Assembly: GCA_043823085.1 (NCBI GenBank) | Contig: JBDRBE010000004.1 | Span: 133,510-197,509 of the forward strand | Direction: 5' to 3' | DNA: 64,000 nt | Source of the DNA: Candidatus Levyibacteriota bacterium | Lineage (GTDB): Bacteria > Patescibacteriota > Microgenomatia > Levybacterales > UBA12049 | Part shown: positions 1 through 64,000 of the stretch, piece after piece | How positions within the stretch are numbered: position 1 is the first letter of the stretch | How the letters are laid out: every line of letters begins with the position of its first letter | The notes under the pieces: model-generated | The model's database searches: none | What the model was told of the DNA's origin: nothing | What the model saw: only the letters and a program-made list of their open reading frames with translations | Position numbers and translations under genes: made by a program

Positions 1-419
1 CTCATACTCCAAATGCCCTCGAACAGATTTTAAGTTCTGTAAGATCTGAAGTTAAGGGCAGGCTTATTCATGTTTTTGGAAGCGCGGGGGAGAGGGATTA
101 TAAAAAAAGACCTTTAATGGGAAAAGTTTCTTCAAATTATGCGGATATAGTTATTTTGACAGCCGAGGATCCTCGCAGTGAATCCATTGAAGAAATTTCA
201 AACCAAATAGCACAAGGAATTGAGGATAAAAATAAAATGTTGATGATTCCAAATAGGCAGGAGGCCATTAATAAGGCCATAAAAATGGCAAAAGAGGACG
301 ATTTTATTTTAATTACCGGTAAAGCCCATGAAAAATCAATGAATTATGGTCATGGGGAAGAACCTTGGAACGAATACGAGGCTGTAGAAAAGGTGATAAA
401 ATTGATGAATAAGCGCTGA
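1..419 (+). CDS. murE: UDP-N-acetylmuramoyl-tripeptide ligase MurE, C-terminal fragment (N-terminus lies off the window)
   Basis: The frame is open from nt 3. Translation ...GRLIHVFGSAGERDYKKRPLMG...ILTAEDPRSE...ITGKAHEKS matches the MurE C-terminal domain (GxGxRD, PLMG, GKGHE). Confidence 0.75.
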   Translation, partial: HTPNALEQILSSVRSEVKGRLIHVFGSAGERDYKKRPLMGKVSSNYADIVILTAEDPRSESIEEISNQIAQGIEDKNKMLMIPNRQEAINKAIKMAKEDDFILITGKAHEKSMNYGHGEEPWNEYEAVEKVIKLMNKR

Positions 420-615
420 GGTCGGCACAAAAGTTTTCTTGTTCCGCAGCTCGCAACAGTTTTGTTTCATTATAAGCGGAATAGCGCTCTGAAAATGTTT
501 TAAAATTCGGTTCAAAAGTTGTCAGCTCGAAATGCGAACTGCGAAAATTTTATGCCTCCCCGCGCTATCAATATAAGCGCGACTAGGCCTTTTTTGGGAT
601 TAAAGACTTAAGATT

Positions 616-2037
616 ATGAAAAAGATTAAGTGTATTCATTTTGTTGGAATAAAAGGCGTTGGCATGACGCCTTTAGCAATTATTGCCAAAGAAGCTGGTT
701 TTAAAGTGACTGGTTCGGATATTGCAGATGAATTTGTTACTGCAGAGCCGCTTAAAAAGGCAAAGATTAAACCATTTGTTGGTTTTTCAGAAAAAAATAT
801 TTCTAAGGCCGATTTAGTTATTACTACTGGTGCACATGGTGGTTTTGAAAACTTGGAAGTAGTTGCGGCACGAAAAAAAAGTATTAAAATTTTAACACAA
901 GGTGAAGCGGTTGGTCTTTTTATGTCCGGAGAAATTTTTGAACGTCGACAAGTTGGCATTTCTGTTACCGGTTGTCACGGAAAAACTACTACGACTGCAA
1001 TGACGGCTTTAATTTTTAAAGAGTGTATGCAGGACCCAAGTTTTGTAATCGGGTCGGGAAATATTCCGAGTCTTGGTAGTTGTGGGCATTTTGGAAAAGG
1101 AAATTATTTTATTTGCGAGGCAGATGAATATGCAACAGAACCTGTTTTTGATAAAACTCCAAAGTTTTTATGGCAGAAGCCAAAAATCGCAATATTTACC
1201 AACATCGAATTCGATCATCCGGATTTATTTGCATCGGTTGATGAAGTCAGAAACGCGTTTCTAAAGTTTGCAAACCAGTTGCCAAGCGATGGAATTTTGA
1301 TTGCCAACGGAGATGATGCTCAAACAAAAAAACTTATTCAGGATTATAGGGGTAAGGTAATTACTTTTGGATTTTCTCCCGGCAATAATTATATCTTAAA
1401 AAGAGTAAGTATTTCAGGGTCTCAAACTTTTTTTTGGGTAGATGCATATGGAGTAAGTTTAGGGGAATTTAGTATTAATGTTATCGGTGATTTTAATGCG
1501 TTAAATGCTCTTGGGGCAATTATTGCAGCACTTGAATCCGGTCTTGATACGGAAAAAATTAAAAAATCTCTTAAAATGTTCACCGGTACAAAAAGAAGGT
1601 TTGAATATATCGGCAAACTTTCATCGGGGGCATTGCTGTTTGATGATTATGCACATCACCCGACAGAAATTAAAAGCACTTTGAATGCTTTTCGAAAAGC
1701 CTTTCCAAAGTCTAAAATAGTTTGTATATTCCAGCCGCATACTTATTCCAGAACAAAGATATTGTTCGAACAATTTAGTTGCTCTTTTATTGATTGTGAT
1801 ACTGTTATTTTAACCGATATCTATCCTTCTCTCCGTGAGGTTCCGGACCCGCATGTCTCTTCTATGCATTTAGTCAGTGAAATTGCAAAACATCACAAAA
1901 TCGCTTTATTCTGTCCAAAACTCTCTGATGTGATAGAATATATAAGGCAAAAAGACTATAAGGACAATACAATCGTAATAACAATGGGTGCTGGAGATAT
2001 CTATAAGATAGGTGAAAACCTAGAAGTGAAAAGCTAG
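616..2037 (+). CDS. murC: UDP-N-acetylmuramate--L-alanine ligase
   Basis: N-terminal IHFVGIKGVGMTPLA..GFKVTGSD, GKTTTT P-loop and DDYAHHP motif are typical of MurC. 473 aa. Confidence 0.9.
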   Translation: MKKIKCIHFVGIKGVGMTPLAIIAKEAGFKVTGSDIADEFVTAEPLKKAKIKPFVGFSEKNISKADLVITTGAHGGFENLEVVAARKKSIKILTQGEAVGLFMSGEIFERRQVGISVTGCHGKTTTTAMTALIFKECMQDPSFVIGSGNIPSLGSCGHFGKGNYFICEADEYATEPVFDKTPKFLWQKPKIAIFTNIEFDHPDLFASVDEVRNAFLKFANQLPSDGILIANGDDAQTKKLIQDYRGKVITFGFSPGNNYILKRVSISGSQTFFWVDAYGVSLGEFSINVIGDFNALNALGAIIAALESGLDTEKIKKSLKMFTGTKRRFEYIGKLSSGALLFDDYAHHPTEIKSTLNAFRKAFPKSKIVCIFQPHTYSRTKILFEQFSCSFIDCDTVILTDIYPSLREVPDPHVSSMHLVSEIAKHHKIALFCPKLSDVIEYIRQKDYKDNTIVITMGAGDIYKIGENLEVKS

Positions 2038-2042
2038 AAATT

Positions 2043-3035
2043 ATGGATAAAAAATTAAATGAATTAGAGATGACTTTTGGCCCAAATCGTATTCGAAAAA
2101 ATGAACCGATGAGCCTTCATACGACTTTTAAAATAGGAGGTCCTGCAAAGTTTTATCTAAACGTTGAAAAAATAGATGATTTAGTTAGGGCTGTTAAAAT
2201 TGCCAAAAAAATGAATTTACCGTTTTTTATTTTAGGCGGAGGATCAAATATTTTGGTATCAGATAAGGGGTTTAAGGGACTGGTGATTAAAAATAATTGC
2301 CGCAATTTTGAGATAATGATGGTAAGCGGGAATGTAAAAAATAAAAAAGTTGGAATTAATAAAGCACTAGTTAGCGCTGAAAGCGGAGCGATTATGAATC
2401 AACTTGTTCGTTTTACTATAGAGCATGGTCTTTCAGGTCTTGAATATCAGCTTGGTCTTCCGGGTACGGTTGGAGGAGCTGTCTTTATGAATTCAAATTT
2501 TCCAAAAGAAAATTCATTTGTTGGAGATTGTGTTTATCAGGCGCGTCTTTTGACAAAAGAAGGAGAAGTTAAGGACGTTGATAATTCATATTTTCATTTT
2601 GGGTATGACGAAAGTATTCTGCAAAAGACAGGAGAGATGATTTTGTCCGTAGTTTTTAAATTATCCCCGGAAGCGAAAAATGTATTATGGGAAAGAGGTA
2701 CGAATGCCTTAGAATATCGAAAAAAAACTCAGCCTGCTAAGGCTTCGGCCGGATGCGCTTTTCGCAATATTTCAATGCTTGAGGCAATTAATATTCCCAC
2801 ACCCGATAGAATCACTTCGGTAGGATACTTAATTGAAAAAGCAGGGTTAAAAGGTAAAAGAATTGGGGATGCGGTAATTTCTGATATGCATGCAAATTAT
2901 ATATTGAATGCAGGACATGCAAAAGCAGAGGACGTTCTTAAACTTATTAATCTTATAAAAGGTGAGATATTTAAAATGTTTAATGTCAAAATAAATTTGG
3001 AAATTAAAACAATTGGGATAGATACTTTAAATTAG
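2043..3035 (+). CDS. murB: UDP-N-acetylenolpyruvoylglucosamine reductase
   Basis: FAD-binding fold with FKIGGPAKFY...FILGGGSNILVSD, matching the MurB family. 330 aa. Confidence 0.85.
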   Translation: MDKKLNELEMTFGPNRIRKNEPMSLHTTFKIGGPAKFYLNVEKIDDLVRAVKIAKKMNLPFFILGGGSNILVSDKGFKGLVIKNNCRNFEIMMVSGNVKNKKVGINKALVSAESGAIMNQLVRFTIEHGLSGLEYQLGLPGTVGGAVFMNSNFPKENSFVGDCVYQARLLTKEGEVKDVDNSYFHFGYDESILQKTGEMILSVVFKLSPEAKNVLWERGTNALEYRKKTQPAKASAGCAFRNISMLEAINIPTPDRITSVGYLIEKAGLKGKRIGDAVISDMHANYILNAGHAKAEDVLKLINLIKGEIFKMFNVKINLEIKTIGIDTLN

Positions 3036-3039
3036 AATT

Positions 3040-4365
3040 ATGGAAAAGTTTGTTATAAAAGGAGGTAGAAAATTAACAGGGAAAGTCAGTGTTTCCGGGG
3101 CAAAGAACGTTGCGCTTAAGTCATTGGTTGCAGCCTGTTTAACCGATGAAAAAGTTGTAATCGAAAATATTCCGTTGATTTCTGATTTTATGGTTATGGC
3201 AGATATTATCAAAGAATTGGGAGGAGAAATTACTATTAATAATCACACTGCGACAATTCAAGTTAAGAAATTTACCAAAAATAAAGTTTCATTGGAAAAA
3301 GCCGCCGAAATTAGAACTTCATCAATGTTTTTATCACCGCTTTTATTAAGAGTGGGACATGCTGTGATTCCAAATCCGGGCGGATGCAGAATTGGCGCAA
3401 GACCGATAGATAGAATCATTAAAGGATTGCAAAAAATGGGCGTTAAAGTTTCTTACGACAAACAAGACGGATATTTTCATCTTAAGGCGGAAAAAATAAA
3501 AGGAACCAATTATTCATTTGAGAAAAACACACATACAGGGACCGAGACCCTTTTACTTTTGGCAGTTTTGGCGCAAGGCAAAACAATTTTAGAAAATGCG
3601 GCGCAGGAACCGGAAATTGACGAATTAATAGAGCTTCTAAATAAAATGGGCGCAAAGATTAAAAGAGAAAGCACGCGAAAAATTATAATTGATGGAGTTG
3701 AAAAACTCAATAGTGCTAAATTTAGTATTGGACCTGATAGAAACGAAATTATTACTCTTGCAATAGCTGCGATAATAACAAGCGGAGATATTTTTATAGA
3801 GAATATAAGAAAGACTGGTCTTTTGGAATTTCTTAAAGAATTTAATGCGGCAAACGGAGGATATGAAATTAAGAATCAAGGCATGCGTTTTTATTACAAG
3901 GGTGAAATTAATCCGACAAAAATTACAACTTTCCCTTATCCCGGATTTATGACTGATTGGCAAGGTCCATGGTCCGTGCTAATGACAAGGGCAAATGGAA
4001 TTTCAGAAATTCATGAAACAGTTTACGAGAACAGATTTAACTATGTTCAGGAATTAAAAAAAATGGGCGCACATATTGAATTATTCAATCCAAAAGTTAC
4101 AAATCCCGATAAGTTTTATAATTTTAACTTAAAAGATGACAAAAGTAGCTATTTTCACGCAATAAAAATTTACGGCCCAAAAGAATTACATAATGGAATA
4201 GTTAATATTTCGGATTTAAGAGCCGGGGCAACTTTAGTCCTTGCTGCTTTAGCAGCGCAGGGAGAAAGTGTAATTTTTGGAGTTGAACATTTAGACAGAG
4301 GGTATGAACGATTTGAAGAAAGATTAAATAGTCTAGGAGCTCGTATTAAAAGAGCAAAAAATTAA
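3040..4365 (+). CDS. murA: UDP-N-acetylglucosamine 1-carboxyvinyltransferase
   Basis: N-terminal MEKFVIKGGRKLTGKVSVSGAKNVALK, EPT family, 441 aa. Confidence 0.9.
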   Translation: MEKFVIKGGRKLTGKVSVSGAKNVALKSLVAACLTDEKVVIENIPLISDFMVMADIIKELGGEITINNHTATIQVKKFTKNKVSLEKAAEIRTSSMFLSPLLLRVGHAVIPNPGGCRIGARPIDRIIKGLQKMGVKVSYDKQDGYFHLKAEKIKGTNYSFEKNTHTGTETLLLLAVLAQGKTILENAAQEPEIDELIELLNKMGAKIKRESTRKIIIDGVEKLNSAKFSIGPDRNEIITLAIAAIITSGDIFIENIRKTGLLEFLKEFNAANGGYEIKNQGMRFYYKGEINPTKITTFPYPGFMTDWQGPWSVLMTRANGISEIHETVYENRFNYVQELKKMGAHIELFNPKVTNPDKFYNFNLKDDKSSYFHAIKIYGPKELHNGIVNISDLRAGATLVLAALAAQGESVIFGVEHLDRGYERFEERLNSLGARIKRAKN

Positions 4366-4366
4366 T

Positions 4367-5620
4367 ATGCAAGCAGTAATTTTAGCAGCTGGTCTTTCCA
4401 GCAGATTTTATCCATTAGCAAGCGGAATGCACAAATCTATGATAAAGATTTGCGGCAAACCGATTCTCGAGTATACAATCAATGGTTTAAAAATGTCTGG
4501 AATAAAAGATATAGTTCTTGTGGTTAGTTCAACTGGATTAATTGAATCTTATTTTGGCAATGGAGAAAAATTTGGCGTTTCGATGAAATATGTTATTCAG
4601 CCGAAACCACTTGGAATGGGGAATGCGCTACTTTTAGCAGAAAAAAATCTCAAAGGTGATTTTCTTTTATTGAACGCTTCGCATGTTGATATTGGAATTT
4701 TTGCAAAAAAATTAATTGATGCTAAATCAGAAGAAAACAAGTCAATAATTTTAGTCAAAGAAGAAGAAAATACTTGGAAATTTGGAGTTGTTAAGTTGTC
4801 CGGTGATAGAGTGGAGGAATTGATAGAAAAACCAAAAAAAGGAGAAGAGCCTTCAAAATTACGCGTTATCGGGATATATTATTTTTCCAGAAAGTTTTTA
4901 AGCGAACTTAAAAATACACCTCAAGACCATTATCAACTAGAGGCAGCTATTTCTTCTTTTGCGAAAAAAAATTACGTTAAGGCAGTTATTATCAAGGAAG
5001 AAACTATCACCTTAAAATATTCATGGGATTTACTTAGTGTAAAGAATTTTATATTTAAATTGTTGAAAGGTGCGGTTGGAAAAAATGTTAATATCGCCAA
5101 AACTGCGGAAATTATTGGAGATGTTGTTATTGAAGACGGGGCAGAGATTTTGGAAGGCGCAAAAATAAAAGGGCCTTGTTACCTTGGAAAAAATACATAT
5201 GTTGGTAATCACGCGGTTTTGCGAAATAATGTTGACTTAGGAGAAAATAGTGTTGTCGGTGCATACATGGAAGTTAAAAATAGTATTATAATGTCGAATT
5301 CAAAAACGCACGCAGGGTTTATAGGAGATTCAATAATTGACCAAAATTGTAGAATCGGCACACAGTTTTGTACGGCTAATGTCAGACTTGACAGGAGTAC
5401 GGTTAAAGTTGATTTCAAAGGAAAAGTAATAGATACGGGATTAAAATCACTAGGTATGATTCTTGGAAAGAATGTTAGAATCGGCGTTAAATGTTCAACC
5501 ATGCCTGGAGTAACTATTGGTGAGAATGCAATTGTTGGACCATCAACAGTTGTTTCACAGAATGTGGAAGCAAATACAAAATACTATTCAAAATTTCAGG
5601 AAATTATTATAAAAAAATGA
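4367..5620 (+). CDS. Sugar-phosphate nucleotidyltransferase fused to a left-handed beta-helix acyltransferase domain (GlmU-like, archaeal-type)
   Basis: The N-terminal region (ILAAGLSSRF..GKPIL) is a nucleotidyltransferase fold. The C-terminal third carries hexapeptide (I/V-G-x-x-x-x) repeats. Confidence 0.7.
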   Translation: MQAVILAAGLSSRFYPLASGMHKSMIKICGKPILEYTINGLKMSGIKDIVLVVSSTGLIESYFGNGEKFGVSMKYVIQPKPLGMGNALLLAEKNLKGDFLLLNASHVDIGIFAKKLIDAKSEENKSIILVKEEENTWKFGVVKLSGDRVEELIEKPKKGEEPSKLRVIGIYYFSRKFLSELKNTPQDHYQLEAAISSFAKKNYVKAVIIKEETITLKYSWDLLSVKNFIFKLLKGAVGKNVNIAKTAEIIGDVVIEDGAEILEGAKIKGPCYLGKNTYVGNHAVLRNNVDLGENSVVGAYMEVKNSIIMSNSKTHAGFIGDSIIDQNCRIGTQFCTANVRLDRSTVKVDFKGKVIDTGLKSLGMILGKNVRIGVKCSTMPGVTIGENAIVGPSTVVSQNVEANTKYYSKFQEIIIKK

Positions 5621-6264
5621 AAAAAATAATTCTTTTTGATATTGATTACACTCTTTTTGATACTCAATTATTTAGAGAAAAGCTTTATAAAAGTATCGCC
5701 AATGCATTAGGTTGTGATATTAAAGATTCATCAGAAAATATTGACGAGATGTACGATGAAATTAGAGCAGAAAAAGGTTATTTTCAGCCAAAAATTTTTA
5801 GTTTGCAGCTTGCAAGGAAACTTGGCAGAGAAAAAGACGCGCAACTCATAGAAAAAGCAATATTTGCAAAAGAAAATTTTAAAAATTGTCTTTATAAAGA
5901 ATCACTTAAGGCTATCGAAAAGCTTTCAAAAATTATATCTGTTGGAATTTTTTCAAAAGGATATAATAGTTTTCAGAGAAACAAGATTAAAGTTCTCAAG
6001 AATGTTTTAAATAATAAAAACGTTCACATTTTTGTTAACAAACGCAAGAGCTTGCCAAAAATTATTGATAGATATAAAGATTTTAAACTTTATATTATTG
6101 ACGATGCTCTGGATGTATTATTTGAAGCCTGGAAATTACGTAAAGACATTGTAACAATTTGGGTAAAAAGAGGAATATATGCCAAAAACCAAAAACCAAT
6201 AGAAAATTTTAAGCCGGATGCTATAATAAAAAACCTTGGAGAATTAATTTCAGTTATTAAATAA
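5617..6264 (+). CDS. HAD-superfamily hydrolase
   Basis: N-terminal FDIDYTLFDT (DxDxT) motif. 215 aa. Confidence 0.65.
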   Translation: MKKIILFDIDYTLFDTQLFREKLYKSIANALGCDIKDSSENIDEMYDEIRAEKGYFQPKIFSLQLARKLGREKDAQLIEKAIFAKENFKNCLYKESLKAIEKLSKIISVGIFSKGYNSFQRNKIKVLKNVLNNKNVHIFVNKRKSLPKIIDRYKDFKLYIIDDALDVLFEAWKLRKDIVTIWVKRGIYAKNQKPIENFKPDAIIKNLGELISVIK

Positions 6265-6267
6265 ATT

Positions 6268-8034
6268 ATGTGCGGAATATTTGGATACGTAGGAAAAAAA
6301 GATAACGCGGCCGATACGATTCTTGAAGGATTAAAACTTTTAGAATATCGTGGTTATGATTCTTGGGGAGTTACTGTTAAGGTAGGAAAAAAACTTGAAG
6401 TAGATAAACATGTCGGAAAGATAGGAGATGCAAAAGTAACTCTTCCAAAAAGTTCTCTAGGCATTGGTCATACAAGGTGGGCAACACACGGAGGTGTGAC
6501 AGTAGTTAATGCCCATCCTCATCTGGATTGTTCAAAAACAATCGCAGTTGTTCATAACGGTATTGTAGAGAATTATGAGGAATTAAAGGAGGAATTGAAA
6601 ACGCAGGGACATCAGTTTGTTTCCCAGACTGATACAGAGGTAATGGCTCATCTTATTGAAGAAAATTTAAAACAAGGTAAAGGTTTTGCTACTTCGGTTA
6701 GGGATACTTTTAATAGACTTACCGGTTTAAATGCAATCGCTGTCGTAAATTCCATATCTAAAGAAGTAATTGCCGCTAAAACCGGATCACCTTTAGTTGT
6801 TGGGCAAAATAGTAATGGACTTTTTGTTGCCTCGGATGCTTGTGGAATCATTAAACATACTAGAAGCGTGATTTTTTTGGAAGATAATCAAATGGCCATT
6901 CTGGGAGATAAACTTAAATTAATACGTTTACCCAATGGAGAAGAAATTAAACCAATATTTCATCATCTTGACTGGAAGTTTGAGGAGGTTAAAAAGGGCA
7001 GCTATAAGCATTTCTTAATCAAGGAGATTCATGATCAACCGCAGGTCATTGAAAATATAGCCTTATCTTATGAAGAACAAACAAAAAAACTTGCAGACTT
7101 AATCGAAAAAGCTTTTGGAACCTTTATGTTAGGGTGCGGAACTGCTTCTTATGCGGCTTTGGCAGGTACGTATCTTTTTTCAAGAATTGCAAAAAAACAT
7201 ATTAATTTTTCAACAGGATCGGAATTTAATTACCTAGAAGATTATTTGACAAAGGAAAGTCTTCTTGTTCCTATTTCTCAAAGCGGAGAAACAATAGATG
7301 TAGTAGGGCCGGTTGCAACCGCTAAAAAAAGAGGCGTAAAAGTTGCGGCAATAGTTAATGTTTTAGGATCTACGCTGTATAGACAGGCAGATTATAAAGT
7401 TATGCTTTCGGCAGGGCCTGAAAAGGCAGTTGTCTGTACAAAGGGTTTTACTGCTATGATAGCTGTGCTTATTTTGACAGCTTATACTTTAGCTAAAAAT
7501 CAGGAAAAGGGTAAGAAATTACTTTTAAACGCAGTTAAAAACATTAGAGAAATTTTGCAAAATTCATATCAGCTAAATATAAAGAAACTTGCGCAAGAAT
7601 TAAAAAATAAAGAACATATTTATGTTATTGGGAGAGGATTATCTTATGCAACTGCTCTTGAAACAACACTTAAACTTAAAGAAGGCGCTTATATCCATGC
7701 AGAAGGTTTTGCCGGGGGAGAGCTCAAGCATGGTGTGATAGCGTTAATTGAAAAAGGAACGCCTTGTATTGTTTTTACACCAAACGATGAAACTTATAAC
7801 GATATTATTTCAAACGCGACGGAAATAAAAGCCAGAGGAGGATTTATTATTGGTATTGGACCAAAAAATAATGATGCATTTGATATATTTTTTAAAACAG
7901 CAGATGTTGGTGATGCAACAATTATTCCTCAAATTGTTATTGCGCAACTGCTTGCTTATAATCTAGCCCTTAAAAAAGGAATAAAAGATCCGGACAAACC
8001 AAGAAATCTGGCAAAAAGCGTCACGGTAAAATAA
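6268..8034 (+). CDS. glmS: Glutamine--fructose-6-phosphate aminotransferase
   Basis: MCGIFGYVG N-terminal nucleophile (Ntn) amidotransferase start followed by two SIS domains. 588 aa. Confidence 0.9.
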   Translation: MCGIFGYVGKKDNAADTILEGLKLLEYRGYDSWGVTVKVGKKLEVDKHVGKIGDAKVTLPKSSLGIGHTRWATHGGVTVVNAHPHLDCSKTIAVVHNGIVENYEELKEELKTQGHQFVSQTDTEVMAHLIEENLKQGKGFATSVRDTFNRLTGLNAIAVVNSISKEVIAAKTGSPLVVGQNSNGLFVASDACGIIKHTRSVIFLEDNQMAILGDKLKLIRLPNGEEIKPIFHHLDWKFEEVKKGSYKHFLIKEIHDQPQVIENIALSYEEQTKKLADLIEKAFGTFMLGCGTASYAALAGTYLFSRIAKKHINFSTGSEFNYLEDYLTKESLLVPISQSGETIDVVGPVATAKKRGVKVAAIVNVLGSTLYRQADYKVMLSAGPEKAVVCTKGFTAMIAVLILTAYTLAKNQEKGKKLLLNAVKNIREILQNSYQLNIKKLAQELKNKEHIYVIGRGLSYATALETTLKLKEGAYIHAEGFAGGELKHGVIALIEKGTPCIVFTPNDETYNDIISNATEIKARGGFIIGIGPKNNDAFDIFFKTADVGDATIIPQIVIAQLLAYNLALKKGIKDPDKPRNLAKSVTVK

Positions 8035-8046
8035 GAGTTAGGAATT

Positions 8047-8754
8047 ATGAATTATGAATCAAACATTATTATTTTACATGGATGGGGTTTAAACGGAAAT
8101 AAATATTCGAAACTGTCTTCTCTTTTAAAACAAAAAGGATGCAAAGTTTTTACACCGGATTTACCGGGTTTTGGAGCAGAACCTCTAAAATCAGAATCAA
8201 TGACGCTTGGCGATTACATTGATTTTGTTGAAAAATTTATCGAAAAGAATAAAATCCTAAAACCAATTATTATCGGTCATTCTTTCGGAGGAAGAGTTGC
8301 CATAAAATATTGTTGGAAATATCCAAAAAGCGTTTCGGCTTTAATATTAACAGGAGTGCCGGTAATTAGAAATGTTTCTCTTTCAAAAAAAATTGCTTTT
8401 TTATTATCAATTATGGGAAGAAAAATTTTTAGTATTTTTCCATCTTCAATAGAAAACATGATGAGAAAAATTCTTTATTTTTTACTAGGCGAGTGGGATT
8501 ATTATAAAGCAGGAAGATTAAAGCAAGTTTTTAAAAACATTGTCGGAGAAGACTTAAAGGGATATTTACGTGAAATAAGAATTCCAATATTGCTTATTTG
8601 GGGAGAGGAAGACAAAACAGTGCCGGCAGTAGATATAAAAAAGATTAAACAAATTAATAGTACTGTAAAAGAAGTAATTATCAAAGAGACCGGGCATAAA
8701 CTTCCCTATGATCATCCGGCGTTATTTTTAGATGCAATAATTTCCAATTTATGA
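8047..8754 (+). CDS. Alpha/beta-fold hydrolase
   Basis: GHSFGG nucleophile elbow with a C-terminal His. 235 aa. Confidence 0.65.
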   Translation: MNYESNIIILHGWGLNGNKYSKLSSLLKQKGCKVFTPDLPGFGAEPLKSESMTLGDYIDFVEKFIEKNKILKPIIIGHSFGGRVAIKYCWKYPKSVSALILTGVPVIRNVSLSKKIAFLLSIMGRKIFSIFPSSIENMMRKILYFLLGEWDYYKAGRLKQVFKNIVGEDLKGYLREIRIPILLIWGEEDKTVPAVDIKKIKQINSTVKEVIIKETGHKLPYDHPALFLDAIISNL

Positions 8755-10343
8755 ATGTTATTTTTTACTTAACAGGTTTTTTCTTCTTTTTTTGGGAAAT
8801 AAGAAATATTCTTTTTCTGGTAAATCTTTGGCAGATAAAAGAATACCGTTTTGACAGGCTATTTTCTCACTTAAAAGAAACTTCGCAAGGCAAAGACATA
8901 TTATTCTCTGCGCTTCCGATTGTAAAGTTAATCGCAATTTTAGGTTTTGGTTTTGTTATTTTTAATAATTTTTTGCTCCTGCCTTACCAGCTTTTTATCT
9001 TCTTTATTTTTTGTTTGCAATTCTTAAAGATAATTAAAGAAATTTGGGAGCATACTTTAAAAATACCGGTTTTAACCTTTAAAGCATTATTTATAACAAC
9101 CAGTACGCTTTTTATTGTTTCCCTTTTATTTTTTCTTCCGCTTATAGATAAATTTGCATGGATTTTAATTATTGACAAATTAGTCTTTTTGATAATTGCA
9201 TTTGCGGTTTTTTTTCTATCATTTCCTACGAATTTTTACAGAGGCTTTCAAGAAGAGAGAGCTATAAAAAAGATTAGAAAACATAAAAATCTTTTAGTAA
9301 TTGGAGTTACCGGAAGCTACGGTAAAAGTTCTACAAAAGAATATATTGCGCAGATTTTGGAGAAAAAATTTAAAGTTCTTAAAACCAAGGGAACAAATAA
9401 TACATTAATTGGAGTAACGAATACAATTATTTCCGGTTTAAAAGACGACACGGAAATTTTTGTTGTAGAAATGGGTGCTTATAAAAAAGGTGAAATTAAT
9501 GAAATTTGCGAAATTGTTAAGCCTAAAATTGGCATAATTACCGGAATTAATTCTCAACACCTTTCTCTTTTTGGAAGTTTGCAAAACACTATGGATGCAA
9601 AATATGAATTAATTAATTCACTGCCTTCCGGAGGGCTGGCAATATTTAACGGCAGCAATATAAATTCTTCTAAACTTTATTCCAAAACCAAAAAAAAGAA
9701 AATTATTTATAGTTCTTTTGACAATAAAGCCGATATTTATAGTTCTGATATCCAGATTGAAAAATCTTGCGTTGCTTTTGATGTTCATGCAGAGGGTATT
9801 GATATGGCGCTTAAAGCAAATCTTATAGGAAAGCAAAATGTTGAAAATATATTGCCTGCTGCTTATATTGCAAGATATTTGGGGATGAATATTACCGAGA
9901 TTAAAAAGGCAGTTTCAAAACTTAAACCATTGCCAAAAACAATGACAAAAATAAAATTTTCAAATGGCGCGACTTTAATTGATGATGCTTTTAATGCAAA
10001 TCCGGATGCTGTTTTAGCAGTGCTTGACTACATGAAAATTTATAACGGGAAGAAGATTTTAGTAATGCAGCCAATGATTGAGCTTGGAAAGGATGCAAAA
10101 AAAGAACATTATCGGGTAGCGCTTGAAATTTCAAAGATTTGTGACTACTTAGTTTTAACAAACAAAAATTTTTATTCTTCAGTCTCTATGGGGATAAAAG
10201 ACGGAAAAGGAAAATGTGCTGTTAAAATTTTTAGTCCTGGAGAAATTGTAGATTTTGTTAAGTCTAATTTAACTCCAGCAAGCATTGCTGTTTTTGAAGG
10301 AAAGGAAACACTAAAAGCATTATCCAAACTCCAGTCATTATGA
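8751..10343 (+). CDS. murF: UDP-MurNAc-tripeptide--D-Ala-D-Ala ligase MurF with an N-terminal polytopic membrane domain
   Basis: VIGVTGSYGKSSTKE P-loop and DAFNANPDA (the DxYNANP MurF signature) are present. The first ~170 aa are strongly hydrophobic (about 5 predicted TM helices) in place of the usual soluble N-terminal domain. Confidence 0.75.
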   Translation: MNVIFYLTGFFFFFWEIRNILFLVNLWQIKEYRFDRLFSHLKETSQGKDILFSALPIVKLIAILGFGFVIFNNFLLLPYQLFIFFIFCLQFLKIIKEIWEHTLKIPVLTFKALFITTSTLFIVSLLFFLPLIDKFAWILIIDKLVFLIIAFAVFFLSFPTNFYRGFQEERAIKKIRKHKNLLVIGVTGSYGKSSTKEYIAQILEKKFKVLKTKGTNNTLIGVTNTIISGLKDDTEIFVVEMGAYKKGEINEICEIVKPKIGIITGINSQHLSLFGSLQNTMDAKYELINSLPSGGLAIFNGSNINSSKLYSKTKKKKIIYSSFDNKADIYSSDIQIEKSCVAFDVHAEGIDMALKANLIGKQNVENILPAAYIARYLGMNITEIKKAVSKLKPLPKTMTKIKFSNGATLIDDAFNANPDAVLAVLDYMKIYNGKKILVMQPMIELGKDAKKEHYRVALEISKICDYLVLTNKNFYSSVSMGIKDGKGKCAVKIFSPGEIVDFVKSNLTPASIAVFEGKETLKALSKLQSL

Positions 10344-11584
10344 AGAGGCCTATTGCAATTTCTCTTTCACCGAACACAAAAACTAACGATGTTTTTTTGG
10401 CATTTAGACTGATATTTTCTCCATGGACATATATTAATGGTAATTATCCAAAGGTGTTGGAGCAATGGTTTAGAAATTATTTTAAAGTTTCAAATGCTAT
10501 TTCTTTTGCAAGCGGTAGGGGAGCATTACTTGCAATACTAAAAACTTTGGGAATTGGCTTACAAGACGAAGTAATTATTCAAGCGTTTACTTGTGTTGCA
10601 GTTTGTGATCCGATAATTAAAACAGGTGCAAAACCGATTTTTGCAGATATTAATAATTCATTAACAATGGACGCAGAAGACTTGGAAAAAAAAATTACAG
10701 CTAAAACAAAAGCGATTATTGTCCAGCATACTTTTGGTATACCGTCGGACTTAAATAAGATTTTGGCGATTGCAAAAAATCATGGAATAGCAGTAATTGA
10801 GGATTGCGCTCATATAATTGGCGGAAAATATAAAGATAAAAGACTTGGGACTTTTGGCGATGCTTCTTTTTTTAGTTTTGGAAGAGATAAAGCTTTTTCA
10901 TCTGTTTTTGGAGGAATGGCGATAACCGATAACGAACTTTTAGGAAAGAAGATAAGAATTTTTTGCAAACAGCAAAAAAATCCATCTTATTTTTGGGTGG
11001 CTCAACAGCTTTTTCATCCAATTGCTTTTTATTTTATTTTACCAATCTATAATTTTTTTGCATTCGGTAAGTTTCTGCTAATCTTTTTCCAAAAATTAAA
11101 ATTACTGTCATTACCGGTTTCTTCTAAAGAGAAACAAGGAGGTTTGTCATTAAAATTTGCCAGAAAATTACCAAACGCCTTTGCTTGTCTTGCCATCTTT
11201 CAACTTAAAAAAATTAACGAATATAATCAAAAACGAGAAGCAGTCGCAGATTATTACTTGAAAAATATTAAAAATAAAGAATTTATTTTTCCCTACCAAA
11301 AATCTATTCCTTTTTTGCGTTTTCCTATTTTAGCGGATAAGAGAGATGAAATTATTAATTTCTTTAAAAGAAAAGGAATTTATCTTGGAAAATGGTATAG
11401 CGAAACTGTAGGTCCTAAAGGAGTTAGTTTTAAGAGTATTTATTACAGGCAGGGGTTATGTCCAAATGCGGAGCTCATCGCAAAAAAAATAATTAATTTG
11501 CCGACTTATCCTGTTATGGAACCGAATGAAGAAAAGAAAATAGTTAATCTTCTGGAAAACTATGTTAAAGATTCAAGAAATTAA
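10340..11584 (+). CDS. DegT/DnrJ/EryC1/StrS-family PLP-dependent aminotransferase
   Basis: SGRGALLAIL...VIEDCAHIIGG...FSFGRDKAF (Lys-containing PLP motif). A ~60-aa hydrophobic insertion sits mid-protein. Confidence 0.7.
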   Translation: MKRPIAISLSPNTKTNDVFLAFRLIFSPWTYINGNYPKVLEQWFRNYFKVSNAISFASGRGALLAILKTLGIGLQDEVIIQAFTCVAVCDPIIKTGAKPIFADINNSLTMDAEDLEKKITAKTKAIIVQHTFGIPSDLNKILAIAKNHGIAVIEDCAHIIGGKYKDKRLGTFGDASFFSFGRDKAFSSVFGGMAITDNELLGKKIRIFCKQQKNPSYFWVAQQLFHPIAFYFILPIYNFFAFGKFLLIFFQKLKLLSLPVSSKEKQGGLSLKFARKLPNAFACLAIFQLKKINEYNQKREAVADYYLKNIKNKEFIFPYQKSIPFLRFPILADKRDEIINFFKRKGIYLGKWYSETVGPKGVSFKSIYYRQGLCPNAELIAKKIINLPTYPVMEPNEEKKIVNLLENYVKDSRN

Positions 11585-12575
11585 AGATAAAAAAGTTTGG
11601 GAGGATTTTATTGACAGAGCGGATTTTTATCCTTTTTTTCAATCATGGGACTGGGGGGATGTGCAAAAAAATCTTGGTCGAAAGATTTTAAGAATAGGAG
11701 CATATGAGGAAACTTTATTAATTGGTGTTTGTTTAGTTATCGAAATTAACGCGAGAAGAGGTCGCTATTTGCATCTAAGACACGGACCGGTGTTTTTAGT
11801 ATTTGACGAAAGGAAACTTGACGCAATTTTAGATTTTATTAAAAAAGAAGCAAGTAGAAGAGGGTCTTCTTTTATCCGTATCAGTCCGCTTTTAAATAAA
11901 GACTCGGAATCAGAAAAAATTTTGCAAAAAAAGGGATTTATTAATTCACCCATTCATAATATGGATGCAGAGACTTGTCTTATTTTGGATCTCGAAAAAT
12001 CAGAAGAAGATTTGCTTAAGGAAATGAGAAAGACACATAGATATTTAATACGTAAAGCACAAAATATGGGTATAAAAATTATTCGAACACAAAAAGTTTC
12101 TGATTTGAATAGTTTTTTGGATATTTATAAGAATTTATCAAAAAGAAAGCATTTTGTTCCGCACAGCGACGTAAAAGAAGAATTTGAATTATTTGTCGAA
12201 GATGATCAGGCGGTTTTATTTTTAGCGTCATTTCGAAAAAAAATTATTTGTGGTGCGATAATAATTTTTGCCGGGAATATGGCAATTTATCATCATGGAG
12301 CGTCTTTGGATGAGTTTAGAGACGTTCCTATCTCATATTTACTGCAATGGGAAGCGATTTTAGAAGCCAAAAAACGAGGTAAAAAACTTTATAATTTTTG
12401 GGGAATAACGCCTTTAGATAAACCTAATCATCCCTGGAAAGGAATCACCCTTTTTAAAACAGGATTTGGCGGTACTAGGCTTGAATTTATGCACGCCAAG
12501 GACCTGCCTTTAAATATATGGTACTGGAAAAGTTTTTTAATAGAATTTTATACAAAATGGAAAAAAGGGTATTGA
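11562..12575 (+). CDS. FemAB-family peptidoglycan aminoacyl/peptidyl transferase
   Basis: 337 aa GNAT-like Fem fold, with QSWDWGDV and a C-terminal HHGASL..YLLQWEAI region. Confidence 0.6.
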   Translation: MLKIQEIKDKKVWEDFIDRADFYPFFQSWDWGDVQKNLGRKILRIGAYEETLLIGVCLVIEINARRGRYLHLRHGPVFLVFDERKLDAILDFIKKEASRRGSSFIRISPLLNKDSESEKILQKKGFINSPIHNMDAETCLILDLEKSEEDLLKEMRKTHRYLIRKAQNMGIKIIRTQKVSDLNSFLDIYKNLSKRKHFVPHSDVKEEFELFVEDDQAVLFLASFRKKIICGAIIIFAGNMAIYHHGASLDEFRDVPISYLLQWEAILEAKKRGKKLYNFWGITPLDKPNHPWKGITLFKTGFGGTRLEFMHAKDLPLNIWYWKSFLIEFYTKWKKGY

Positions 12576-12612
12576 TTTGCTCTTATTGAGGTAGCATTGT
12601 ATAATATAACCC

Positions 12613-13623
12613 ATGGCTCAACTCTTAGGACTAATCATCCTCTCTTTTTTTATAAGCGGTATTCTTCTTGTTCCTTTTATTGATTTTTTATATAAAATTA
12701 AATTAAGGCGTCAAAAACAAGTAACAAGGGATGTTTTTAATAACAAAACTCCGGTTTTTGATAAATTCAATACCTGTAAAGTTGGAACTCCATTTGGCGG
12801 AGGAATCCTTATTATTCTTGTTTCAACGGCATTAACTTTGTGGGCATATGGGATTTTTAATATTAATATAAAACCATGGGAACTTTTCGTGATTCTTTTT
12901 TCTTTCTTAGGTTTTGGAGCATTAGGTCTTTATGACGATCTAAAAAAATTAGTTAATGGATCGAAAACAGCATTCTTTGGTCTGCGTTTTAGGCATAAGT
13001 TTATAATCCAATGGATTTTAGCGGTTATTATCGCGACGGTTCTATATTCAAAATTAGGTTATGATTTTATTTTCATTCATGGATTTGGCTTAGCAAGCAT
13101 TGGTTTTTTATTCATACCTGTGGCCGCATTTATTATTGTTTCTTTTGTTAACGCATTTAACATTTCTGATGGTCTTGACGGACTTTCTTCGGGACTTTTT
13201 CTTATTTGCATGATTGCATTTTTAGTTATTACTTCAAGTCAGTTAGATAAATCGCTTGGAATTTTTATTGCAATACTTATTGGAAGTGTTGCAGCATTTT
13301 TATATTTTAATATTTATAAAGCCAGGATTTGGCTTGGTGATGTGGGTTCATTATCCCTTGGTGCTGTTCTTGCCGTTGTTGGACTTTTAACAGGTAAAAT
13401 TGTCGCATTGGGATTTATTGGCGGATTTTTTATGCTGGAAGCAGGATCGTCTTTGATACAAATATTTGGCAAAAAGTTTTTAGGCAGAAAAATTTTGCCA
13501 GTTTCACCGTTACATCTCTATTTAAGAAAAATTGGCTGGGAAGAGCCAAAAATTGTTATGAGAGCGTGGTTGGCTGGTTTAATTTTTGCTGTTCTGGGTT
13601 TATATATAGCTCTTATCCGATGA
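12613..13623 (+). CDS. mraY: Phospho-N-acetylmuramoyl-pentapeptide transferase
   Basis: NAFNISDGLDGL motif and polytopic membrane topology. 336 aa. Confidence 0.9.
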   Translation: MAQLLGLIILSFFISGILLVPFIDFLYKIKLRRQKQVTRDVFNNKTPVFDKFNTCKVGTPFGGGILIILVSTALTLWAYGIFNINIKPWELFVILFSFLGFGALGLYDDLKKLVNGSKTAFFGLRFRHKFIIQWILAVIIATVLYSKLGYDFIFIHGFGLASIGFLFIPVAAFIIVSFVNAFNISDGLDGLSSGLFLICMIAFLVITSSQLDKSLGIFIAILIGSVAAFLYFNIYKARIWLGDVGSLSLGAVLAVVGLLTGKIVALGFIGGFFMLEAGSSLIQIFGKKFLGRKILPVSPLHLYLRKIGWEEPKIVMRAWLAGLIFAVLGLYIALIR

Positions 13624-13624
13624 A

Positions 13625-14692
13625 ATGAAAAAAATAGATCTTCTCCTTTTGGCAACTGTAGTTTTTTTAACTCTTTTTGGACTTCTAATGATTTATGACG
13701 CCTCTTCATTTATTGCATTTAGAGATTTTGCAGATAAAAATCATTATGTCAAAGATCAGGCGCTTTGGGTAGTTTTAGGTTTTTGCATGCTTTTGTTCTT
13801 TTCCTTTTTTGATTACCGAAGACTTTATAATCTTTCAATACCTCTTTTAATAGTAGCGATTATTTTTTTATCTCTTGTTTTTGTTCCGGGTGTTGGTATT
13901 CAGGTTCTTGGAGCTAGACGTTGGATAGATGCAGGAGTTTTTGTTATTCAGCCTGCAGAATTTATTAAACTTTCTTTGGCTGTTTATCTTTCGGCCTGGT
14001 TCTCTCGTAAAGAGAAGGGGAGATCTTTTGCGTTCTTTCTCTTGCTTGGCTTGGTAATGGTTCTTGTGATGCTTGAGCCTGATCTTGGTACTGCTTCTAT
14101 TATCTTTCTGGAAGCGGTAATTATTTATTTTTTATCCGGAGCAAATATTCTTTATTTTATTGGAATGGCGCCAATTGTTGCCATAGGATTATTTTTGTTA
14201 ATTAAAGTAGAATCGTATAGGGCGCAGAGGCTTGCGGCTTTTTTGAATATCAATCAATCACTTCAAAACTCTTCGTACCACGTAAAGCAAATTCTAATTG
14301 CTCTCGGAATGGGAGGACTGACAGGTGTGGGACTAGGTAATTCTTTGCAAAAATATGCGTATCTTCCGGAGAATACGACTGATTCTATTTTTGCTATTAT
14401 TGCCGAAGAGATAGGTTTTATTGGCGCAACGATTTTAATAGTTCTTTTGGCTGTTGTAATTTGGCGCGGGTTTTATATTGCGCTTAATAGTAAAGATCCT
14501 TTCGGAAGACTTCTTGCCGGGGGTATTACGTCCTTTTTGGCGATACAAATGATTCTTAATCTTGGCTCCCAAACTGCTCTTTTTCCTTTAACAGGTATTC
14601 CTCTTCCATTTATTTCCTACGGCGGTTCATCCTTAGTGGTTGATTTATTATCAGTTGGAATACTTCTTAATATTTCAAAAAATAAAATATAA
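13625..14692 (+). CDS. ftsW: SEDS-family peptidoglycan glycosyltransferase FtsW
   Basis: MIYDASS N-terminal region, 10-TM SEDS topology, positioned between mraY and murG. Confidence 0.85.
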   Translation: MKKIDLLLLATVVFLTLFGLLMIYDASSFIAFRDFADKNHYVKDQALWVVLGFCMLLFFSFFDYRRLYNLSIPLLIVAIIFLSLVFVPGVGIQVLGARRWIDAGVFVIQPAEFIKLSLAVYLSAWFSRKEKGRSFAFFLLLGLVMVLVMLEPDLGTASIIFLEAVIIYFLSGANILYFIGMAPIVAIGLFLLIKVESYRAQRLAAFLNINQSLQNSSYHVKQILIALGMGGLTGVGLGNSLQKYAYLPENTTDSIFAIIAEEIGFIGATILIVLLAVVIWRGFYIALNSKDPFGRLLAGGITSFLAIQMILNLGSQTALFPLTGIPLPFISYGGSSLVVDLLSVGILLNISKNKI

Positions 14693-14695
14693 AAT

Positions 14696-15799
14696 ATGAA
14701 AGCAGTTTTTACCGGAGGTCATTTGTCCCCGCTGTTAGCGGTTTTGGACGTTATGCCAAAGGATATTGACCTTTTGGTTATTGGAAGAAAATATGCGCTT
14801 GAAGGCGATAAGGTTCTTTCTTTGGAATATCAAACGTTAAATAAAGAGAAAGTTCGTTTTGAAAATATCACAGCCGCAAGACTGCAAAGAAAATTTACAA
14901 GACATACTCTTGCTGCGCTTTTTAAATTTCCATTAGGCTTTGTTCAGTCACTGTTGATTTTGTTAAAATTTAAACCGGAGGTTGTGTTATCGTTTGGCGG
15001 ATATGTTTCTCTTCCGGTAACATTGGCAAGTTTCGTTTTAGGAATTCCCGTTGTAATACACGAACAAACTTTGGAAGCAGGACTATCCAATAGAATCAGT
15101 TCCTTTTTTGCCAAAAAGATATGCATATCTTGGGAAACATCAAGAAAATTTTTTCCCAAATCAAAAGTTGTAATGACGGGAAACCCCGTACGAGAATTTT
15201 CAATTTTCAATTTTAAATTTTCAATTTCGGATGAGAAAATTCCATTAGTTTATGTTACGGGTGGAAGTTCAGGGTCTCATGCAATAAATCTTTTGATTGA
15301 GGGTTGTCTTGAAAAATTATTAGTCAATTGTAAAATTATTCACCAAACCGGCGGGGCAAAAGAATATAACGATTTGGAGCGTCTGAAGAAAATTAAAGAT
15401 AGCCTGAATCAAAAATTTCAAAAGAGGTATTTTCTTGCGAAGTTTATTGAGCCATGCGATGTCGGCTCAATTGTTAATGCAAGCGATCTTGTTGTATCAA
15501 GATCCGGCATAAGTACTATTACTGAACTTTTATTTTTTGCAAAACCTTCTCTTTTGATACCGCTTCCTTTTTCACAAAATAACGAGCAGAAAAAAAATGC
15601 TCTTCTTTTGCAAAATCTGGGTTTAGGAGAAATTATTGATCAAGAAAAAACTTCTTGCGATTTGTTATATGATAAAATGATAGAAATGTTGAATAACATC
15701 GAAAAATATAAAAAATCAAGAGAAGTTGTAAAAACATTAATAAAAAAAGATGCGGCGCAAAAATTAATTGAGGTATGTTATGCGCAAAAGAAAAATTAA
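14696..15799 (+). CDS. murG: Undecaprenyldiphospho-muramoylpentapeptide beta-N-acetylglucosaminyltransferase
   Basis: FTGGHLSPLLAV N-terminal G-rich motif and a GT28 fold. It contains the (TTTTCAA)4 insertion that encodes [10 protein letters not shown]. Confidence 0.85.
   Translation: MKAVFTGGHLSPLLAVLDVMPKDIDLLVIGRKYALEGDKVLSLEYQTLNKEKVRFENITAARLQRKFTRHTLAALFKFPLGFVQSLLILLKFKPEVVLSFGGYVSLPVTLASFVLGIPVVIHEQTLEAGLSNRISSFFAKKICISWETSRKFFPKSKVVMTGNPVREFSIFNFKFSISDEKIPLVYVTGGSSGSHAINLLIEGCLEKLLVNCKIIHQTGGAKEYNDLERLKKIKDSLNQKFQKRYFLAKFIEPCDVGSIVNASDLVVSRSGISTITELLFFAKPSLLIPLPFSQNNEQKKNALLLQNLGLGEIIDQEKTSCDLLYDKMIEMLNNIEKYKKSREVVKTLIKKDAAQKLIEVCYAQKKN
15197..15224. repeat. Heptanucleotide tandem array ttttcaa-ttttcaa-ttttaaa-ttttcaa (28 nt) inside murG
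   Basis: Read directly from the sequence. It translates to [10 protein letters not shown] within MurG. Confidence 0.9.
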
Positions 15800-16187
15800 A
15801 AGAAAAATATTTTTTATATGGTTTATTTTGTTATTAATTCTTTTTTGTTTGGCAATAACAATATTAATTTTGTATAAAAATTTGAATTTAATATCAGTTC
15901 CTTCAGCAGTAAATAAACTCGAAGATTCTAAAGATGTGCAATTAACAAAAAATCTGGAGCAAATTTTAGCCAAAAATAATATTAAATTTGATTTAATAAA
16001 GCTTGCTTCGCAATCTTCAGTTTTAGTTATTTTATTAAGCGGCGAAGAGATAATTTTCTCCAAAGTTAAGCCTTTGGAAGCTCAAGTTTCCTCTTTGCAA
16101 TTTATACTTTCTAGGCTTACAATAGAAGGTAAACGGTTTTCGCGATTAGATTTTAGATTTGAAAAACCGGTAATTTCTTTAAAGTAA
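15768..16187 (+). CDS. Small membrane-anchored protein, possibly an FtsQ/DivIB-like division protein
   Basis: Basic N-terminus followed by one TM helix. It sits in the ftsQ position between murG and ftsA, but is only 139 aa. Confidence 0.4.
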   Translation: MRYVMRKRKIKRKIFFIWFILLLILFCLAITILILYKNLNLISVPSAVNKLEDSKDVQLTKNLEQILAKNNIKFDLIKLASQSSVLVILLSGEEIIFSKVKPLEAQVSSLQFILSRLTIEGKRFSRLDFRFEKPVISLK

Positions 16188-16190
16188 GTT

Positions 16191-17501
16191 ATGAGCGAGG
16201 GAAAAATTGTTGTCGGAATAGATATAGGAACCTCAAAAATTGTCACTGTAATTGCCAAGGTTGACGATTCTGTAAACGTACTTGGAGTTTCGGAAGTAAA
16301 AGCGCAAGGCATTAAAAAGGGTCAAATCGTTGATATTGAGGAAGCTGTTTTATCAATCAACAGTTCTCTTGAATCTGCCGAAAGAATGGCAGGATATTCT
16401 GTTTCTCATGTTATTACTTCAATTGGCGGAGATCATGTTGAAAGCCAAAATTCAAAAGGAGTAGTTGCAGTTTCCAATCCTGACGGCGAGATTATTAAGA
16501 ATGATTTAACTAGGGTTATTGATGCAGCTAAGGCAATTTCTCTTCCTTCAAGCCGCGAGATTATTCATGTTTTGCCGCGAACCTACGCGGTTGATGGACA
16601 GCAAGGAATTAAAGACCCAATTGGAATGACAGGAGTTAGACTTGAGGTCGATACCCATTTGGTTACTGCTTCTTCAACATCAATTCGCAATATCGAAAAG
16701 GCAATGTCAGAAGTTGGAGTTGATATTGATGGTATTGTTTTCAATGGTTATGCAAGTAGTCTTTCTGCACTTTCGGAAACGGAAAAAGAGCTTGGCGTGG
16801 TTTTGGTTGATATGGGCGCTGGGACAACAGATATTTGTATTTATACAGAGGGATCCTTGTCATATTCATCTGTTCTATCAATAGGGGCCAGGCACATAAC
16901 CAATGATTTGGCAATTGGACTTAGAATTTCTTTGGAATCGGCAGAAAAAATAAAACTTTACCTTTCAAAAACTCCGGAAAAAACAAAACTTGAACCAAAC
17001 GATTTTGAAAAAGAAGAAGTGAAACCTTTACAAAGAAACTTCATGGGAAAGAATGACGAGCTTGATTTAAGTGCGTTAAACCTTCCCGAAGATTTAGGCT
17101 CGGTTTCTAAAAAAACTTTAATTGATGGAATTATCAGACCGAGACTTAACGAAATATTTACCATGGTTGGACTTGAAATTAAAAAAAGCGGATTTGCCGC
17201 ATCTACACCGGCAGGTCTGGTTGTAACAGGAGGGGGAGCAAGAACAATAGGCATTAATGATGCGACAAAAAGAATGCTTGCCATGCCAATTAGAATTGGC
17301 TATCCGCAGGAATTAAAAGGAATAATCGATGAAGTGCAAGACTCTCCATTTTCAACAGTTATTGGTTTGGCCATATATGGTTCAAAAGTTGAAACGTCTA
17401 CCGGTTTACCTTTTGGTTTTTCTTTTCCCCAAGCTCCTTTTTTAAAATTTGGAAAGTTTTCCAATAAAATTATTGATTTGATAAAATCATTTATTCCATA
17501 A
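16191..17501 (+). CDS. ftsA: Cell division protein FtsA
   Basis: VVGIDIGTSKI actin-fold phosphate-1 motif. 436 aa, immediately upstream of ftsZ. Confidence 0.9.
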   Translation: MSEGKIVVGIDIGTSKIVTVIAKVDDSVNVLGVSEVKAQGIKKGQIVDIEEAVLSINSSLESAERMAGYSVSHVITSIGGDHVESQNSKGVVAVSNPDGEIIKNDLTRVIDAAKAISLPSSREIIHVLPRTYAVDGQQGIKDPIGMTGVRLEVDTHLVTASSTSIRNIEKAMSEVGVDIDGIVFNGYASSLSALSETEKELGVVLVDMGAGTTDICIYTEGSLSYSSVLSIGARHITNDLAIGLRISLESAEKIKLYLSKTPEKTKLEPNDFEKEEVKPLQRNFMGKNDELDLSALNLPEDLGSVSKKTLIDGIIRPRLNEIFTMVGLEIKKSGFAASTPAGLVVTGGGARTIGINDATKRMLAMPIRIGYPQELKGIIDEVQDSPFSTVIGLAIYGSKVETSTGLPFGFSFPQAPFLKFGKFSNKIIDLIKSFIP

Positions 17502-17559
17502 ACTTCACTCTTGCAAAATCATTTTTTATCTGTTAGGATTTAGCTAATTAATTTGCCTT

Positions 17560-18654
17560 ATGCTAATTAAACCTCAAACAGCAAACTTCGCAAAGATTAG
17601 AGTGATTGGTATTGGTGGAGCTGGAAATAATGGTCTCAATTCGATGATTTCTCAAAGCCAAATTCAGGGTGTTGATTTTATTGGTGTAAATACAGATGCG
17701 CAAGCACTTTTAATGTGCCAGTCCGCGACAAAAATTCAAATCGGAGAAAATTTAACTAAGGGTCTTGGTTCTGGCGGCGATCCGGAAATCGGAAGGCAAG
17801 CCGCAGAGGAGTCGGTTGAAAAAATAAAAGACATACTGGAGGGTTCTGACATGGTTTTTTTAGCTGCCGGAATGGGAGGAGGAACAGGAACAGGAGCGTC
17901 TCCTATTATTGCCAAAATTGCCAAGGATGTGGGAGCGTTGACAATCGCGGTTGTAACCAAACCTTTTGCCTTTGAAGGGACACGAAGAATTGTAACCGGA
18001 GAAGACGGGGTAGAAAATCTTCGCGACAAAGTTGATACACTTATTGTTATTCCAAACCAAAGGATTTTAGAAGTAGTTGACAGGAAACTTTCGCTTTTAG
18101 AAGCTTTTAAAGTTGCAGATTCGGTTTTATCCCAAGGTGTTCAGGGAATATCTGATTTGATTACTACTCCCGGTCTTATTAATGTTGATTTTGCCGATGT
18201 TAAAACAATTATGAACAATGCAGGTTCTGCGTTAATGGGAATTGGAACAGGTGTTGGTGAAAATAGGGCGCAGACTGCAGCTAGAACTGCAATTGCCTCT
18301 CCGCTTTTGGAAATTTCTATGGACGGTGCAAGGGGAGTTCTTTTCAACATTATCGGCGGACCGGATTTGACAATGAGCGAAGTTGACGAAGCGGCAAAAA
18401 TTATTGCTTCATCTGCAGATCCGGATGCAAATATTATTTTTGGTGCGACAATAGATGAAACAATGCATGATCAAATGAAAATTACTGTTATTGCTACAGG
18501 TTTTGATCAGACAAAACAAAGATTAAAGGAATTTGTTGCTCCGCAGGTTGAAAAAACGGATGATCAAAATATTCCAAGCCCGGAGGAGGCGCCGGCAGAA
18601 GAAGAAGATAAAGACATCTGGGACATCCCCGCATTTTTGAGGAATAGGAATTAA
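17560..18654 (+). CDS. ftsZ: Cell division protein FtsZ
   Basis: GIGGAGNN and GGGTGTG tubulin signatures. Confidence 0.95.
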
Positions 18655-18715
18655 GCCTCACTTTGTCATTCGAACAATATCTTCCAAGATTGTTTTGTTG
18701 TGGTAAAATGATGGT

Positions 18716-19192
18716 ATGGTTGCGGATTTAAATAAGTTGGCCAGAGAAATTGTTGAGAAGAATCAGTATATGACGATTGGTTCTGCTAATAAAGCTGGCG
18801 AGGTTTGGGCATCGGTTGTCGCATATGTTTACGATGAAAACTATAATTTTTATTTTGTTTCGATGCCAAATTCAAAACATTGTTCAAATTTTAAAGAAAA
18901 CAGTGAAGTGGTTATAGCCATTTTTGATTCTCATCAGGCTTGGGGAGAAGGTATAGGACTACAAATAGAGGGAGAAATTTTGGAATTAAAATTAATTGAA
19001 GCTCCAAAGGCAATCAGAGCTTATTATAAACGAAATTATCCTTACGGAAAAATAACCGACGCTTTTGGTAAAGGACTTAAAAATCTCTTGAATAAAAATC
19101 TCTACAAACTTTACAAATTTATGCCAATAAAATTTTGGATGAATAACCCAAATTCCGACATAGACGAAAGAGTAGAAATTAAATTGCTTTAA
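18716..19192 (+). CDS. Pyridoxamine 5'-phosphate oxidase-like FMN-binding protein
   Basis: Split-barrel PNPOx-like profile (YMTIGS..GEVWASVV..YFVS). 158 aa. Confidence 0.5.
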   Translation: MVADLNKLAREIVEKNQYMTIGSANKAGEVWASVVAYVYDENYNFYFVSMPNSKHCSNFKENSEVVIAIFDSHQAWGEGIGLQIEGEILELKLIEAPKAIRAYYKRNYPYGKITDAFGKGLKNLLNKNLYKLYKFMPIKFWMNNPNSDIDERVEIKLL

Positions 19193-19286
19193 TTTTAGAC
19201 TGACAAATTAATTTCTTCGAGGATTGTTCTTGAACGGGTATTAAGTTCTCTTGAATAAAAAGCCGCTATCCGCTACAATTTAAACA

Positions 19287-22112
19287 ATGTTTAAATCATT
19301 TAAACCTGTTTCTCCGAAAGTTGATTTTGTAAAACAAGAGGAAGAAATTCTAAAATTCTGGAAAGAAAATAAAATTTTTGAAAAATCCGTTGAGTCCCGG
19401 CCGGAGAATAAGCCCTGGATTTTTTTAGACGGGCCGCCTTTTATTACCGGCCTTCCGCATTACGGGACTTTACTCTCCAGTATTCCAAAAGATTTATTTC
19501 CAAGATTTAAAACAATGCAAGGATATAGAGTCCGCCGTGTTTGGGGATGGGATTGCCATGGTTTGCCTGCCGAAAATAAAGTTGAAGAAAAGCTTGGCAT
19601 AAAAAGAAAAAAAGATATAGAAGAAAAAGTCGGAGTCAAAAAGTTTATTAATGAATGTAAATTATATGTTAAAAATGTTTCCAAAGACTGGGAATGGTAT
19701 GTTGATCGCATCGGAAGATGGGCAGATTTTGAAAATGCCTACAAAACCATGGACATTTCCTATATGGAGTCGGTGATGTGGGTTTTTAAGCAGATGTACG
19801 ATAAAGGGTTAGTTTATAAGGGGCTTCGTGTTTCGCTTTTTTGCCCTCATTGTTCAACTCCAATTTCCAATTTCGAAGTTGCCATGGATGCCGATAATTA
19901 TAAGGATTTAACAGAACCGACTGCGGTTTATAAATACCGGTTAAAAGCTGAGAAAAATACTTATTTACTGGCTTGGTCAACTACTCCTTGGAATAAATTA
20001 GTTACTTCGTCTTTAGCAGTTAAACCCGATTTAACTTATGTTAAGGTTTGCCAGGGAAAAGAAAATTATATTTTGGCAAAGTCTACCGTTAAAATGCTTG
20101 AAGAGAAACCTTACAAGATTCTGGAGGAATTTAAAGGTAGTGAGTTAGTTGGGAAGGAGTTTATTCCTCCTTATGATTTTTACAAAATTGATCCGGGCAA
20201 AAAGGCATTTATTGTAATAGGCGCTGATTTTGTGACTGAGGAGGAAGGAACAGGTGTGGTTACCCTTGCTCCTTATGGTGAAGAAGATTTGGAAGTAATG
20301 CAAAAGGAAAACATTCAAATAGTGTTGCATGTTGATGAGGAAGGGATTGTAAAGGACTTTGTGCCGAAATTTGGGGGAATGTATTATCTTAAGGCTGATA
20401 AATTAGTGCTTGAGGATTTAAAAGAGCGGGGAGTAGTGTACAGATTAATAGAGCATACCCATAGCGTGCCTCATTGCTGGAGATGCGAAACAAGGCTTTT
20501 TTACGCTCCGCAAAATGCATGGTATGTAAATATCCAGACTTTAAAATCGCAGCTTAAAAAAACCAATGAAACAATAAATTGGTTCCCAAAACATTTTAAA
20601 TACGGCCGTTTCCTAAAAAGCATGGAGCAGGCGCCTGACTGGTGTATTTCGCGAAGTAGGTATTGGGGTTCGCCGGTACCTGTTTGGGAGTGTTTTGGAT
20701 GCGGCCAAAATTTTGTTCCGGACTCAATAAAGGAATTGGAAGAGGCAAGTGGTAAAAAGATTAATGATTTACATAAACCGGAAATTGATGAAATAACAGT
20801 AAAGTGTAAAAAATGCGGAAAAGTTAGTCATCGTGTACCTGAAGTTTTGGATTCATGGATAGAGGCCGGTTCTGCGCCATATGCCGAGCGTCATTTTCCC
20901 TTTGTAAAAGGTCTAAAGCTTGAAGATTTTTTTCCGCCGGATTTTATTGTTGAATATACAGGACAAATAAGAGCTTGGTTTTATGTTCTTCATGTCATTG
21001 GGACGGCAATTTTTAATTCGAAAGCTTTTAAAAATGTTTCGGTGACAGGCGTAATTCTTGGAACAGACGGCAGGAAAATGAGCAAAAACTATAATAATTA
21101 TCCTGACCCAAAACAAATGCTGCAAAAATACGGAGGAGATGCGCTGCGTTTGTATTTAATGGGAAGTCCGGTAATGAAAGGCGAAGATATTTTAATATCA
21201 GAGGATCATTACCGTGAACAAGTGAAAGGAACAATGCTTATTCTTTGGAACATTTATAATTTTTTCGTGATGAACGCAAGTGTGGACAAATGGTCAGTTA
21301 CAAGTTGCAAGTTACAAGTTACAAGCCAGAATGTTTTAGATAAATGGATAAATGCAAGACTAAATGAAACAATACGGGAAGTAACTAATTCGCTTGAGAA
21401 TTTTGATACTGTTTCTGCGATCAAATTTAGCGAAGTATTTATTTCTGATTTATCTCTTTGGTATGTTCGCAGATCCCGCAGCAGGGTTGGCATGGCGGCT
21501 TCCAACAAAGAAGATAAAAATGCGTGTTACCAGACTTTTTACAGAGTTTTAGTAACTTTTTCAAAATTAATTGCGCCGATTACGCCTTTTATTGCCGAAG
21601 AATTTTTTAGAAACTTAACCGGCGAAGAATCAGTTCATTTAACAGAATGGCCGGAAAACAGTTTAAGCATCGATAAAAAACTTATCGAAGAGATGGCTAT
21701 GGTTCGTAAAATTGTGGAAATGGGTCATTCAACAAGAAAAAGCAATAATATTAAAGTTCGGCAACCCCTTTCGAAATTTTCAATTTTTAATTTAAAATTT
21801 TTAATTGATGAAGGCTTAGTTAATCTTGTTAAGGATGAATTAAATGTTAAAGAAGTTATTCAGAAAGAGGGGAAGGGTGATTTGCTAGTCGAGTTTGACA
21901 CAAAATTGACAAAGGAATTGATTGACGAGGGACAAATGAGGGATATTGTCAGAAAAATCCAGGAAGAGAGAAAAAGACTCGAAACAAAACCGGATGAAAA
22001 AGTTAATGTGGTTTTGCAAGACTGGCCAAAAGATTTTGAAGAAGAAATTAAAAAAAGGGCGCAAGCGAACAAACTTTCCAAGGGTGAAAAATTTGAGGTT
22101 AAAAGGGAATGA
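19287..22112 (+). CDS. ileS: Isoleucyl-tRNA synthetase, archaeal/eukaryotic type
   Basis: DGPPFITGLPHYGT (degenerate HIGH), GWDCHGLPAE, KMSKNYNNYPDP (KMSKS). It carries two in-frame heptamer-array insertions. Confidence 0.8.
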   Translation: MFKSFKPVSPKVDFVKQEEEILKFWKENKIFEKSVESRPENKPWIFLDGPPFITGLPHYGTLLSSIPKDLFPRFKTMQGYRVRRVWGWDCHGLPAENKVEEKLGIKRKKDIEEKVGVKKFINECKLYVKNVSKDWEWYVDRIGRWADFENAYKTMDISYMESVMWVFKQMYDKGLVYKGLRVSLFCPHCSTPISNFEVAMDADNYKDLTEPTAVYKYRLKAEKNTYLLAWSTTPWNKLVTSSLAVKPDLTYVKVCQGKENYILAKSTVKMLEEKPYKILEEFKGSELVGKEFIPPYDFYKIDPGKKAFIVIGADFVTEEEGTGVVTLAPYGEEDLEVMQKENIQIVLHVDEEGIVKDFVPKFGGMYYLKADKLVLEDLKERGVVYRLIEHTHSVPHCWRCETRLFYAPQNAWYVNIQTLKSQLKKTNETINWFPKHFKYGRFLKSMEQAPDWCISRSRYWGSPVPVWECFGCGQNFVPDSIKELEEASGKKINDLHKPEIDEITVKCKKCGKVSHRVPEVLDSWIEAGSAPYAERHFPFVKGLKLEDFFPPDFIVEYTGQIRAWFYVLHVIGTAIFNSKAFKNVSVTGVILGTDGRKMSKNYNNYPDPKQMLQKYGGDALRLYLMGSPVMKGEDILISEDHYREQVKGTMLILWNIYNFFVMNASVDKWSVTSCKLQVTSQNVLDKWINARLNETIREVTNSLENFDTVSAIKFSEVFISDLSLWYVRRSRSRVGMAASNKEDKNACYQTFYRVLVTFSKLIAPITPFIAEEFFRNLTGEESVHLTEWPENSLSIDKKLIEEMAMVRKIVEMGHSTRKSNNIKVRQPLSKFSIFNLKFLIDEGLVNLVKDELNVKEVIQKEGKGDLLVEFDTKLTKELIDEGQMRDIVRKIQEERKRLETKPDEKVNVVLQDWPKDFEEEIKKRAQANKLSKGEKFEVKRE
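21297..21324. repeat. Heptanucleotide array gttacaa-gttgcaa-gttacaa-gttacaa (28 nt) in ileS
   Basis: Read directly from the sequence. It encodes SVTSCKLQVTSQ. Confidence 0.9.
21775..21809. repeat. Degenerate AATTTTY heptamer array (aattttc-aattttt-aatttaa-aattttt-aattgat) in ileS
   Basis: Read directly from the sequence. It encodes KFSIFNLKFLI. Confidence 0.8.
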
Positions 22113-23188
22113 AAAGAGGGGGTATTTTAAATATCGAGCTGGGGTTATTAATTCCTGTTTTTGTTCTTGTCTCCTTAGGTCTTGCCACGCTTTTTTCCAT
22201 CAACGTTTCGTATTTTAAAAGTCAACTCGTCTATATTATCCTTTCGTTTTTAGTCTTTATATTTTTTGCCAATGTTAATTATCGGATTTTTCGTTTATAT
22301 TACGTTCAAATTTATATTATTTCTATAATTGCATTTATAATTGTTCTTTTGTTGGGTTTTGAAACTCGGGGGACAATGCGATGGGTTGATATTTTTGGTT
22401 TTCGGATTCAATTCTCCGAAGTGCTAAAGCCATTTTTGGCTGTTTCATTTTCCTCAATGTTGGCCAATAGCAGAAAATCGTTCAAATCTCTTCTTTTGAG
22501 TATTGCTTATCTTATCCCAATTGTTTTTTTAGTTTATATTCAGCCGGATCTTGGTAACGCTTTAATTTATTTTTTTGTAGCACTTTTAACTTTAGTTGTT
22601 ACAGGCTTTCCGCTTATTTGGTTTGGTCTGGGATTTTTTTTCATGGCAGGTTTGTCTCCTTTATTTTGGAGAATGATGCATGGCTATCAAAGAGAAAGAA
22701 TACTTACGTTTATCAATCCAAACAAAGATATTTTGGGAACATCCTATAACGCAATTCAATCGATTGTAGCGGTTGGCTCGGGAATGATTCTTGGGAGAGG
22801 GCTTGGCGAGGGTACACAGTCGGGACTTCGTTTTTTGCCCGAACAGTATACGGATTTTATCTTTGCGACAATTTCTGAAAGCTTTGGATTTTTAGGAGGG
22901 CTTTTAATAATTATTTCGTTTGCTTTCCTTCTCTATAAAATATATTCGATATATAGAGACTCCGAGGATAAATTTTGTAAAATTTTTAGTGCCTGCGTCT
23001 TTTTCTTAATTCTTGTGCAGCTTTTTATTAATATCGGCATGAATATAGGGATTGTTCCTATTGTTGGTATTACTTTGCCCTTTGTTTCGTATGGGGGAAG
23101 CTCGCTTTTATCAAATTTCATTTTACTTGGATTTCTTTCTTCAATTGGCCGTGATATTAAAGAGCAGGAAACACTAGAAATTAAGTGA
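22109..23188 (+). CDS. rodA: SEDS-family protein RodA/FtsW paralogue
   Basis: Polytopic membrane protein of the FtsW/RodA/SpoVE family, with the PFVSYGGSS C-terminal motif shared with the ftsW at 13625. Confidence 0.8.
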   Translation: MKRGGILNIELGLLIPVFVLVSLGLATLFSINVSYFKSQLVYIILSFLVFIFFANVNYRIFRLYYVQIYIISIIAFIIVLLLGFETRGTMRWVDIFGFRIQFSEVLKPFLAVSFSSMLANSRKSFKSLLLSIAYLIPIVFLVYIQPDLGNALIYFFVALLTLVVTGFPLIWFGLGFFFMAGLSPLFWRMMHGYQRERILTFINPNKDILGTSYNAIQSIVAVGSGMILGRGLGEGTQSGLRFLPEQYTDFIFATISESFGFLGGLLIIISFAFLLYKIYSIYRDSEDKFCKIFSACVFFLILVQLFINIGMNIGIVPIVGITLPFVSYGGSSLLSNFILLGFLSSIGRDIKEQETLEIK

Positions 23189-23221
23189 TGAGTTTGATAT
23201 AATTGCTTTTTACAAAAGCAT

Positions 23222-23542
23222 ATGAAGTACGCGGTTATAAAAACAGGCGGAAAGCAGTATAAAGTTGAAGAAGGAGATGTGTTGGAGGTGGAGAGGCTCC
23301 AAATTTTGCCAAATAAGGATTTTAATTTTGAAGAAGTATTGCTTTATGTGTCGGACGATTCTTTTAAAATAGGTAAGCCAAAAGCGGAAGGGGTTAAAGT
23401 TTTGGCAAAGCTCTTGGAACATATAAAAGGAGAGAAAATTAGAGTTTCTAAATTTAAATCAAAAGTAAAATATCGAAGAACTACAGGCCACAGGCAATCG
23501 CTTAGTAAAGTTAAAATTGAATCGATCGGGCTGCATAAATGA
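23222..23542 (+). CDS. rplU: 50S ribosomal protein L21
   Basis: MKYAVIKTGGKQYKVEEGDVL. Confidence 0.95.
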   Translation: MKYAVIKTGGKQYKVEEGDVLEVERLQILPNKDFNFEEVLLYVSDDSFKIGKPKAEGVKVLAKLLEHIKGEKIRVSKFKSKVKYRRTTGHRQSLSKVKIESIGLHK

Positions 23543-23557
23543 TATAATTTGACTGTC

Positions 23558-23602
23558 TTGACTTCTGTGAAAAGTGCAGATAAAATACATTTAGTTTTCA
23601 CA
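23558..23602 (+). promoter_or_regulatory. Sigma70-like promoter (ttgact, 17 nt spacer, taaaat) embedded in an 8-bp inverted repeat (tgtgaaaa/ttttcaca) upstream of rpmA
   Basis: -35 at 23558-23563, -10 at 23581-23586. Inverted-repeat arms at 23566-23573 and 23595-23602. Confidence 0.4.
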
Positions 23603-23610
23603 AAAATACT

Positions 23611-23862
23611 ATGGCACATACAAAAGCACAAGGATCAGTAAAAGGAAATAGGGATTCAGTTGCCAAACGTTTAGGGGTGAAGCTTTTTGGTGGACAAAAG
23701 GCAGAAAACGGCAATATTATTGTCAGGCAAAAAGGAACAAGAATAAGCGCTGGAAAAAATGTTTTGATGGGGAAAGACTTTACCCTTTACGCAGTAGCAT
23801 CCGGTTATGTAAATTTTAAGACAAGATTTGGTAAAAAAATTGTGGAGGTTATTAATGGATAA
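23611..23862 (+). CDS. rpmA: 50S ribosomal protein L27
   Basis: MAHTKAQGSVKGNRDS..GVKLFGGQ. Confidence 0.95.
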   Translation: MAHTKAQGSVKGNRDSVAKRLGVKLFGGQKAENGNIIVRQKGTRISAGKNVLMGKDFTLYAVASGYVNFKTRFGKKIVEVING

Positions 23863-24676
23863 TAATGATCAACAGATAAGCGAAATAGAAATATCACAGC
23901 TTCAAGCAAATCCTTTACAACCCCGTGGGATTATTTCTCCGGAATCAATAGCGGAACTGATGGATTCAATTCGTGAACACGGAATTTTAGAGCCATTGGT
24001 TATTGCAAAAACCCCTGCCGGATTTCAGATAATTGCAGGTGAAAGAAGATGGAGAGCCGCCAAAGCTCTTGGGATGGCAAAAGTTCCGGCAGTCGTAAGA
24101 GAGACAACTCCGCAAGGAATGCTGGAAATGTCAATTGTCGAAAACGTTCAGCGGGAAGATCTTAATCCGATAGAAAGAGCACTTGCCTACAAGAGATTAA
24201 TAGATGAATTTGGTCTTGGAACAAATGAGGTTGCAAAGAGAGTTGGAAAGAGTGCACCGGCGGTCTCAAATACTATTCGGCTTCTATCGTTACCGGATGC
24301 GATTAAAGATGCGTTGGTCGCAGGTGTAATCAGCGAGGGACATGTTCGTCCTTTAATTTCCTTGGAAGATCACAAACTTATGCTTGATCTTTTCAAAAAA
24401 ATATTGCGTGAAAACAGCACTGTCAGACAAACAGAAGAGTTGGCAAGAGAAATTAAATCCGACATACAAAAGAAAGAGCCGCGCACAAAACAGGATAGGC
24501 TGTGGGTGCCGGAAATGGATGAAATGGCAAAGTCAATAGAAAAGAAATTTAATCTTAATAAAGTTACGGTTTATCAGTCAAGAAGTCTGGCAAGACTTGT
24601 TTTGGTAGTTAGAGGAGAAGTGGATATAACAACGCCAAAAATAAAAGAAATTTGCAATTTGCTTGAAGGTGTCTAA
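23855..24676 (+). CDS. parB: Chromosome partitioning protein ParB/Spo0J
   Basis: LEPLVIAKTP..GFQIIAGERRWRAAKALG. The ATG at 23855 (MDNNDQQ) is the likely start; the track ORF begins at 23828 inside rpmA. Confidence 0.85.
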   Translation: MDNNDQQISEIEISQLQANPLQPRGIISPESIAELMDSIREHGILEPLVIAKTPAGFQIIAGERRWRAAKALGMAKVPAVVRETTPQGMLEMSIVENVQREDLNPIERALAYKRLIDEFGLGTNEVAKRVGKSAPAVSNTIRLLSLPDAIKDALVAGVISEGHVRPLISLEDHKLMLDLFKKILRENSTVRQTEELAREIKSDIQKKEPRTKQDRLWVPEMDEMAKSIEKKFNLNKVTVYQSRSLARLVLVVRGEVDITTPKIKEICNLLEGV

Positions 24677-25323
24677 TAAGGATTAGTGATTCTTCTTATT
24701 CTATCAAGCGGCCAATAGGCAAATAGAGAACGCCCGATAACTTCATTTTTTTTGACAAATCCCCATTCTCTGGAGTCCGAACTATAAGGACGGTTGTCGC
24801 CCATAACAAAATACATGTTTTCAGGCACACTGAGCGGTATTCCCTCTTTAAGGAATGAAGAGGGATAAGTTTTAACGTCGCTATTTAAATACATGTGCTG
24901 GTCAAGTTTTTCATTATTGATATAAATATTGTTGTCTTTGAGAAGTATGGTGTCACCCGCAACTGCGATGATTCTTTTAATAAAATCTTTTTCTTCGTCC
25001 AACGGATATCTAAAGACAATTACATCTCCTTTTTTTAGCTCGTCAAACCGCAAGGAAATAAGGTCGGTCAAGATATATTCTTTGTCGTGAAAATTTGGAA
25101 ACATTGAATCACCGTTAACCTGAAATGGCCGAAAAAAGAAAATATAAATAAAAACAAAAAATGAGGCAAAAAGAAGTAAAGTTTGAGCGGTGTCAATAAA
25201 GAATGAAAATATTTTCCGTAAGATAAACATAAAATATATTGTGGCAGAGAGCTTAAATTTTGTCAACGATAATAATCTGTGGTAAGATTGAGGTGAAGTG
25301 TGGGTACTTAGCTCCCCGTACAA
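24673..25323 (-). CDS. lepB: Signal peptidase I
   Basis: GDSMFPNF (catalytic Ser box) and VMGDNRPYSSDSREWG box E. Confidence 0.85.
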   Translation of the reverse strand: MYGELSTHTSPQSYHRLLSLTKFKLSATIYFMFILRKIFSFFIDTAQTLLLFASFFVFIYIFFFRPFQVNGDSMFPNFHDKEYILTDLISLRFDELKKGDVIVFRYPLDEEKDFIKRIIAVAGDTILLKDNNIYINNEKLDQHMYLNSDVKTYPSSFLKEGIPLSVPENMYFVMGDNRPYSSDSREWGFVKKNEVIGRSLFAYWPLDRIRRITNPY

Positions 25324-25395
25324 TTCTTACTTGCTCCCGAGGGTTGCATCCTCGCGTCGCAAAGGCGGATATACGGGCAAGTAGTGGTTTTATAT

Positions 25396-25467
25396 GGATC
25401 CGTAGCTCAGTGGTAGAGCGTTCGGTTCACATCCGAAAGGTCAGAGGTTCGATACCTCTCGGATCCA
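25396..25467 (+). tRNA. tRNA-Val (anticodon CAC)
   Basis: 72-nt manual cloverleaf fold: acceptor ggatccg/cggatcc, anticodon loop ttCACat, T-loop ttcgata. No encoded CCA. Confidence 0.85.
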
Positions 25468-25541
25468 CTTTTCGTATTTTGTTCGCATTTTTCTCTTTCC
25501 CGCCATCTTAGCACTCTCTGCATATGTCTGATAATCGAGAT

Positions 25542-26489
25542 TTAATTCACCTTATTCGTCGGTTTTCCTTTGAGGAAATTTTCTATATTTGACGTAAACA
25601 TTTCTTGTCTCATAATTCCTGCCTCTTTTGTAATATATGCCATTGGCGGATAAATAATGCAGTTTTCATATTTTGAAAGATTCTTTAAATCTTTTTGGGA
25701 CATTTCATCGGAATGGTCCAAAACAAAAGTTATATCTTTCTTCTCAAGTCTCTTTACCAATCCTTCAATATTAACCAACTCCATAGGAGCAGTGTTTATA
25801 ATAACAGCTCCCTTTTTTACTTCTTGAAATCTTTTTTTATTAAAGATATTTTCTGTTTCTTTATTTAGGGCAAGATTTATAGATACAAAATCGGATTTGG
25901 AGATAAGTTTGTTAAGTTCCTCGTATCTTATTCCTTTTTTCTCCGCATCTCTCTTTCTATTTCTTGACCAATACCTAACGTCTGCGCCAAGACCAAGAGC
26001 CAGCTCTGCAATTCTTGTTCCAATATGTCCTAGACCAATTACGCCAAAAATTTTATCTTTAATCTCAAAAGCGGAAATACCAGCCTCTGAATAATTGCCT
26101 GTTTTTCCTCTTCTTTTCCCTTCACAAATTCCTTTTACTACTTCAAGGATTGCTGCTAGAACAAATTCCGCGACAGATTCAGTGCTATAACCGGCCAGAT
26201 TACAAACAATGACTTTCTTTTTCTTTGCATATTCGCTGTCAATTTTTCCATATGCAGTTGCAAATACTCCAATATATTTAAGATGCGGAGCTTTATCTAT
26301 ATCTTCTTTTGAAACATTTACTCCAAAGCCAACCAATAGGCAGTCTGTATCTGCTAAATGTTTTTTTATTTCCAGACTGTTTTTAGGGAGAAATACTTTT
26401 TCTTTAGTTAATTTATTTATTCTCTTCCAATAGTTTTGCTCAAGAGATGATTTAGATATTCCAATGAATGTAGCTTTATTAAATTTCAT
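25542..26489 (-). CDS. D-isomer-specific 2-hydroxyacid dehydrogenase (NAD-binding)
   Basis: GVIGLGHIGTRIAELA Rossmann motif with a catalytic His/Glu/Arg pattern. 315 aa. Confidence 0.75.
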   Translation of the reverse strand: MKFNKATFIGISKSSLEQNYWKRINKLTKEKVFLPKNSLEIKKHLADTDCLLVGFGVNVSKEDIDKAPHLKYIGVFATAYGKIDSEYAKKKKVIVCNLAGYSTESVAEFVLAAILEVVKGICEGKRRGKTGNYSEAGISAFEIKDKIFGVIGLGHIGTRIAELALGLGADVRYWSRNRKRDAEKKGIRYEELNKLISKSDFVSINLALNKETENIFNKKRFQEVKKGAVIINTAPMELVNIEGLVKRLEKKDITFVLDHSDEMSQKDLKNLSKYENCIIYPPMAYITKEAGIMRQEMFTSNIENFLKGKPTNKVN

Positions 26490-26598
26490 ATTATTATGAG
26501 TTTGATTATAATATTAATTATTAAGTAATGCAAGCTTAGGCTTCTACGGAATATATTTAGGTTTTATTAATTTTAAATTTAATGGTAGAATTTGAGGA

Positions 26599-27681
26599 AT
26601 GCGGGTTTTATTTTTAACAAGACTTTTTTATCCCCATATCGGCGGAGTTGAAAGACATGTGATGGAGTTGAGTAAGAGGTTGGTTGAAAGAGGAGACGAG
26701 GCATCGGTAATCACAGAGGCAGATTCTCATAATTTTCAATTTTCAATTTTCAATTTTCAATCAAATTCTAATGTAAAAATTTTAAATAAAAAAACACCAG
26801 GCAAGATCGAAATTTATCGGATACCGGTAGGTAAAGATAGCTGGTTTAAGAAGTTTCGGATTTGGCAATGGATGTGGAAACATCGGGAGTTGATTAGTAG
26901 TGCTGACGTTGTCCACTGTCATGATGTATTCTTTTGGTATTTGCCGTTTAGATTCTTGTTTCCGCAAAAGAAAGTTTTTACAACCTTTCATGGTTACGAA
27001 AGCTATCCCATTTCCAAAAAAGCAATAATTGTCCGAAAAATTTCAGAACTTTTATCATTTGGCAATATTTGTATCGGCGATTTTATCAAAAAATGGTACA
27101 AAACAAAAGCGACGTTTGTTTCATATGGCGGCGTCAATGCCAAAAATCAAAAATCAAAAATCAAAAATCAAAGATTAGAAAAAGCAAGAGAGAAGTATTC
27201 CGCTGTTTTCATTGGGCGTTTGGATGAGCAGACAGGAATTTTGACTTATTTAAAGGCGGTTGAATTAATAAAAAAGAAAATTCCTGGTTTTAAATTCACA
27301 GTTATTGGCGAGGGGAGGTTCAAAAATAAAATTCCAAAAGATATTGAGGTTTTAGGATTCCAAGAGAGGGTTGAAGAATATTTCCCAGAATTTAATTTTG
27401 CTTTTGTTTCGCGTTACCTCTCAATTCTTGAGGCAATAGCTGCAAAGCGTCTTGTTTTTGCCCTTTATGATAATCCGGTAAAGCGAGACTATTTAAAAAT
27501 GGCGCCGTTTGCAAAGTTTGTTATTATCTCTAATTCGGAAAAAGAGTTGGCAGAAAAAGTTTTGTTTTTCCTAAAAAATCCGGATAAAGAAAAAGAATTG
27601 GTTGACGATGCTTTTAATTGGGTAAAAAATCAAACATGGGAAAAAGTCCTTCAAACTTACCTAAATCTTTGGAAAAAGTAA
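26599..27681 (+). CDS. Glycosyltransferase family 4 (GT-B)
   Basis: Starts MRVLFLTRLFYPHIGGVERHV, with an E-x7-E-like C-terminal region. It carries two heptamer-array insertions. Confidence 0.75.
   Translation: MRVLFLTRLFYPHIGGVERHVMELSKRLVERGDEASVITEADSHNFQFSIFNFQSNSNVKILNKKTPGKIEIYRIPVGKDSWFKKFRIWQWMWKHRELISSADVVHCHDVFFWYLPFRFLFPQKKVFTTFHGYESYPISKKAIIVRKISELLSFGNICIGDFIKKWYKTKATFVSYGGVNAKNQKSKIKNQRLEKAREKYSAVFIGRLDEQTGILTYLKAVELIKKKIPGFKFTVIGEGRFKNKIPKDIEVLGFQERVEEYFPEFNFAFVSRYLSILEAIAAKRLVFALYDNPVKRDYLKMAPFAKFVIISNSEKELAEKVLFFLKNPDKEKELVDDAFNWVKNQTWEKVLQTYLNLWKK
26734..26761. repeat. (ttttcaa)4 perfect heptamer array inside the GT4 gene
   Basis: Read directly from the sequence. It encodes FQFSIFNFQ. 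Confidence 0.9.
27142..27169. repeat. (aaaaatc)4 perfect heptamer array inside the GT4 gene
   Basis: Read directly from the sequence. It encodes KNQKSKIKNQ. Confidence 0.9.
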
Positions 27682-27716
27682 GCTTCAAATGATATACTTC
27701 AAATATAAAAACAAAC

Positions 27717-28640
27717 ATGAAAGTTTCTTTTGTGGCTACGGTTTTGAATGAGGAGAAGTCAATTGATTATTTCCTTGAATCGCTTTTCAAGCAGTCAGTG
27801 GAGCCGGATGAAATAATCATCGTTGATGCGGAAAGCACCGATGCTACAGCGTCGATAATTTTCAATTTTAAATTTTCAATTTTCAATGAAAAAGTAAAAA
27901 TTATAATAAAAAAAGGGAATAGGGCGGTGGGGAGGAATGAGGCGATAAAAAATGCTACAGGAGAAATTATTGCATGTTCGGACGCCGGATGTGTTTTGGA
28001 TAAAGATTGGTTAAAAAATATCATCGAATCGTTTCAAGACCCAACTATTGATGTAGTTTGCGGATTTTATAAACCAATTACTCACAATATTTTTGAGAGA
28101 TGTTTGGCTACTTACACTTGTGTTATGCCGGACAGAATCGACAGGGAGAATTTCCTTCCATCTTCAAGGTCAGTTGCTTTCAAAAAAAGTGCATGGGAAA
28201 AAGTCAAAGGGTATCCGGAGAATTTAGATACTTGTGAAGATTTAATTTTTGCAAGAAATTTAAAAAAAGCAGGATTAAAATTTAAATTTAATAGAAAGGC
28301 AATAGTTTACTGGCCTCAAAAGAAAAATTTACTTGAAGCATTTAAACAATTTTTTAATTATGCAAAAGGGGACGGTCAGGCAAGACATATACGAATGCAA
28401 ACTCCATTCCTTTTTATCAGATATATTTTAGGTTTTATATTATTATTTTATTCATTAATTTTTAAAATAACATTATTTTATTTTTTAATATTTCTTTTGT
28501 GTTTATATTTTCTTTGGTCAATAAATAAAAGCTTTAAATATATCAAAAACTGGAAGGGATTAATTATTTTACCTGTCTTACAAATGACATCAGATATTGC
28601 AGTAATATCCGGAATGACAGTTGGATTTTTTAAAAAATAA
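27717..28640 (+). CDS. Glycosyltransferase family 2 with a C-terminal TM region
   Basis: Starts [22 protein letters not shown], with a DxD-type GT-A fold. It carries a (ttttcaa)-type insertion. Confidence 0.75.
27848..27875. repeat. Heptamer array ttttcaa-ttttaaa-ttttcaa-ttttcaa inside the GT2 gene
   Basis: Read directly from the sequence. It encodes [10 protein letters not shown]. Confidence 0.9.
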
Positions 28641-29883
28641 TATGGAAAGAAAAATTTTCTTAAATACTTTTTATCAAATTTTTGGAAAAGTTGTTATATC
28701 CTTTTTGGGATTGGTTGGTACATCTTTTTTAACACGTTATCTTGGGCCAATCGGATTCTCCGAATACAGTTTTATTTTCGCCTTTGTTGGATTTGCTTAC
28801 ATTTTTATGGATTTTGGTCTTGGGACTTTACTTACCAGAACCCTTGCCTCTCAAAAAGAAGGGGAGCGATTATTCTCCGAATTTTTTTCGTTAAGAGTAT
28901 TACTCTCGGTTATTGTTTTATTTTTTTCAATGTTAATTGTAATCTTTCTGCCATATACTACAGAAATTAAAATTGGAATTTTTATTGCGTCTTTTTCTAC
29001 GATTTTTATTCTTTTCTCCGGCGTTTTTTGGGGGTTATTTCAGGCGGAAATCAAATTTTCGAAAATGGTAATTCCGCAGATTATAACTTCAGTCTGTTCA
29101 TTCCTTTTGATATCACTTGGCGTAATTTTTCGGGCAAATTTATTTTATTTTTTATTAATTAGCGTAGCGGCGTCACTGGTGGGTTTATTTATTTCATTTT
29201 TATTTAGTAAATATAAAAAGCTCTTTATTTTTAACTTTAAAGTTTTTTGGAGAATTATAATCAAGGCATTGCCTTTCGGAATTGGACTAATAACAAGCGT
29301 TGCATATTTTAAAGTAGACATCCTTATTCTTTCATTTTTTTATAATCCGTCTTTTTATCCGGATGTAGGATTATATTCATTATCTTATAAAGTATTCGAG
29401 GTAGCTGTAATTTTTGGAGGATTATTTTCACAAACACTTTTTCCTCTTTTTTCCAGAATTATAAATTCAAAAGTTTTTTTAATTCACTTCAAAAAATATC
29501 TTTTATATTCATTGTTAATCTCTTTTTCTGCGATTTTGGTTCTTTTGTTCTTTGCGAATTTCTTCATTTCGATTTTGGGGGGAAGTAAATTTTTACAATC
29601 TGCTCAGTCACTGCGAATTTTATCGCTTGCCGCAGGATCTAGCATTTTGGCAGGATTTTTTTCAAGTGTTGCTATAGCCGGCCACAAAGAAGTTTTAATT
29701 TTAAAATTTAGTATTATTGCTCTTATTTTAAATGTTTTTTTAAACTTTGTTTTTATTCCGCAATTTTCTTTTATTGCTGCCAGTTGGACAACTGTTGTGA
29801 CGCAGAGTTTTATCATGACAACAAATATATTCGCTTCCTATTTGGTAATTAAACAACATTTGAGGATGATAAAAGCCCCATGA
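28621..29883 (+). CDS. Polysaccharide biosynthesis flippase (MOP superfamily, Wzx-like)
   Basis: 420 aa, about 12 predicted TM helices, with an N-terminus typical of oligosaccharide flippases. Confidence 0.65.
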
Positions 29884-30731
29884 TTATGAAAAAAAATCCT
29901 TTAGTTTCCGTTGTCACCCCATTTTTTAATGAAGAAAAATATCTTGATTCTTGTCTCTTTTCAATTGCAAATCAGACATATAAAAATGTTCAAATTATCG
30001 CAGTTGACGATGGTTCAAATGATAATTCAAAGCGCAAGGTGCAAAGTGCAAAACAACAATTCAAATTTAAAAATTTAACAATCTTAGAGCAATGCCACCT
30101 TGGTCCGGGAGCGGCTAGAAATTTGGGGGCAACAATGGCAAAAGGTGAGATACTAGTTTTTGCAGATGCGGATATGCATTACGATAAGAATTACATTCAA
30201 AAATTGATAAAACCTATTGTCGAAGGTAAAACAATTGGGACTTTCACTAAGGAAGAATTTATCGCAAATCCAGATAATTTATGGTCTTACTGTTGGAATA
30301 TAAATAGTAATTTGCCAAGAGAAAGACGTTTGCCAACTGATTATCCGGATACGGAGAATGCATTTAGGGCAATTCTAAAAAAAGAATTTGTCAGAGTTGA
30401 AGGTTTTGACGAAAATGAGGGATATACGGACGATTCAAGTTTAGCACGAAAATTAAAAATAAAAGCACTTAGTGCAAAAGGAGCGATATGTTACCACTTT
30501 AACCCCTCAACATTATTTGAAGTTTTTTATTCTGCGCGTTGGATTGGCCGGAGTAAAATTTTTAGACCAAGTTTTGAAAATTTTCTTCGTTTCTCACCGT
30601 TAAATTCTTTAAGAATTAGTTTCAAATACATATTGCAAAAAGCGCCGTTATCAATTATTCCTTTTAAATTGGTTTATGATTTCGGAGTTTTTACTGGAAT
30701 TTTTATATCGAGCGAAAAATATTATAAATAG
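29880..30731 (+). CDS. Glycosyltransferase family 2
   Basis: VSVVTPFFNEEKYL..IIAVDDGSNDNS and a DAD motif. Confidence 0.75.
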   Translation: MIMKKNPLVSVVTPFFNEEKYLDSCLFSIANQTYKNVQIIAVDDGSNDNSKRKVQSAKQQFKFKNLTILEQCHLGPGAARNLGATMAKGEILVFADADMHYDKNYIQKLIKPIVEGKTIGTFTKEEFIANPDNLWSYCWNINSNLPRERRLPTDYPDTENAFRAILKKEFVRVEGFDENEGYTDDSSLARKLKIKALSAKGAICYHFNPSTLFEVFYSARWIGRSKIFRPSFENFLRFSPLNSLRISFKYILQKAPLSIIPFKLVYDFGVFTGIFISSEKYYK

Positions 30732-30732
30732 T

Positions 30733-31404
30733 ATGAATGTTAAATATGATTTTCCCAGATTTGATCCGACAAAGCTTAATAAAAATAATATTAATAGGCA
30801 AGTCGTAGATATTGTTCCATTTGGCTCATTGGTTCTAGAGCTTGGCTGTGCAACGGGATTTGTCGGCGAATTTTTAATAAAAAGCAAAAAATGTCATGTT
30901 TATGGAGTTGAGGAAAGAAAAGACGAGGCAAAAATTGCAGCTAAAAGATTAAACGGGATTTTAGCAATAAATATTGAAGAAAAGGAAGCAATTGATAAAA
31001 TTCAAAAATTGCATCATGGAAAATTTGACGTAATTTTGGCAATGTCTTTAGCAGAGCATCTTAAAGATTTAAAAAGTTTTTTTAGTTTGGTTAAAAAACT
31101 GATGGATAAAAATGGCTGCTTAATTATTACAGTTCCAAATATTGCGCATTGGAGCATAAGATTATCGTTATTGTTTGGAAAATTTAATTACGAAAAATAT
31201 GGAATTTTAGATGAAACTCATTTACATTTTTTTACTGTTAAATCTTTAAAAGATTTAATCGAAAATAATGGATTTGAAATAACAAGTTTAAAAATCGATG
31301 CCGAGGGCGGAGGATACCCTAAGATAAGTCTTTTTCTTTCTCGTTTCTTTCCAAATTTATTCGCTTATCAAATATTAGTGATTGCCAAAATTAAAAATAA
31401 ATGA
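30733..31404 (+). CDS. Class I SAM-dependent methyltransferase
   Basis: VLELGCATGF motif I. The start is placed at the ATG just after the upstream stop; the track ORF begins at 30676, overlapping the previous gene. Confidence 0.65.
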   Translation: MNVKYDFPRFDPTKLNKNNINRQVVDIVPFGSLVLELGCATGFVGEFLIKSKKCHVYGVEERKDEAKIAAKRLNGILAINIEEKEAIDKIQKLHHGKFDVILAMSLAEHLKDLKSFFSLVKKLMDKNGCLIITVPNIAHWSIRLSLLFGKFNYEKYGILDETHLHFFTVKSLKDLIENNGFEITSLKIDAEGGGYPKISLFLSRFFPNLFAYQILVIAKIKNK

Positions 31405-32240
31405 AGCTTTCTATAATTATCGTTGGTTACAGAGCTAAAAAAAGACTGTTCGATTGCATTAAATCGATTGAAAACTCGAAACCCAAAAATCAATATGAAA
31501 TAATTGTTATTGATCATGATGAGACGAGCGCTATTAAAAACGAAACCGAAAAGAAGTTTCCGTTTGTTCAGTATTTCAAATCAAAAGAAAATAAAGGCTA
31601 TGGCGCTGGAAATAATTTAGGGGCAAAACGTGCTAAAGGTCAGTTCCTTTTCTTTTTAAATCCCGACACAATTGTCTTTCCAGACACAATAGATATTTTA
31701 CTAAATACGATTGAAAAAAATAAAAATATTGGTATTGTTGCGCCGTTTCTTTTAGATAAAAGTAATAATCAATACGATCTTCAGGGAGCAAGAGAACTGA
31801 CTCCGTTTAGAGCGTTTTTTGTTCTTTCATTTATTAACAAATATTTCCCCAAGAATCCGGTTTCCAGAGACTACTGGATTTTAGATTGGGACAAAATTAG
31901 TTTAAAAGAAGTTGATACAGTGCCTGGGACGGCTTTCATTATTAGGCGTGAAGTATTTGAAAAGATTAAGGGTTTTGATGAGAATTTTTTCCTTTACTTT
32001 GAGGAGTTTGATTTGTGTAGAAGAATCAGGAAATTGGGTTTCAAAATTTTTATGGACCCAAAAAGCAAAGTGAAGCATTTTTGGGGCGAAAGCACAAAGG
32101 AGCGAAATGACATAAAGCGAATTTTTGCTGAGTCCCGTTTTTACTATTTTAGAAAGAGTTATGGATTTTTTTGGGCGCTGCTGGTTCAATTTGTCACGAG
32201 TCTGAACAAGTACAAAATGTTTTTATCTTTTTTTAAATAA
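31401..32240 (+). CDS. Glycosyltransferase family 2
   Basis: LSIIIVGYRA... GT-A N-terminus and DxD. Confidence 0.7.
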   Translation: MKLSIIIVGYRAKKRLFDCIKSIENSKPKNQYEIIVIDHDETSAIKNETEKKFPFVQYFKSKENKGYGAGNNLGAKRAKGQFLFFLNPDTIVFPDTIDILLNTIEKNKNIGIVAPFLLDKSNNQYDLQGARELTPFRAFFVLSFINKYFPKNPVSRDYWILDWDKISLKEVDTVPGTAFIIRREVFEKIKGFDENFFLYFEEFDLCRRIRKLGFKIFMDPKSKVKHFWGESTKERNDIKRIFAESRFYYFRKSYGFFWALLVQFVTSLNKYKMFLSFFK

Positions 32241-32261
32241 TATTATATAATTAAAATTAAA

Positions 32262-33002
32262 ATGATATCAGCTGTTATTTTAACTAAAAACGAGGGAAAA
32301 AATATTATTGATTGCATTAAAAATTTGTCTTTTGCAAACGAGATAATAATCATCGACGATAATTCGAATGATAAAACAGCAGAGCTTGTCGAAAGTTTAA
32401 AGAGAAAAGAAATAAAGATTTTCAAAAGAGATCTCCAAAAAGATTTTGGCACGCAAAGAAATTTTGGACTTTCAAAAGCAACTGGTGAGTGGGTAATTTT
32501 TATAGATGCCGACGAAAGAGTGTCAGATGCTCTAGCTTGGGAAGTCTCAAATTTAAATTTGAATAATTTAAATGGGTTTTTTGTAAGACGTATTGACGTC
32601 ATGTGGGGAAAACGGTTGCAACATGGAGAGATAGGAAATATTAATCTTTTGCGCATGGCAAAAAAAGATGCAGGCGCGTGGGAAGGGAAGGTTCATGAGA
32701 AATGGAATGTAAAAGGAAGAATTGGAAGCTTTAAAAATCCGCTAATGCACTATCCCCATCAATCAGTATCGGAATTCTTAAAAGAAATTAATTTTTACAC
32801 GGATATTAGAGCAAAAGAGTTGCATGATAAAAAAGTTAAAGCGGGAATATTATCAATTATTCTTTATCCAATGATGAAATTTATTGTAAATTATTTCTTT
32901 AAATTAGGTTTTTTTGACGGTTTAGAGGGTTTGGTTTTTGCAATGATGATGTCTTTTCATTCTTTTTTGGTTAGAGGAAAACTATGGCAATTATCTTTTT
33001 AA
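32262..33002 (+). CDS. Glycosyltransferase family 2
   Basis: ISAVILTKNEGKNI..IIIIDDNSNDKT, with a DAD motif. Confidence 0.7.
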   Translation: MISAVILTKNEGKNIIDCIKNLSFANEIIIIDDNSNDKTAELVESLKRKEIKIFKRDLQKDFGTQRNFGLSKATGEWVIFIDADERVSDALAWEVSNLNLNNLNGFFVRRIDVMWGKRLQHGEIGNINLLRMAKKDAGAWEGKVHEKWNVKGRIGSFKNPLMHYPHQSVSEFLKEINFYTDIRAKELHDKKVKAGILSIILYPMMKFIVNYFFKLGFFDGLEGLVFAMMMSFHSFLVRGKLWQLSF

Positions 33003-34150
33003 TTCTTCTTTTTATTTTTCCTTTAGGAGAAATAACCCGACTCCAATTCTCAAATGGAATTGCATTTACATTAAATGATATCTTTATCGCATTAACAGTA
33101 ACAGTTTGGTTTATATGGAGATTAATCAAAAGAAAGGAGTTAAAAATACCTTTATTAAAGCCAATTATGATTTTTGCCGGGTTCGGTTTATTCTCACTAA
33201 TTATAAATATATTAAACCTAAATTCATTCCAGTTTTTGGTTTCATTCCTTTATCTTTTTAGGTGGTTAATCTACGCGGGAATTTATTTTGTTGTTTTTGA
33301 TTTTGACCCCAAGTTTAAAAGGAAAATTCCAGTTTTTATGATTATTGTTGGGATGATCGTAGTTTTAATTGGGTTTGTCCAATATTTTTTATATCCATCT
33401 TTGCGAAATCTTTATTATCTGGGATGGGATGAACATTTATACCGAATGTTCTCAAGCTTCCTTGATCCAAATTTTTTAGGAGTGTTTTTTGTATTATTAT
33501 TTTTGTTAGTTTTTGAATTTTTCTTTAGAACAAAAGAAAGACAAAAAAAAATATTAATGGCAGTTTTATCTATATTAATTCTTGTTTCTATTTATCTGAC
33601 TTTTTCCAGAAGCGCTTATGCAGCGTTGGTTATTGGATTAACAGTTTTTCTTGTTTTGGAAAATAAGAGGAAATGGAGTTTGGCAATGTTTGGAATTATA
33701 ATTTTGGTTTTAATATTGTCTTTGCGAAATTCTAATATCGAAAATCAAAATTTGTTTAGAACAGCATCAAGTATCGCAAGAATTGATTCTTCGTTAAACG
33801 CAATAAAAATAATTGAAAAAAATCCGATTTTTGGAGTCGGTTTTAATGCTTACAGATACGCGCAGATTAGATATGGATTTCGAGGTGATCAATCATTATT
33901 TTCAGACCACGCCGGTTCGGGAACAGATAATAGTTTTTTGTTTATCCTTGCAACTACAGGTATTTTGGGGCTTAGTGGATATTTATACTTAACATTTTCA
34001 ATTTTTAAAAATTCATTGAAACTAAAATCGACATTGCTAGTTTCCTCATTAACAAGTTTAATAATTGCCAGTTTTTTTATTAACGCCCTTTTTTATCCAT
34101 TTTTAATGCAGTGGGTGTGGATTCTAGTAGGACTTACTGAGAATAAGTGA
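32984..34150 (+). CDS. O-antigen ligase/polymerase-like (Wzy/WaaL family) membrane protein
   Basis: Polytopic protein with an FSRSAYAALVIG-type periplasmic loop motif characteristic of O-antigen ligase/polymerase. Confidence 0.6.
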   Translation: MAIIFLILLFIFPLGEITRLQFSNGIAFTLNDIFIALTVTVWFIWRLIKRKELKIPLLKPIMIFAGFGLFSLIINILNLNSFQFLVSFLYLFRWLIYAGIYFVVFDFDPKFKRKIPVFMIIVGMIVVLIGFVQYFLYPSLRNLYYLGWDEHLYRMFSSFLDPNFLGVFFVLLFLLVFEFFFRTKERQKKILMAVLSILILVSIYLTFSRSAYAALVIGLTVFLVLENKRKWSLAMFGIIILVLILSLRNSNIENQNLFRTASSIARIDSSLNAIKIIEKNPIFGVGFNAYRYAQIRYGFRGDQSLFSDHAGSGTDNSFLFILATTGILGLSGYLYLTFSIFKNSLKLKSTLLVSSLTSLIIASFFINALFYPFLMQWVWILVGLTENK

Positions 34151-34865
34151 CTTTACGTTTCATTTCTGTTTGGTTTCCTGCCGGGTCTGTTGAGTTAATT
34201 ACAATTTCATTATCGCCATTTTGAAGCTTTAAATTGTAAGAATATCTTCCGTTTCCATCGACAATAGCCCAGAATCCGTTAACAGTAACTTTATTTCCCG
34301 CCTCAGTACTGCCGCTTACAATTATAGGATTGTCATCTTTTGAAAAAGATTGTCCTTCGTTTGGTGTGTCAACAGATAAATTTGGCGCATCATTTTTTAA
34401 AGTAATTGTATAGGTTTGGGAAAAATCGCTTTCTTTCTTTTCTTGATTATCGTTTACGACAGCTTTAACTTTAATTGAGTTCTCTCCTTTTGAGAGTATA
34501 ATTTTATCAAACATAAATGAACCGTCGTCTTTGGTGCTTGTTTTGTCAACAATCTCCTCGTTTATATAAAGATCAATTGTTTCATCTTTCGATGCGTTTC
34601 CGGAAATATTTAGTTTGGCGCTGTTCGTAGCATCAAGAATTGGATTAAGAAGAGGAACAGCGATATATGAACTGGAATTTTGAGTTGATGGTTCGGTTTC
34701 TCCCTTTGAACCAGTAGCAAACATGCTTAAATTTACCAAAAGAGGAATGCCAAACTTTACTAATAAAAATATGATGATAATTATGCCAAGAATACTGAAC
34801 CAAAAAGTTTTTGCGCTCTGTTTTTCAAGTCTTCTTGCCAGTCGTGATCTATTCGTATTTTTCAT
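34134..34865 (-). CDS. Membrane-anchored surface protein with two Ig-like (Big-type) repeats
   Basis: N-terminal TM helix, Ser/Thr/Asn/Asp-rich, two ~80-aa beta-rich repeats. The start is moved to Met16 to avoid overlap with tRNA-Thr. Confidence 0.5.
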   Translation of the reverse strand: MKNTNRSRLARRLEKQSAKTFWFSILGIIIIIFLLVKFGIPLLVNLSMFATGSKGETEPSTQNSSSYIAVPLLNPILDATNSAKLNISGNASKDETIDLYINEEIVDKTSTKDDGSFMFDKIILSKGENSIKVKAVVNDNQEKKESDFSQTYTITLKNDAPNLSVDTPNEGQSFSKDDNPIIVSGSTEAGNKVTVNGFWAIVDGNGRYSYNLKLQNGDNEIVINSTDPAGNQTEMKRKVTYSQ

Positions 34866-34885
34866 AAAAATTAATATTTCCCCTG

Positions 34886-34957
34886 AGCCGATGGCGGGAA
34901 TCGAACCCACGACCTAGTGTTTACGAAACACTTGCTCTACCACTGAGCCACATCGGC
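34886..34957 (-). tRNA. tRNA-Thr (anticodon CGT)
   Basis: 72-nt manual fold on the minus strand: acceptor gccgatg/catcggc, anticodon loop ttCGTaa, T-loop ttcgatt. Confidence 0.8.
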
Positions 34958-34990
34958 GCGGATAATATCATTGTATTAAATTTGAGGTTT

Positions 34991-35650
34991 TTATTCAAAT
35001 CCCATGCGTTTGCCCCAAGTCGGCGGGTCTTTTATAAATTCTAAAAGAATATTTTGATCTTCATTTGCAATATATTTATTTTTTTTTGCAACAGATACCA
35101 CATCGGCAAAGCTTGTGAGCGACGTCAGCCTTACTTTATTTTGTTTAAAATTATCCTCTGATTTTTTCATCTTATAAGTGATAATAGAAAATATATTTGA
35201 GGATTTTGCGCCAGCGTTTCTAATTGCTCTAACGGTTTGGACAGAACTTTCTCCGGTTGATATCAAATCTTCAATAACCGCCACTTTTTGATTTTTCTTA
35301 AGGATTCCTTCAATTTGGTTGCCTTTGCCATGGTCTTTGGCTTTTCCACGGACATAAACCATGGGTTTATTTAGTTTATGTGAAATCCATGCCGCGTGTG
35401 GAATGCCTGCCGTAGCTGTTCCGGCAATAACGTCATAATTATCAGTTGATTGAATTAAATTCAAAAGTAAACCGATGATAATTTTTCTTTCTTTTGGATG
35501 TCCCATCAAAAGCCTACAATCTGTGTAAACCGGACCAAGAATCCCCGAAGTGTACCGATAAGGTTTTTTTGGATTTAGAGTTATTCCGTTAATCTCAAGC
35601 AAAATTTTTGCGACTTTTTCAGCGATTTTTTTTCTATCTATTTTTTTCAT
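34991..35650 (-). CDS. pyrE: Orotate phosphoribosyltransferase
   Basis: PRPP-binding motif VAVIEDLISTG. 219 aa. Confidence 0.85.
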   Translation of the reverse strand: MKKIDRKKIAEKVAKILLEINGITLNPKKPYRYTSGILGPVYTDCRLLMGHPKERKIIIGLLLNLIQSTDNYDVIAGTATAGIPHAAWISHKLNKPMVYVRGKAKDHGKGNQIEGILKKNQKVAVIEDLISTGESSVQTVRAIRNAGAKSSNIFSIITYKMKKSEDNFKQNKVRLTSLTSFADVVSVAKKNKYIANEDQNILLEFIKDPPTWGKRMGFE

Positions 35651-36462
35651 AGGCGGTATTCGTTTATTATCCCTCTCATTTTGCTTGCATTTATTCGCGC
35701 ATTTTTGGCAAAATCGTCATTACTCGATGTATAAAGTATAGATCTTGAGTTATTGCAAATAAGATTACTGCCACTTTTGTCAATGCCTGCTGTTATTGCT
35801 TTTTGGGTTTCAGCCCCTTGTGCGCCAATTCCTGCAGTCAAAATAGGATTATTTGGAAAAAGTTTTCTGACATTTGCTAATTCTTTAGGATAAGTAGCTC
35901 CCACAAATACTGCAATATTTTTATATGGCCATTTACTTATTGTTTTTGCCAATCTTAAATAAAAAGGTTCATTCTTTACCTTTAAATCTTGAAACATTTT
36001 TGCATCGGGATTGGAAGTTTTTAGCAACAAAATAGTTGTTTTGTCTTTGTATTCAAGAAAAGGAAGAATTGAATCCAAGCCCAAATATGGATAAACAGTT
36101 GTCGCGTCGGCATTCCAATATTCAAACATCGCTTTAGCATACATTTTGGCGGTATTTCCAATGTCAGCTCTTTTTGCATCTAATATAACAGGTATGTCTG
36201 TATACTTTGCACGAATATAATCGATAGTTTTTTTTAATTGCATTAACCCGTTGATTCCGTAAGCCTCGTAAAAAGCGATATTTGGTTTGTAAGTGCAGAC
36301 GAGATCAAAAGTCGCGTTAATAATTTCTTTATTAAATTCAAAAATTGGTTCTTTCTTTTTTAAAGTATGTTTTGGAAATTTTGCAAGTTCCGGATCGAGA
36401 CCAACGCAAAGGAGTGAATTGTTTTTTTTAATAATCGCAGATAATTTTTGCGCAAAATTCAT
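35647..36462 (-). CDS. pyrF: Orotidine 5'-phosphate decarboxylase (type 2)
   Basis: LCVGLDP motif. 271 aa. Confidence 0.8.
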   Translation of the reverse strand: MNFAQKLSAIIKKNNSLLCVGLDPELAKFPKHTLKKKEPIFEFNKEIINATFDLVCTYKPNIAFYEAYGINGLMQLKKTIDYIRAKYTDIPVILDAKRADIGNTAKMYAKAMFEYWNADATTVYPYLGLDSILPFLEYKDKTTILLLKTSNPDAKMFQDLKVKNEPFYLRLAKTISKWPYKNIAVFVGATYPKELANVRKLFPNNPILTAGIGAQGAETQKAITAGIDKSGSNLICNNSRSILYTSSNDDFAKNARINASKMRGIINEYRL

Positions 36463-37031
36463 TTATTTCTTTTTTTAAGTTCATTAATAACGTTTTCGAT
36501 TAATTTTTTGGGCGAGCTATTAAAAAATATTTTTGCTTTGCTTTTCTTTTTGATTTTTCTGTCTAACTTTTGCAGTTCATCTGCAATTCCTCCGGTGCCG
36601 GTTAAAACGCCAATAACTTTCCCCATGTCGTATAAATTAGTAAATTCGTTCATTGAACCCCATCGTCCTGCCACAATTATTCCTGCGTCGCAGTTGGCTG
36701 TTGAAATAACATTTCTATATTTTTTACATGCTCCAGAATCAAAAGAAAGTTCAAATTTTTTGGGAACAAAATAAATATTTTTATAAATTAAAAGATCATC
36801 GTTTGGGGTAAATTTTTTTTGTTCTGCAAAATTAAAAACTGGAGAATACCCATAAACATCAATGCCCTTTTTATGGGCGTTAGAAGCAACAAGATAAGGA
36901 ACCCCAGAACAAGCACCGGTGATAATTTCAATATTATATTTACTTAATGATTGAGCTAATGATTTTGCTTTTCTTTCGGTAGTCTTTCCTTCTTTTACTG
37001 CCGACCCAAAAACTCCAATTTTGTATTTCAT
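36459..37031 (-). CDS. LOG/TIGR00725-like Rossmann-fold protein
   Basis: IGVFGSA...GACSGVP and a PGGxGTxxE-like C-terminus (GTGGIADE). Confidence 0.5.
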   Translation of the reverse strand: MKYKIGVFGSAVKEGKTTERKAKSLAQSLSKYNIEIITGACSGVPYLVASNAHKKGIDVYGYSPVFNFAEQKKFTPNDDLLIYKNIYFVPKKFELSFDSGACKKYRNVISTANCDAGIIVAGRWGSMNEFTNLYDMGKVIGVLTGTGGIADELQKLDRKIKKKSKAKIFFNSSPKKLIENVINELKKRNK

Positions 37032-37041
37032 AGTCCTGTTC

Positions 37042-37251
37042 TTATTTGATTAGAAAAGGGAATTCTGATTTATTGATAATTCTTCTTCGGACATAGCTTC
37101 TAGCATCTTTGGGCATTAATGTTTCAAAACAAGTTCCATGACGGGGTAAATGAGAGACGCGACCATCATATTCACTGAGCCCCCCAGGTTCGGGAACTAA
37201 GCCGATCATTCCGCATCGAGGACAGTATGTTTGACCTTCTTTTGGTTGCAT
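37042..37251 (-). CDS. Small Cys/His-containing protein (possible zinc ribbon) encoded in a locally GC-rich island
   Basis: 69-aa ORF with CPRC..H..HGTC. No family recognised. It could instead be a structured RNA. Confidence 0.3.
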   Translation of the reverse strand: MQPKEGQTYCPRCGMIGLVPEPGGLSEYDGRVSHLPRHGTCFETLMPKDARSYVRRRIINKSEFPFLIK

Positions 37252-38315
37252 TATTTTATCATCTTTTTCTTAATTTCAAACGCCAAATTTGGATTAAACA
37301 TTGCGCCTGTGGCAGATTGTACTAAATTAGCGCCAGCTTTTCTATAGTCAAAATAATCTTTTGGCGTCATCACTCCGCCGACTCCGATAATTTCAAATTT
37401 ATAATTGTTTTTAGTTTTGATATTGTTCAGTCTTTTTACCATTTCCAACCCCGCCCATTTAATTGACGCTCCGCATATTCCGCTTTTAATTCTGTTAGCG
37501 CCCGGAAGCGCTTGGTTTCCGTACTTATCAACAACCGGCATAGGGATAGTATTTATAGAAGCGATTGCATTGGCATATTCGTTGCAGATTTGGGCAAGTT
37601 TTTTTAAATCATTTTCGCTTTTGAAATATCCAACCTTCAAAATTAACGGAATATTGCCGATTGCTTTTCTAATTGTTTTGCATGCTTCTTTGGTTGTTTC
37701 TAAATCATAACAGACTAAATCGTCATTCCCTCTGTTTGGACATGATAAATTTACTTCCAAAACTTTTGCTCCTGTTTGGGCTGATAATTTTGCGGTTTTG
37801 TAAAAATCGTCTATGAATTGTTTATGGCTTTGATTCTCTCTGATGGTTGCCATAAAACCTAATATCAATAATTGACCTTTTTTTACATGTTTTAAGGCTT
37901 TTTTTACGTCTTTTTGCCAAATTTCAGGTTTAATTCCCGGTACTCCAAAGGAATTGGTGATACTCATGTTTGATAAATTCTTTGGAATATCTGTGGTTTT
38001 TAGCCTTTTTAATTTATCAGGATGCAATTCTTTTGGCGCTTTGACAAAAAGAATATTTGGATAGGGAAGACAGGGTAAAAAATCCGATCGGACAGTTTTG
38101 TAAGTTGAGACATCAAATCCTAAATCAAAAGCAACGTTTGTAAATTTACTGTTTAATAGGGGACCGGCAGGAATTCCAAAAGGAAAATTTATATCAAAAC
38201 CCAAAAATTTATAACCACCTTTACTTTCAAACTTTTTTCTAACTGGTTTTATTTTAGGGCCTTCTTTATAGTTCTTTTCATAGGTTAGTTTTATGTCGTA
38301 AAAAAAAGACTTCAT
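37251..38315 (-). CDS. pyrD: Dihydroorotate dehydrogenase
   Basis: LEVNLSCPN and C-terminal GVGGV..G motifs of the DHOD TIM barrel. It has an N-terminal extension of ~40 aa. Confidence 0.8.
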   Translation of the reverse strand: MKSFFYDIKLTYEKNYKEGPKIKPVRKKFESKGGYKFLGFDINFPFGIPAGPLLNSKFTNVAFDLGFDVSTYKTVRSDFLPCLPYPNILFVKAPKELHPDKLKRLKTTDIPKNLSNMSITNSFGVPGIKPEIWQKDVKKALKHVKKGQLLILGFMATIRENQSHKQFIDDFYKTAKLSAQTGAKVLEVNLSCPNRGNDDLVCYDLETTKEACKTIRKAIGNIPLILKVGYFKSENDLKKLAQICNEYANAIASINTIPMPVVDKYGNQALPGANRIKSGICGASIKWAGLEMVKRLNNIKTKNNYKFEIIGVGGVMTPKDYFDYRKAGANLVQSATGAMFNPNLAFEIKKKMIK

Positions 38316-38320
38316 AACTT

Positions 38321-40996
<2,676 letters not shown>

Positions 40997-40999
40997 AAA

Positions 41000-42520
41000 T
41001 TAAACAGAAAATATTTTTTTAGAATCTTGAATTGTTTTTTGCATTGCTTTTAGAGTTTCTTCATTTGGTTTAAGGCCAGACATTAATGTCTCAATTAATT
41101 TTTTATTGTGAGTTTGGACGTATCTATGAAATTCCGTTTCGAATTTTCGCACCGAATCTACAGGTATATCATCAAGATATCCATTTGTTACAGCCCAAAT
41201 GCTTAGCATTTCCAAACTTTCAATAAGCGGTTGGTATTGAGCTTGTTTAAGCATCTCTGTCATTCTTTTTCCTTTTTCAAGTTGCGAGAGCGTAGCTTGG
41301 TCCAGTTCGCTTCCAAATTGAGCAAATGACGCAAGCTCCCGATATTGCGCAAGTTCCAGCCTCAGTTTTCCCGATACGGATTTCATAGCGGGTGTTTGCG
41401 CCGCGCCCCCGACTCTTGAAACAGAATTACCCGCATTAATAGCCGGTCGAATTCCAATATTAAATAAATCTGCCTGTAAAAATATCTGTCCGTCTGTAAT
41501 GGAAATAATATTTGTTGGAATATAGGCTGAAAGATCGCCGGCTTGGGTTTCAATAATTGGTAAAGCCGTTATTGATCCTCCGCCATTTTTTTTGTTTAAT
41601 TTTACCGCTCTTTCTAAAAGACGGCTGTGGAGATAGAAAATATCTCCGGGATATGCTTCTCTTCCGGCCGGCCGTCTTAAAACCAACGAAATCTGTCGAT
41701 ACGCCCAGGCATGTTTTGTAAGGTCATCATAGGCGATTAAAACATCTTCCCCTTTTGCCATAAAGTATTCGGCGATTGCACAACCGGCATATGGAGCAAG
41801 ATACTGCAAGGCCGCAGGATCTGAAGCGCTGGCACAGACGACAATAGTGTATCCAAACGCATTCTCCTCTTTTAATTTGTTAATTATTTGAGCGATTGTG
41901 CTTTGTTTAAGGCCTATTGCAACATAAATACAAATGACTCTTTTATCGCCTTTTTTTACATTTTTTTGATTAATGATTGTGTCAATAACAATAGCAGTTT
42001 TTCCCAGTCCTCTGTCTCCGATAATTAATTCTCTTTGCCCTCGTCCGATTGGAATCATTGAGTCAATTGCCTTGATGCCTGTTTTAATGGGTGTGTTTAC
42101 GGGTTCTCTTTCGACAACCCCCGCTGCAATAGTTTCAAGGGGCATATCAGGCCCTTTGGAAATTTTTTGTTTTCCGTCAAGTGGTTTTCCAAGCGGGTTA
42201 ATTACTCTTCCCAAAAGTTCGTCGGATGCTTTCACGCTTAAAACTTTCCCTGTTGTTTTAACAATATTCCCTTCACGGAGATTTTCACCTTTATCTAGTA
42301 AAATCATTGATACACTGTCTTCGTCCAGTCCTAAAACAACACCTGTGCTTCCTTCGTTAAAGCTTACAATTTCTCCTGCGAATGCTTTTGAAAGTCCATT
42401 GGCAATAATAACCCCGTCATTATTTTTTTCAACGGTTCCAATATTTTGCGTTTTTTTGCCTCCTTGGAAGGAAGAAAGTTTCTTTTCCAACTCTGAAATA
42501 ATAGATTGACTATTAATCAT
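41000..42520 (-). CDS. atpA: F1 ATP synthase alpha subunit
   Basis: GDRGLGKT P-loop. 506 aa. Confidence 0.95.
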   Translation of the reverse strand: MINSQSIISELEKKLSSFQGGKKTQNIGTVEKNNDGVIIANGLSKAFAGEIVSFNEGSTGVVLGLDEDSVSMILLDKGENLREGNIVKTTGKVLSVKASDELLGRVINPLGKPLDGKQKISKGPDMPLETIAAGVVEREPVNTPIKTGIKAIDSMIPIGRGQRELIIGDRGLGKTAIVIDTIINQKNVKKGDKRVICIYVAIGLKQSTIAQIINKLKEENAFGYTIVVCASASDPAALQYLAPYAGCAIAEYFMAKGEDVLIAYDDLTKHAWAYRQISLVLRRPAGREAYPGDIFYLHSRLLERAVKLNKKNGGGSITALPIIETQAGDLSAYIPTNIISITDGQIFLQADLFNIGIRPAINAGNSVSRVGGAAQTPAMKSVSGKLRLELAQYRELASFAQFGSELDQATLSQLEKGKRMTEMLKQAQYQPLIESLEMLSIWAVTNGYLDDIPVDSVRKFETEFHRYVQTHNKKLIETLMSGLKPNEETLKAMQKTIQDSKKIFSV

Positions 42521-42869
42521 TCGTTTCTCCTATATATTTCGCTAAATCATCAAGCGTATTTTTTAAATCCATTTCATAGAGTATATCATTGTCCTGGATT
42601 CTCATGCCCAAGATTAAGTTAGGATCAAGATTATAAATAATTTTTTTAGAGCCAAACATATTTTTTAAATTTTTTATATTTTCGCCTTTTAAGGGTCTAG
42701 GCGAAGACACTATTACACTTCTTTGTAGTTCTAAATTTTTCAAAGCTTTTATATAATGTTTTAATTCTTTTCTTGTTAATCTTTCGGCTATCCTTTCTAC
42801 TTTTTTTTGATCGAGATTGTTTTTGGTATAACTTTCCAAGATTAATTTTTTTATGTGTTTTTTTGTCAT
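42513..42869 (-). CDS. atpH: ATP synthase delta (OSCP) subunit, unusually short (118 aa)
   Basis: Position between the b and alpha subunits, with a C-terminal OSCP-like segment. The N-terminal domain appears to be missing. Confidence 0.55.
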   Translation of the reverse strand: MTKKHIKKLILESYTKNNLDQKKVERIAERLTRKELKHYIKALKNLELQRSVIVSSPRPLKGENIKNLKNMFGSKKIIYNLDPNLILGMRIQDNDILYEMDLKNTLDDLAKYIGETND

Positions 42870-42870
42870 T

Positions 42871-43377
42871 TTAATTTGGTTTTTCTTTAAATCGTTTTAT
42901 GGCTTTATTAATAATTTCTTCCTGATCCTTTTCGCTAAAAAAATCCTTCATTGTTTTTTGCAAAAATTGAATAGCAAGATTTGAAACATGGACAGTAAGT
43001 TTTTCCTCGGTAAGTTTCGCTTCTCTTGAGATTTGATTTTTTGCTTCTTCCACAAGCATCTCTGTCTGTTTCTTTGTTCGTTTTTCTGCTTTATTAGAAA
43101 GTTCGAGCGCCTGGTTTTTTGCCTCTTGAAGCATTTGGTTTGCCTGACCTTGAGCTTTTTTTAAAATATTTTTTTCATCTTCAAGAGTTTTTTCCAAAAG
43201 AAGCCTTGCTTTTTCTGAATTTTCCAATCCTGCTTTTATTTTTACTTCTCTTTCTTTTAGCATCCCAAGAATTGGTTTATAAAGAAGCTTTCGTAAAAGG
43301 AACAATATAATCAGAAAATTTATTATTTGAGCTGCCAACAACATCGGATCAAGCCCAAAATTATTTATAATCTCCAT
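42871..43377 (-). CDS. atpF: Fo ATP synthase subunit b
   Basis: N-terminal TM helix followed by a long charged coiled coil. Confidence 0.8.
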   Translation of the reverse strand: MEIINNFGLDPMLLAAQIINFLIILFLLRKLLYKPILGMLKEREVKIKAGLENSEKARLLLEKTLEDEKNILKKAQGQANQMLQEAKNQALELSNKAEKRTKKQTEMLVEEAKNQISREAKLTEEKLTVHVSNLAIQFLQKTMKDFFSEKDQEEIINKAIKRFKEKPN

Positions 43378-43392
43378 AATTTAAACACAAAT

Positions 43393-44338
<946 letters not shown>

Positions 44339-44384
44339 ATTTGTTTTCTTTTATTTAATATTTTAGAGATAACATCAGATTAAG

Positions 44385-47300
44385 TCAAGAAGAAAAATAG
44401 TTTAAAGGGTAAATTTTTTCGATAATAATAATCGATTTTTCATTTTTGGTATCTATTTTCCCATCAATAACAATAATTGTGTCTTCCCGTAAAAGATTTT
44501 TATACTGGTCAAAAATTTTAGGGAAAACAATGCATTCGAGACTAATTCCCTTTTCGTCGCTTATTACCAAAAAGGCCATTTCTTTATTGGATTTTTTAGT
44601 AAATATTCTTCTAAGCGATTCGATAAGGCCTCCAATTCTAACTTTACTTCCTTCTGTTTCTTCGGGAATTAACTCAAAACTATGGGAAACAGTAGATTTT
44701 AACAAAAGGAGATTTTCCATTTGCGGATGAGAAGTTAAATAAATGCCTAAAAATTCTTTTTCAAAAGCCAGCTTTTCGTTTGCACTGAATTCTTCAACGT
44801 CTGTGGTAAAACGGTCAGAAGAAACGGGATCGTCTGTATCATCAAAAAGCATTCCCTGACCTTGGGCTTTTTGTTTTTTTATTTTATGTAAGTTTTCTAA
44901 AGTTTGAGGAAGACTGATTAAAAGATTGGCTCGTTTTCCAAAATCATCCATGGCTCCTGCTTTAATAAGGCTTTCCATAGTTTTTTTATTTACCTTACTA
45001 AGGTCAACTCTTTGGCAAAAATCATCGAAATTTTTGAATAGTTCATTCTTTCTTGAAGCAAGGATTGTTTCAATTGCCGCTGTCCCTACATTTTTAATGG
45101 CAGATAATCCAAATCTTATTTTAGTTTTATCTTCAATAGAAAATTCGCTTTCTGATTTATTAATGTCAGGGGGTAAAACTAAAATTTTAATTTTTTTGCA
45201 TTCTGCTACGGCCAGAGCAATTTTTTCGTTCTTAACAGGTCCGGATGAACTACGAGACTCAGCAGTTAGAAGAGCTGTCATAAATTCCACTGGAAAGTGG
45301 GATTTCATGTATCCGGTTTGGTAAGCAATTAAAGCGTAAGATGCGCTATGAGATTTGTTGAAACCATAGCCGACAAATTTTTCAATTAATGCAAAAACGT
45401 CTTCGGCTGTTTTCTTTGAATACCCTTTAGCAAGACACCCTTTCATGAATTTTTCTTTTTCTTTTTTCATTAACTCCGGTTTTTTCTTGCCGATAGCTTT
45501 TCTAAAAGTATCCGCTTCAGCCAGAGTGTAACCTGCCATGACATTTGCAATTTGCATACATTGTTCTTGGTAAACAGCTATACCATATGTTTCTTCTAAA
45601 ATTGGCTTTAGATCGGGATGCGGATAATTTATTTTAAAAGAGTTGTTTTTTGATGCAATAAATTCGTCGATCCAGGCCATAGGTCCCGGTCGAAAAAGCG
45701 CGACCATTGCTGAAAGATCGGAAATCTTTGAAGGCTTAAGGTCTTTGGCAAGTCTTCTCATTCCGGCTGATTCAAGCTGGAAAACTCCTGTTGTCTCACC
45801 GCTTTTTATTAAGTCATAGATACTTTTGTCATCAAGAGGAATTTTTTCAAGATCAATATTGATATTCTGATTTTTTTTAACAAAAATAATAGCGTTTTCC
45901 AAAATTGTTAAGTTCCTAAGTCCTAAAAAATCAATTTTTAAAAGTCCGATAGCGTTTGAGGAAACATTTAAATCTAGATCGTACATATCGTATTGCGTAA
46001 TTATTCTTTCGCCTCTTGCTTCTCTTTGAAGTGGAGTATATTCAGTCAATGATTTATCTGCGATAACAACACCTGCGGCATGAGTTGAGGCATGTCTTGT
46101 AACACCCTCCAGTTTTCTTGCTAAATCTAAAAGTTTTTTTGTTTCTTGTTCGCTATGATAGGCAACTGATAATTCTGTACTTTGTTCTAGAGCTTTTTCG
46201 ATAGTCATTGTAAATCCTTGAGCCCCAAGCGGAATCATTTTCGAAATTCTATCAGGTCCGGTATAGGGCATTCCCAAAGCTCTTCCCGTGTCTCTAATAG
46301 AACCTCTTGCCTCCATTGTTCCAAAAGTTATAATTTGAGCTACTTTATCGCTTCCGTATTTACCAGTGACATATTTAATCACCTCGTCTCTTCGGTCATC
46401 TGCAAAATCTAAATCAAAGTCAGGGGGAGTTGGCCTTTCCGGATTTAAAAATCTTTCAAACGGAAGTTTATACAAAAGGGGATCAAGCTGTGTGATTTTT
46501 AGAATGTAAGAGATAATGCTTCCAGCAACCGACCCTCTCCCCGGTCCTGCACCGATTCCTTTAACTCTTGCCCATTGTTTTAGATCGTGGACGATTAAAA
46601 AATAAGTTGAATACCCTTTTTGTATAATGATTGATAATTCATACTCAATTCTTTTTTTTACTTCATCGTTTGGTTTTGGGTATCTTTCTTTTAAATTTTT
46701 ATCGACAAGTTCGCGAAGGTAAATTTCCGTCGTTTGGCCTTTGGGAACTTTAAATTGGGGAATTATCCATTTCCCTGTCTCGATTTCAAGATTGCACATG
46801 TCGGCAATTTTGACCGTATTTTCAATAGCTTGCGGATATTGAATAAACTGTCCTGCCATTTCTTCTGGACTTTTTAGGTAAAAATCCGGAGATTCGATCA
46901 TCGATAAGGGTCTATCTTTATCCAAGAGAGTTTTTTGAGTCTGGATGCAAAGTAAAATTTCTTGAGCTTGCGCATCCTCTTTTGTCGGATAATGCGTGTC
47001 GTTTGTGGCGACAATTGGCAAGCCCATTCTTTTTGAAAGTTCTATAAGATGTCCGTTTAATGTTTCTTGCACATCGATTTTTGGATGTATTTGCAGTTCT
47101 AAAAAGAAATTTCCTTGCCCATAAATATCTACTAGCGCTTTTGTTTTATCCTCGGCTTCTTTTTGTTTTCCCAAAAGCAACGGTTCGGCGATAAACCCGT
47201 TGACGCAGGCGGATAAGCAAATTAATCCTTTACTGTATTTTGAAAGCGTTTGTAAATCAAGCCTAGGTTTATAATAAAAGCCTTCCAAATTGGAAATTGT

Positions 47301-47618
47301 TACAAGCTTAAGAAGATTTTTATAGCCGACATTGTCTTTTGCAAGTAAAACCAGGTGATTTCTATCAGCATCAATATTTGCTTCTTTATCATGTAAATTG
47401 CGTCTTGCAATGTAAACTTCGCAGCCGATAATTGGTTTTATGCCTGCCTCTTGGCAAGAGTGATAAAATTTTAACGCTCCGTACAAAGCTCCATGGTCGG
47501 TAATCGCCAACGCTTTCATCCCTAATTCTTTTGCACGGCGTACCATGTTGGGGATTTTTGAAAGCCCATCCAAAAGTGAAAATTCAGTATGGTTGTGAAG
47601 ATGAACGAAGTCTGCCAT
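44385..47618 (-). CDS. dnaE: DNA polymerase III alpha subunit
   Basis: N-terminal PHP domain (HLHNHTEFSLLDG), polymerase core and OB fold. 1077 aa. Confidence 0.95.
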   Translation of the reverse strand: MADFVHLHNHTEFSLLDGLSKIPNMVRRAKELGMKALAITDHGALYGALKFYHSCQEAGIKPIIGCEVYIARRNLHDKEANIDADRNHLVLLAKDNVGYKNLLKLVTISNLEGFYYKPRLDLQTLSKYSKGLICLSACVNGFIAEPLLLGKQKEAEDKTKALVDIYGQGNFFLELQIHPKIDVQETLNGHLIELSKRMGLPIVATNDTHYPTKEDAQAQEILLCIQTQKTLLDKDRPLSMIESPDFYLKSPEEMAGQFIQYPQAIENTVKIADMCNLEIETGKWIIPQFKVPKGQTTEIYLRELVDKNLKERYPKPNDEVKKRIEYELSIIIQKGYSTYFLIVHDLKQWARVKGIGAGPGRGSVAGSIISYILKITQLDPLLYKLPFERFLNPERPTPPDFDLDFADDRRDEVIKYVTGKYGSDKVAQIITFGTMEARGSIRDTGRALGMPYTGPDRISKMIPLGAQGFTMTIEKALEQSTELSVAYHSEQETKKLLDLARKLEGVTRHASTHAAGVVIADKSLTEYTPLQREARGERIITQYDMYDLDLNVSSNAIGLLKIDFLGLRNLTILENAIIFVKKNQNINIDLEKIPLDDKSIYDLIKSGETTGVFQLESAGMRRLAKDLKPSKISDLSAMVALFRPGPMAWIDEFIASKNNSFKINYPHPDLKPILEETYGIAVYQEQCMQIANVMAGYTLAEADTFRKAIGKKKPELMKKEKEKFMKGCLAKGYSKKTAEDVFALIEKFVGYGFNKSHSASYALIAYQTGYMKSHFPVEFMTALLTAESRSSSGPVKNEKIALAVAECKKIKILVLPPDINKSESEFSIEDKTKIRFGLSAIKNVGTAAIETILASRKNELFKNFDDFCQRVDLSKVNKKTMESLIKAGAMDDFGKRANLLISLPQTLENLHKIKKQKAQGQGMLFDDTDDPVSSDRFTTDVEEFSANEKLAFEKEFLGIYLTSHPQMENLLLLKSTVSHSFELIPEETEGSKVRIGGLIESLRRIFTKKSNKEMAFLVISDEKGISLECIVFPKIFDQYKNLLREDTIIVIDGKIDTKNEKSIIIIEKIYPLNYFSS

Positions 47619-47622
47619 AAAA

Positions 47623-48396
47623 CTATTTCATTATGTTTTCAAATATTATCTTTTCTCCAACCCTTTTTGCTTGTACAAAATGATTTCTGGTGTGTTTTGC
47701 TTTGTATAATGCTTGATCGGCAAGTTTAATTACGTCTTCAAGTTTGTCGCCTGGGTGGTAGTCTGCAACTCCCCCGCTGATTCTAACTACTTTAAGTTTA
47801 TTTTTTGGATCAGCGTCGGGACTGTAAGAACGGTTTTCTAGAATGTTTCTCGTAACCATTGATATTTTAGAAGCATGAGCTGAAACAACGTGGAATAAGC
47901 CTTGGAGGTAAGATTCTTTGTCGTCCATATTTATTATTTGAAGAAATTCATCTCCTCCCCACCGCGCAATCGGTTCAGATGTTCTATGATCTAGTAGTTT
48001 AGCGCTTCTTAATATGTCGTCTCCAACTGGGTGTCCATATCCGTCGTTTACGAATTTAAATTTATCGTAATCCATTATTAAGATTTTAAATGCAAGTCCA
48101 ATCCTGTCAGCTTGCGATGTTCTCATTTTTAGTTGCTCTTCCATCCATCTTCTATTAGGCAGGCCTGTTACGCTATCGACAACTGAAAGTTTTTTTGTTG
48201 ATTTTTCTCTTTCTCTCAATCTCTCAATTCTCATATCTTTTGCGGTTTGACTTCTAGCAATTCTATTTACTGCAACAGGATCACTATTCGGAAGAATTTT
48301 ATTTAGTTCTTTAGTAATTCCTTGAACCCTAGCTTGATTTTGGGGTATTTTACTTTCTTTTTGTTCTGGTTGTTCTGGACTTTGTATGTCTGACAT
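47623..48396 (-). CDS. GGDEF-domain protein (putative diguanylate cyclase) without a recognisable sensor domain
   Basis: GGDEF signature (ARWGGDEF) with upstream RxxD-like context. It has an ~80-aa low-complexity N-terminus. Confidence 0.7.
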   Translation of the reverse strand: MSDIQSPEQPEQKESKIPQNQARVQGITKELNKILPNSDPVAVNRIARSQTAKDMRIERLREREKSTKKLSVVDSVTGLPNRRWMEEQLKMRTSQADRIGLAFKILIMDYDKFKFVNDGYGHPVGDDILRSAKLLDHRTSEPIARWGGDEFLQIINMDDKESYLQGLFHVVSAHASKISMVTRNILENRSYSPDADPKNKLKVVRISGGVADYHPGDKLEDVIKLADQALYKAKHTRNHFVQAKRVGEKIIFENIMK

Positions 48397-48398
48397 AG

Positions 48399-49766
48399 TT
48401 AATTTAACTTTTTGATTATAGTGTTTCTGATTGTTTCCGTGTTGACTTTTTTGTCTTTTAATTTGCGGTTAACAGAGCCTATAAGAAAGCCCAAGACTTG
48501 AGTTTTTCCATTTTTGTAATCATTTATCGCTTTTTTGTTCTCCAATAAAACTTCTTTTACGATTTTTTCTAATTCGTCGTCGGATATTGTAGTTGTTTGC
48601 GTTGATTTTAATATTTGTTGAATAAGCTCTGCCGGTAAAACTTGTTTAATGTTGATTCTTTTATTTATAATCCAGTTGGCAATTGTTTTTGCGTCTGTCT
48701 GATTCACTTTTACGCATTCTTCAAAATATTCTGCAGTATTTTTTTCTCTGGTTAAAATTTCCGCATCATAATTAATCAAAGAGTACTCTTTTTTAAACCG
48801 CTCGAATTTTTGATCGGGAAGTTCAACCATTTGATTCGCCAGCTGGCGGATTTGATTTTCCGTCCAACGGAATGGAGGAATGTCGGGCTCGGGGAAATAT
48901 CTGTAATCATGCGCTTGTTCTTTGCTTCGCTGGGTTACTGTTGTCTGCTTTTTTTCATCCCAGCCTCTTGTTTCTTGCTCCGGAATTTTTCCAGATTCAA
49001 GAATTTTTTCCTGTCTTTGAATTTCATAATTAATCGCTTTCTCAACGAACTTAAATGAATTGATATTTTTAACCTCAACTTTATAGGGAGGTAATTTATT
49101 GTTTAGATTTGAATTTTGATTTGTAGTTTTGATTTTTGAGGTTTGATTTTTGAGGTTTAATGATATGTTGGGTTCCAGTCTCATTTCTCCTTTCTCCATA
49201 TTCGCATTCGAAACGCCTAGATAGCGGACAATTTGCTGAAGTTTTTGCAAAAATTCTTTAACATCAGTTGAATTCTCAAAATCCGGTTCCGTCACAATTT
49301 CAACTAGGGGAACGGCGGATCTATTAAAGTCGACAAGAGAAAATCCTTCGTCACTATGAATCAATTTAGCTGTATCTTCTTCCATGTGAACACGCCTGAT
49401 CCTTATATTTTTGATTTTTAATTTTTGATTTTTGATTTTGAGCAATCCGTTGATTGCGAACGGTTTATCATATTGGCTTATTTGGTATCCTTTTGCCAAA
49501 TCGGGATAAAAGTAATTTTTTCTGTCAAATTTTGAAGTTAATGGAATTTTACAGTTTAATGCCAGTCCAATCATAATGCACCAATCAATTGCGGTTTTAT
49601 TTGGTACGGGAAGTGCCCCAGGAAGTCCAAGACAAACAGGACAGGTATGAGTGTTTGGATCTTTGCCAAAATACTCGGCAGAACATGAACAAAACATCTT
49701 CGATTTTGTCTTTAGCTCCACATGAACTTCTAGTCCTATAATAGGTTGATATTTTACGTCTTTCAT
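48399..49766 (-). CDS. gatB: Asp/Glu-tRNA amidotransferase subunit B
   Basis: IGLEVHVEL...CSCS N-terminus. It contains two low-complexity insertions encoded by heptamer arrays. Confidence 0.9.
   Translation of the reverse strand: MKDVKYQPIIGLEVHVELKTKSKMFCSCSAEYFGKDPNTHTCPVCLGLPGALPVPNKTAIDWCIMIGLALNCKIPLTSKFDRKNYFYPDLAKGYQISQYDKPFAINGLLKIKNQKLKIKNIRIRRVHMEEDTAKLIHSDEGFSLVDFNRSAVPLVEIVTEPDFENSTDVKEFLQKLQQIVRYLGVSNANMEKGEMRLEPNISLNLKNQTSKIKTTNQNSNLNNKLPPYKVEVKNINSFKFVEKAINYEIQRQEKILESGKIPEQETRGWDEKKQTTVTQRSKEQAHDYRYFPEPDIPPFRWTENQIRQLANQMVELPDQKFERFKKEYSLINYDAEILTREKNTAEYFEECVKVNQTDAKTIANWIINKRINIKQVLPAELIQQILKSTQTTTISDDELEKIVKEVLLENKKAINDYKNGKTQVLGFLIGSVNRKLKDKKVNTETIRNTIIKKLN
49131..49158. 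repeat. Tandem 14-mer (gatttttgaggttt)x2 plus flanking degenerate copies inside gatB (sense strand: aaacctcaaaaatc)
   Basis: Read directly from the sequence. It encodes ...KPQKSNLKNQTSKIK... Confidence 0.85.
49407..49441. repeat. (atttttg)n array of 4-5 units inside gatB (sense strand: caaaaat)
   Basis: Read directly from the sequence. It encodes LKIKNQKLKIKNIRI. Confidence 0.9.
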
Positions 49767-49814
49767 ATATTTTCAACCATAAACACTTTAATGATATATA
49801 TTATTAAAGTAAAC

Positions 49815-51242
49815 TTATAATAAGTTAGGTTTCTTTTTATAATGTTGCGACTCTTGTTCATATTTATTCCCGATGTTGAATAATAATTCTTCTGAAAATT
49901 GCGGTCCGATGATTTGCATGCCAATCGGCAGTCCATTTTTTGAAAAACCGCAGGGTAGCGCAAGGGAGGGGAGTCCTGCCAGATTAATTAAAACTGTATA
50001 AACATCAATTAAATACATTTGTAAAGGATCATTGACCTTCTCCCCTATTTTAAACGGCGGGGTAGGCGAGACCGGAGCAATTATAACATCGCATTGCGTA
50101 AATGCTTTTTCAAAATCGTTTTTAATTAAAGTTCTAACTTGCATTGCTTTTCTGTAATAAGCTTCGTAATATCCGGCCGATAATGCATATGTTCCAAGCA
50201 TGATTCTTCTTTTTGCTTCACTGCCAAAATTTTCTCTTTCCGATCCAAATCTTATATTATCGTATCTTGCCAAATTAGAACTGGTTTCAGAAGGCGCAAT
50301 AATATAATAGGTGGCAATGCCGTATTCGGTTCGCGGGATTGAAACATCAATAATATGTGCGCCTTTTTCCTCCAAAGTTTTTAACGCTTTGTTGATAGTT
50401 CCTTTAACTTCGCTGTCCAAACCTTCCTGATAGAATTCTTTTGGAATCCCGATCTTTAGTCCTTTTATTCCTTTATTTACTGATTTAATATAATCGGGAA
50501 CTTTGTTGGGCGAACTGGTAGCATCTAAAGAATCGATTCCAGCCATGATATTCAATAAATAAGCATTATCGTGAACGCATTTTCCCATCGGACCAACGCT
50601 ATCAAGTGAAGAAGCGTAGGCAATAGCACCGTAGCGTGAAACTCTGCCGTAAGTTACTTTTAATCCGGTAGTTGAACAGAATGAGGAAGGAAGGCGGATT
50701 GAGCCTCCTGTGTCCTCGCCTACTTCAAAAATAGTCATGTCGCTTGCTAGAGCTGCGGCAGCGCCGCCGCTTGAGCCACCTGCAACATATTCACTGTTCC
50801 ATGGGTTTTTCGTCGTGCCGTAGTCGGAATTTTCGGTTGAACTGCCATGTCCAAAAGCGTCGCAGTTGGTTTTTCCAATTAAAATCGCGCCTGCATCTTT
50901 TAATTTTTTGTAAACAGTTGCGTTATAGGGTGGAATATAATTTTCTAAAATTTTTGATCCGGCAGTTGTTTTAATTCCTTTGGTGGAATAAATATCTTTC
51001 ATAGAGAAAGGGATGCCTAATAACGGCTTATGGCTAATAGCAGACGGTGTATGGTTTATTTCTTCATCGGCTCGTTTAGCATTTCCCACCGCTTCTTTTT
51101 CGCAAACCGTGATATAGGCGTTTAATTTTCCATTTAATCTCTTGATTTGTTCAAAACAGGCGGACACCAGTTCTAAAGATGAGAATTTTTTAGTTTCCAG
51201 TCCTTCCTTCGCTTCTTTTATGGTTAGGTGGTTTAGTGTCAT
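49815..51242 (-). CDS. gatA: Glutamyl-tRNA(Gln) amidotransferase subunit A
   Basis: Amidase signature GGSSGGAAAALA. Confidence 0.95.
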   Translation of the reverse strand: MTLNHLTIKEAKEGLETKKFSSLELVSACFEQIKRLNGKLNAYITVCEKEAVGNAKRADEEINHTPSAISHKPLLGIPFSMKDIYSTKGIKTTAGSKILENYIPPYNATVYKKLKDAGAILIGKTNCDAFGHGSSTENSDYGTTKNPWNSEYVAGGSSGGAAAALASDMTIFEVGEDTGGSIRLPSSFCSTTGLKVTYGRVSRYGAIAYASSLDSVGPMGKCVHDNAYLLNIMAGIDSLDATSSPNKVPDYIKSVNKGIKGLKIGIPKEFYQEGLDSEVKGTINKALKTLEEKGAHIIDVSIPRTEYGIATYYIIAPSETSSNLARYDNIRFGSERENFGSEAKRRIMLGTYALSAGYYEAYYRKAMQVRTLIKNDFEKAFTQCDVIIAPVSPTPPFKIGEKVNDPLQMYLIDVYTVLINLAGLPSLALPCGFSKNGLPIGMQIIGPQFSEELLFNIGNKYEQESQHYKKKPNLL

Positions 51243-51244
51243 AT

Positions 51245-51343
51245 AATTTTCAATTTTTAATTTTTAATCAATTTTCAATGACAAAATTTTTGAACATTAA
51301 AACATTTTGATTTCACTTTAAATTTCAAATTTTAAATTTAAAA
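51245..51343. repeat. gatC-gatA intergenic spacer built almost entirely of AATTTTY/AAATTTY heptamer-like units
   Basis: aattttc-aattttt-aattttt-aatcaattttcaatg ... aaatttc-aaatttt-aaattta-aaatt. Confidence 0.7.
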
Positions 51344-51625
51344 TTACGAATCTAGTATCGCTTTCACCTTGAACATTCCATTATGCGTATCTTTCCCGTT
51401 TGCCAGCGCTTCTTCTTGGGATAATGAAGGCTTTGCTTCGTCAGTTATCGTCACATTTTCCAGTCCTGTAACCTGGCTTGTCGGTTCTACATTCTTCGTT
51501 TCTACCTCTCCAAGTTTTTTAATATAATTGAGGATAGAAGAAAGCTGGGATTCAAATGTTTTTATTTCCTCGTTTTTTAACTCCAAATTCGCAAGTTTCG
51601 CAACGTGTTTAATATTCATTTTCAC
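51344..51625 (-). CDS. gatC: Glutamyl-tRNA(Gln) amidotransferase subunit C
   Basis: 93 aa, starts MKMNIKHVAKLANLEL, GatC family. Confidence 0.85.
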   Translation of the reverse strand: MKMNIKHVAKLANLELKNEEIKTFESQLSSILNYIKKLGEVETKNVEPTSQVTGLENVTITDEAKPSLSQEEALANGKDTHNGMFKVKAILDS

Positions 51626-51746
51626 ATATTAATTATAGGTTCTTGCAAAATAATTCGCAACATGAAAAATAAATATGTATGGTGCAATATCACTTGAGTT
51701 TGTTTTAACAGTTGACAGCGATGTATTTGGGTGAAAGAATTAAAAC

Positions 51747-52028
51747 ATGAAAACAAAATATCAAAATGGGGGGTTGGAAGAAAAAATAGCAAGTGTATTC
51801 AGCGATTTTTTTCATGAAACCCTCGCTCCATACTTGGAAGAAAAATTTAGCGCAATTGATAAAAGATTTGATGAAAACGATATGGATCATGAGAAAATTT
51901 TTCGGGCGGTAGAGAGAAACAAAGATGAACACGACAAAATTTTTCAGGACTTAGAAAAAGCTGAAAAATTACTTAATGTTCATGGAAAGAAAATTAAACA
52001 TTTAAAATCCGCAGTTTCCGCTTTATAA
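51747..52028 (+). CDS. Hypothetical small coiled-coil protein
   Basis: 93-aa ORF, charged and helical. No family recognised. Confidence 0.4.
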   Translation: MKTKYQNGGLEEKIASVFSDFFHETLAPYLEEKFSAIDKRFDENDMDHEKIFRAVERNKDEHDKIFQDLEKAEKLLNVHGKKIKHLKSAVSAL

Positions 52029-52143
52029 TTAGTTTTTCAGTTTAGTGGAAAACTTTCGCAACGTGTTTTATATCAATTGTCATATCATAATTATATTCGC
52101 TTAAAGTTTAGTTCGTAAGGTGAAAATATGCTATAATCACATC

Positions 52144-53220
52144 ATGAGCAAACTTCAAATTGGAATCATTTCATGCGGGGGAACAATTGTGATGGAAAAA
52201 GGGATAAAAGGTGCCCTTGAGCCAAAGAAGAAAATTAAAGACGTTTTGGATACAGTAAACTTAGCTGAATTAAAAAAAGAAATATCTATTCTCCCTGAAA
52301 ATTGTATAGAATTATTTATACTTGATAGCTCAAATCTTAATCAATCTCATTGGGTTAGAATTATCGACGCGGTTAGAAACTTGCAAAACAAATGCGACGG
52401 TATTCTTATATTTCACGGAACCGATACAATGGCTTATTCAGCAACTGCTGTTGGACTTGCACTATGCCAAAAATTGAAAGTTTCAGTTGTTTTTACCGGC
52501 AGCCAAAAGCCAATCGGAGAGCTTGGCAGCGATGCCATTTCCAACGTCGAGCGTTCAATGCTGGTTCTTAAAGAGGCTGTAACAGAGGGGGTTTTAGAAA
52601 GCATGGTTTTCTTTGATGACCAAGCTTTTAGAAGCGTTAATACTAGAAAAAGAAGCGAATCTGAATTTGCAGCTTTTGAAAGCCCAAATTACAGACCGCT
52701 TTTTACAGTTGACGGCATGGGAGTAAAAATTGGTATCTTGGGAAGAAAATTGGAAGATATTAAAAATTCAAAAAATAAAATAAAAGTTGAACTTAAAAAC
52801 GCTTTTGCAAACGGGATTATCCCTTTGTCTGTTGTTCCCGGACTTGAGCCTGGAGCGCTTGAGGCGATAGCAGAAAAAGATTTTTGCAGAGTTCTTATTT
52901 TAAACTCTTTTGGGGTTGGTAATGTGCCGTCAGAAGGTAAATATAGTGTTGTAAACGCAATTGATAAAATAGTGCATAAATTAAAAAAAATTGTAATTGT
53001 AACTTCTCCTTTTGTAGGCGGTAATGTAGACATGAATGTTTATTTACCGGGAAAATTAGCTATGGAGGCAGGGGCGATAGATGCAGGAAGTATGACCGCT
53101 GAAGCGGCTCTTGTAAAAACCCGATTGCTTCTTGCTCATCCAGAGTTTGGAATATCAGTACCTGAATTTAAAAAAGCATTGCTTGCGAATTTTGCAGGAG
53201 AAAACCCATCGGTCCTATAG
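52144..53220 (+). CDS. L-asparaginase, type I family
   Basis: SCGGTIVM and FHGTDTMAYS asparaginase signatures. The ATG at 52144 lies 7 nt downstream of a tataat box and may give a leaderless mRNA; the track ORF begins at a GTG at 52120. Confidence 0.75.
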   Translation: MSKLQIGIISCGGTIVMEKGIKGALEPKKKIKDVLDTVNLAELKKEISILPENCIELFILDSSNLNQSHWVRIIDAVRNLQNKCDGILIFHGTDTMAYSATAVGLALCQKLKVSVVFTGSQKPIGELGSDAISNVERSMLVLKEAVTEGVLESMVFFDDQAFRSVNTRKRSESEFAAFESPNYRPLFTVDGMGVKIGILGRKLEDIKNSKNKIKVELKNAFANGIIPLSVVPGLEPGALEAIAEKDFCRVLILNSFGVGNVPSEGKYSVVNAIDKIVHKLKKIVIVTSPFVGGNVDMNVYLPGKLAMEAGAIDAGSMTAEAALVKTRLLLAHPEFGISVPEFKKALLANFAGENPSVL

Positions 53221-53222
53221 AA

Positions 53223-53978
53223 TTACTCATTTTTTATTCTTTTAATTATAAAATCGCGGGCTTGGAGTTCGAGTGAGTCGTCGAGGTCAGAAAGAGGGAT
53301 TTCTTTTTTGTATTTTTTTTCGAGCGCCAGTTTTATTAAATAGTCTGTGAATTCGGGGTTTTTGGGGAGAATCGGACCGTGAAGGTATGTTCCAAAACTA
53401 TTTTTGTAAACAGCGCCCTCGGTTTTATCAATTCCATTATTTCCAAATCCGGAAATAACTTTGCCAAAAGGCCTTACGTTTTTCCCAAGATAAGTTCTTC
53501 CGCCATGATTTTCGAAACCAACCAACTGGCTTATGGCGCATGGTTTGTGGCTAATAGTTTTTTTGCTATTCACGATATGCCATGTGTTATCTGCTTGGAT
53601 AATGATATTGCCAATCAATCGTTTATAATCGCTTCCTGGGTTTTCGGTGTAAAGGTCGAGGATGCCAAGGCCGGGAATTATTTTTCCGTCTGCTTCTTTA
53701 TAATATTTTCCCAAAAATTGATATGCGCCGCAGATGTAAAGCCCTGGAATTTTATCTTCAATAGCTTCTGATAGCGCTTTTATTTTTTCTCGAGATAGAT
53801 CTTTGCCGACAATCTGCTGTTGTTTATCTTGCGCGCCGCCCATAAATAGCAGGTTGCACGTAGCTAATAGCTTGTGGTCAAAACCGACATCAAGATGTTT
53901 AATTTCAACTTCAATTTCCCGCCACAGACAGCGTTTCTGCAAAACAATAATATTTCCTCTGTCGCCGTAGGTATTCAT
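53223..53978 (-). CDS. gatD: Lipid II isoglutaminyl synthase glutaminase subunit GatD (CobB/CobQ-like GATase)
   Basis: GDRGNIIVLQKR, GFENHGGRTYL and GTYLHGPILPKN closely parallel Staphylococcus aureus GatD. It lies adjacent to murT. Confidence 0.8.
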   Translation of the reverse strand: MNTYGDRGNIIVLQKRCLWREIEVEIKHLDVGFDHKLLATCNLLFMGGAQDKQQQIVGKDLSREKIKALSEAIEDKIPGLYICGAYQFLGKYYKEADGKIIPGLGILDLYTENPGSDYKRLIGNIIIQADNTWHIVNSKKTISHKPCAISQLVGFENHGGRTYLGKNVRPFGKVISGFGNNGIDKTEGAVYKNSFGTYLHGPILPKNPEFTDYLIKLALEKKYKKEIPLSDLDDSLELQARDFIIKRIKNE

Positions 53979-54007
53979 GAGTTCGGGGTATAACCAACCG
54001 ATAGTTA

Positions 54008-54028
54008 GCGTATGGCGTATGGCGTATG
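54008..54028. repeat. (gcgtatg)3 heptamer array in the gatD-murT spacer
   Basis: Read directly from the sequence. Confidence 0.85.
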
Positions 54029-54030
54029 GT

Positions 54031-55458
54031 TCATAGTATTTTACGTCCTGTTAATATTTTTCTAACTTCTAACATGGCTGAATAAGTCGGCAGAATATAA
54101 AGTGTTTCTGATTTTGGAGTATTAGTCAATGCGGAAGAAATTGCATTTCTTAAGTCTGACTCAATTTTTAATTTGAAATTTTTAATTTTCATTGAATCAT
54201 TCATTTGAAATTTGGAATTTGGAATTTGGAATTCATTGAAAGTATATTTAATGCGTAGTCCCATATCGTAGCATCTGTCTCCCGAAACAGTAATTGTTTT
54301 AAAATCATTAATAGCGCTTTCAATGTCCGTGTCCCATATCCACGATACATCTCTGCCGTCGGGAATTCTATCATTTAAAACAAAAAGCAAATTTTTCCTG
54401 CCCGCAACGCCTCGCAACGCTCGGCTTACATGGCGGGCGGGTCCTCCAAGTTCTATAACAGTTTTTAACGATTCGTTAAAACTCGTCGGATTTTTGGAGA
54501 GAAAAATTCTAACTTTCTTCCCATCAATATTAATTGTTTCCTGTCTGCCAAAGGCGGGGGTGAAATTCTGTAAAGCAGAATTAATTACTTTATTATCGAT
54601 ATTAATTCTCTTTGCCAAAAGAATTGCCGCGCGAGTGTTGTATTTATTATATATTCCGGAAAGAGGATAGAATTCAACTTTAAACATATCTGTTTTAGGT
54701 CTTTTGAAAGCGCATTGGTCGCATTTCCAGTCGCCAAGGTGAGAAAAATAAACCTTATTAAATTGGAGTTTATTGCTACAAGAAGGACAGTAAACAGAAT
54801 CGGAGGCGTGTTGATGCGTAGAAGCGTCACTGCTGTTTTTTTCAATTCCGAAATATTTTGTAGTTGCTTTGACGTCTTTTCCCAAAAATGCAATTAGCGG
54901 GTCGTCGGCATTTAATATTAATGTTGTATTTTTGGAAAGTGTGGCTAAAGATTCCTTCCATTTTTTGGCAATTGAGTCAATTTCCCCATATCTGTCTAGC
55001 TGATCGCGAAAAAGATTAAGCAGAATAATGTAATCGGGAATCAGTTCACTGATTGCAGATGGCAATGTGTTTTCATCAACTTCAAAAATTGCATAGTCAT
55101 AATTTAATTCGCAAAGTATGCTGCTATGTAGCAACATACTTGATGCAATGCCGTTTAATAAATTTGCGCCTGATTGGTTTTGAAAAACCCGCCAGTGGGC
55201 GGGCAGGCTTTTTTCGTGATATTCAAGAATGGTTTTGATAAGTTTACCAGTTGTAGTTTTTCCGTTCGTTCCGGCAATTAAAACAGTCTTTACGTTTGAA
55301 TTTTTTAAAATGTCTTTAATAAAATTTTTGTTAAGTATTAACGCGATGTGTCCGGGCCAGGTTGAACCGGAACCAAGATTCAACGCATTGCTTATTTTAG
55401 AAAGTAGTTTGCCAATTATAATCAATAATATGTTAAGCATTTTTATATTATACCGCAA
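54031..55458 (-). CDS. murT: Lipid II isoglutaminyl synthase MurT (Mur-ligase family with Cys4 ribbon and DUF1727-like C-terminus)
   Basis: IAGTNGKTTTGKLI P-loop and a CPSC..CDQC zinc ribbon, paired with gatD. It carries a heptamer-array insertion. Confidence 0.8.
   Translation of the reverse strand: MRYNIKMLNILLIIIGKLLSKISNALNLGSGSTWPGHIALILNKNFIKDILKNSNVKTVLIAGTNGKTTTGKLIKTILEYHEKSLPAHWRVFQNQSGANLLNGIASSMLLHSSILCELNYDYAIFEVDENTLPSAISELIPDYIILLNLFRDQLDRYGEIDSIAKKWKESLATLSKNTTLILNADDPLIAFLGKDVKATTKYFGIEKNSSDASTHQHASDSVYCPSCSNKLQFNKVYFSHLGDWKCDQCAFKRPKTDMFKVEFYPLSGIYNKYNTRAAILLAKRINIDNKVINSALQNFTPAFGRQETINIDGKKVRIFLSKNPTSFNESLKTVIELGGPARHVSRALRGVAGRKNLLFVLNDRIPDGRDVSWIWDTDIESAINDFKTITVSGDRCYDMGLRIKYTFNEFQIPNSKFQMNDSMKIKNFKLKIESDLRNAISSALTNTPKSETLYILPTYSAMLEVRKILTGRKIL
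54205..54232. repeat. ttgaaat-(ttggaat)3 heptamer array inside murT (sense strand: attccaa)
   Basis: Read directly from the sequence. It encodes EFQIPNSKFQ. Confidence 0.9.
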
Positions 55459-55589
55459 TTTGGAATTCTTGAAGTTGGATGTGGGATTTTCTTGAATTTG
55501 AATTTTTGATTTTTTGAATCATTGACGTCAAAAGATCAAAATATCTAGCAATCAATATCAAGAATTTCTCATCTCTATCTTCAAAAATA

Positions 55590-56483
55590 TCACATCGAGC
55601 GTAGTATTTTTATTCGTTCCTCAATTGGGGGGTGAGTGTTAAAAAGCCCAGAAAACCAGTTCCCTGTTTTTTTCCCTTTAAAGGGGCTTGCGATATAAAG
55701 ATGAGCAGTTGCGTTATTTGCAGCTTCCAGAGGTTCTTTGTCTCTGCTGATTTTTTCAAGCGCCGAAGCCAAACCTTCAGGATATCTTGTTAATAAAGCT
55801 CCCGATGCGTCGGCGAGATATTCCCGTTTTCTTGAAACTGCAAGTTGAATTAAAGTTGCGATGATTGGAGAAAGAATGGCAAATGCAACGCCTACTAACA
55901 GAAAAATACCTTGTGCGTTTCCTTGGCGGTCATTACTTCTTCTTCCAAACCAAAGACTACGCATAAAAAAGTCAGCCATTAAAGCAACAAGACCGACCAG
56001 TATAACAATTACGGCCATTAATCGAATATCATAATTTTTAATATGTGATAGTTCGTGGGCAACAACTCCCTCCAGCTCAATTTTATTCAATTTTTCTAAA
56101 ATTCCCGTTGTTGCGCAGATGACCGCATGTTTTGGATCGCGTCCCGTTGCAAAAGCATTGGGAGCGGAATCTTTTATCAAATAAATTTTTGGCATTTTTA
56201 AACCGCTTCCAATACATAAATTCTCAACAATCCTAAAAAATTGCGGATTATCTTTTTTCTGAATTTGTCTTGCATTGGACATGGCAAGAATTACTTTATC
56301 GGAGTAATAATAACTGCCAAAACTCATTAGGCCTGAAAAAATAAGCGCAAATCCGACAATTGATAAACCAGAACCCGAAGCCTTGCCATACACATAAACA
56401 ATCGTGGTGATAAAGACAATAAAAAATATCATTATCAACCATGTTCTTATTTTATTGGAACTTATTTGAGAATAGATGTTCAT
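55590..56483 (-). CDS. htpX: Zinc metalloprotease HtpX (M48)
   Basis: HELSHIKNYD (HExxH), N-terminal TM helices. 297 aa. Confidence 0.85.
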   Translation of the reverse strand: MNIYSQISSNKIRTWLIMIFFIVFITTIVYVYGKASGSGLSIVGFALIFSGLMSFGSYYYSDKVILAMSNARQIQKKDNPQFFRIVENLCIGSGLKMPKIYLIKDSAPNAFATGRDPKHAVICATTGILEKLNKIELEGVVAHELSHIKNYDIRLMAVIVILVGLVALMADFFMRSLWFGRRSNDRQGNAQGIFLLVGVAFAILSPIIATLIQLAVSRKREYLADASGALLTRYPEGLASALEKISRDKEPLEAANNATAHLYIASPFKGKKTGNWFSGLFNTHPPIEERIKILRSM

Positions 56484-56489
56484 TAAGAA

Positions 56490-57044
56490 TTAAAATTTCA
56501 CCTTCACCGGTTTTTTTTCTTCGTCTGACGTCTGGAAAAATTCTTCTTGTTTAAATCCAAACATCTTTCCAAAAAAACCGCTCGGGAAATTAACTAAAGT
56601 TGTGTTATAGTCTCTGACATTTGTGTTATAAAATTGTCTGGAATACGCAATTTTATCTTCCGTATCGGTAAGCTCGTCTTGCAATTTTGAAAAATTTTGG
56701 CTTGCCTTTAAATCGGGATAGTTTTCAGAGATAGCAAAAAGACTTTTTAAGGCACCGGTCAACATATTATTTGACTCTGCTTTTTCTCCTGGAGTTTTTG
56801 CGCCCATCAGTTCGCTTCTTGCTTTTGAAACATTTTCAAAGATTGATTTTTCGTGTTTTGCGTATCCTTTAACGGTTTCTATAAGATTCGGAATAAGATC
56901 CACGCGTCTTTTTAACTGAACATCAATTCCGCTAAACGCTTCTCGAATCCGAACTTTAGCTGTTGCAAGACTGTTATAAATAGACCATACATAAAGAGCT
57001 AAAATTACTACAAATGCGATTATTATCATTGTTGAAATTTCCAT
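56490..57044 (-). CDS. lemA: LemA-family protein
   Basis: Single N-terminal TM helix and the conserved LemA core (IREAFSGIDVQLKRR). Confidence 0.8.
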   Translation of the reverse strand: MEISTMIIIAFVVILALYVWSIYNSLATAKVRIREAFSGIDVQLKRRVDLIPNLIETVKGYAKHEKSIFENVSKARSELMGAKTPGEKAESNNMLTGALKSLFAISENYPDLKASQNFSKLQDELTDTEDKIAYSRQFYNTNVRDYNTTLVNFPSGFFGKMFGFKQEEFFQTSDEEKKPVKVKF

Positions 57045-57065
57045 TTCTAAATCACCCCCTTCCTC

Positions 57066-58832
57066 TTAATTTTTTAACCATTTAATAAATTCATTATACT
57101 CCAGCGTATTTAAAATGTCACTTTTTTTTGCCCATCCGCGGCGTGCAACAGATACACCGTATTTCATTAAATCCATTTGAGAAACTCTGTGGCTGTCTGT
57201 GTTTATAATCATTTTTATTCCTTTATCAACAGCTTGCCTAACAAGAACATCAGGAAGATCTAGTCTGTATGGCCAGGCATTAATTTCCAGAGCTATTTTT
57301 CTTTTTTTGCAAAATTCAAAAATTGTTTCCCAATCAAGTTGGATTTCCGGACGCTGATTAATAAGTCTTCCAGTTGGGTGGGCTAATATTTTTACTTTTG
57401 AATTAGATAAACCTTTAATAACTCTTTTTGTCATGTCGCTTTTGCTTAGGGTAAAAGAGCTGTGAATAGCGACAATCATTCCTTCAAGGTAGTCAATGCA
57501 GTTATCATCAATTGATAGTTCTCCATTGGCTAAAATATCTACTTCAAGTAAATTTATTGCTCGAATATATTTTTTACTCGAATTAATTTGTTCAATTTTT
57601 GATTTACGCTTCGCTAAAATAGAACAAATTGACTTTTTTGTGTGTTTTGAAACACTTGGATTATGTTCTGAAAAACCAAGATAGCTGTAGCCCAGTTCTT
57701 TGGCTTTTTTAAGCATTTCTTCCATTGAATTAAGGCCTAGATCATGACTTGGTTCAATGGGAAAGTTAGAATGGACATGTAAATCGCCTTTGATATCGGG
57801 AAGTTCTACTATATTTGGCAGTTTGTGAGAAAGCGATAACTCGATTTCACCTGTATCTTCTCTTAATTCCGGCGGAATCCAATCCATTCCAAGTGCTTTA
57901 TAAAACTTTTCTTCAGAATCAAAATTTTGGATTTTCACTCCTTCATTTTTTTTCTTTATTCCATATTCTGAAAGAGATAGTCCTTTTTTTAAGGCTTGTT
58001 CGCGAAGGTGAATATTGTGATTTTTGCTTCCTGTAAAGTGTTGCAGGAGAGAACCAAAGCTTTCAGGCGGTTGAGTCATAAGATCGACTTGTTTGCCGCC
58101 GGAAACCAGAATTGAGGCTGTTGCAGGGCCTTTTTCGATAATTCTATCCTTATAGGGATAGCTAACAAAGTGGGCAATAACTTCAGCAGGTTTTTTAGTT
58201 GAAACAGCAATATCAATATCACCAACTGTTTCAACCATCCTGCGCAGGCTGCCCAGAGGGTAAGCTTCGATGACGTCTTTTGAAGTTTTTAGATGGTCGA
58301 CAATTTTCTCTGCAATTTCGAAAGCATAAGGCAGGGTCATTCTGCTCTTTTTTTGCTTACCCATTTCATACTCATTTATTGCTTGCAAAATATCTTCCTG
58401 GGACTTTTCGCCAAAGCCTTCGAGACTGGCAATTTTACCTTTGACGGCAATCTTTTTAAGATCTTCGATAACAGTATTTTCATTGTTCAAAGAGAATTCT
58501 TTCACTAATTTATATGCTTTTTTGGGCCCAAAAGACGGGATGTCAAGAAGTGGAAAAATAGATTTGGGAATCCCGGAAAAAACCCAATTAAAATGTTTAA
58601 CTTTGCCCGTTTTAAACAGCTCTTCAAGATGAGATTTAATGGAAGTGCCTATCCCAGGTAGCAAATCAAGTTTATTTTCTTTAAATAGGTCTTTTAATTC
58701 GGAATTTGAGCCCTCTACCGCGTCTGCAGCTCTTTGATAAGCAATTATTTGAAAACGAAATTTTTTCTCATCTTTAATCGTGTAGGCGGCGGCAACATTA
58801 CGAAATAGTTTAGCTATTTGAGAGTTTGACAC
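57066..58832 (-). CDS. polX: DNA polymerase X family protein with a C-terminal PHP phosphoesterase domain
   Basis: Pol-beta-like N-terminus (helix-hairpin-helix, GDIDI-type nucleotidyltransferase motif VGDIDIAVS) plus a PHP domain (HVHSNFP..H..H). Confidence 0.8.
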   Translation of the reverse strand: MSNSQIAKLFRNVAAAYTIKDEKKFRFQIIAYQRAADAVEGSNSELKDLFKENKLDLLPGIGTSIKSHLEELFKTGKVKHFNWVFSGIPKSIFPLLDIPSFGPKKAYKLVKEFSLNNENTVIEDLKKIAVKGKIASLEGFGEKSQEDILQAINEYEMGKQKKSRMTLPYAFEIAEKIVDHLKTSKDVIEAYPLGSLRRMVETVGDIDIAVSTKKPAEVIAHFVSYPYKDRIIEKGPATASILVSGGKQVDLMTQPPESFGSLLQHFTGSKNHNIHLREQALKKGLSLSEYGIKKKNEGVKIQNFDSEEKFYKALGMDWIPPELREDTGEIELSLSHKLPNIVELPDIKGDLHVHSNFPIEPSHDLGLNSMEEMLKKAKELGYSYLGFSEHNPSVSKHTKKSICSILAKRKSKIEQINSSKKYIRAINLLEVDILANGELSIDDNCIDYLEGMIVAIHSSFTLSKSDMTKRVIKGLSNSKVKILAHPTGRLINQRPEIQLDWETIFEFCKKRKIALEINAWPYRLDLPDVLVRQAVDKGIKMIINTDSHRVSQMDLMKYGVSVARRGWAKKSDILNTLEYNEFIKWLKN

Positions 58833-58938
58833 ACATAAATCATATCAGAGCATTGATGTTTCGACAAGACTCTATCAATGCTGAGTGTAATCGAAGCATT
58901 GACTACATTTCAATAATTTGTTAGGATACATTAGCCTT

Positions 58939-58985
58939 GGGGTGGTAGCATTGAGATTAACGACGTCTCCCTGCTCGCCCGTCAA
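58939..58985 (+). other. Degenerate copy of the 5' half of tRNA-Asp (acceptor/D-arm/anticodon-stem), truncated in the anticodon loop
   Basis: ggggtggtagc...gtctccctg is identical to the corresponding segments of the intact tRNA-Asp 53 nt downstream. The D-loop and everything after the anticodon loop have diverged. Confidence 0.6.
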
Positions 58986-58991
58986 AATTTT

Positions 58992-59068
58992 GGGGTGGTA
59001 GCTCAGTTGGTTAGAGCGTCTCCCTGTCACGGAGAAGGTCGCGGGTTCGAGTCCCGTTCACCCCGCCA
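58992..59068 (+). tRNA. tRNA-Asp (anticodon GTC), CCA encoded
   Basis: 77-nt manual cloverleaf: acceptor ggggtgg/tcacccc, anticodon loop ctGTCac, T-loop ttcgagt, 3' gcca. Confidence 0.85.
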
Positions 59069-59167
59069 AAATTAGGCGGGTAAGAGAGAAGATCGCCCCG
59101 CTTAGCGGGGTCGAGCCCGCCTGCAACAAATTTTTAGAATTTATTTTCTGCCTGGAAAGGAGGAAAA

Positions 59168-59797
59168 ATGCCAAGAAGAAAAACCTCTGCCCGAAAATTA
59201 GAAAAATTTGAATTAAAAGAAAACAGATTTCTAAAAAAATTTCAAATAAGTGAGTCCTATATAAGTTTAGTTTTAGGAATAATTGTGGTTGCGTTTATTT
59301 TTGTTGTTGTAATTTTATTCTTTAAAGGCAAAAATATTTTAAATTTTAGTCAACCAGCTCAAGAAACAAGCTCAACAAAAACACAGAACCTTTTGGAAAA
59401 TGGAAGTAGGTCGACATATACAGTTGTCAGCGGCGATACGCTTTGGAGCATTTCAGAAAAAGAATATAATTCGGGTTATAACTGGGTTGATATTGCAAAC
59501 GCAAATAAATTATCAAATCCAGATATTATTGAATCCGGAACAAAATTAATTATTCCAAAAGTGGAAACAAAACAGGTTGAGCCAAGCGCGACGCCAACTC
59601 CAACAAAAGCAATACAAATGTTTGTCATTGATTCAATTACGGGTTCATCCTATACAATAAAAACAGGTGATGACCTTTGGAATATTGCTGTTAGAGCATA
59701 CGGCGACGGATACGCGTGGGTAAAAATAGCGCAAGCAAATAAACTTGAAAATCCGGATTTAATTCATTCTGGAAACACATTAGTAATTCCGCGCTAA
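59168..59797 (+). CDS. Membrane-anchored protein with two LysM peptidoglycan-binding domains
   Basis: N-terminal TM helix. Two YTV(V/I)SGDTLW(S/N)IA...I.PGQ.L.IP LysM repeats. Confidence 0.8.
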   Translation: MPRRKTSARKLEKFELKENRFLKKFQISESYISLVLGIIVVAFIFVVVILFFKGKNILNFSQPAQETSSTKTQNLLENGSRSTYTVVSGDTLWSISEKEYNSGYNWVDIANANKLSNPDIIESGTKLIIPKVETKQVEPSATPTPTKAIQMFVIDSITGSSYTIKTGDDLWNIAVRAYGDGYAWVKIAQANKLENPDLIHSGNTLVIPR

Positions 59798-59872
59798 ACT
59801 AGCGTTTAGTGAATAGCGTCTAGCGTTTAGTTTTGGTATTATAAAATAAGTTCACATTGAGCGAACTGAAAT

Positions 59873-59906
59873 GCGGGATTAGTACAATGGCAGTATGTCT
59901 CCTTCC
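59873..59906 (+). other. Degenerate copy of the 5' half of tRNA-Gly (27/34 identity), ending in the anticodon loop
   Basis: gcgggattagtacaatggcagtatgtctccttcc aligns with gcggtggtagttcagtggtagaatgtctccttcc of the intact tRNA-Gly at 60243. Confidence 0.55.
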
Positions 59907-59955
59907 TCCGCCAAAAGCTAAAGCATTCAGGCGGACCCATCAAAATGCGTAGCTT

Positions 59956-60252
59956 TTGTTGGGCAAGGTTAATAAAATGTATTATACTTATATCTTATTG
60001 TGCCTCGATCTTAAAAACAAAAAGAAAAAATTTTACATAGGTTCAAGCGGCAATTTAAAAGAACGTATTTTTGATCATAAAACTAAAAGTGTGGAAACAA
60101 CTAAGATTTTTGATAAAATAGAGTTAGTTTATTACGAAGCTTGTCCTAACAGAACAGATGCCATAAAAAGAGAAAAGCAATTAAAAACAGGTTTTGGAAG
60201 AGGTTATATTAAAAGAAGACTTGAAAAATATTTAAATGACATGCGGTGGTAG
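59956..60252 (+). CDS. GIY-YIG nuclease-domain protein (free-standing, 98 aa)
   Basis: YYTYILLC (GIY) ... FYIGSSGNLKERIFDH (YIG + Arg) ... EKQLK. The stop codon lies inside the first 10 nt of tRNA-Gly. Confidence 0.7.
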   Translation: MLGKVNKMYYTYILLCLDLKNKKKKFYIGSSGNLKERIFDHKTKSVETTKIFDKIELVYYEACPNRTDAIKREKQLKTGFGRGYIKRRLEKYLNDMRW

Positions 60253-60314
60253 TTCAGTGGTAGAATGTCTCCTTCCCAAGGAGAAGGTCGGCGGTCCGAA
60301 TCCGCTCCACCGCT
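60243..60314 (+). tRNA. tRNA-Gly (anticodon CCC)
   Basis: 72-nt manual fold: acceptor gcggtgg/ccaccgc, anticodon loop ttCCCaa, T-loop tccgaat. Confidence 0.8.
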
Positions 60315-60386
60315 CACACAGTATTATTAGTTTTTATTGATAAAATAGGATAAATGTACGATAATACCTAAATTAAAGAAAATAAT

Positions 60387-60545
60387 ATGAAAAAAGAAAA
60401 TATAAGAGTTGTTGGTGGAAGTTTAAGGTTTATTAGTGGAGAAGTTTATAGAGGCTTAGATACATTTAAAGGTGAGGATTATGTTGCGGGTAAGTTTGTA
60501 AGAGTCGGAAGATTATATTGGTTGTTTCTATGGATCCGTTGGTAA
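60387..60545 (+). CDS. Short ORF (52 aa) that may be the 5' part of a frameshifted gene continuing at 60518
   Basis: ATG with A-rich upstream sequence. It overlaps the next ORF by 28 nt in a different frame. Confidence 0.25.
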   Translation: MKKENIRVVGGSLRFISGEVYRGLDTFKGEDYVAGKFVRVGRLYWLFLWIRW

Positions 60546-60826
60546 ACCATGAATCATTGGTATGTCAGCCAGGGAAAGGCGCCGGAGACAAACAAAAAAT
60601 TCATGGAATTATTGATACATTAAGAACACAAGGAAGTGATAAGATCGATGCAGGATTTTATAACTTTTCAAAAAATTCAGAGATAATAGTATTAAGTGGA
60701 GAATCAAATGGTTTAAAAATCTGGGAAAATGACAATAGTCGAAATAAAACCGTAGAACTTTTTGAAAATCTAACTCCTGAAATTAAAGTCAGAAAAAAAG
60801 TAAAAAATAATGCGATAAAATTATAG
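60518..60826 (+). CDS. Hypothetical protein (102 aa), possibly a pseudogene half
   Basis: ORF only. No family recognised. Confidence 0.3.
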   Translation: MVVSMDPLVNHESLVCQPGKGAGDKQKIHGIIDTLRTQGSDKIDAGFYNFSKNSEIIVLSGESNGLKIWENDNSRNKTVELFENLTPEIKVRKKVKNNAIKL

Positions 60827-60860
60827 TTGACGGAATGGTTAAAATTTGGTAAGATAAACC

Positions 60861-62531
60861 GTGCACGTAATAAAATCGACAAAACTAAAATACATTTTTG
60901 TTTCCGGTGGTGTGATTTCAGGAATCGGAAAAGGAACCACCGTTGCTTCAATCGCTTTTCTTCTTAAATCCGCCGGTTACAAAGTTGCTCCAATCAAATT
61001 TGAAAACTATTTAAATATTGACGCGGGAACTATTAATCCCATTGAACACGGAGATCCGTTTTTATGTGAAGACGGAACAGAAGCAGACATGGATATTGGA
61101 AGTTATGAAAAATTTATGGACGAGGATATGGGCAAAGATAATTTTGTCACCATGGGCGCAATCTATTCAACAGTTATAGAAAGAGAAAGAAGATTTGAAT
61201 ATAAAGGAGAAGATGTTGAAGCAATACCATGCATCACTGATGAAATCGTTGCCAGAATTAACAAATTAGCAAAAGAAAAAAAAGCTGATATTGCAATTAT
61301 AGAACTTGGTGGAACAGCGGGAGAATATCAAAATGTTTTTTATTACGAAGCATCAAGAATCTTAACTTTGAGAAATCCCGGAGATGTTATTCATATTCAT
61401 GTAAGTTATGTTCCAACACCAGCGCACTTGGGGGAACCAAAAACCAAACCCACTCAACTTTCTGTTAGAACTTTAAATTCCATGGGGATTCAGCCGGATT
61501 TTATTGTGGCGCGATCGGAAAAATATCTTGACCAAAGACGAAGAGAAAGATTTGCATTATTTTGCAACATGCATTCAGATGATATAATCTCCAGTCCTGA
61601 TTTATCAACTGTTTACGAAATTCCTTTAATCTTGCACAAACAAAATTTAGACAGTAAAGTTTTGCAAAAATTAGGGTTAAAAGCAATAGAGCCGGATCTT
61701 AAGGAATGGAATAATTTGCTTACAAAAATAAAGTCAAAAAAAGCAAAATCAGTTGAAATTGTAATTGTCGGTAAATATTTTGGTACCGGAGATTATCAAT
61801 TGCGTGATTCATACGCAGCGCTTTTTGATGCCATAGATCATGCGGCATGGCAAAATAATATAGAAGTAAAAACGCGCTGGGTTGACGCGGAAAAAGTTGA
61901 ATCCTCCTTCGCTAAAGCTTCGAAGGATAAACAAGAGAATGCTTTAGAAGAAGTTTTGGGTCATCCCAATGGGATTATTGTTCCAATCGGCTGGGGAATA
62001 AGAGGCGCGGAGGGAATGATTCAAACGGCGTCTTATGCAAGAAAAATGAAAATTCCCTATCTTGGACTTTGTTATGGCATGCAGTTAGCGGTTATTGCAT
62101 ATGGGCGGGATATTTTGGGTTGGAAAGATGCCAATACTACGGAAAACGATGAAAAAACAAGTCATCCTGTAATCCATATTATTTCAAAACAAAAAGAATT
62201 TATGGAAAGAAGAGCTTATGGAGGAACCATGAGGCTTGGGGCATGGGACGCAAGAGTTGAAAAAGGGACAAAAACTTTTGAAATTTATGGAAAAACTTTA
62301 ACCAGCGAAAGACATAGGCATAGATATGAGTTTAATGGTAAGTACTCAAAAGATTTCCAAGATAAAGGTTTAATTATTAGTGCAAGGTCGGTTAAAGAGG
62401 ATTTAGTTGAAATAATTGAATTATCCACCAAAGATCATCCGTTTTACATGGGAACACAGGGTCATCCGGAGTACAAGAGCCGTCCGTTAGAGCCTCACCC
62501 GATTTTTGTTGCCTTTCTTAAAGCCGCCTGA
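60861..62531 (+). CDS. pyrG: CTP synthase
   Basis: [17 protein letters not shown]-terminal synthetase domain and a C-terminal class I GATase (GLCYGMQ, HPE). Confidence 0.95.
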
Positions 62532-62838
62532 TATAATACTTTCTATGATTCCGAAAATTGATTTTATTGTTGGAGATACTGTTAAAGTCTACCAAAAAAT
62601 TAAGGAAGATGAAAAAAGCCGGACTCAAGTTTTTGAAGGTGTGGTTTTGGCAATTAGAGGCAGAGATGAAAATAAAAGTTTTATGGTTCGAAAACTTGTC
62701 GGAGACATAGCTGTCGAAAGGATTTGGCCGCTAAGTTCCCCTCAAATCGAAAAGGTAGTTGTTAGGTCTCACTCAAAAAAGAAGGTTCGAAGAGCAAAAC
62801 TATATTATTTAAGAGATAAAAAATCACGAAGTAAATAA
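62506..62838 (+). CDS. rplS: 50S ribosomal protein L19
   Basis: [12 protein letters not shown]...[10 protein letters not shown]...RRAKLYYLR. The start at 62506 gives the expected ~16-aa N-terminal lead. An alternative ATG lies at 62545. Confidence 0.85.
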
Positions 62839-62848
62839 TTAAATCTTC

Positions 62849-63217
62849 ATGAAGGGATCCGCAAATATTTCTCAGGGGAGAAGAGGGGAGACTCAAGCCT
62901 TAGAATACCTCATAAAAAAAGGTTATAAAATCATTGATAGAAATTTTAGAACAAGAAATGGAGAGATTGATTTAATTGGAATACAAAATAATGTTTTGGT
63001 TTTTATTGAAGTAAAAACACGAACATCACAGGATTTTGGAATACCATTTGAAGCAATTACCTATTATAAAATGAAAGCGCTTATTCGTGTCGCACAATAT
63101 TACAAAATGACCCATTCAAAATTACCAGAGCAAATGAGAATTGATGCGGTTTCGGTTCAATTAAATGATTTTGGAATGTCTACAATTGAGCATGTCGAAA
63201 ATATCTCCGGATTTTAG
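62849..63217 (+). CDS. yraN: YraN-family (UPF0102) endonuclease-fold protein
   Basis: GE..A..YL...GY.I..RN.R...GEIDLI..........FIEVKTR. Confidence 0.75.
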
Positions 63218-64000
63218 GATTTTAATGATTTTATCTGGTCTCGAATTAAAGCGGCGGTTTCAAAATCTAAATTTTTAGCATATAAGATCATTTCCTTTCT
63301 AAGTTTTTTTATCAGCTGTTCTTTTTCGTCGGCAAGCAAAACATCTTTTTTGCCTATTTGCAAAAGTAAATCAAGACTTTTTTCTTCTTCTTTTTCTTTT
63401 TCTACTAATTTAGCCCTGATGCTTTTTTGAATTCCAATTGGCGTGATTTTATGTTTTTTATTATATCTTGTTTGTATTTCTCTTCTTCTTTCAACTTCTT
63501 TGATAGCCCCGCTCATGGATTTTGTGATATCATCAGCATACATAATAACAGTTGAATCCCTATGGCGGGCCGCTCTTCCCATTGTTTGGATAAGCGAAGT
63601 TTTACTTCTAAGAAATCCTTCTTTATCTGCATCAAGTATCACAACAAGAGAAACTTCGGGTAAATCAAGACCTTCGCGAAGTAGGTTTATGCCTATAATT
63701 ACATCATATTCTCCAATTCTTAAACTGTCTAAGATATCCTGCCGTTTGAGAGTTTCGATTTCAGAATGAAGATAAGTGACTTTAATTCCTTTTTCTTCAA
63801 AAAATGATGAGAGTTCTTCCGACATACGTTTTGTCAGAGTTGTGACAAGCGTTCTTTGTTTTTTCTTTGTCCTTTTTTTAATTTCTAAAATAAGATCTTC
63901 TATTTGTCCTTTGGTAGGCCGAATTATAATTCTTGGGTCGGTAAGACCGGTTGGTCGTATTAATTGTTCAATAATGCAATTATTTTCTTTAGCCAGAGAA
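63214..64000 (-). CDS. uvrB: Excinuclease ABC subunit B, C-terminal part (gene continues beyond the window end)
   Basis: Helicase C-terminal motifs ([59 protein letters not shown]) and a C-terminal UVR domain ([11 protein letters not shown]). Confidence 0.85.

What the first reader, a model, noticed from the sequence alone, without database searches (positions are those of the whole stretch)
8751..12575. dcw cluster carries Gram-positive-style tailoring genes (DegT aminotransferase, FemAB transferase) between murF and mraY
The canonical order is murE-murF-mraY. Here murF is followed by a DegT/DnrJ-family PLP aminotransferase (10340-11584) and a FemAB-family transferase (11562-12575) before mraY. 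Together with MurT/GatD at 53223-55458 this predicts a lipid II with an amidated iso-glutamine and a branched interpeptide or amino-sugar modification. That is unusual to find hard-wired into the division-and-cell-wall operon of a small, CPR-like genome.
Basis: inference. Interest (0 to 1): 0.6.

Follow-up and report, generated by a model that had tools for sequence, protein, structure and literature searches.

The report
Conserved CPR hydrolase–MurF–DegT–FemX cell-wall module
Between glmS and mraY this Levybacteria genome carries four overlapping genes (a hydrolase, a membrane-anchored MurF, an unusual PLP aminotransferase and a FemX-type transferase) that stay together, and are sometimes fused, across the ultra-small CPR bacteria and some Chloroflexota, which points to an undescribed step in building their cell-wall precursor.

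Summary
ORFs at 8751-10343, 10340-11584 and 11562-12575 are MurF-like, DegT-family and FemAB-family, directly upstream of mraY. MurT/GatD is also present.

The arrangement is not a local oddity. At least 239 species-level genomes carry the same unit (Microgenomates, Parcubacteria-type lineages, Gracilibacteria, and two 70%-GC Chloroflexota). The unit is alpha/beta-hydrolase, then MurF, then DegT, then FemAB, with overlapping stop/start codons. Every adjacent pair also occurs as a fused protein somewhere.

- The MurF lacks the UDP-binding N-domain and has instead a conserved 5-helix membrane domain of no known family.
- The DegT protein belongs to a distinct subfamily with intact PLP residues and a hydrophobic helical-hairpin insertion of about 36-50 residues, present in all 150 representatives and in none of the 50 best-matching solved structures.
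- A serine hydrolase belongs to the unit.

No sugar dehydratase or oxidoreductase partner accompanies DegT in 85 loci. The module proteins diverge in step with MraY, FtsW and MurG.

Best reading: a membrane-associated complex that finishes and tailors the peptidoglycan precursor. The FemX role (tRNA-dependent branching) is plausible. The DegT reaction is unknown. No description was found in the searchable literature.

The parts
8047..8754 (+). alpha/beta-fold serine hydrolase, the first gene of the conserved module
   Evidence: Abhydrolase_1 99 bits and Hydrolase_4/S33 74 bits. The triad is at least 90% conserved in 69 orthologs: Ser79 in GHSFGG, Asp188 in WGxxD, and His217. It lies within 2.3 kb upstream of DegT in 67/76 loci. 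It overlaps murF by 4 nt. An ABhyd-MurF fusion exists, P0490.
8751..9284 (+). N-terminal membrane domain of the MurF-like ligase (5 long helices plus an invariant cytoplasmic loop LWQxKEYRxDR). It replaces the UDP-MurNAc-binding N-domain.
   Evidence: No PF01225 match. The AF2 model has pLDDT 92 with helices 3-29, 54-71, 73-99, 110-128 and 134-176. W27, Q28, E31, Y32, R33, D35 and R36 are invariant in the 58 sequences of alignment A3; W27, K30, Y32 and R36 are still invariant across the distant lineages of A4. No Pfam, NCBIfam or PDB match.
9285..10343 (+). MurF-type ATP-dependent ligase body (central and C-terminal domains)
   Evidence: TIGR01143 murF 243 bits, covering profile positions 68-395. 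The P-loop GxTGSxGK, EMGAYxxGEI, DDxxNANP and IELG...H motifs are conserved in 69 orthologs. Foldseek: the top 10 hits are all MurF, with rmsd 2.4 A to A. baumannii MurF. NCBI names it MurF.
10340..11584 (+). DegT-family PLP-dependent aminotransferase of a distinct subfamily
   Evidence: PF01041 229 bits. K184 and D155 are 100% conserved, R60 97%, G181 99% and D183 93% across 150 representatives at 36-52% identity. AF2 pLDDT is 92. All NCBIfam equivalogs score far below their cut-offs, with PseC, LegC and ArnB at about 155 bits. It is fused to FemAB in 5 cluster representatives and to MurF in 3.
10982..11134 (+). Family-specific hydrophobic helical-hairpin insertion in DegT (residues ~215-265)
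   Evidence: Helices 217-236, 242-252 and 262-265, pLDDT 86-93. Present in all 150 representatives. Mean hydropathy is +0.64 against -0.07 for the whole protein. Absent from the 50 best Foldseek matches, which are ~360-370 aa (KabA and Fic25 are larger) with TMq ~0.75. It sits where the phmmer alignment to QdtB splits into two pieces.
11562..12575 (+). FemX-type (FemAB family) aminoacyl-transferase, 337 aa, without a coiled-coil insertion
   Evidence: PF02388 132 bits. Best PDB matches: S. aureus FemX 6snr, FemA 1lrz, and Weissella FemX over residues 11-283. The tlFKxGFGG motif (F298, K299) and the QSWxWG, RHGP and YNFWG motifs are conserved in 71 orthologs. It is directly downstream of DegT in 57/76 loci and within 3 kb in 18 more.
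12613..13623 (+). MraY, the next pathway step, 37 nt downstream of FemAB
   Evidence: TIGR00445 169 bits. It lies downstream of the module in 39/72 loci.
616..8034 (+). Upstream precursor-supply genes of the same plus-strand cluster: murC, murB, murA, archaeal-type glmU, a HAD hydrolase and glmS
   Evidence: TIGR01082 murC 406 bits and TIGR03992 Arch_glmU 312 bits. MurB_C, EPSP_synthase and the HAD hit are. glmS is assigned by the GATase/SIS domain hits on the identical gene in L085. The same order occurs in most Microgenomates loci.
13625..18654 (+). Downstream division genes: ftsW, murG, a small FtsQ-like ORF (unconfirmed), ftsA and ftsZ
   Evidence: TIGR02614 ftsW 347 bits and TIGR01133 murG 210 bits. 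ftsA and ftsZ are recognised from their translations and from the FtsA Pfam hits on the orthologous genes in L003/L004; window ftsA and ftsZ were not scanned against a family library. The synteny is shown.
53223..55458 (-). GatD (53223-53978) and MurT (54031-55458), the putative lipid II isoglutamine synthase pair
   Evidence: GATase_3 107.8 bits and MurT_C 90.7 bits. NF052463 GatD 222 bits and NF045635 MurT 225 bits, both full-length but below the equivalog cut-offs.

Best explanation
The four genes encode one membrane-associated enzyme assembly that finishes and tailors the peptidoglycan precursor just before MraY.

(1) The MurF-like protein is the cell's D-Ala-D-Ala-adding ligase. Its soluble UDP-binding cap has been replaced by a five-helix membrane domain with a conserved basic/acidic cytoplasmic loop, so stem-peptide completion happens at the membrane. 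This step is inferred.

(2) The FemX-type protein uses an aminoacyl-tRNA to add a branch residue to the side-chain amine of stem-peptide position 3. This resembles Weissella FemX acting on UDP-MurNAc-pentapeptide, or S. aureus FemX acting on lipid II. This step is inferred from family membership and motifs.

(3) The DegT-type enzyme is a catalytically competent PLP transaminase that is physically coupled to both neighbours. Its hydrophobic hairpin probably docks it on the membrane or on the MurF membrane domain. It carries out an extra transamination on, or for, the same precursor. The most likely role is to create or process the amine that FemX acylates, but the substrate is unknown.

(4) The serine hydrolase edits or supplies a substrate. 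This too is inferred.

What is shown: family identities, intact catalytic residues, overlapping reading frames compatible with translational coupling, phylum-scale synteny, co-divergence with core cell-wall genes, and old gene fusions. What is inferred: every substrate and the order of the reactions.
For: - Family and motif evidence.
- Overlapping stop/start codons in the window. Across loci the median gaps are -4, -1 and -14 nt.
- Synteny in 84 loci sampled from at least 239 species genomes: MurF directly upstream of DegT in 72/80, and FemAB adjacent in 57/76 and nearby in 18 more.
- Fusions. Five DegT-FemAB fusions are only 35-42% identical to each other, so the fused state is old. There are three MurF-DegT fusions, one of which was seen on 5 contigs, and one ABhyd-MurF fusion.
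- The module proteins diverge in step with MraY, FtsW and MurG (Spearman 0.56-0.89) and to a similar degree (median identity 45%, against 39-52% for those three), as expected for vertically inherited housekeeping genes.
- In Microgenomates the MurF-like gene lies directly upstream of mraY apart from the inserted genes. No other MurF-like gene lies within 10 kb in any locus.
- No sugar dehydratase or oxidoreductase is linked to DegT in the window or in 85 loci.
- A MurF without its N-terminal cap has a precedent in the B. pertussis MurE-MurF chimera (PMC10214165).
Against: - No biochemical data exist for any member.
- Known peptidoglycan precursors contain no carbonyl for a transaminase to act on, so the DegT step has no precedent and its substrate is a guess.
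- The MurF-like protein scores below the NCBIfam murF cut-off and lacks the domain that binds UDP in canonical MurF.
- I could not inspect whole genomes, so a second canonical MurF, for example next to murE, is not excluded.
- In Parcubacteria-type and Chloroflexota genomes the module stands apart from the dcw cluster.
- Four loci have ABhyd-DegT-FemAB without MurF between them.
Confidence: 0.55

Rival explanations
1. Separate pathway. The membrane MurF-like ligase is a paralog, not the housekeeping MurF. The four enzymes build a different envelope molecule, for example a lipid-linked or polymer-linked amino sugar carrying a short peptide. In this scheme DegT makes the amino sugar, FemAB and the ligase add amino acids, and the hydrolase trims.
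For: - The ligase lacks the UDP-MurNAc-binding N-domain and falls below the murF cut-off.
- The module is self-contained and unlinked to the dcw cluster in Parcubacteria-type and Chloroflexota genomes. In the Chloroflexota locus it follows an NTP-transferase gene.
- DegT's nearest characterised relatives are all sugar or cyclitol aminotransferases.
Against: - All MurF signature motifs are kept, including those of the C-terminal domain.
- The ten best structural matches are all MurF.
- The gene lies directly upstream of mraY, apart from the inserted genes, in Microgenomates.
- No other MurF was seen in any locus.
- These genomes are tiny and rarely keep paralogs.
- No keto-sugar-forming enzyme is ever linked to the module.
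Confidence: 0.2
2. Substrate supply. DegT and FemAB provide the dipeptide or D-amino acid that MurF needs. For example, DegT could be a stereo-inverting transaminase making D-Ala from pyruvate, and FemAB could make a peptide bond from an aminoacyl-tRNA. This would replace Alr and Ddl.
For: - The fusions place DegT next to MurF and FemAB next to DegT.
- No Ddl-like gene occurs in the window or in ~1.5 Mb of related loci (using a query written from memory).
- DegT has family-specific Arg and Asp residues at the active site: R60, and GRDK in place of [HY]xxK.
- DegT-fold enzymes can act on amino-acid-like substrates; Fic25 is among the fold hits.
- From general knowledge: fold-type-I stereo-inverting transaminases exist (D-phenylglycine aminotransferase), and Fem-like enzymes make peptide bonds in dehydrophos and pacidamycin biosynthesis.
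Against: - ddl and alr may simply lie elsewhere in these genomes.
- D-Glu supply is conventional (MurI, or MurL with MurD) in related loci, so these organisms do keep ordinary D-amino-acid enzymes.
- Aminoacyl-tRNAs carry L-amino acids, whereas DD-transpeptidases need D-Ala-D-Ala.
- No DegT-family D-amino-acid transaminase is known.
Confidence: 0.1
3. Ordinary O-antigen or capsule-type sugar genes (an NDP-sugar aminotransferase plus an N-acyltransferase) that merely hitch-hike in the dcw cluster.
For: DegT's best solved relatives are QdtB, ArnB, perosamine synthase and WbpE. A polysaccharide cluster lies at 26.6-34.2 kb in the window.
Against: - The arrangement is conserved across at least 239 species and two phyla, with fusions to MurF.
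- The proteins diverge in step with core cell-wall genes.
- The insertion-bearing subfamily is distinct from all solved sugar aminotransferases.
- No dehydratase partner is present, and the window's polysaccharide cluster has no sugar-modifying enzymes.
Confidence: 0.05

Closest known systems
FemX of Weissella viridescens (UDP-MurNAc-pentapeptide:L-Ala transferase) and FemX/FemA/FemB and MurM of staphylococci and streptococci
   Same: - Same Pfam family (PF02388).
- FemX_Wv-like size (337 aa) and no coiled-coil insertion.
- The aligned FK motif is conserved.
- Encoded with peptidoglycan genes in an organism that also has MurT/GatD, as in S. aureus.
   Different: - Only distant similarity: 27-49 bits to the solved Fem proteins, and 41 bits to the NCBIfam FemX model against a cut-off of 500.
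- Reading frames overlap with, and the protein is sometimes fused to, a DegT aminotransferase, which no characterised Fem protein shows.
- The donor tRNA and the acceptor are unknown.
MurF (UDP-MurNAc-tripeptide:D-Ala-D-Ala ligase), including the cap-less MurF of the B. pertussis MurE-MurF chimera
   Same: - The central and C-terminal domains, the catalytic motifs and the best structural matches are all MurF.
- The gene lies directly upstream of mraY, apart from the inserted genes, in Microgenomates.
- A MurF lacking its N-terminal cap and stabilised by a partner is documented (PMC10214165).
   Different: - The N-terminal domain is replaced by a conserved 5-helix membrane domain of unknown family with an invariant WQxKEYRxDR loop.
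- The protein is fused to DegT or to the hydrolase in some lineages.
- No membrane-integral MurF and no MurF-DegT chimera appears in the published chimera survey.
Sugar-nucleotide and cyclitol aminotransferases of the DegT/DnrJ/EryC1/StrS family (QdtB, ArnB, PseC, perosamine synthase, WbpE)
   Same: Fold (TMq ~0.75), the PLP-binding Lys, and the Asp of the EDxAH motif.
   Different: - A hydrophobic helical hairpin of ~36-50 residues is inserted between the two domains.
- Active-site changes: SGT to SGR, FSF[HY]xxK to FSFGRDK, and GEGG to VFGG.
- No linked dehydratase or oxidoreductase.
- Obligate linkage to MurF and FemX.
- No equivalog-level match.
MurT/GatD lipid II amidation complex
   Same: - It is an example of a Mur-ligase-family enzyme without the UDP-binding N-domain that works with a partner enzyme on a late (lipid-linked) precursor.
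- It is present in the same genome.
   Different: - Different chemistry (amidation of D-Glu).
- MurT is not membrane-integral.
- It involves neither PLP nor tRNA.
Aminoacyl-phosphatidylglycerol synthase (MprF-type, Fem-like dual-GNAT fold) paired with an alpha/beta-hydrolase that removes the aminoacyl group (from general knowledge)
   Same: A tRNA-dependent aminoacyl transferase is encoded together with an alpha/beta-fold serine hydrolase, which suggests an add-and-remove (editing or homeostasis) logic.
   Different: The substrate there is a lipid head group, not a peptidoglycan precursor. Here the hydrolase is coupled to MurF, not to the transferase. This is an analogy only and was not tested.

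Membership tests
MurF (TIGR01143 / Mur ligase family) | Mur ligase central ATP-binding domain with P-loop, plus the C-terminal domain | tested here: met
   PF08245 136.5 bits and PF02875 39.6 bits. The motifs are conserved in 69 orthologs.
MurF (TIGR01143 / Mur ligase family) | N-terminal UDP-MurNAc-peptide-binding domain (PF01225-type cap) | tested here: not met
   No PF01225 match. Residues 1-178 form five membrane helices. The murF profile is matched only from position 68.
MurF (TIGR01143 / Mur ligase family) | Score above the curated family cut-off | tested here: not met
   243.2 bits against a cut-off of 288.6. The shortfall is consistent with the missing N-domain.
MurF (TIGR01143 / Mur ligase family) | Closer to MurF than to MurC, MurD, MurE or MurT | tested here: met
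   NCBIfam: murF 243 bits against murD 86, murC 82 and murE 73. Foldseek: the top 10 hits are all MurF, at E 1e-23 to 1e-28, against 1e-19 for MurC and MurE.
MurF (TIGR01143 / Mur ligase family) | Ligates D-Ala-D-Ala to UDP-MurNAc-tripeptide, and is the only such enzyme in the genome | not testable with these tools
   This needs an enzyme assay and a whole-genome inventory. Only +/-10 kb around each gene could be read.
DegT/DnrJ/EryC1/StrS aminotransferases | Pfam PF01041 above the gathering score, and a fold-type-I sugar-aminotransferase fold | tested here: met
   229 bits against a cut-off of 19.8. TMq ~0.75 to ArnB, QdtB, Per and WbpE.
DegT/DnrJ/EryC1/StrS aminotransferases | Catalytic PLP-binding lysine, and the aspartate that binds the pyridine nitrogen | tested here: met
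   K184 and D155 are 100% conserved in 151 sequences. K184 aligns with the PLP lysine region of QdtB.
DegT/DnrJ/EryC1/StrS aminotransferases | Assignable to a characterised subfamily (PseC, LegC, ArnB, WecE, DesI and others) | tested here: not met
   The best equivalog scores are ~155 bits against cut-offs of 420-631. The insertion is absent from the 50 best-matching solved structures.
DegT/DnrJ/EryC1/StrS aminotransferases | Genomic linkage to the enzyme that makes its keto substrate (a 4,6-dehydratase or a 3-/4-oxidoreductase) | tested here: not met
   None is present in the window, among the genes inserted between DegT and FemAB, or in the Chloroflexota locus.
FemAB family (tRNA-dependent peptidoglycan aminoacyl transferases) | Pfam PF02388 above the gathering score, over both GNAT-like halves | tested here: met
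   132 bits against a cut-off of 24, in three stretches. The alignment to Weissella FemX spans residues 11-283.
FemAB family (tRNA-dependent peptidoglycan aminoacyl transferases) | Conserved Phe-Lys catalytic motif near the C-terminus (F304/K305 in FemX_Wv, numbering recalled from the literature) | tested here: inconclusive
   F298 and K299 in tlFKxGFGG are at least 90% conserved and align with 'fK' of S. aureus FemX. Equivalence to FemX_Wv K305 rests on memory of the literature and not on a structure superposition.
FemAB family (tRNA-dependent peptidoglycan aminoacyl transferases) | Equivalog-level identity with a characterised Fem enzyme | tested here: not met
   The NF047883 FemX model scores 41 bits against a cut-off of 500.
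FemAB family (tRNA-dependent peptidoglycan aminoacyl transferases) | Uses an aminoacyl-tRNA donor and a peptidoglycan-precursor acceptor | not testable with these tools
   This needs an in vitro assay.
MurT/GatD lipid II isoglutamine synthase | Adjacent genes for a Mur-ligase-like protein with a MurT_C domain and a GATase_3 glutaminase | tested here: met
   PF08353 90.7 bits and PF07685 107.8 bits. The genes are 52 nt apart on the minus strand.
MurT/GatD lipid II isoglutamine synthase | Score above the NCBIfam equivalog cut-offs | tested here: not met
   MurT scores 225 against 800 and GatD 222 against 450, although both alignments are full-length.

The most novel reading that the evidence does not exclude
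In CPR bacteria (and some Chloroflexota) the last 'cytoplasmic' steps of peptidoglycan precursor synthesis have moved into a membrane-embedded MurF-DegT-FemX assembly. This assembly works on lipid-linked (undecaprenyl-pyrophosphate) intermediates. The novel MurF membrane domain, with its conserved charged loop, recognises the lipid carrier in place of UDP. The hairpin-bearing DegT enzyme performs a PLP-dependent transamination that has never been seen in peptidoglycan synthesis. The result would be a new peptidoglycan chemotype across a large part of bacterial diversity.
Probability: 0.2. Interest if true: 0.85.

Novelty: new variant of a known kind. Interest (0 to 1): 0.68.

Why it matters
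CPR/Patescibacteria make up a large share of bacterial diversity, and their cell-wall chemistry has never been determined. Surveys only state that the pathway is 'essentially complete'.

This module shows that their pathway differs from the textbook one in three conserved ways: a membrane-integral MurF, a FemX-type brancher, and a PLP aminotransferase with no known role in peptidoglycan synthesis. All three are tied together tightly enough to be fused in several lineages.

It also gives concrete handles:
- A defined four-protein set to express and assay.
- A specific mass-spectrometry prediction: branched and amidated stems, possibly with one extra modification.
- A lineage marker shared by CPR and some Chloroflexota, which is relevant to their proposed relationship.
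- A reason to treat automatic annotations such as 'perosamine synthetase' or 'pentaglycine transferase' on these genes with caution.

Tried and rejected
- Literature. Seven full-text searches and five papers read found no description of the module, of a membrane MurF, or of a MurF-DegT fusion.
- Partner enzyme. I looked for a keto-sugar-forming partner of DegT in the window, in the genes inserted between DegT and FemAB (which turned out to be an MBL-fold hydrolase, a CvpA/YkwD-like membrane protein and a small membrane protein) and in a Chloroflexota locus. None was found.
- Second MurF. The extra Mur-ligase hits between mraY and ftsW are MurD, with MurI or a MurL-like epimerase beside them. 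Extending the window upstream failed because the only other contig copy starts at murC. Whole genomes could not be read, so the question stays open.
- Ddl. A probe with E. coli DdlB written from memory found nothing in the window or in 85 loci. This is suggestive only.
- MurF membrane domain. There was no match in Pfam, NCBIfam or PDB profiles. The only hits, an olfactory receptor and TspO, are at chance level.
- 740-aa Chloroflexota MurF. I first took this for an extra domain, then rejected it as an over-extended ORF in 70%-GC DNA, because the alignment starts at residue ~212.
- Gene counting. My first ORF-based adjacency count under-called divergent FemAB genes. I replaced it with tblastn-based counts.
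- Promoter and terminator scans are at chance level and say nothing either way.

Full report
**Observation.**

Their family assignments hold.
- 8751-10343 carries the Mur ligase central and C-terminal domains. Its best NCBIfam match is murF (243 bits).
- 10340-11584 is a DegT/DnrJ/EryC1/StrS protein (229 bits).
- 11562-12575 is a FemAB-family protein (132 bits).
- MraY, FtsW, MurG, FtsA and FtsZ follow.
- MurT and GatD are present at 54031-55458 and 53223-53978 on the minus strand.

One correction is needed. murE is not upstream. The cluster starts with murC, murB, murA, an archaeal-type glmU, a HAD gene, glmS and an alpha/beta hydrolase. The window comes from a Candidatus Levyibacteriota (Microgenomates, CPR) genome.

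1. The MurF-like protein has no N-terminal UDP-MurNAc-binding domain. Residues 1-178 form five long helices that continue as one helix into the ligase body (AF2 pLDDT 92). They carry a cytoplasmic loop, LWQxKEYRxDR, that is invariant in close relatives. W27, K30, Y32 and R36 remain invariant in the most distant ones. This domain matches nothing in Pfam, NCBIfam or PDB. The ligase body keeps every MurF signature motif, and its ten best structural matches are all MurF.
2. The DegT protein carries a hydrophobic insertion of ~36-50 residues (~215-265). The insertion is predicted with confidence as a helical hairpin. It lies where the alignment to QdtB breaks into two pieces.
3. The alpha/beta hydrolase at 8047-8754 belongs to the unit.
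4. The four reading frames overlap: ATGA, ATGA, and 23 nt.

**Conservation.**

A pattern scan of one genome per GTDB species found 239 genomes that encode this DegT subfamily. I read the 80 best loci with 10-kb flanks, plus four further loci from other look-ups. Searching these 84 loci with the window's proteins gave these counts:
- the MurF-like gene directly upstream of DegT in 72 of 80 loci;
- FemAB directly downstream in 57 of 76, and 0.65-3 kb downstream in 18 more;
- the hydrolase upstream in 67 of 76;
- mraY downstream in 39 of 72.

The taxa include Levy-, Gottesman- and Roizmanbacteria and Parcubacteria-type lineages (Wildermuth-, Yanofsky-, Harrison-, Kerfeld- and Andersenbacteria). 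They also include Gracilibacteria and two Chloroflexota/Dehalococcoidia genomes. The latter two have 69-70% GC against a 40% median, so they are truly not CPR.

In Microgenomates the unit sits in front of mraY. Elsewhere it stands alone or lies divergent from mraY. In the Chloroflexota locus it is flanked by unrelated repair genes. The conserved entity is therefore the four-gene unit, not 'two genes inserted into dcw'. The membrane domain of MurF is conserved throughout.

**Functional coupling.**

An exhaustive search of 1.8 billion representatives found long proteins, which Pfam resolves as follows:
- five DegT-FemAB fusions;
- three MurF-DegT fusions;
- one transglutaminase-core-DegT fusion;
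- one hydrolase-MurF fusion, from the MurF homolog search.

The DegT-FemAB fusions are only 35-42% identical to each other over their full length, so the fused state is old and maintained. One MurF::DegT fusion was seen on five contigs. It keeps the order hydrolase, MurF::DegT, FemAB.

Identity to the window proteins co-varies among the four module proteins and with MraY, FtsW and MurG (Spearman 0.56-0.89). The module proteins are about as conserved as those core genes. This is the pattern of vertically inherited housekeeping genes, not of mobile surface-glycan genes.

**The DegT subfamily.**

Across 150 representatives at 36-52% identity:
- the PLP lysine K184 and D155 are invariant;
- R60, G181 and D183 are at least 93% conserved;
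- the insertion is present in every sequence and is consistently hydrophobic.

Compared with typical family members, active-site motifs have changed: SGT to SGR, FSF[HY]xxK to FSFGRDK, and GEGG to VFGG (compared with the family consensus from general knowledge).

Foldseek places the model equally close to ArnB, QdtB, perosamine synthase and WbpE (TMq ~0.75). None of the 50 best-matching solved structures has the insertion. The hit list also contains DegT-fold enzymes that act on non-nucleotide substrates: KabA (a sugar phosphate) and Fic25 (an N-acetyl diamino acid). All NCBIfam equivalogs are far below their cut-offs.

No 4,6-dehydratase or sugar oxidoreductase, the usual partner that makes the keto substrate, is linked to the gene in the window or in any locus examined.

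**FemAB and the hydrolase.**

The FemAB protein has the size of Weissella FemX and lacks a coiled coil. It aligns with that enzyme over residues 11-283 and with S. aureus FemX and FemA. It keeps a conserved FK-containing motif, tlFKxGFGG. The hydrolase keeps its Ser-Asp-His triad.

**Interpretation.**

The best-supported model is a membrane-associated assembly that completes and tailors the peptidoglycan precursor next to MraY.
- MurF is anchored in the membrane. A cap-less but functional MurF has a precedent in the B. pertussis MurE-MurF chimera (PMC10214165).
- FemX adds a tRNA-borne branch residue.
- DegT performs an additional transamination whose substrate is unknown.
- The hydrolase edits or supplies a substrate.

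With MurT/GatD, the predicted product is an amidated, branched stem, possibly with one further modification. All substrates are inferred.

The main rival is that the ligase is a paralog and the module makes a different envelope molecule (about 0.2). I could not exclude a second canonical murF because whole genomes could not be read.

A second rival is that DegT and FemAB supply MurF's dipeptide or D-amino acid (about 0.1). The absence of any Ddl-like gene in ~1.5 Mb of loci gives it only weak support. Conventional D-Glu supply in related loci, through MurI or a MurL-like epimerase next to MurD, weakens it.

The reading that these are hitch-hiking O-antigen genes is essentially refuted.

**Novelty.**

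Each gene is individually annotated in public records as MurF, as a DegT family aminotransferase (sometimes 'perosamine synthetase') or as a FemA/FemB family protein.

I found no paper that describes any of the following:
- the conserved four-gene unit;
- the membrane-integral MurF;
- the insertion-bearing DegT subfamily;
- the fusions.

The published survey of Mur chimeras excluded unidentified species and lists no MurF-DegT type. Non-open-access literature could not be searched.

I rate this a new variant of a known kind (peptidoglycan precursor tailoring). It has moderately high interest because it is phylum-wide and includes an enzyme type with no known role in peptidoglycan synthesis.

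Noticed in passing
L024:14686-17348 and L031:14237-16875 (compare L026:13742-15912): Between mraY and ftsW, some Gottesmanbacteria-type CPR genomes encode a MurL-like UDP-MurNAc-L-Ala-L-Glu epimerase (356 bits, full length, below the Xanthomonadales-tuned cut-off) followed by a MurD-like ligase. Others have glutamate racemase MurI followed by MurD. So both known routes to D-Glu appear within CPR.
   Followed up: partly
L064 and L069 (Chloroflexota/Dehalococcoidia MAGs, 69-70% GC): The complete hydrolase-MurF(TM)-DegT-FemAB unit occurs outside CPR in high-GC Chloroflexota, next to unrelated yebC-ruvCA-uvrB genes. This could reflect shared ancestry of CPR and Chloroflexota, or transfer.
   Followed up: partly
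P0361 / L086:466-2445: A transglutaminase-core (cysteine-protease-like) domain is fused to the N-terminus of a DegT protein of this subfamily. The contig is only 2.6 kb, so the context is unknown. The domain may stand in for the alpha/beta hydrolase.
   Followed up: partly
L087:2632-5420: In the genome with the MurF::DegT fusion, lysyl-tRNA synthetase and seryl-tRNA synthetase genes lie just upstream of the module (PBP, GreA, LysRS, SerRS, FtsQ-like, hydrolase, MurF::DegT, FemAB). This is a possible hint about the FemX donor, but it is a single case.
   Followed up: no
15 loci, e.g. L031:11212-11853; 7 loci, e.g. L034:11229-12245: In Gottesmanbacteria-type genomes, an MBL-fold (glyoxalase-II-like) hydrolase is inserted between DegT and FemAB. 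Often a CvpA/YkwD(SCP)-like membrane protein and a small membrane protein are inserted there too.
   Followed up: partly
window 4367-5620: The GlmU of this bacterium is the archaeal-type bifunctional sugar-1-phosphate nucleotidylyltransferase/acetyltransferase (TIGR03992, 312 bits, above its cut-off). It is not the bacterial GlmU, which scores 111 bits.
   Followed up: no
window 25542-26489 (-): A D-isomer-specific 2-hydroxyacid dehydrogenase with weak similarity to VanH-type D-lactate dehydrogenases (101 bits). It could in principle supply D-lactate for a depsipeptide stem terminus, but it is unlinked to the module.
   Followed up: no
window 18716-19192: A small PNPOx-like (pyridoxamine-5'-phosphate-oxidase fold) protein is encoded immediately after ftsZ, in the same plus-strand run as the PLP-dependent DegT gene. 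The match is weak (35.5 bits).
   Followed up: no
window 26599-34150: A surface-polysaccharide cluster with five glycosyltransferases, a Wzx-type flippase, a methyltransferase and a Wzy/O-antigen-ligase-like protein. It contains no sugar-nucleotide-modifying enzymes.
   Followed up: no
window ~34000: Gene orientation switches from nearly all plus strand (1-34 kb) to nearly all minus strand (34-58 kb). GC skew drops from about +0.1 to +0.24 to about zero or negative at the same point. This is the pattern expected at a replication terminus or another strand-bias boundary.
   Followed up: no
record titles of L010, L011, L013, L016 and many other loci: Many species-representative MAGs that carry this typical CPR gene cluster are titled 'uncultured Gammaproteobacteria bacterium' (also Woesearchaeota, Pacearchaeota or Pseudomonadales) in the public records. 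These labels look wrong.
   Followed up: no
window 57066-58832 (-), 47623-48396 (-): A PolX-type DNA polymerase (pol-beta thumb plus PHP domain) and a stand-alone GGDEF diguanylate cyclase, both in a very small genome.
   Followed up: no

Follow-up and report, generated by a model that had tools for sequence, protein, structure and literature searches.

Rickettsia palindromic elements (RPEs) are units of ~100-150 nt that have a family consensus and hairpin potential, and that add length. The tandem repeats of Borgs reportedly create disordered protein regions; their in-ORF units are said to be multiples of 3 nt and to add length. In Nostoc, small dispersed repeats that lie within tandem heptamers, outside genes, are said to have been described by Elhai et al. 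in 2008. Heptameric SSRs are over-represented in many bacteria, polymerase slippage having been proposed as the cause; cyanobacterial STRR heptamers and the GGGAATC-type repeats of Xanthomonas and Nostoc are heptanucleotide SSRs of this kind (PMC4692102). In Escherichia coli, a 5' heptanucleotide VNTR of neuO, (AAGACTC)n, permits expression only when the repeat number is divisible by 3 (PMC13001214).

The locus compared here with these systems is a 64-kb stretch of Candidatus Levyibacteriota DNA, hereafter the window. A sequence-only reading had noticed (TTTTCAA)4 arrays lying in frame in murG, ileS and two glycosyltransferase genes, and had taken them for inserted copies of a short, RPE-like module.

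Heptamer arrays in the window

Arrays were located by TRF and by direct reading of the sequence. Both confirmed AATTTTC (or TTTTCAA) arrays in frame at the four sites, and the host genes are indeed murG, ileS (IleRS), a GT4 and a GT2. The murG array, (AATTTTC)4.7 at 15195-15227 on the plus strand (ORF 14696-15799; TRF match 92%), encodes 12 residues of the linker that joins the GNPVR motif to GGSxG; the degenerate (AATTTTY)4.6 array of ileS (21775-21806, plus; ORF 19287-22112; 80%) specifies KFSIFNLKFLI, on the C-terminal border of the anticodon-binding domain; the perfect (AATTTTC)4.4 array of the GT4 gene (26731-26761, plus; ORF 26599-27681; 100%) encodes NFQFSIFNFQS in a hypervariable loop; and the (AATTTTC)4.4 array of the GT2 gene (27857-27887, plus; ORF 27717-28640; 91%), one unit of which is TTTTAAA, encodes 11 residues. 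The last had been placed at 27848-27875, about 10 nt too far left; the four sites themselves are real, the peptides proposed earlier agree with our translations, and the TTTTAAA variant is present in two arrays, those of murG and GT2. A fifth, degenerate array of TTTTCAA type fills part of the gatC-gatA spacer (51245-51279, plus), directly next to the start codon of gatA. Relative to gatCAB transcription it is antisense, so that the claim of sense orientation for every copy holds inside ORFs and fails overall. With at most one mismatch allowed, the two-unit TTTTCAA pattern has 12 matches in the window against 1.14 expected, a number reached in none of 100 shuffles; chance is excluded as the source of the TTTTCAA arrays.

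Altogether the window holds ~17 period-7 arrays built from ~10 different units, other periods showing no enrichment: 11 exact runs have period 7 where 0.3 are expected, and other periods in the range 4-15 have 0-3. Among the other units are CAAAAAT, AGTTACA, CCAAATT, GCGTATG and CAAAGTG. In the inter-domain linker of the GT4, AKNQKSKIKNQR is encoded by a perfect (CAAAAAT)4.6 array (27141-27172, plus), and the same unit, read on the sense strand, forms a (CAAAAAT)4.7 array in gatB (49407-49439, minus; ORF 48399-49766, minus strand) encoding KIKNQKLKIKN; gatB has in addition a degenerate period-7/14 array (49108-49158, minus) encoding LNLKNQTSKIKTTNQNSN. Between the catalytic and anticodon-binding domains of ileS lies (AGTTACA)4.3 (21296-21325, plus), encoding SVTSCKLQVTS. 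Two arrays occur in murT, again in sense-strand reading: (CCAAATT)4.4 (54203-54233, minus), which encodes EFQIPNSKFQM in the C-terminal domain, and a degenerate (AAAAATT)3.9 (54163-54189, minus) encoding KIKNFKLKI; the MurT_C domain has 143 aa as against 110 profile positions. A second GT2 gene (ORF 29880-30731) carries (CAAAGTG)3.6 just 3' of its DDGSxD motif (30028-30052, plus; SKRKVQSAK). Others lie in spacers or at gene ends: a perfect (GCGTATG)3.1 array (54008-54029) in the 52-nt spacer from the murT stop to the start of a gatD-like GATase_3 gene, (AAAATAT)3.6 across the ftsW stop and the murG start (14677-14701), (TTATGAA)3.1 (8038-8059) running from the spacer after ORF 6268-8034 into the first codons of a hydrolase ORF at 8047, and, at the stop codon of gatC, a period-7 array of (AAATTTA) type (51317-51346).

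Replacement of protein segments

The arrays had been read as insertions. When 43 in-ORF arrays were compared with non-periodic orthologues, the mode of the length difference was 0, 38 of them lay within -7 to +4 aa, and only five showed a net gain, of +7 to +18 aa; most, set against array-free orthologues and solved structures, are thus length-neutral replacements. The array-bearing MurG is 2 aa shorter than that of P. aeruginosa (linker compared in 3s2u). Whether or not MurG has an array, the modal length of the linker is 18 aa, and distant homologues have 17-21 aa there. The ileS array at 21775-21806 adds no length relative to array-free orthologues, the GT2 array at 27857-27887 aligns without gaps to the 6yv7 segment after the DxSxD motif, and the gatB array at 49407-49439 differs by +1 aa from T. 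maritima GatB (3al0_B), replacing a segment of similar length. Net inserts are found at 49108-49158 in gatB (~14 aa relative to 3al0_B) and at 26731-26761 in the GT4 gene (roughly 14 aa relative to most of 119 orthologues). The accompanying idea that the arrays sit in tolerant loops holds at most sites examined, namely the MurG and GT4 inter-domain linkers and both edges of the IleRS anticodon domain, though not for the GT2a array, which replaces a helix; the array-bearing MurG linker is predicted as coil (pLDDT 67-79). Heptamer arrays overwrite loosely constrained protein segments and mostly keep their length.

Fixed positions and changing units across Levybacteria

In a sample of 80 Candidatus Levybacteria loci, exact period-7 runs number 43 and those of any other period at most 13; TRF arrays of at least 3 copies number 74 for period 7, 21 for period 6, and 7 each for periods 5 and 8. 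In orthologues at 50-63% identity, the corresponding linker positions of MurG, IleS and GT4 likewise hold peptides coded by heptamers, made from different units. Many orthologues have a MurG linker of this kind, reading KYQISNIEYQISN, KFKIQNSKFKI, KSQIPNPKSQIPN, RFKIKDLRLKIK and others, with the heptamer coding confirmed at the DNA level; the GT4 linker corresponding to 27141-27172 is coded by other heptamers in most orthologues (KNEKLKIKN, SKFKIQNSKF, NIKYQISNIKY, NGKWQMANGKW); and at the ileS site 21296-21325 other units occupy the same position in loci L004, L021, L030 and L070. L023 has a perfect (AATTTTC)4.6 array in IleS, apparently at the site of 21775-21806. Identity at lag 7 is 0.90 within arrays, the background being 0.23, whereas between species the array segment is 0.59 identical, against 0.72 in flanking coding DNA; units more alike within an array than between species indicate that arrays evolve in concert.

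Homologues had been said to contain no such peptides. That fails for Levybacteria orthologues and stands for the distant MurG homologues and the solved MurG and GatB structures compared, and the array-free state of distant MurG homologues supports the view of the arrays as derived features. The same peptide at the same position in unrelated lineages had been named as the mark of an ancestral segment; what the orthologues show is heptamer-coded peptides at the same positions in related lineages, which goes part of the way. In Levybacteria orthologues the MurG and GT4 linker arrays also enclose small GC-rich palindromes, CCGCCAGCTGGCGG and CGCCGGCCGGCG; a test for a general link of GC-rich islands to direct repeats on their flanks was negative.

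Stop codons and orientation

Sense orientation inside ORFs does not stem from a mechanism of insertion: stop codons force the bias, and the intergenic copy is antisense. Repeats of TTGAAAA, the antisense reading, have TGA in every frame, and TTTTCAA arrays in ORFs are sense-only for this reason. Scored by the orientation in which the unit is free of stops, genic arrays comprise 28 sense only, 12 both and 5 antisense only, with a further 12 whose consensus unit has stops in both orientations; among intergenic arrays 13 of 24 have stops in both. (TTTTCAA)4 arrays from metagenomes that lie in open frames of at least 100 aa are in sense in 85 cases and antisense in none. Two thirds of arrays are inside ORFs; per 100 kb, non-coding DNA holds 29.9 arrays and coding DNA 4.55, a 6.6-fold difference.

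Array length and phase

Array size has a sharp mode at ~30-33 nt (~4.5 copies, ~31 nt), which recurs in metagenome (TTTTCAA)4 arrays on contigs of 20-70% GC. Copy numbers are distributed bimodally: one mode falls at 29-36 nt, and arrays of 3-3.9 units are few. Simple slippage predicts a monotonic fall, and this counts against the formation in place that we favour below. So do the metagenome (TTTTCAA) arrays, whose lengths peak at 30-32 nt, not one measuring 28-29 nt. They also favour one phase: in 68 of 111, exactly AA precedes the first TTTTCAA. Several identical AT-rich (TTTTCAA)4 arrays can share one contig of 60-68% GC, often as inverted pairs, which a purely local origin explains poorly. 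Gain or loss of one 7-nt unit would, as had been pointed out, shift the reading frame, and the fixed copy number proposed on that ground is consistent with in-ORF (TTTTCAA) arrays of low-GC metagenome contigs, 52 of 53 of which measure 30-36 nt.

Origin of the arrays

We consider it probable that the four arrays belong, as ordinary members, to a class of heptanucleotide microsatellites found throughout this Levyibacteriota genome and across its clade, homogenised in place at the DNA level and filtered by translation, rather than inserted copies of a mobile element. A DNA-level process in 7-nt register, able to act anywhere in the genome, would make arrays of ~4.5 units (~30-33 nt) and keep their units uniform. 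In non-coding spacers any unit would survive. In genes an array would persist only if all three frames were free of stop codons, each being read because three units make 21 nt, if it kept the downstream frame, and if it fell where sequence matters little, as in inter-domain linkers, surface loops and variable helices. Such a filter accounts for the sense-only orientation and the predominance of A(n)T(m)C units such as TTTTCAA and CAAAAAT, since C alone can link a run of T to a run of A and create neither TAA nor TGA. Length kept on replacement, together with units that turn over between species while arrays stay uniform, suggests that homogenisation is mainly length-preserving: the repeat might pair transiently out of register, be copied or repaired, and return to register. 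Steps of 21 nt may also occur, more rarely; a one-unit change in an essential gene would be lethal, and none was seen. The periodicity, its excess over chance, positions kept across the clade while units turn over, the length neutrality, the stop-codon filter and the non-coding enrichment are all observed; the molecular mechanism of homogenisation, and why the sizes are 7 nt and ~31 nt, we infer.

The alternative closest to the original proposal, a discrete ~31-nt module, AA(TTTTCAA)4T(T), which like an RPE or MITE would spread between sites through transposition-like insertion or through ectopic patch conversion, with murG, ileS, GT4 and GT2 as landing sites, is unlikely. Five TTTTCAA copies of similar length and phase in 64 kb and the TTTTAAA unit common to murG and GT2 do hint at exchange between sites, and to that extent count against homogenisation in place; the canonical phase and length across metagenomes and the multiple identical copies in high-GC contigs, whose inverted pairs resemble terminal repeats, point the same way. 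But most arrays add no length, neither flank conservation across arrays nor target duplication was seen in the window arrays read or the metagenome (TTTTCAA) arrays, and the arrays lack secondary structure: no hairpin was found, the GT4 array folding at 0 kcal/mol. A single genome has at least 10 different units, and units differ between sites and orthologues, which a single module of RPE type does not accommodate. TTTTCAA is moreover no commoner in viral contigs (12 stretches) than permuted units (35, 22 and 9), and a non-systematic look found no link to transposases. Selection of the periodicity itself at the DNA or RNA level, as an unstructured spacer, a translation-enhancing leader or heptad protein-binding sites that coding regions merely tolerate, we hold to be quite improbable. 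It would suit the quantised size of ~31 nt, positions kept over long divergence, structure-free RNA and the intergenic arrays that often abut start codons, for example the gatA leader and an (AAGAATT)4-ATG conserved in L005, L018 and L019; yet units vary too widely in one genome for any single binding protein, no flanking motif is held in common, arrays lie in ORFs of unrelated function at no fixed distance from gene starts, and between species they are less conserved than their flanks.

Two further readings are very improbable. Arrays might be contingency loci in which slipped-strand gain or loss of one unit switches a gene off and on, as in neuO: the in-ORF unit length is likewise not divisible by 3, and two of the four hosts are glycosyltransferases beside a Polysacc_synt-family (polysaccharide biosynthesis protein) gene, a class that is typically phase-variable. 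Against this, arrays occur also in the essential single-copy genes murG, ileS, gatB and murT, have only 4-5 units where neuO has 3-53 (most commonly 20), and are tightly fixed in length within ORFs; the genic arrays examined are all in intact frames and the 'intergenic' ones in genuine spacers, not split genes. Equally hard to credit is protein-level selection for a 7-residue periodic amphipathic peptide (xFxIxNx), as linker or beta-hairpin, with the DNA periodicity as by-product. The GatB array-coded LKIKNQKLKIKNIRI does stand in for a T. maritima GatB segment of similar length, and positions are conserved across orthologues, but selection on amino acids cannot yield exact 7-nt identity of units read in different frames, nor does it suit the higher density in non-coding DNA, the chemical diversity of the peptides (KSKVKSQ, NGKWQMA, SHQPRAT) or a MurG array region predicted, at reduced confidence, as coil.

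Comparison with known systems

Like RPEs, the Levybacteria arrays are repeated DNA translated in frame in conserved proteins, mostly at structurally tolerant positions; unlike them they are ~31 nt long, structure-free and variable in unit, and mostly add no length, features on which we reject membership of that family. With Borg repeats they share rapid evolution as in-ORF tandem DNA repeats that give low-complexity peptide segments, but their 7-nt unit is translated in all three frames and usually takes the place of sequence already there. The GC-rich palindromes within heptamer arrays of the MurG and GT4 linkers recall the embedded repeats of Nostoc; those belong to a different phylum and lie outside genes, whereas the Levybacteria inserts are in frame. 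As in neuO, a 7-nt repeat inside an ORF is translated and the frame is kept only if the copy number fits modulo 3 (PMC13001214). The neuO repeat, however, ranges from 3 to 53 copies and lies at the 5' end of a single accessory phage gene that slippage switches on and off, while the Levybacteria arrays have 4-5 copies and occupy internal linkers in many genes, essential ones included, with no evidence of switching. There is a likeness also to the STRR and GGGAATC-type SSRs, which are tandem 7-nt units over-represented relative to other periods, with several unit sequences to a genome, at conserved positions where sequence and length vary between relatives, and sometimes in inverted pairs (PMC4692102). 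Published heptamer SSRs, by their descriptions, are intergenic and in many cases G-rich or long; two thirds of the Levybacteria arrays are in ORFs, in frame in housekeeping genes. The Levybacteria arrays are AT-rich, their size is held sharply to ~4.5 units, and most of them are length-neutral.

Heptamer arrays in the window and in related loci

The sequence-only reading had described four in-frame arrays of the heptamer TTTTCAA, all of which are present, each within an intact ORF and in the hosts it named (MurG, IleRS and glycosyltransferases of families GT4 and GT2); the peptides it gave match the translations of the window ORFs. TRF, in which the unit appears as AATTTTC, places them at 15195-15227 in murG (4.7 copies), 21775-21806 in ileS (4.6 copies, degenerate), 26731-26761 in the GT4 gene (4.4 copies, perfect) and 27857-27887 in the GT2 gene (4.4 copies), this last position being about 10 nt from the one first reported. 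At all four sites the 7-nt units run head-to-tail, with 80-100% match; the longest exact period-7 runs of the window measure 32 nt. A pattern of two TTTTCAA units with at most one mismatch is matched 12 times in the window, against 1.14 expected, and none of 100 shuffles attains 12. The window, from a CPR/Patescibacteria bacterium, has a GC content of about 35%.

A fifth TTTTCAA-type array occupies the gatC-gatA spacer, antisense to both genes, and about ten distinct heptamer units are found within the 64 kb. CAAAAAT arrays lie in the linker of the GT4 gene (27141-27172) and, on the opposite strand, in gatB (49407-49439), in sense orientation in both genes; AGTTACA is repeated in ileS (21296-21325), CCAAATT and AAAAATT in murT, CAAAGTG in a second GT2 gene and GCGTATG in the murT-gatD spacer. 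Further arrays straddle the ftsW/murG junction, the junction between the ORF at 6268-8034 and the downstream hydrolase gene, and the gatC stop codon.

The window has 11 exact runs of period 7 where 0.3 are expected, and 0-3 at periods 4-6 and 8-15. For relatives we used 80 loci (1.26 Mb) recovered by a MurG-profile scan, one genome per species; the informative titles among them read Levybacteria, Levyibacteriota, Microgenomates or Patescibacteria group, and many binned TPA records bear other titles that seem unreliable. They contain 43 exact period-7 runs and at most 13 of any other period. Counted by TRF with minima of 3 copies and 80% match, the window and the 80 loci together hold 74 arrays of period 7, 21 of period 6 and 7 each of periods 5 and 8. 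The window, which had been picked for having arrays, is about four times as rich in them as the average relative. The phenomenon is thus wider than the four arrays first noticed. It is unlikely to stem from assembly artefacts: the same sites carry arrays in MAGs of many independent studies, with all frames intact, and arrays with intact frames occur also in at least one record whose title calls it a chromosome (e.g. CP066685.1).

Arrays persist at orthologous sites while their units change

The stretch separating GNPVR from (I/V)Y(I/V)TGGS very often holds, in 120 MurG orthologues of 53-64% identity, a peptide of 7-residue periodicity (KYQISNIEYQISN, KFKIQNSKFKI, KFQISNFKFQI, KSQIPNPKSQIPN, RFKIKDLRLKIK, QFSIFNFQFSI), each of which back-translates to a 7-nt DNA repeat. 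The heptamer repeats were confirmed in the DNA of the loci, and their units vary between orthologues. The AGTTACA site of ileS is likewise heptamer-coded in orthologues, with differing units, and the inter-domain linker of GT4 orthologues reads KNEKLKIKN, KSEKLKVKS, SKFKIQNSKF, NIKYQISNIKY or NGKWQMANGKW. For Levybacteria orthologues, the view that homologues are free of such peptides does not survive this comparison, these three sites being array-coded across many Levybacteria orthologues.

Within array-bearing MurG linkers, identity at lag 7 averages 0.90, against a background of 0.23; between species, the 33-nt array segment is 0.59 identical and the flanking coding DNA 0.72. The uniformity within arrays set against their divergence between species is concerted evolution, in which an active process at the DNA level keeps the array uniform while its unit drifts. 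More distant MurG representatives (35-51% identity) have linkers of 17-21 aa that are essentially without periodicity (weakly periodic in 2 of 46), which makes arrays at this site a derived trait of a subclade. The nearest other MurG is 63-64% identical to that of the window, whose cluster at 100% identity has a single member.

An AlphaFold model of MurG, whose mean pLDDT is 87, shows coil at residues 161-183, with values of 67-79 there; the two IleRS arrays lie one on either side of the anticodon-binding domain, and the GT4 linker array falls between two Rossmann-type domains. We also observed that the TTTTCAA arrays of murG and ileS have similar sequences on their left (15170-15200, GGAAACCCCGTACGAG, and 21750-21780, GGCAACCCCTTTCGAA), and that GATGA follows both arrays. 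This likeness is probably a coincidence, since the flanks encode motifs kept in array-free orthologues; ectopic conversion between the two sites is another possible source.

Orientation follows from stop codons

Over three units (21 nt) the heptamer is read in every frame, so an array within a gene can have TAA, TAG or TGA at no cyclic position of its unit. Stop-free rotation classes, among those with six A/T bases, amount to 42 of 128 and include the A(n)T(m)C units; TGA is present in TTGAAAA, the antisense form of TTTTCAA, and in ATTTTTG. The consensus unit of 57 genic arrays is stop-free in the sense orientation only in 28, in both orientations in 12 and in the antisense only in 5; in the remaining 12 it contains stops, which are missing from the imperfect copies themselves. 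Of 24 intergenic arrays, 13 have stops whichever strand is read. Array density per 100 kb is 29.9 in non-coding and 4.55 in coding DNA. In metagenome contigs, at least 85 (TTTTCAA)4 arrays are in sense orientation within frames open for 100 aa or more, and none is antisense among the matches listed. The sense bias is a survival filter rather than a property of an insertion mechanism; the earlier statement that all copies are in sense orientation stands for the four in-ORF TTTTCAA copies and fails for the fifth, in the gatC-gatA spacer.

An intergenic (AAGAATT)4 array with stops in all frames was seen in three species (L005:2749-2777, L018:1549-1584 and L019:2905-2933, all among the related loci), where it runs precisely up to the ATG of an ORF (about 445 aa, orthologous in the three) and occupies the expected position of the ribosome-binding site. 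Within the window, at about 34000-36000, genes pass from mostly plus to mostly minus orientation near 34 kb and the cumulative GC skew levels off, a change that may be a replication-related strand switch; a tRNA-Thr gene lies there on the minus strand (34885-34957), other tRNA genes being at 25396, 58992 and 60243.

Array size and distribution in metagenomes

Perfect arrays cluster at 29-36 nt, with few of 3 to 3.9 units. A scan of metagenomes for (TTTTCAA)4 returned at least 120 contigs of 20-70% GC; among the matches listed, exact lengths peak at 30-32 nt with none of 28-29 nt, and 68 of 111 arrays open with exactly AA ahead of the first TTTTCAA, a phase shared by the four window copies. Arrays of other units in the listed contigs are again mainly of period 7 (at least 134, against at least 20 of period 6 and at least 25 of period 8); their heptamers are diverse and show the same size mode, and each GC class has 17-23 such arrays per 100 kb. 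In viral contigs, array lengths are long-tailed. TTTTCAA is not a universally special heptamer: viral contigs contain 35 stretches of TTTTACA and 22 of TTTTAAC against 12 of TTTTCAA.

Contigs of 60-68% GC carry several arrays each, which seem to lie between genes, although genes are not reliably called at such GC, with frequent inverted pairs of the form (TTGAAAA)4-spacer-(TTTTCAA)4. At 63-68% GC, several such AT-rich pairs, with about 4.3 units per arm and a spacer of about 20-40 nt, were seen per contig (L090:5565-5663; L101:2637-2714; L114:945-1045; L127:2227-2311; L129:8671-8750 and 10745-10838). The L090 pair is flanked by genes that look by eye to be of pilB and pilT type, and L129 carries an additional inverted pair built from another heptamer, TGAGCGA/TCATCGT. 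Two metagenome contigs of 55-60% GC, L171 and L175, are packed with very long heptamer arrays (e.g. GTTATGG x40, AATTGTG x18, ATTTACG x12, GAGTTAG x14) reminiscent of cyanobacterial STRR arrays.

Replacement, insertion or slippage

The sequence-only reading took the arrays for secondary insertions comparable to Rickettsia palindromic elements (RPEs), an interpretation that alignment to orthologues and structures does not support. Compared with non-periodic orthologues, 43 in-ORF arrays show length differences that centre on 0 and lie between -7 and +4 aa in 38 cases, leaving only five net inserts (+7 to +18 aa). The modal length of the MurG linker is 18 aa with or without an array, and similar in distant homologues; that of the window is 2 aa shorter than in P. 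aeruginosa MurG. No gap is needed to align the GT2 array with the residues that follow DxSxD in 6yv7, the CAAAAAT array of GatB adds 1 aa relative to T. maritima GatB, and the TTTTCAA-type array of IleS adds none. In the window, the net insertion expected of an RPE-like element is seen at the GT4 array at 26731-26761 and a degenerate period-7/14 array of gatB (49108-49158, minus strand), each about +14 aa. Arrays thus usually overwrite resident sequence. The arrays have no family consensus extending over a whole element with a palindrome or hairpin: their units are many, no secondary structure was found in them (minimum free energy 0 kcal/mol for the GT4 array, z = -0.25 for that of murG), and no conserved flank was seen across window or metagenome arrays. 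Nor are they absent from orthologous sites in relatives, where those of MurG, IleS and the GT4 linker persist.

A seed enlarged by one in-frame expansion of 21 nt could account for a size of 4.5 units; it predicts +7 aa, where the observed differences centre on 0, and we rejected it. Simple slippage predicts a fall-off of copy number with length, in place of which the distribution is bimodal. Simple local slippage accounts neither for the size mode nor for the multi-copy AT-rich arrays of GC-rich genomes, and both keep alive a reading in terms of a module or of a novel process.

GC-rich palindromes

We considered, and rejected, a tiny GC-rich palindromic element with a 7-bp target duplication as the general cause of heptamer repeats. 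The idea came from gatB, where ATTTGAT repeats stand on either side of CGCCAGCTGGCG, and from palindromes splitting MurG arrays in three related loci (L001, L007, L018). Of 114 GC-rich islands, 7.0% have direct repeats of 7 nt or more on their flanks, against 3.7% of controls; for repeats of 8 nt or more the figures are 1.8% and 1.5%. In gatB, the region of the palindrome can be aligned to T. maritima GatB with no gap.

The perfect GC-only palindromes CCGCCAGCTGGCGG and CGCCGGCCGGCG occur in frame within MurG-linker heptamer arrays of several Levybacteria (L001:1825-1890, L007:6252-6311, L018:10499-10564), adding at least 4 aa (PPAGG, SPAGG). The same 12-mer palindrome lies in gatB at 48836-48850, where length is not increased, and forms the core of a terminator hairpin in another related locus (L026:15984). 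Two GC-rich stretches are in frame within the AT-rich murT gene (minus strand, 54397-54448 and 55187-55210), one encoding GGPARHVSRALRGVAGRKN, the other forming a hairpin (RNA fold z = -2.5) with a T-run behind it; part of this sequence is extra, given that MurT_C spans 143 aa against 110 positions of the Pfam profile. The loop of GT4 orthologues equivalent to window 26700-26800 contains peptides such as VIPAKAGIQ...IPDQVRNDK, MLKQVQHD and SLRDGATSLDSSLLAMT (P0141, P0155, P0177, P0226, P0228), which look like translated widespread GC-rich repeat elements; repeat DNA of several kinds seems to accumulate in this hypervariable loop.

A possible process and its consequences

The comparisons demonstrate a DNA-level process acting in register 7, homogenisation within arrays, length neutrality and a translational filter. 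Homogenisation would proceed by transient out-of-register pairing inside the array; after copying or repair, the original register would be restored. Steps of 21 nt, rarer, may also occur, for instance in MurG linkers of 25-27 aa with three peptide repeats, and single-unit changes would be purged from essential genes. We suggest, tentatively and with more doubt than conviction, that an undescribed mutational process of many bacterial lineages (CPR Levybacteria and others of 30-68% GC) rewrites some 30-33 nt in place, without change of length, into about 4.5 copies of a local or favoured heptamer, and then keeps the copies identical as the unit drifts. Were this so, dispensable parts of essential proteins and intergenic spacers would be continuously overwritten, and the long-noted excess of heptameric repeats in bacteria would be explained.

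Essential and highly conserved proteins (MurG, IleRS, GatB, MurT) tolerate segments whose sequence is set by a repeat process acting on the DNA and not by what the protein does, so that arrays serve as natural markers of dispensable linkers and loops. They are also a clean instance of concerted evolution on a 30-nt scale within coding DNA. Standard slippage models predict neither length-neutral replacement nor a sharply quantised array size, and these two properties make the old question of 7-nt repeat over-representation testable by comparative genomics. Odd low-complexity peptides of CPR proteomes, such as FSIFNFQ and KIKNQKS, should be treated by annotators and structure predictors as repeat-derived.

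Comparison with known heptamer repeats

An excess of heptameric SSRs in bacteria is on record, with a polymerase-footprint hypothesis (PMC4692102); our literature search found no paper on in-frame heptamer arrays in CPR genes. In neuO, an in-ORF heptanucleotide VNTR works as a phase switch (PMC13001214). With contingency loci of this type the arrays have in common an in-ORF repeat whose unit of 7 nt is not divisible by 3. Unlike them, they are not confined to accessory or surface-variation genes, being found in murG, ileS, gatB and murT as well as in glycosyltransferase genes. In 81 sequences no frameshifted gene was seen at any array, and in-ORF lengths are tightly fixed. With tandem 7-nt units, over-representation of period 7 and several unrelated units in one genome, the arrays belong to the heptanucleotide-SSR class, to which they add new features: they are read in frame, are length-neutral, keep their positions and come in a quantised size.

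Follow-up and report, generated by a model that had tools for sequence, protein, structure and literature searches.

Tandem heptanucleotide arrays with species-specific units recur at orthologous coding positions in Levybacteria-type genomes

Introduction

Heptanucleotide SSRs are the most abundant class of long SSRs in many bacteria and have been attributed, hypothetically, to polymerase-footprint slippage, whereas in-gene repeats are mostly multiples of three, according to the accounts of Mrazek (2007) given in PMC4692102 and PMC4679880. Examples in these articles include GGGAATC in Xanthomonas, GGGGAYT in Nostoc and the repeats of Calothrix. The four-unit mode of the Xanthomonas repeats was not attributed to reading frame; Rehm et al. 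note that a G-quadruplex can arise once at least four units are present. The TAACTGA direct repeats of Beggiatoaceae and cyanobacteria consist of one stop-containing unit that is intergenic, lies just upstream of start codons and has a proposed regulatory role (PMC4679880). Within coding sequences, the poly-psi motif of NeuO, from the Escherichia coli K1 prophage CUS-3, is formed by (AAGACTC)n in the 5′ coding region, where heptanucleotide slippage is documented (PMC3046976), and the Borg elements of Methanoperedens contain perfect in-ORF tandem repeats, or aaTRs (PMC9879509).

An excess of heptamers in bacteria is thus already known, and NeuO is an in-ORF precedent for the arrays described here, from a 64,000-nt stretch (the window) of the MAG of a tiny, uncultured Candidatus Levyibacteriota bacterium and from related genomes. 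As far as the bacterial heptanucleotide SSRs (Mrazek, Guo & Shah 2007) are described in the articles citing them, our arrays resemble them in their tandem 7-nt units, period-7 excess and multiplicity of units and, in the case of Xanthomonas, in a mode of about four units; unlike them, around three quarters or more of the arrays are in housekeeping genes, translated and length-neutral. With NeuO they share an in-ORF heptanucleotide unit that is A-rich, contains C, is stop-free in all frames, encodes a 7-aa heptad per three units (RLKTQDS in NeuO; KLKTQNS from AAAACTC here) and is in frame at certain copy numbers only, as also occurs with three versus four copies at the 5′ end of gatD. However, NeuO is a single accessory phage-borne gene, highly phase-variable (2–93 copies, against ca. 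4.7 here), with the repeat in an N-terminal disordered extension, whereas the Levybacteria arrays occupy many core genes, are mostly internal and sometimes form structured segments (beta-strand). The Borg aaTRs are likewise perfect, recently homogenised in-ORF repeats with flanking partial repeats and genome-specific formation; coding strands are similarly enriched in A (A 46 % and C 15.5 % in Borgs; A 48 % and C 14 % here), and slippage is suspected in both cases. Nevertheless, Borg in-ORF units are long, all divisible by three, and make disordered regions by insertion, whereas our arrays, built of a 7-nt unit, are short (ca. 33 nt) and in most cases substitute for pre-existing sequence. Rickettsia palindromic elements are in-frame selfish insertions in coding genes, consisting of dispersed palindromes of 100–150 bp with a family consensus. 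The arrays are comparable to them as short repeated DNA tolerated in frame at surface-permissive sites of essential genes but, unlike these true insertions, have no consensus element or palindrome and mostly do not change length. Finally, the TAACTGA repeats (2–6 copies) and the arrays are both lineage-patchy heptamer direct repeats, although the latter comprise many units, mostly in-gene and stop-free.

Results

Period specificity, copy number and location

Exact arrays of at least three copies numbered four at period 7 in the window and were absent at periods 6 and 8–15, while 30 shuffles preserving dinucleotides gave 0.0 at period 7; when mismatches were permitted, there were 12 arrays at period 7 and none at periods 8–15. 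In 80 related loci we found 45 arrays at period 7, nine at period 6 and three at period 8, and in ca. 1.55 Mb from 100+ related loci the perfect arrays of 4.x copies were confined to period 7. Among 120 IleRS homologs, lag-7 runs at the protein level numbered 20, versus 0–4 for other lags. The excess is therefore at period 7 only, both in the window and in the related loci, and the 63 arrays from 34 genomes comprised 34 distinct units, with at least ten different ones in the window alone, in agreement with the original prediction of a process specific to heptamers, as opposed to a single selfish sequence. The preference for about four units that it had proposed is a real mode, because 22 perfect period-7 arrays had 4.0–4.9 copies, nine had 3.x and two had at least five (ca. 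1.55 Mb). Array length was narrowly distributed, with a peak at 32–34 nt and a typical in-gene array of ca. 4.7 copies, and nearly all the period-7 arrays in the window showed 0 % indels by TRF.

Array density did not follow GC content and was overdispersed across loci (chi-square P 3e-11); the genome has 31–37 % GC, and most units were AT-rich. We found neither conserved flank motifs nor target-site duplications nor terminal repeats at the arrays. These were mostly intragenic (IleRS, MurT, GatD, MurG, GatB and glycosyltransferases), at orthologous protein positions, and in-gene arrays were free of stops in all three frames, with a sense-strand composition of A 48 %, T 33 %, C 14 % and G 5.5 %. 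A search for strain-level relatives identified none, the closest homologs showing 74 % aa identity for IleRS and 61 % for MurT.

Arrays in ileS

Gene ileS (19287–22112, plus strand) codes for an isoleucyl-tRNA synthetase of 941 aa (PDB matches to IleRS, E 8e-209), 100 % identical to P0001, annotated as isoleucine--tRNA ligase from a Candidatus Levyibacteriota MAG, and contains two arrays. The three arrays initially noted in the window are all present, although the (GTTACAA)4 of ileS, at 21297–21324, contains one mismatch, an A>G change at 21307 that makes the second unit GTTGCAA. As delimited by TRF (21296–21325, plus strand, 4.3 copies of AGTTACA, 91 % matches), this array, site A, encodes SVTSCKLQVTSQ, the peptide originally deduced. 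It lies in a low-confidence loop of the AlphaFold model (pLDDT 60), between helices 639–666 and 683–704, which aligns to an ordinary loop of PDB 8c8v and is only 2 aa longer. Arrays with other units occur at site A in nine related sequences (L010, L012, L019, L024, L031, L039, L017, L055 and L062).

The second array, site C (21775–21806, plus strand), is a degenerate array of 4.6 copies of an AATTTTY-type unit that encodes SKFSIFNLKFLI and, as a 33-nt block, is in register with the perfect arrays of L009, L002, L006, L004, L008, L029 and L010. In eight species the 33-nt block is common and the AATT core is conserved, while unit positions 1, 6 and 7 are species-specific. The segment is exactly 18 aa long in 35 of the 36 array-like orthologs, whereas array-less orthologs have modes of 17, 18 and 20 aa and have unrelated sequence there that shows no repetition (e.g., SYKGPEEL). 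A contracted state of 11 aa was absent among 192 IleRS orthologs, and P0004 contains 7 aa extra within the array. Site C is predicted to form a beta-strand (E828–836, pLDDT ~90) with alternating hydrophobic residues. The idea that IleRS carries two independent insertions is thus not supported, given that both arrays are length-neutral with respect to orthologs, the loop of site A gaining only 2 aa against PDB 8c8v and site C aligning with a beta-strand.

Arrays with units that differ among species were found at four IleRS sites, A, B, C and D. Those of site B are in register between near-identical flanks in L016 (CAAAGTT x5), L024 (CAGAATT), L055, L062/L054 and L008, and the segment has 15 aa in array-like orthologs versus a mode of 13 in array-less ones. 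The ileS genes of L023 and L034 are 92.7 % identical and their arrays differ at six of 33 positions, four of these being at unit position 1; that is, there are periodic parallel substitutions. Additionally, L008 has a GAATTCA block at both sites B and C, and L062 has one unit common to sites A and B.

Arrays in murT and gatD

Gene murT (54031–55458, minus strand; stop codon TGA at 54033–54031) codes for a lipid II isoglutaminyl synthase subunit (PDB matches to MurT 7q8e/6gs2/6fqb, E ~1e-49). Its array reads TTGAAAT (TTGGAAT)3 at 54205–54232 and extends by TRF over 54203–54233 (4.4 copies; three sense AATTCCA units, then AATTTCA and an incomplete AAT), encoding EFQIPNSKFQ on the minus strand, as proposed. 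It adjoins a second, degenerate array of 3.9 copies of a sense AAAAATT-type unit (54163–54189, minus strand), encoding KIKNFKLKI. The corresponding loop (RIKY..[array]..IExxL) contains AAAATCA x4.7 in L081 and AAATTTC x4.7 in L083, and is 5–19 aa shorter in array-less orthologs.

The (GCGTATG)3 array at 54008–54028 is exact (TRF 54008–54029, minus strand, 3.1 copies of sense CCATACG, 100 %) and does not, as had been supposed, lie in a spacer between gatD and murT, but in the ancestral N-terminal coding sequence of gatD, with an out-of-frame copy number. This gene (53223–54034, minus strand) codes for the GATase_3 glutamine amidotransferase partner of MurT, with its ancestral start at 54034. 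Its longest canonical ORF begins at 53978, and the frame upstream of this methionine has no ATG, GTG or TTG; the ATG at 54034–54032 overlaps the murT stop codon (ATGA) and reads MNHTPYAIR before a stop. Relatives L083, L084, L085, L104 and L093 have four in-frame units at this site, and L102 has (AATTCCA)x4.9, also in frame. Reducing the array to one copy restores positions 1–9 of the GATase_3 profile. The number of residues preceding the conserved W is 7–12 in array-less relatives, 16 in four-copy relatives and nine in the one-copy reconstruction; compared with array-less sequences, the four-copy relatives have 21 nt more only for the nine-residue case. Judging from these sequences, the three copies of the window versus four in its relatives very probably reflect a real unit-step slippage event that broke the frame.

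Other arrays in the window

Unit AATTTTC forms arrays in three other genes on the plus strand: murG, immediately after the GNPVR motif (15195–15227, 4.7 copies); a GT4 glycosyltransferase gene (26731–26761, 4.4 copies, perfect); and a GT2 glycosyltransferase gene (27857–27887, 4.4 copies). Arrays occur at the corresponding site of murG in L007 (AAGATTT/A, in the context GNPIR[array]DEK) and of GT2 in L009, L064 and L024. The GT4 gene contains another perfect array, CAAAAAT x4.6, after a YGGV motif (27141–27172, plus strand), and this YGGV/GGV motif also precedes an array in L009 (AAATATC) and in L034 (AAATTAA-type). As in IleRS, different species have different units at the sites of MurT (loop), GatD (N-terminus), MurG, GT4 and GT2. 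On the minus strand, gatB contains 4.7 copies of a sense AAAATCA-type unit (49407–49439), encoding KIKNQKLKIKN, and a longer degenerate array of period 7/14 (49108–49153). Two non-coding arrays, which are not stop-free, are in the gatC-gatA spacer (51245–51279 and 51320–51345, minus strand). Others, both on the plus strand, straddle the initiation codon of the gene for an alpha/beta-hydrolase ((ATGAATT)x3, 8038–8059) and the ftsW stop/murG start junction (AAAATAT x3.6, 14677–14701).

Discussion

The presence of different units at the same sites in different species suggests that an unusual mutational process writes these repeats and that selection filters its products. The arrays appear to be concerted in-place rewrites rather than insertions, because they recur in register at the same sites, usually without a change in length, with differing units. 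We somewhat favor the view that they originate by strand misalignment with a 7-nt offset, combining slippage and templated conversion and filtered by selection, in this Levybacteria-type lineage of the CPR/Microgenomates.

Classical slipped-strand expansion and contraction alone, with only net changes of three units (21 nt, or 7 aa) surviving in genes, is an alternative. Cycling, e.g., from 4.7 to 1.7 and back to 4.7 copies, would homogenise an array and explain the four-copy mode as 1 + 3; this agrees with the non-monotonic peak at 4.x copies, with the +21 nt separating nine from 16 residues in GatD, with the 7 aa extra of P0004, with the unit-step change in the three-copy gatD array, and with NeuO being in frame only at copy numbers multiple of three (PMC3046976). 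Nevertheless, essential genes would then have to undergo repeated steps of three units each, or else pass through frameshift intermediates that are lethal, and we consider this model unlikely as the whole explanation, since the 11-aa state is missing while nearly all array-bearing site C segments have exactly 18 aa, and array-less orthologs are not shorter by 7 aa at sites B or C. It is improbable that a ca. 33-nt heptamer cassette, selfish or ectopically copied, propagates as genome-specific unit families, either pasted into permissive sites or copied from array to array by ectopic gene conversion. Units are shared within genomes in 9 of 69 pairs versus 2.0 expected (P ~0.001), as exemplified by L008 and L062 in IleRS and by AATTTTC in at least three genes of the window (murG, GT4 and GT2), plus the AATTTT[CT]-type array of ileS, and the narrow length range would also suit a cassette. 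However, the diversity of units, the dissimilarity of most within-genome pairs and the lack of flank motifs, duplications or terminal repeats oppose it, and orthologous arrays that are in register, length-neutral and with conserved unit cores fit vertical inheritance with in-place change.

Selection on the protein for a 7-residue amphipathic motif (e.g., xFxIxNS xFxI, as beta-strand or hairpin), with the nucleotide periodicity as a by-product, would fit the confidently predicted strand of site C and the conservation across units of hydrophobic positions 2 and 4 and of Asn at position 6. Still, this is very improbable, because a peptide does not require perfect nucleotide repeats, and non-coding spacers, start and stop codons and disordered loops such as site A harbor arrays as well, while array-less orthologs carry unrelated segments at site C. 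The templated addition of 7-nt units, originally suggested as a candidate, could be telomerase-like or by a reverse transcriptase acting at breaks and would explain the strict unit and the preferred array size; we give it scarcely any credit, since a single genome has many different units and the arrays mostly replace sequence without adding length. An AT-rich genome with mostly AT-rich units could suggest chance low-complexity sequence or an assembly artefact, to which we attach practically no probability: dinucleotide and codon-block shuffles yielded ~0 such arrays, density does not follow GC content, and orthologous sites carry in-frame arrays in independent MAGs obtained by many studies. 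This recurrence and the shuffles refute it.

In the misalignment we favor, the nascent strand, while DNA is being synthesised or repaired, would pair with its template 7 nt out of register. Extension from the misaligned position would cause the gain or loss of a unit, as in classical slippage, whereas realignment after a few copied bases would copy the adjacent unit over the neighboring sequence, leaving the length unchanged. Repeated events might convert a patch of ca. 33–35 nt into a near-perfect array and keep its units identical, while the unit drifts between species, i.e., concerted evolution. We infer both this molecular step, with or without realignment, and the responsible enzyme; likewise, we infer length-unchanging conversion from the in-register length neutrality, and cycles of −21/+21 nt would end identically. 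Moreover, chance microhomology seeds predict arrays of ca. 28–30 nt, instead of the observed 32–34 nt, and misalignment leaves unaccounted for the unit size of 7 nt, the restriction of arrays to some Microgenomates lineages and their halt just below five full copies. Units are also far more concentrated than predicted by composition and stop-freeness: AAAATTC, AAATTTC and AATTTTC, each expected at ~0.27 % of the stop-free mass, together make up 15 of the 63 arrays. The above-chance sharing of identical units within genomes hints at some propagation or exchange between loci, or at extra selection.

Selection would retain those arrays that preserve the reading frame, that are stop-free in all three frames and that lie in segments tolerating any amphipathic or hydrophilic peptide of 10–11 residues. 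Successive copies of a 7-nt unit fall into all three frames, hence the requirement for stop-freeness in each; it leads to A-rich sense-strand units, typically with a C between the T-run and the next A-run. In line with such a filter, 21 of 26 units were stop-free in the sense orientation only, and the stop-creating units RAATTAA and AAGATTT persisted only with one stop-avoiding substitution.

Heptamer Arrays in the Window

The three arrays named in the original prediction are all present, although one deviates from its description: the ileS array (21297–21324), given as (GTTACAA)4, contains one mismatch (GTTACAA GTTGCAA GTTACAA GTTACAA) and is reported by the tandem-repeat finder TRF as 4.3 copies at 21296–21325. 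The murT array (54205–54232) reads TTGAAAT (TTGGAAT)3, that at the gatD end (54008–54028) is an exact (GCGTATG)3, and the peptides named for the ileS and murT arrays were correct on translation. Further arrays, of the AATTTTC type, occur at 15195, 21775, 26731 and 27857. These are head-to-tail tandem 7-nt units, perfect or near-perfect in TRF and exact-run scans, and as such they are heptanucleotide SSRs.

The window contains four exact period-7 arrays of at least three copies, against 0.0 expected from 30 dinucleotide shuffles, and no exact array of at least three copies at period 6 or 8–15. When mismatches were allowed, period 7 had 12 arrays and periods 8–15 had none; among the 76 TRF rows, 21 are of period 7. 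ORFs of 100 aa or more make up ca. 93% of the window and contain 16 of the 21 TRF period-7 arrays, most of the others touching start or stop codons. The genes hosting arrays encode IleRS, MurT, GatD, MurG, GatB, and GT4 and GT2 glycosyltransferases, and no match from the Rfam and tRNA scans overlaps an array.

Other arrangements were also observed. An AAAATAT array (x3.6, 14677–14701) joins the ftsW stop codon to the murG start codon. In gatB (49108–49158, minus strand) there is a longer, degenerate array scored by TRF both at period 7 (x6.7) and at period 14 (x3.2), which may represent an expanded or two-unit-superperiod state. At ca. 34 kb, the cumulative GC skew levels off and most genes change from the plus to the minus strand; the A-rich strand of the in-gene arrays is the sense strand on both sides of this point.

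Period 7 in Related Genomes

The window IleRS matches, at 100% identity, an NCBI protein from a Candidatus Levyibacteriota MAG on a 431-kb contig. The next nearest IleRS proteins (69–74% identity) belong to Patescibacteria of the Levy-, Gottesman- and Daviesbacteria types; strain-level relatives were not found in a metagenome scan with MurT or in a protein search with IleRS. Many of the closest IleRS loci (L004, L005, L008, L010–L012 and others) are from MAGs titled ‘uncultured Gammaproteobacteria bacterium’, which are clearly Microgenomates by IleRS similarity (62–67% aa to the window protein), and the titles look mislabelled.

In 80 ileS-region loci from related genomes (1.34 Mb) we found 45 arrays at period 7, nine at period 6 and three at period 8. 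Exact-run counts over ca. 1.55 Mb, set against codon-block shuffles, gave 101 period-7 runs of 2.x copies (28 expected), nine of 3.x, 22 of 4.x (4.0–4.9 copies) and two of at least five copies, with zero 4.x arrays at any other period from 4 to 12. Since 22 arrays have 4.x copies and only nine have 3.x, the preference for about four units is a real, non-monotonic mode. The excess of period 7 at 3–4 copies compared with other periods, for which a genome-wide check was originally proposed, was found both in the window and in the related loci, and heptamers are over-represented with respect to composition as well as to other unit lengths; the original observation is confirmed. The pattern is also visible in proteins: 120 IleRS homologs contained 20 lag-7 runs of at least four identical residues, with 0–4 at each other lag. 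Five loci whose longest-ORF pick was not ileS (L021, L036, L046, L061 and L075) were left out of the IleRS set.

The length of good arrays peaks at 32–34 nt (24 of 38). This is also the size of CRISPR spacers, a coincidence that was dropped from consideration because the arrays have neither a repeat nor a leader context. Array density is overdispersed between loci (chi-square P = 3e-11) and array carriage is unrelated to GC content (Spearman correlation ca. 0); arrays are restricted to some lineages.

Selection on In-Gene Arrays

The sense strand of the arrays is composed of 48% A, 33% T, 14% C and 5.5% G. Because translation passes through a 7-nt unit in all three frames, stops must be absent from every one of them: 21 of 26 observed units are stop-free in the sense orientation only, and would-be stop units (RAATTAA, AAGATTT) persist only where one base in every 21 nt is substituted so as to avoid the stop. 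Two non-coding arrays in the gatC-gatA spacer (51245–51345, minus-strand genes), one right after the gatC stop and the other immediately before the gatA ATG, do contain TAA/TGA, which shows that arrays outside ORFs are less strictly filtered for orientation and stops. The sense-strand bias and the absence of stops, together with the stops in the spacer arrays, indicate that the in-gene arrays are probably translated and filtered by selection.

Composition and stop-freeness do not account for the unit repertoire: the top units that they predict (ATATATT, ATTATTT and similar) are absent, and AAAATTC, AAATTTC and AATTTTC, each expected at ca. 0.27% of the stop-free mass, together make up 15 of 63 arrays. 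A role as slippery heptamers for −1 ribosomal frameshifting was discarded, the pattern X XXY YYZ fitting AAATTTC but not most units.

Length Neutrality and Recurrence at Orthologous Sites

The idea that IleRS carries two independent insertions is not supported: relative to the solved IleRS 8c8v, the array at 21296 (site A) adds only two residues and that at 21775 (site C) is length-neutral. AlphaFold (mean pLDDT 77) predicts a low-confidence loop that connects two long helices at site A, and a confident beta-strand (E828–836, pLDDT ca. 90) at site C. The site C segment is exactly 18 residues long in 35 of 36 array-like orthologs; array-less orthologs have length modes of 17, 18 and 20 and a conserved, non-repetitive SYKGPEEL-type sequence. 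Site B, also in IleRS, has 15 residues with an array versus a mode of 13 without, and neither at B nor at C does the presence of an array correspond to an insertion into an empty orthologous site. Net insertions, of varying size, were confined to two places, IleRS site D with +3 to +5 aa and the MurT loop with +5 to +19 aa. For nearly all period-7 arrays, the internal indel rate given by TRF is 0%.

The same protein positions bear arrays with different units in different species. Such recurrent sites are IleRS A, B, C and D, the MurT loop (window arrays at 54203 and 54163) and the GatD N-terminus (54008), as well as sites in MurG, GT4 and GT2. At site C, eight species have in common a block of 33 nt whose AATT core is conserved, whereas unit positions 1, 6 and 7 are species-specific and altered in every copy. 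At site B, the same 35 nt, with near-identical flanks, are occupied by arrays in L016 (CAAAGTT x5), L024 (CAGAATT), L055, L062/L054 (CAAAACT) and L008, all of them loci from related genomes. Likewise, L023 and L034, which are 92.7% identical over ileS, differ at six of 33 array positions, four of these at unit position 1. Such in-register recurrence means that the array evolves in concert, or is re-created repeatedly, as a whole.

Units are also shared within genomes: nine of 69 pairs of arrays have the same unit, against 2.0 expected (permutation, P ca. 0.001), with identical units at different sites of one genome in L008 (12382–12414 and 12503–12538), in L062 and among the AATTTTC arrays of the window. 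Arrays may thus exchange units or be copied among loci, or constraints may be genome-specific.

The IleRS homologs P0004 and P0030 have non-repeat insertions of 7 and 15 aa in the middle of the site C array (QLTIYNS-LASLRSG-QLTI; KYQISS...15 aa...KYQISS), the array itself apparently having received an insertion. At site D, the L006 IleRS has a 25-aa insertion between AAAGTCA-type remnants (KV...SKVK; ca. 5879 and upstream); in L009 a clean array, AAAAGTC x4.9, occupies this place.

Possible Mechanism

Misalignment of strands by an offset of 7 nt is the most economical reading. If the strands do not realign, a unit would be gained or lost; with realignment, adjacent bases would be replaced by those of the neighbouring unit and length would remain constant. 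Selection would contribute by retaining stop-free, A-rich units that keep the frame, in permissive segments only. Offset misalignment would explain why the arrays are specific to one period, overprint existing sequence without changing its length, show parallel substitutions in a periodic pattern and are so perfect, and also why essential genes tolerate them.

A process specific to heptamers and favouring about four units, rather than a single selfish sequence, had been predicted originally, and it is supported by the excess at period 7 only, the 4.x mode and the presence of 34 distinct units in 63 arrays. The same diversity argues against a propagating cassette or mobile element, since it leaves no family consensus; moreover, the flanks of 38 good arrays contain no target duplication and no common target motif, the latter having been put forward as a check. 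The candidate originally named, a templated 7-nt addition, is not supported because arrays mostly leave length unchanged and because each genome has many different units. This last point also argues against the single template of a diversity-generating retroelement or reverse transcriptase, considered here together with telomerase-like addition. Slippage cycles in 21-nt steps only, peptide-level selection and chance were the other explanations considered besides offset misalignment. We hold unlikely the joint reading that a distinct mutational process of some Microgenomates lineages, perhaps linked to a particular polymerase or a missing repair function, rewrites patches of ca. 33–35 nt in place into perfect heptamer arrays and keeps them homogeneous through evolution, with occasional copying of units between loci, and that segments of essential proteins (IleRS, MurT, GatD, MurG, GatB) are continually re-coded by a non-triplet repeat.

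Comparison with Known Repeats

As Mrazek (2007) is cited in PMC4692102 and PMC4679880, heptanucleotide repeats are the most abundant class of long SSRs in many bacteria, and a hypothesis of slippage related to the polymerase footprint has already been proposed; heptamer arrays are described there as mainly intergenic, with in-gene repeats mostly being multiples of three. The closest in-ORF precedent is NeuO, whose (AAGACTC)n array encodes one heptad per three units and is in frame only with some copy numbers (PMC3046976). However, phase-variable loci switch on and off at high frequency within populations and typically involve long arrays in surface or accessory genes, whereas those reported here are short (3–5 copies) and lie in core genes. 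Borg tandem repeats are similar in their perfection and A-rich coding strand (PMC9879509), many of the present arrays being 100% perfect, but their unit lengths are divisible by three. RPE-like elements have a family consensus and a palindromic or terminal structure, and the arrays show neither. Literature searches for heptamer repeats of CPR/Patescibacteria gave nothing specific, and we found no paper on in-gene heptamer arrays in these bacteria. Heptamer SSRs and in-ORF heptamer slippage are already known, and the in-gene arrays of CPR bacteria would be new.

Selection is expected to remove non-triplet microsatellites from essential genes, since each slip by one unit shifts the frame; yet many core genes of a CPR lineage contain heptamer arrays, which evolve in concert while protein length stays constant. 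If true, in-place rewriting would expose a mutational mechanism, misalignment at a 7-nt offset plus realignment, that could bear on the unexplained and long-noted heptamer bias of bacterial repeats. A distinct process, if real, would amount to a previously undescribed concerted evolution within core genes and to a natural source of new peptide segments. In alignments and phylogenies of CPR marker proteins, some segments are similar through repeat turnover and not through descent.

Copy Number at the 5′ End of gatD

The (GCGTATG)3 array, placed by the original prediction in the gatD-murT spacer, instead sits at the GatD N-terminus, in the ancestral coding end. The murT stop overlaps the gatD-initiating ATG (ATGA) in the window and in most relatives. 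The window ATG at 54034 (minus strand) leads to MNHTPYAIR and then a stop, and in the true gatD frame the Met at 53978 is not preceded by any ATG, GTG or TTG. As assembled, gatD thus lacks its ancestral ATGA-coupled start, owing to the 3-copy array; its longest canonical ORF begins 56 nt (ca. 19 codons) further downstream than that start, and positions 1–9 of the GATase_3 profile, the first conserved strand, are missing from it. In a one-copy reconstruction, the ATG reads MNHTLTIGWLYPELMNTYGDRGN and the GATase_3 match widens from profile positions 10–195 to 1–195.

At the same site, the related loci L083, L084, L085, L104 and L093 contain four degenerate CTATACG-like units in frame, and L102 contains (AATTCCA)x4.9, also in frame. 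Copy number is therefore three in the window versus four in relatives, which at 52–60% MurT identity are above strain-level distance. Since the four units of the relatives are in frame, the three perfect copies of the window are out of frame, one unit short. This 3-copy state points directly to unit-step slippage. The loss of the coupled start could reflect a real frameshift allele, initiation at 54020 on a rare ATA, or the capture of a minority variant by the assembly. GatD may be made from the internal ATG, from the rare ATA start or by a 4-copy subpopulation. As in NeuO, the copy number of a 5′ array sets the frame in gatD, where three copies lead to a stop and one or four would be in frame, and this applies to gatD only, the ileS and murT arrays being internal. 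Annotation pipelines can mis-call starts and frames at such arrays, as with gatD here.

Another 5′-end array in which the frame could depend on copy number is found at 8038–8059, where (ATGAATT)x3 spans the start of an alpha/beta-hydrolase gene and supplies three ATGs in three frames.
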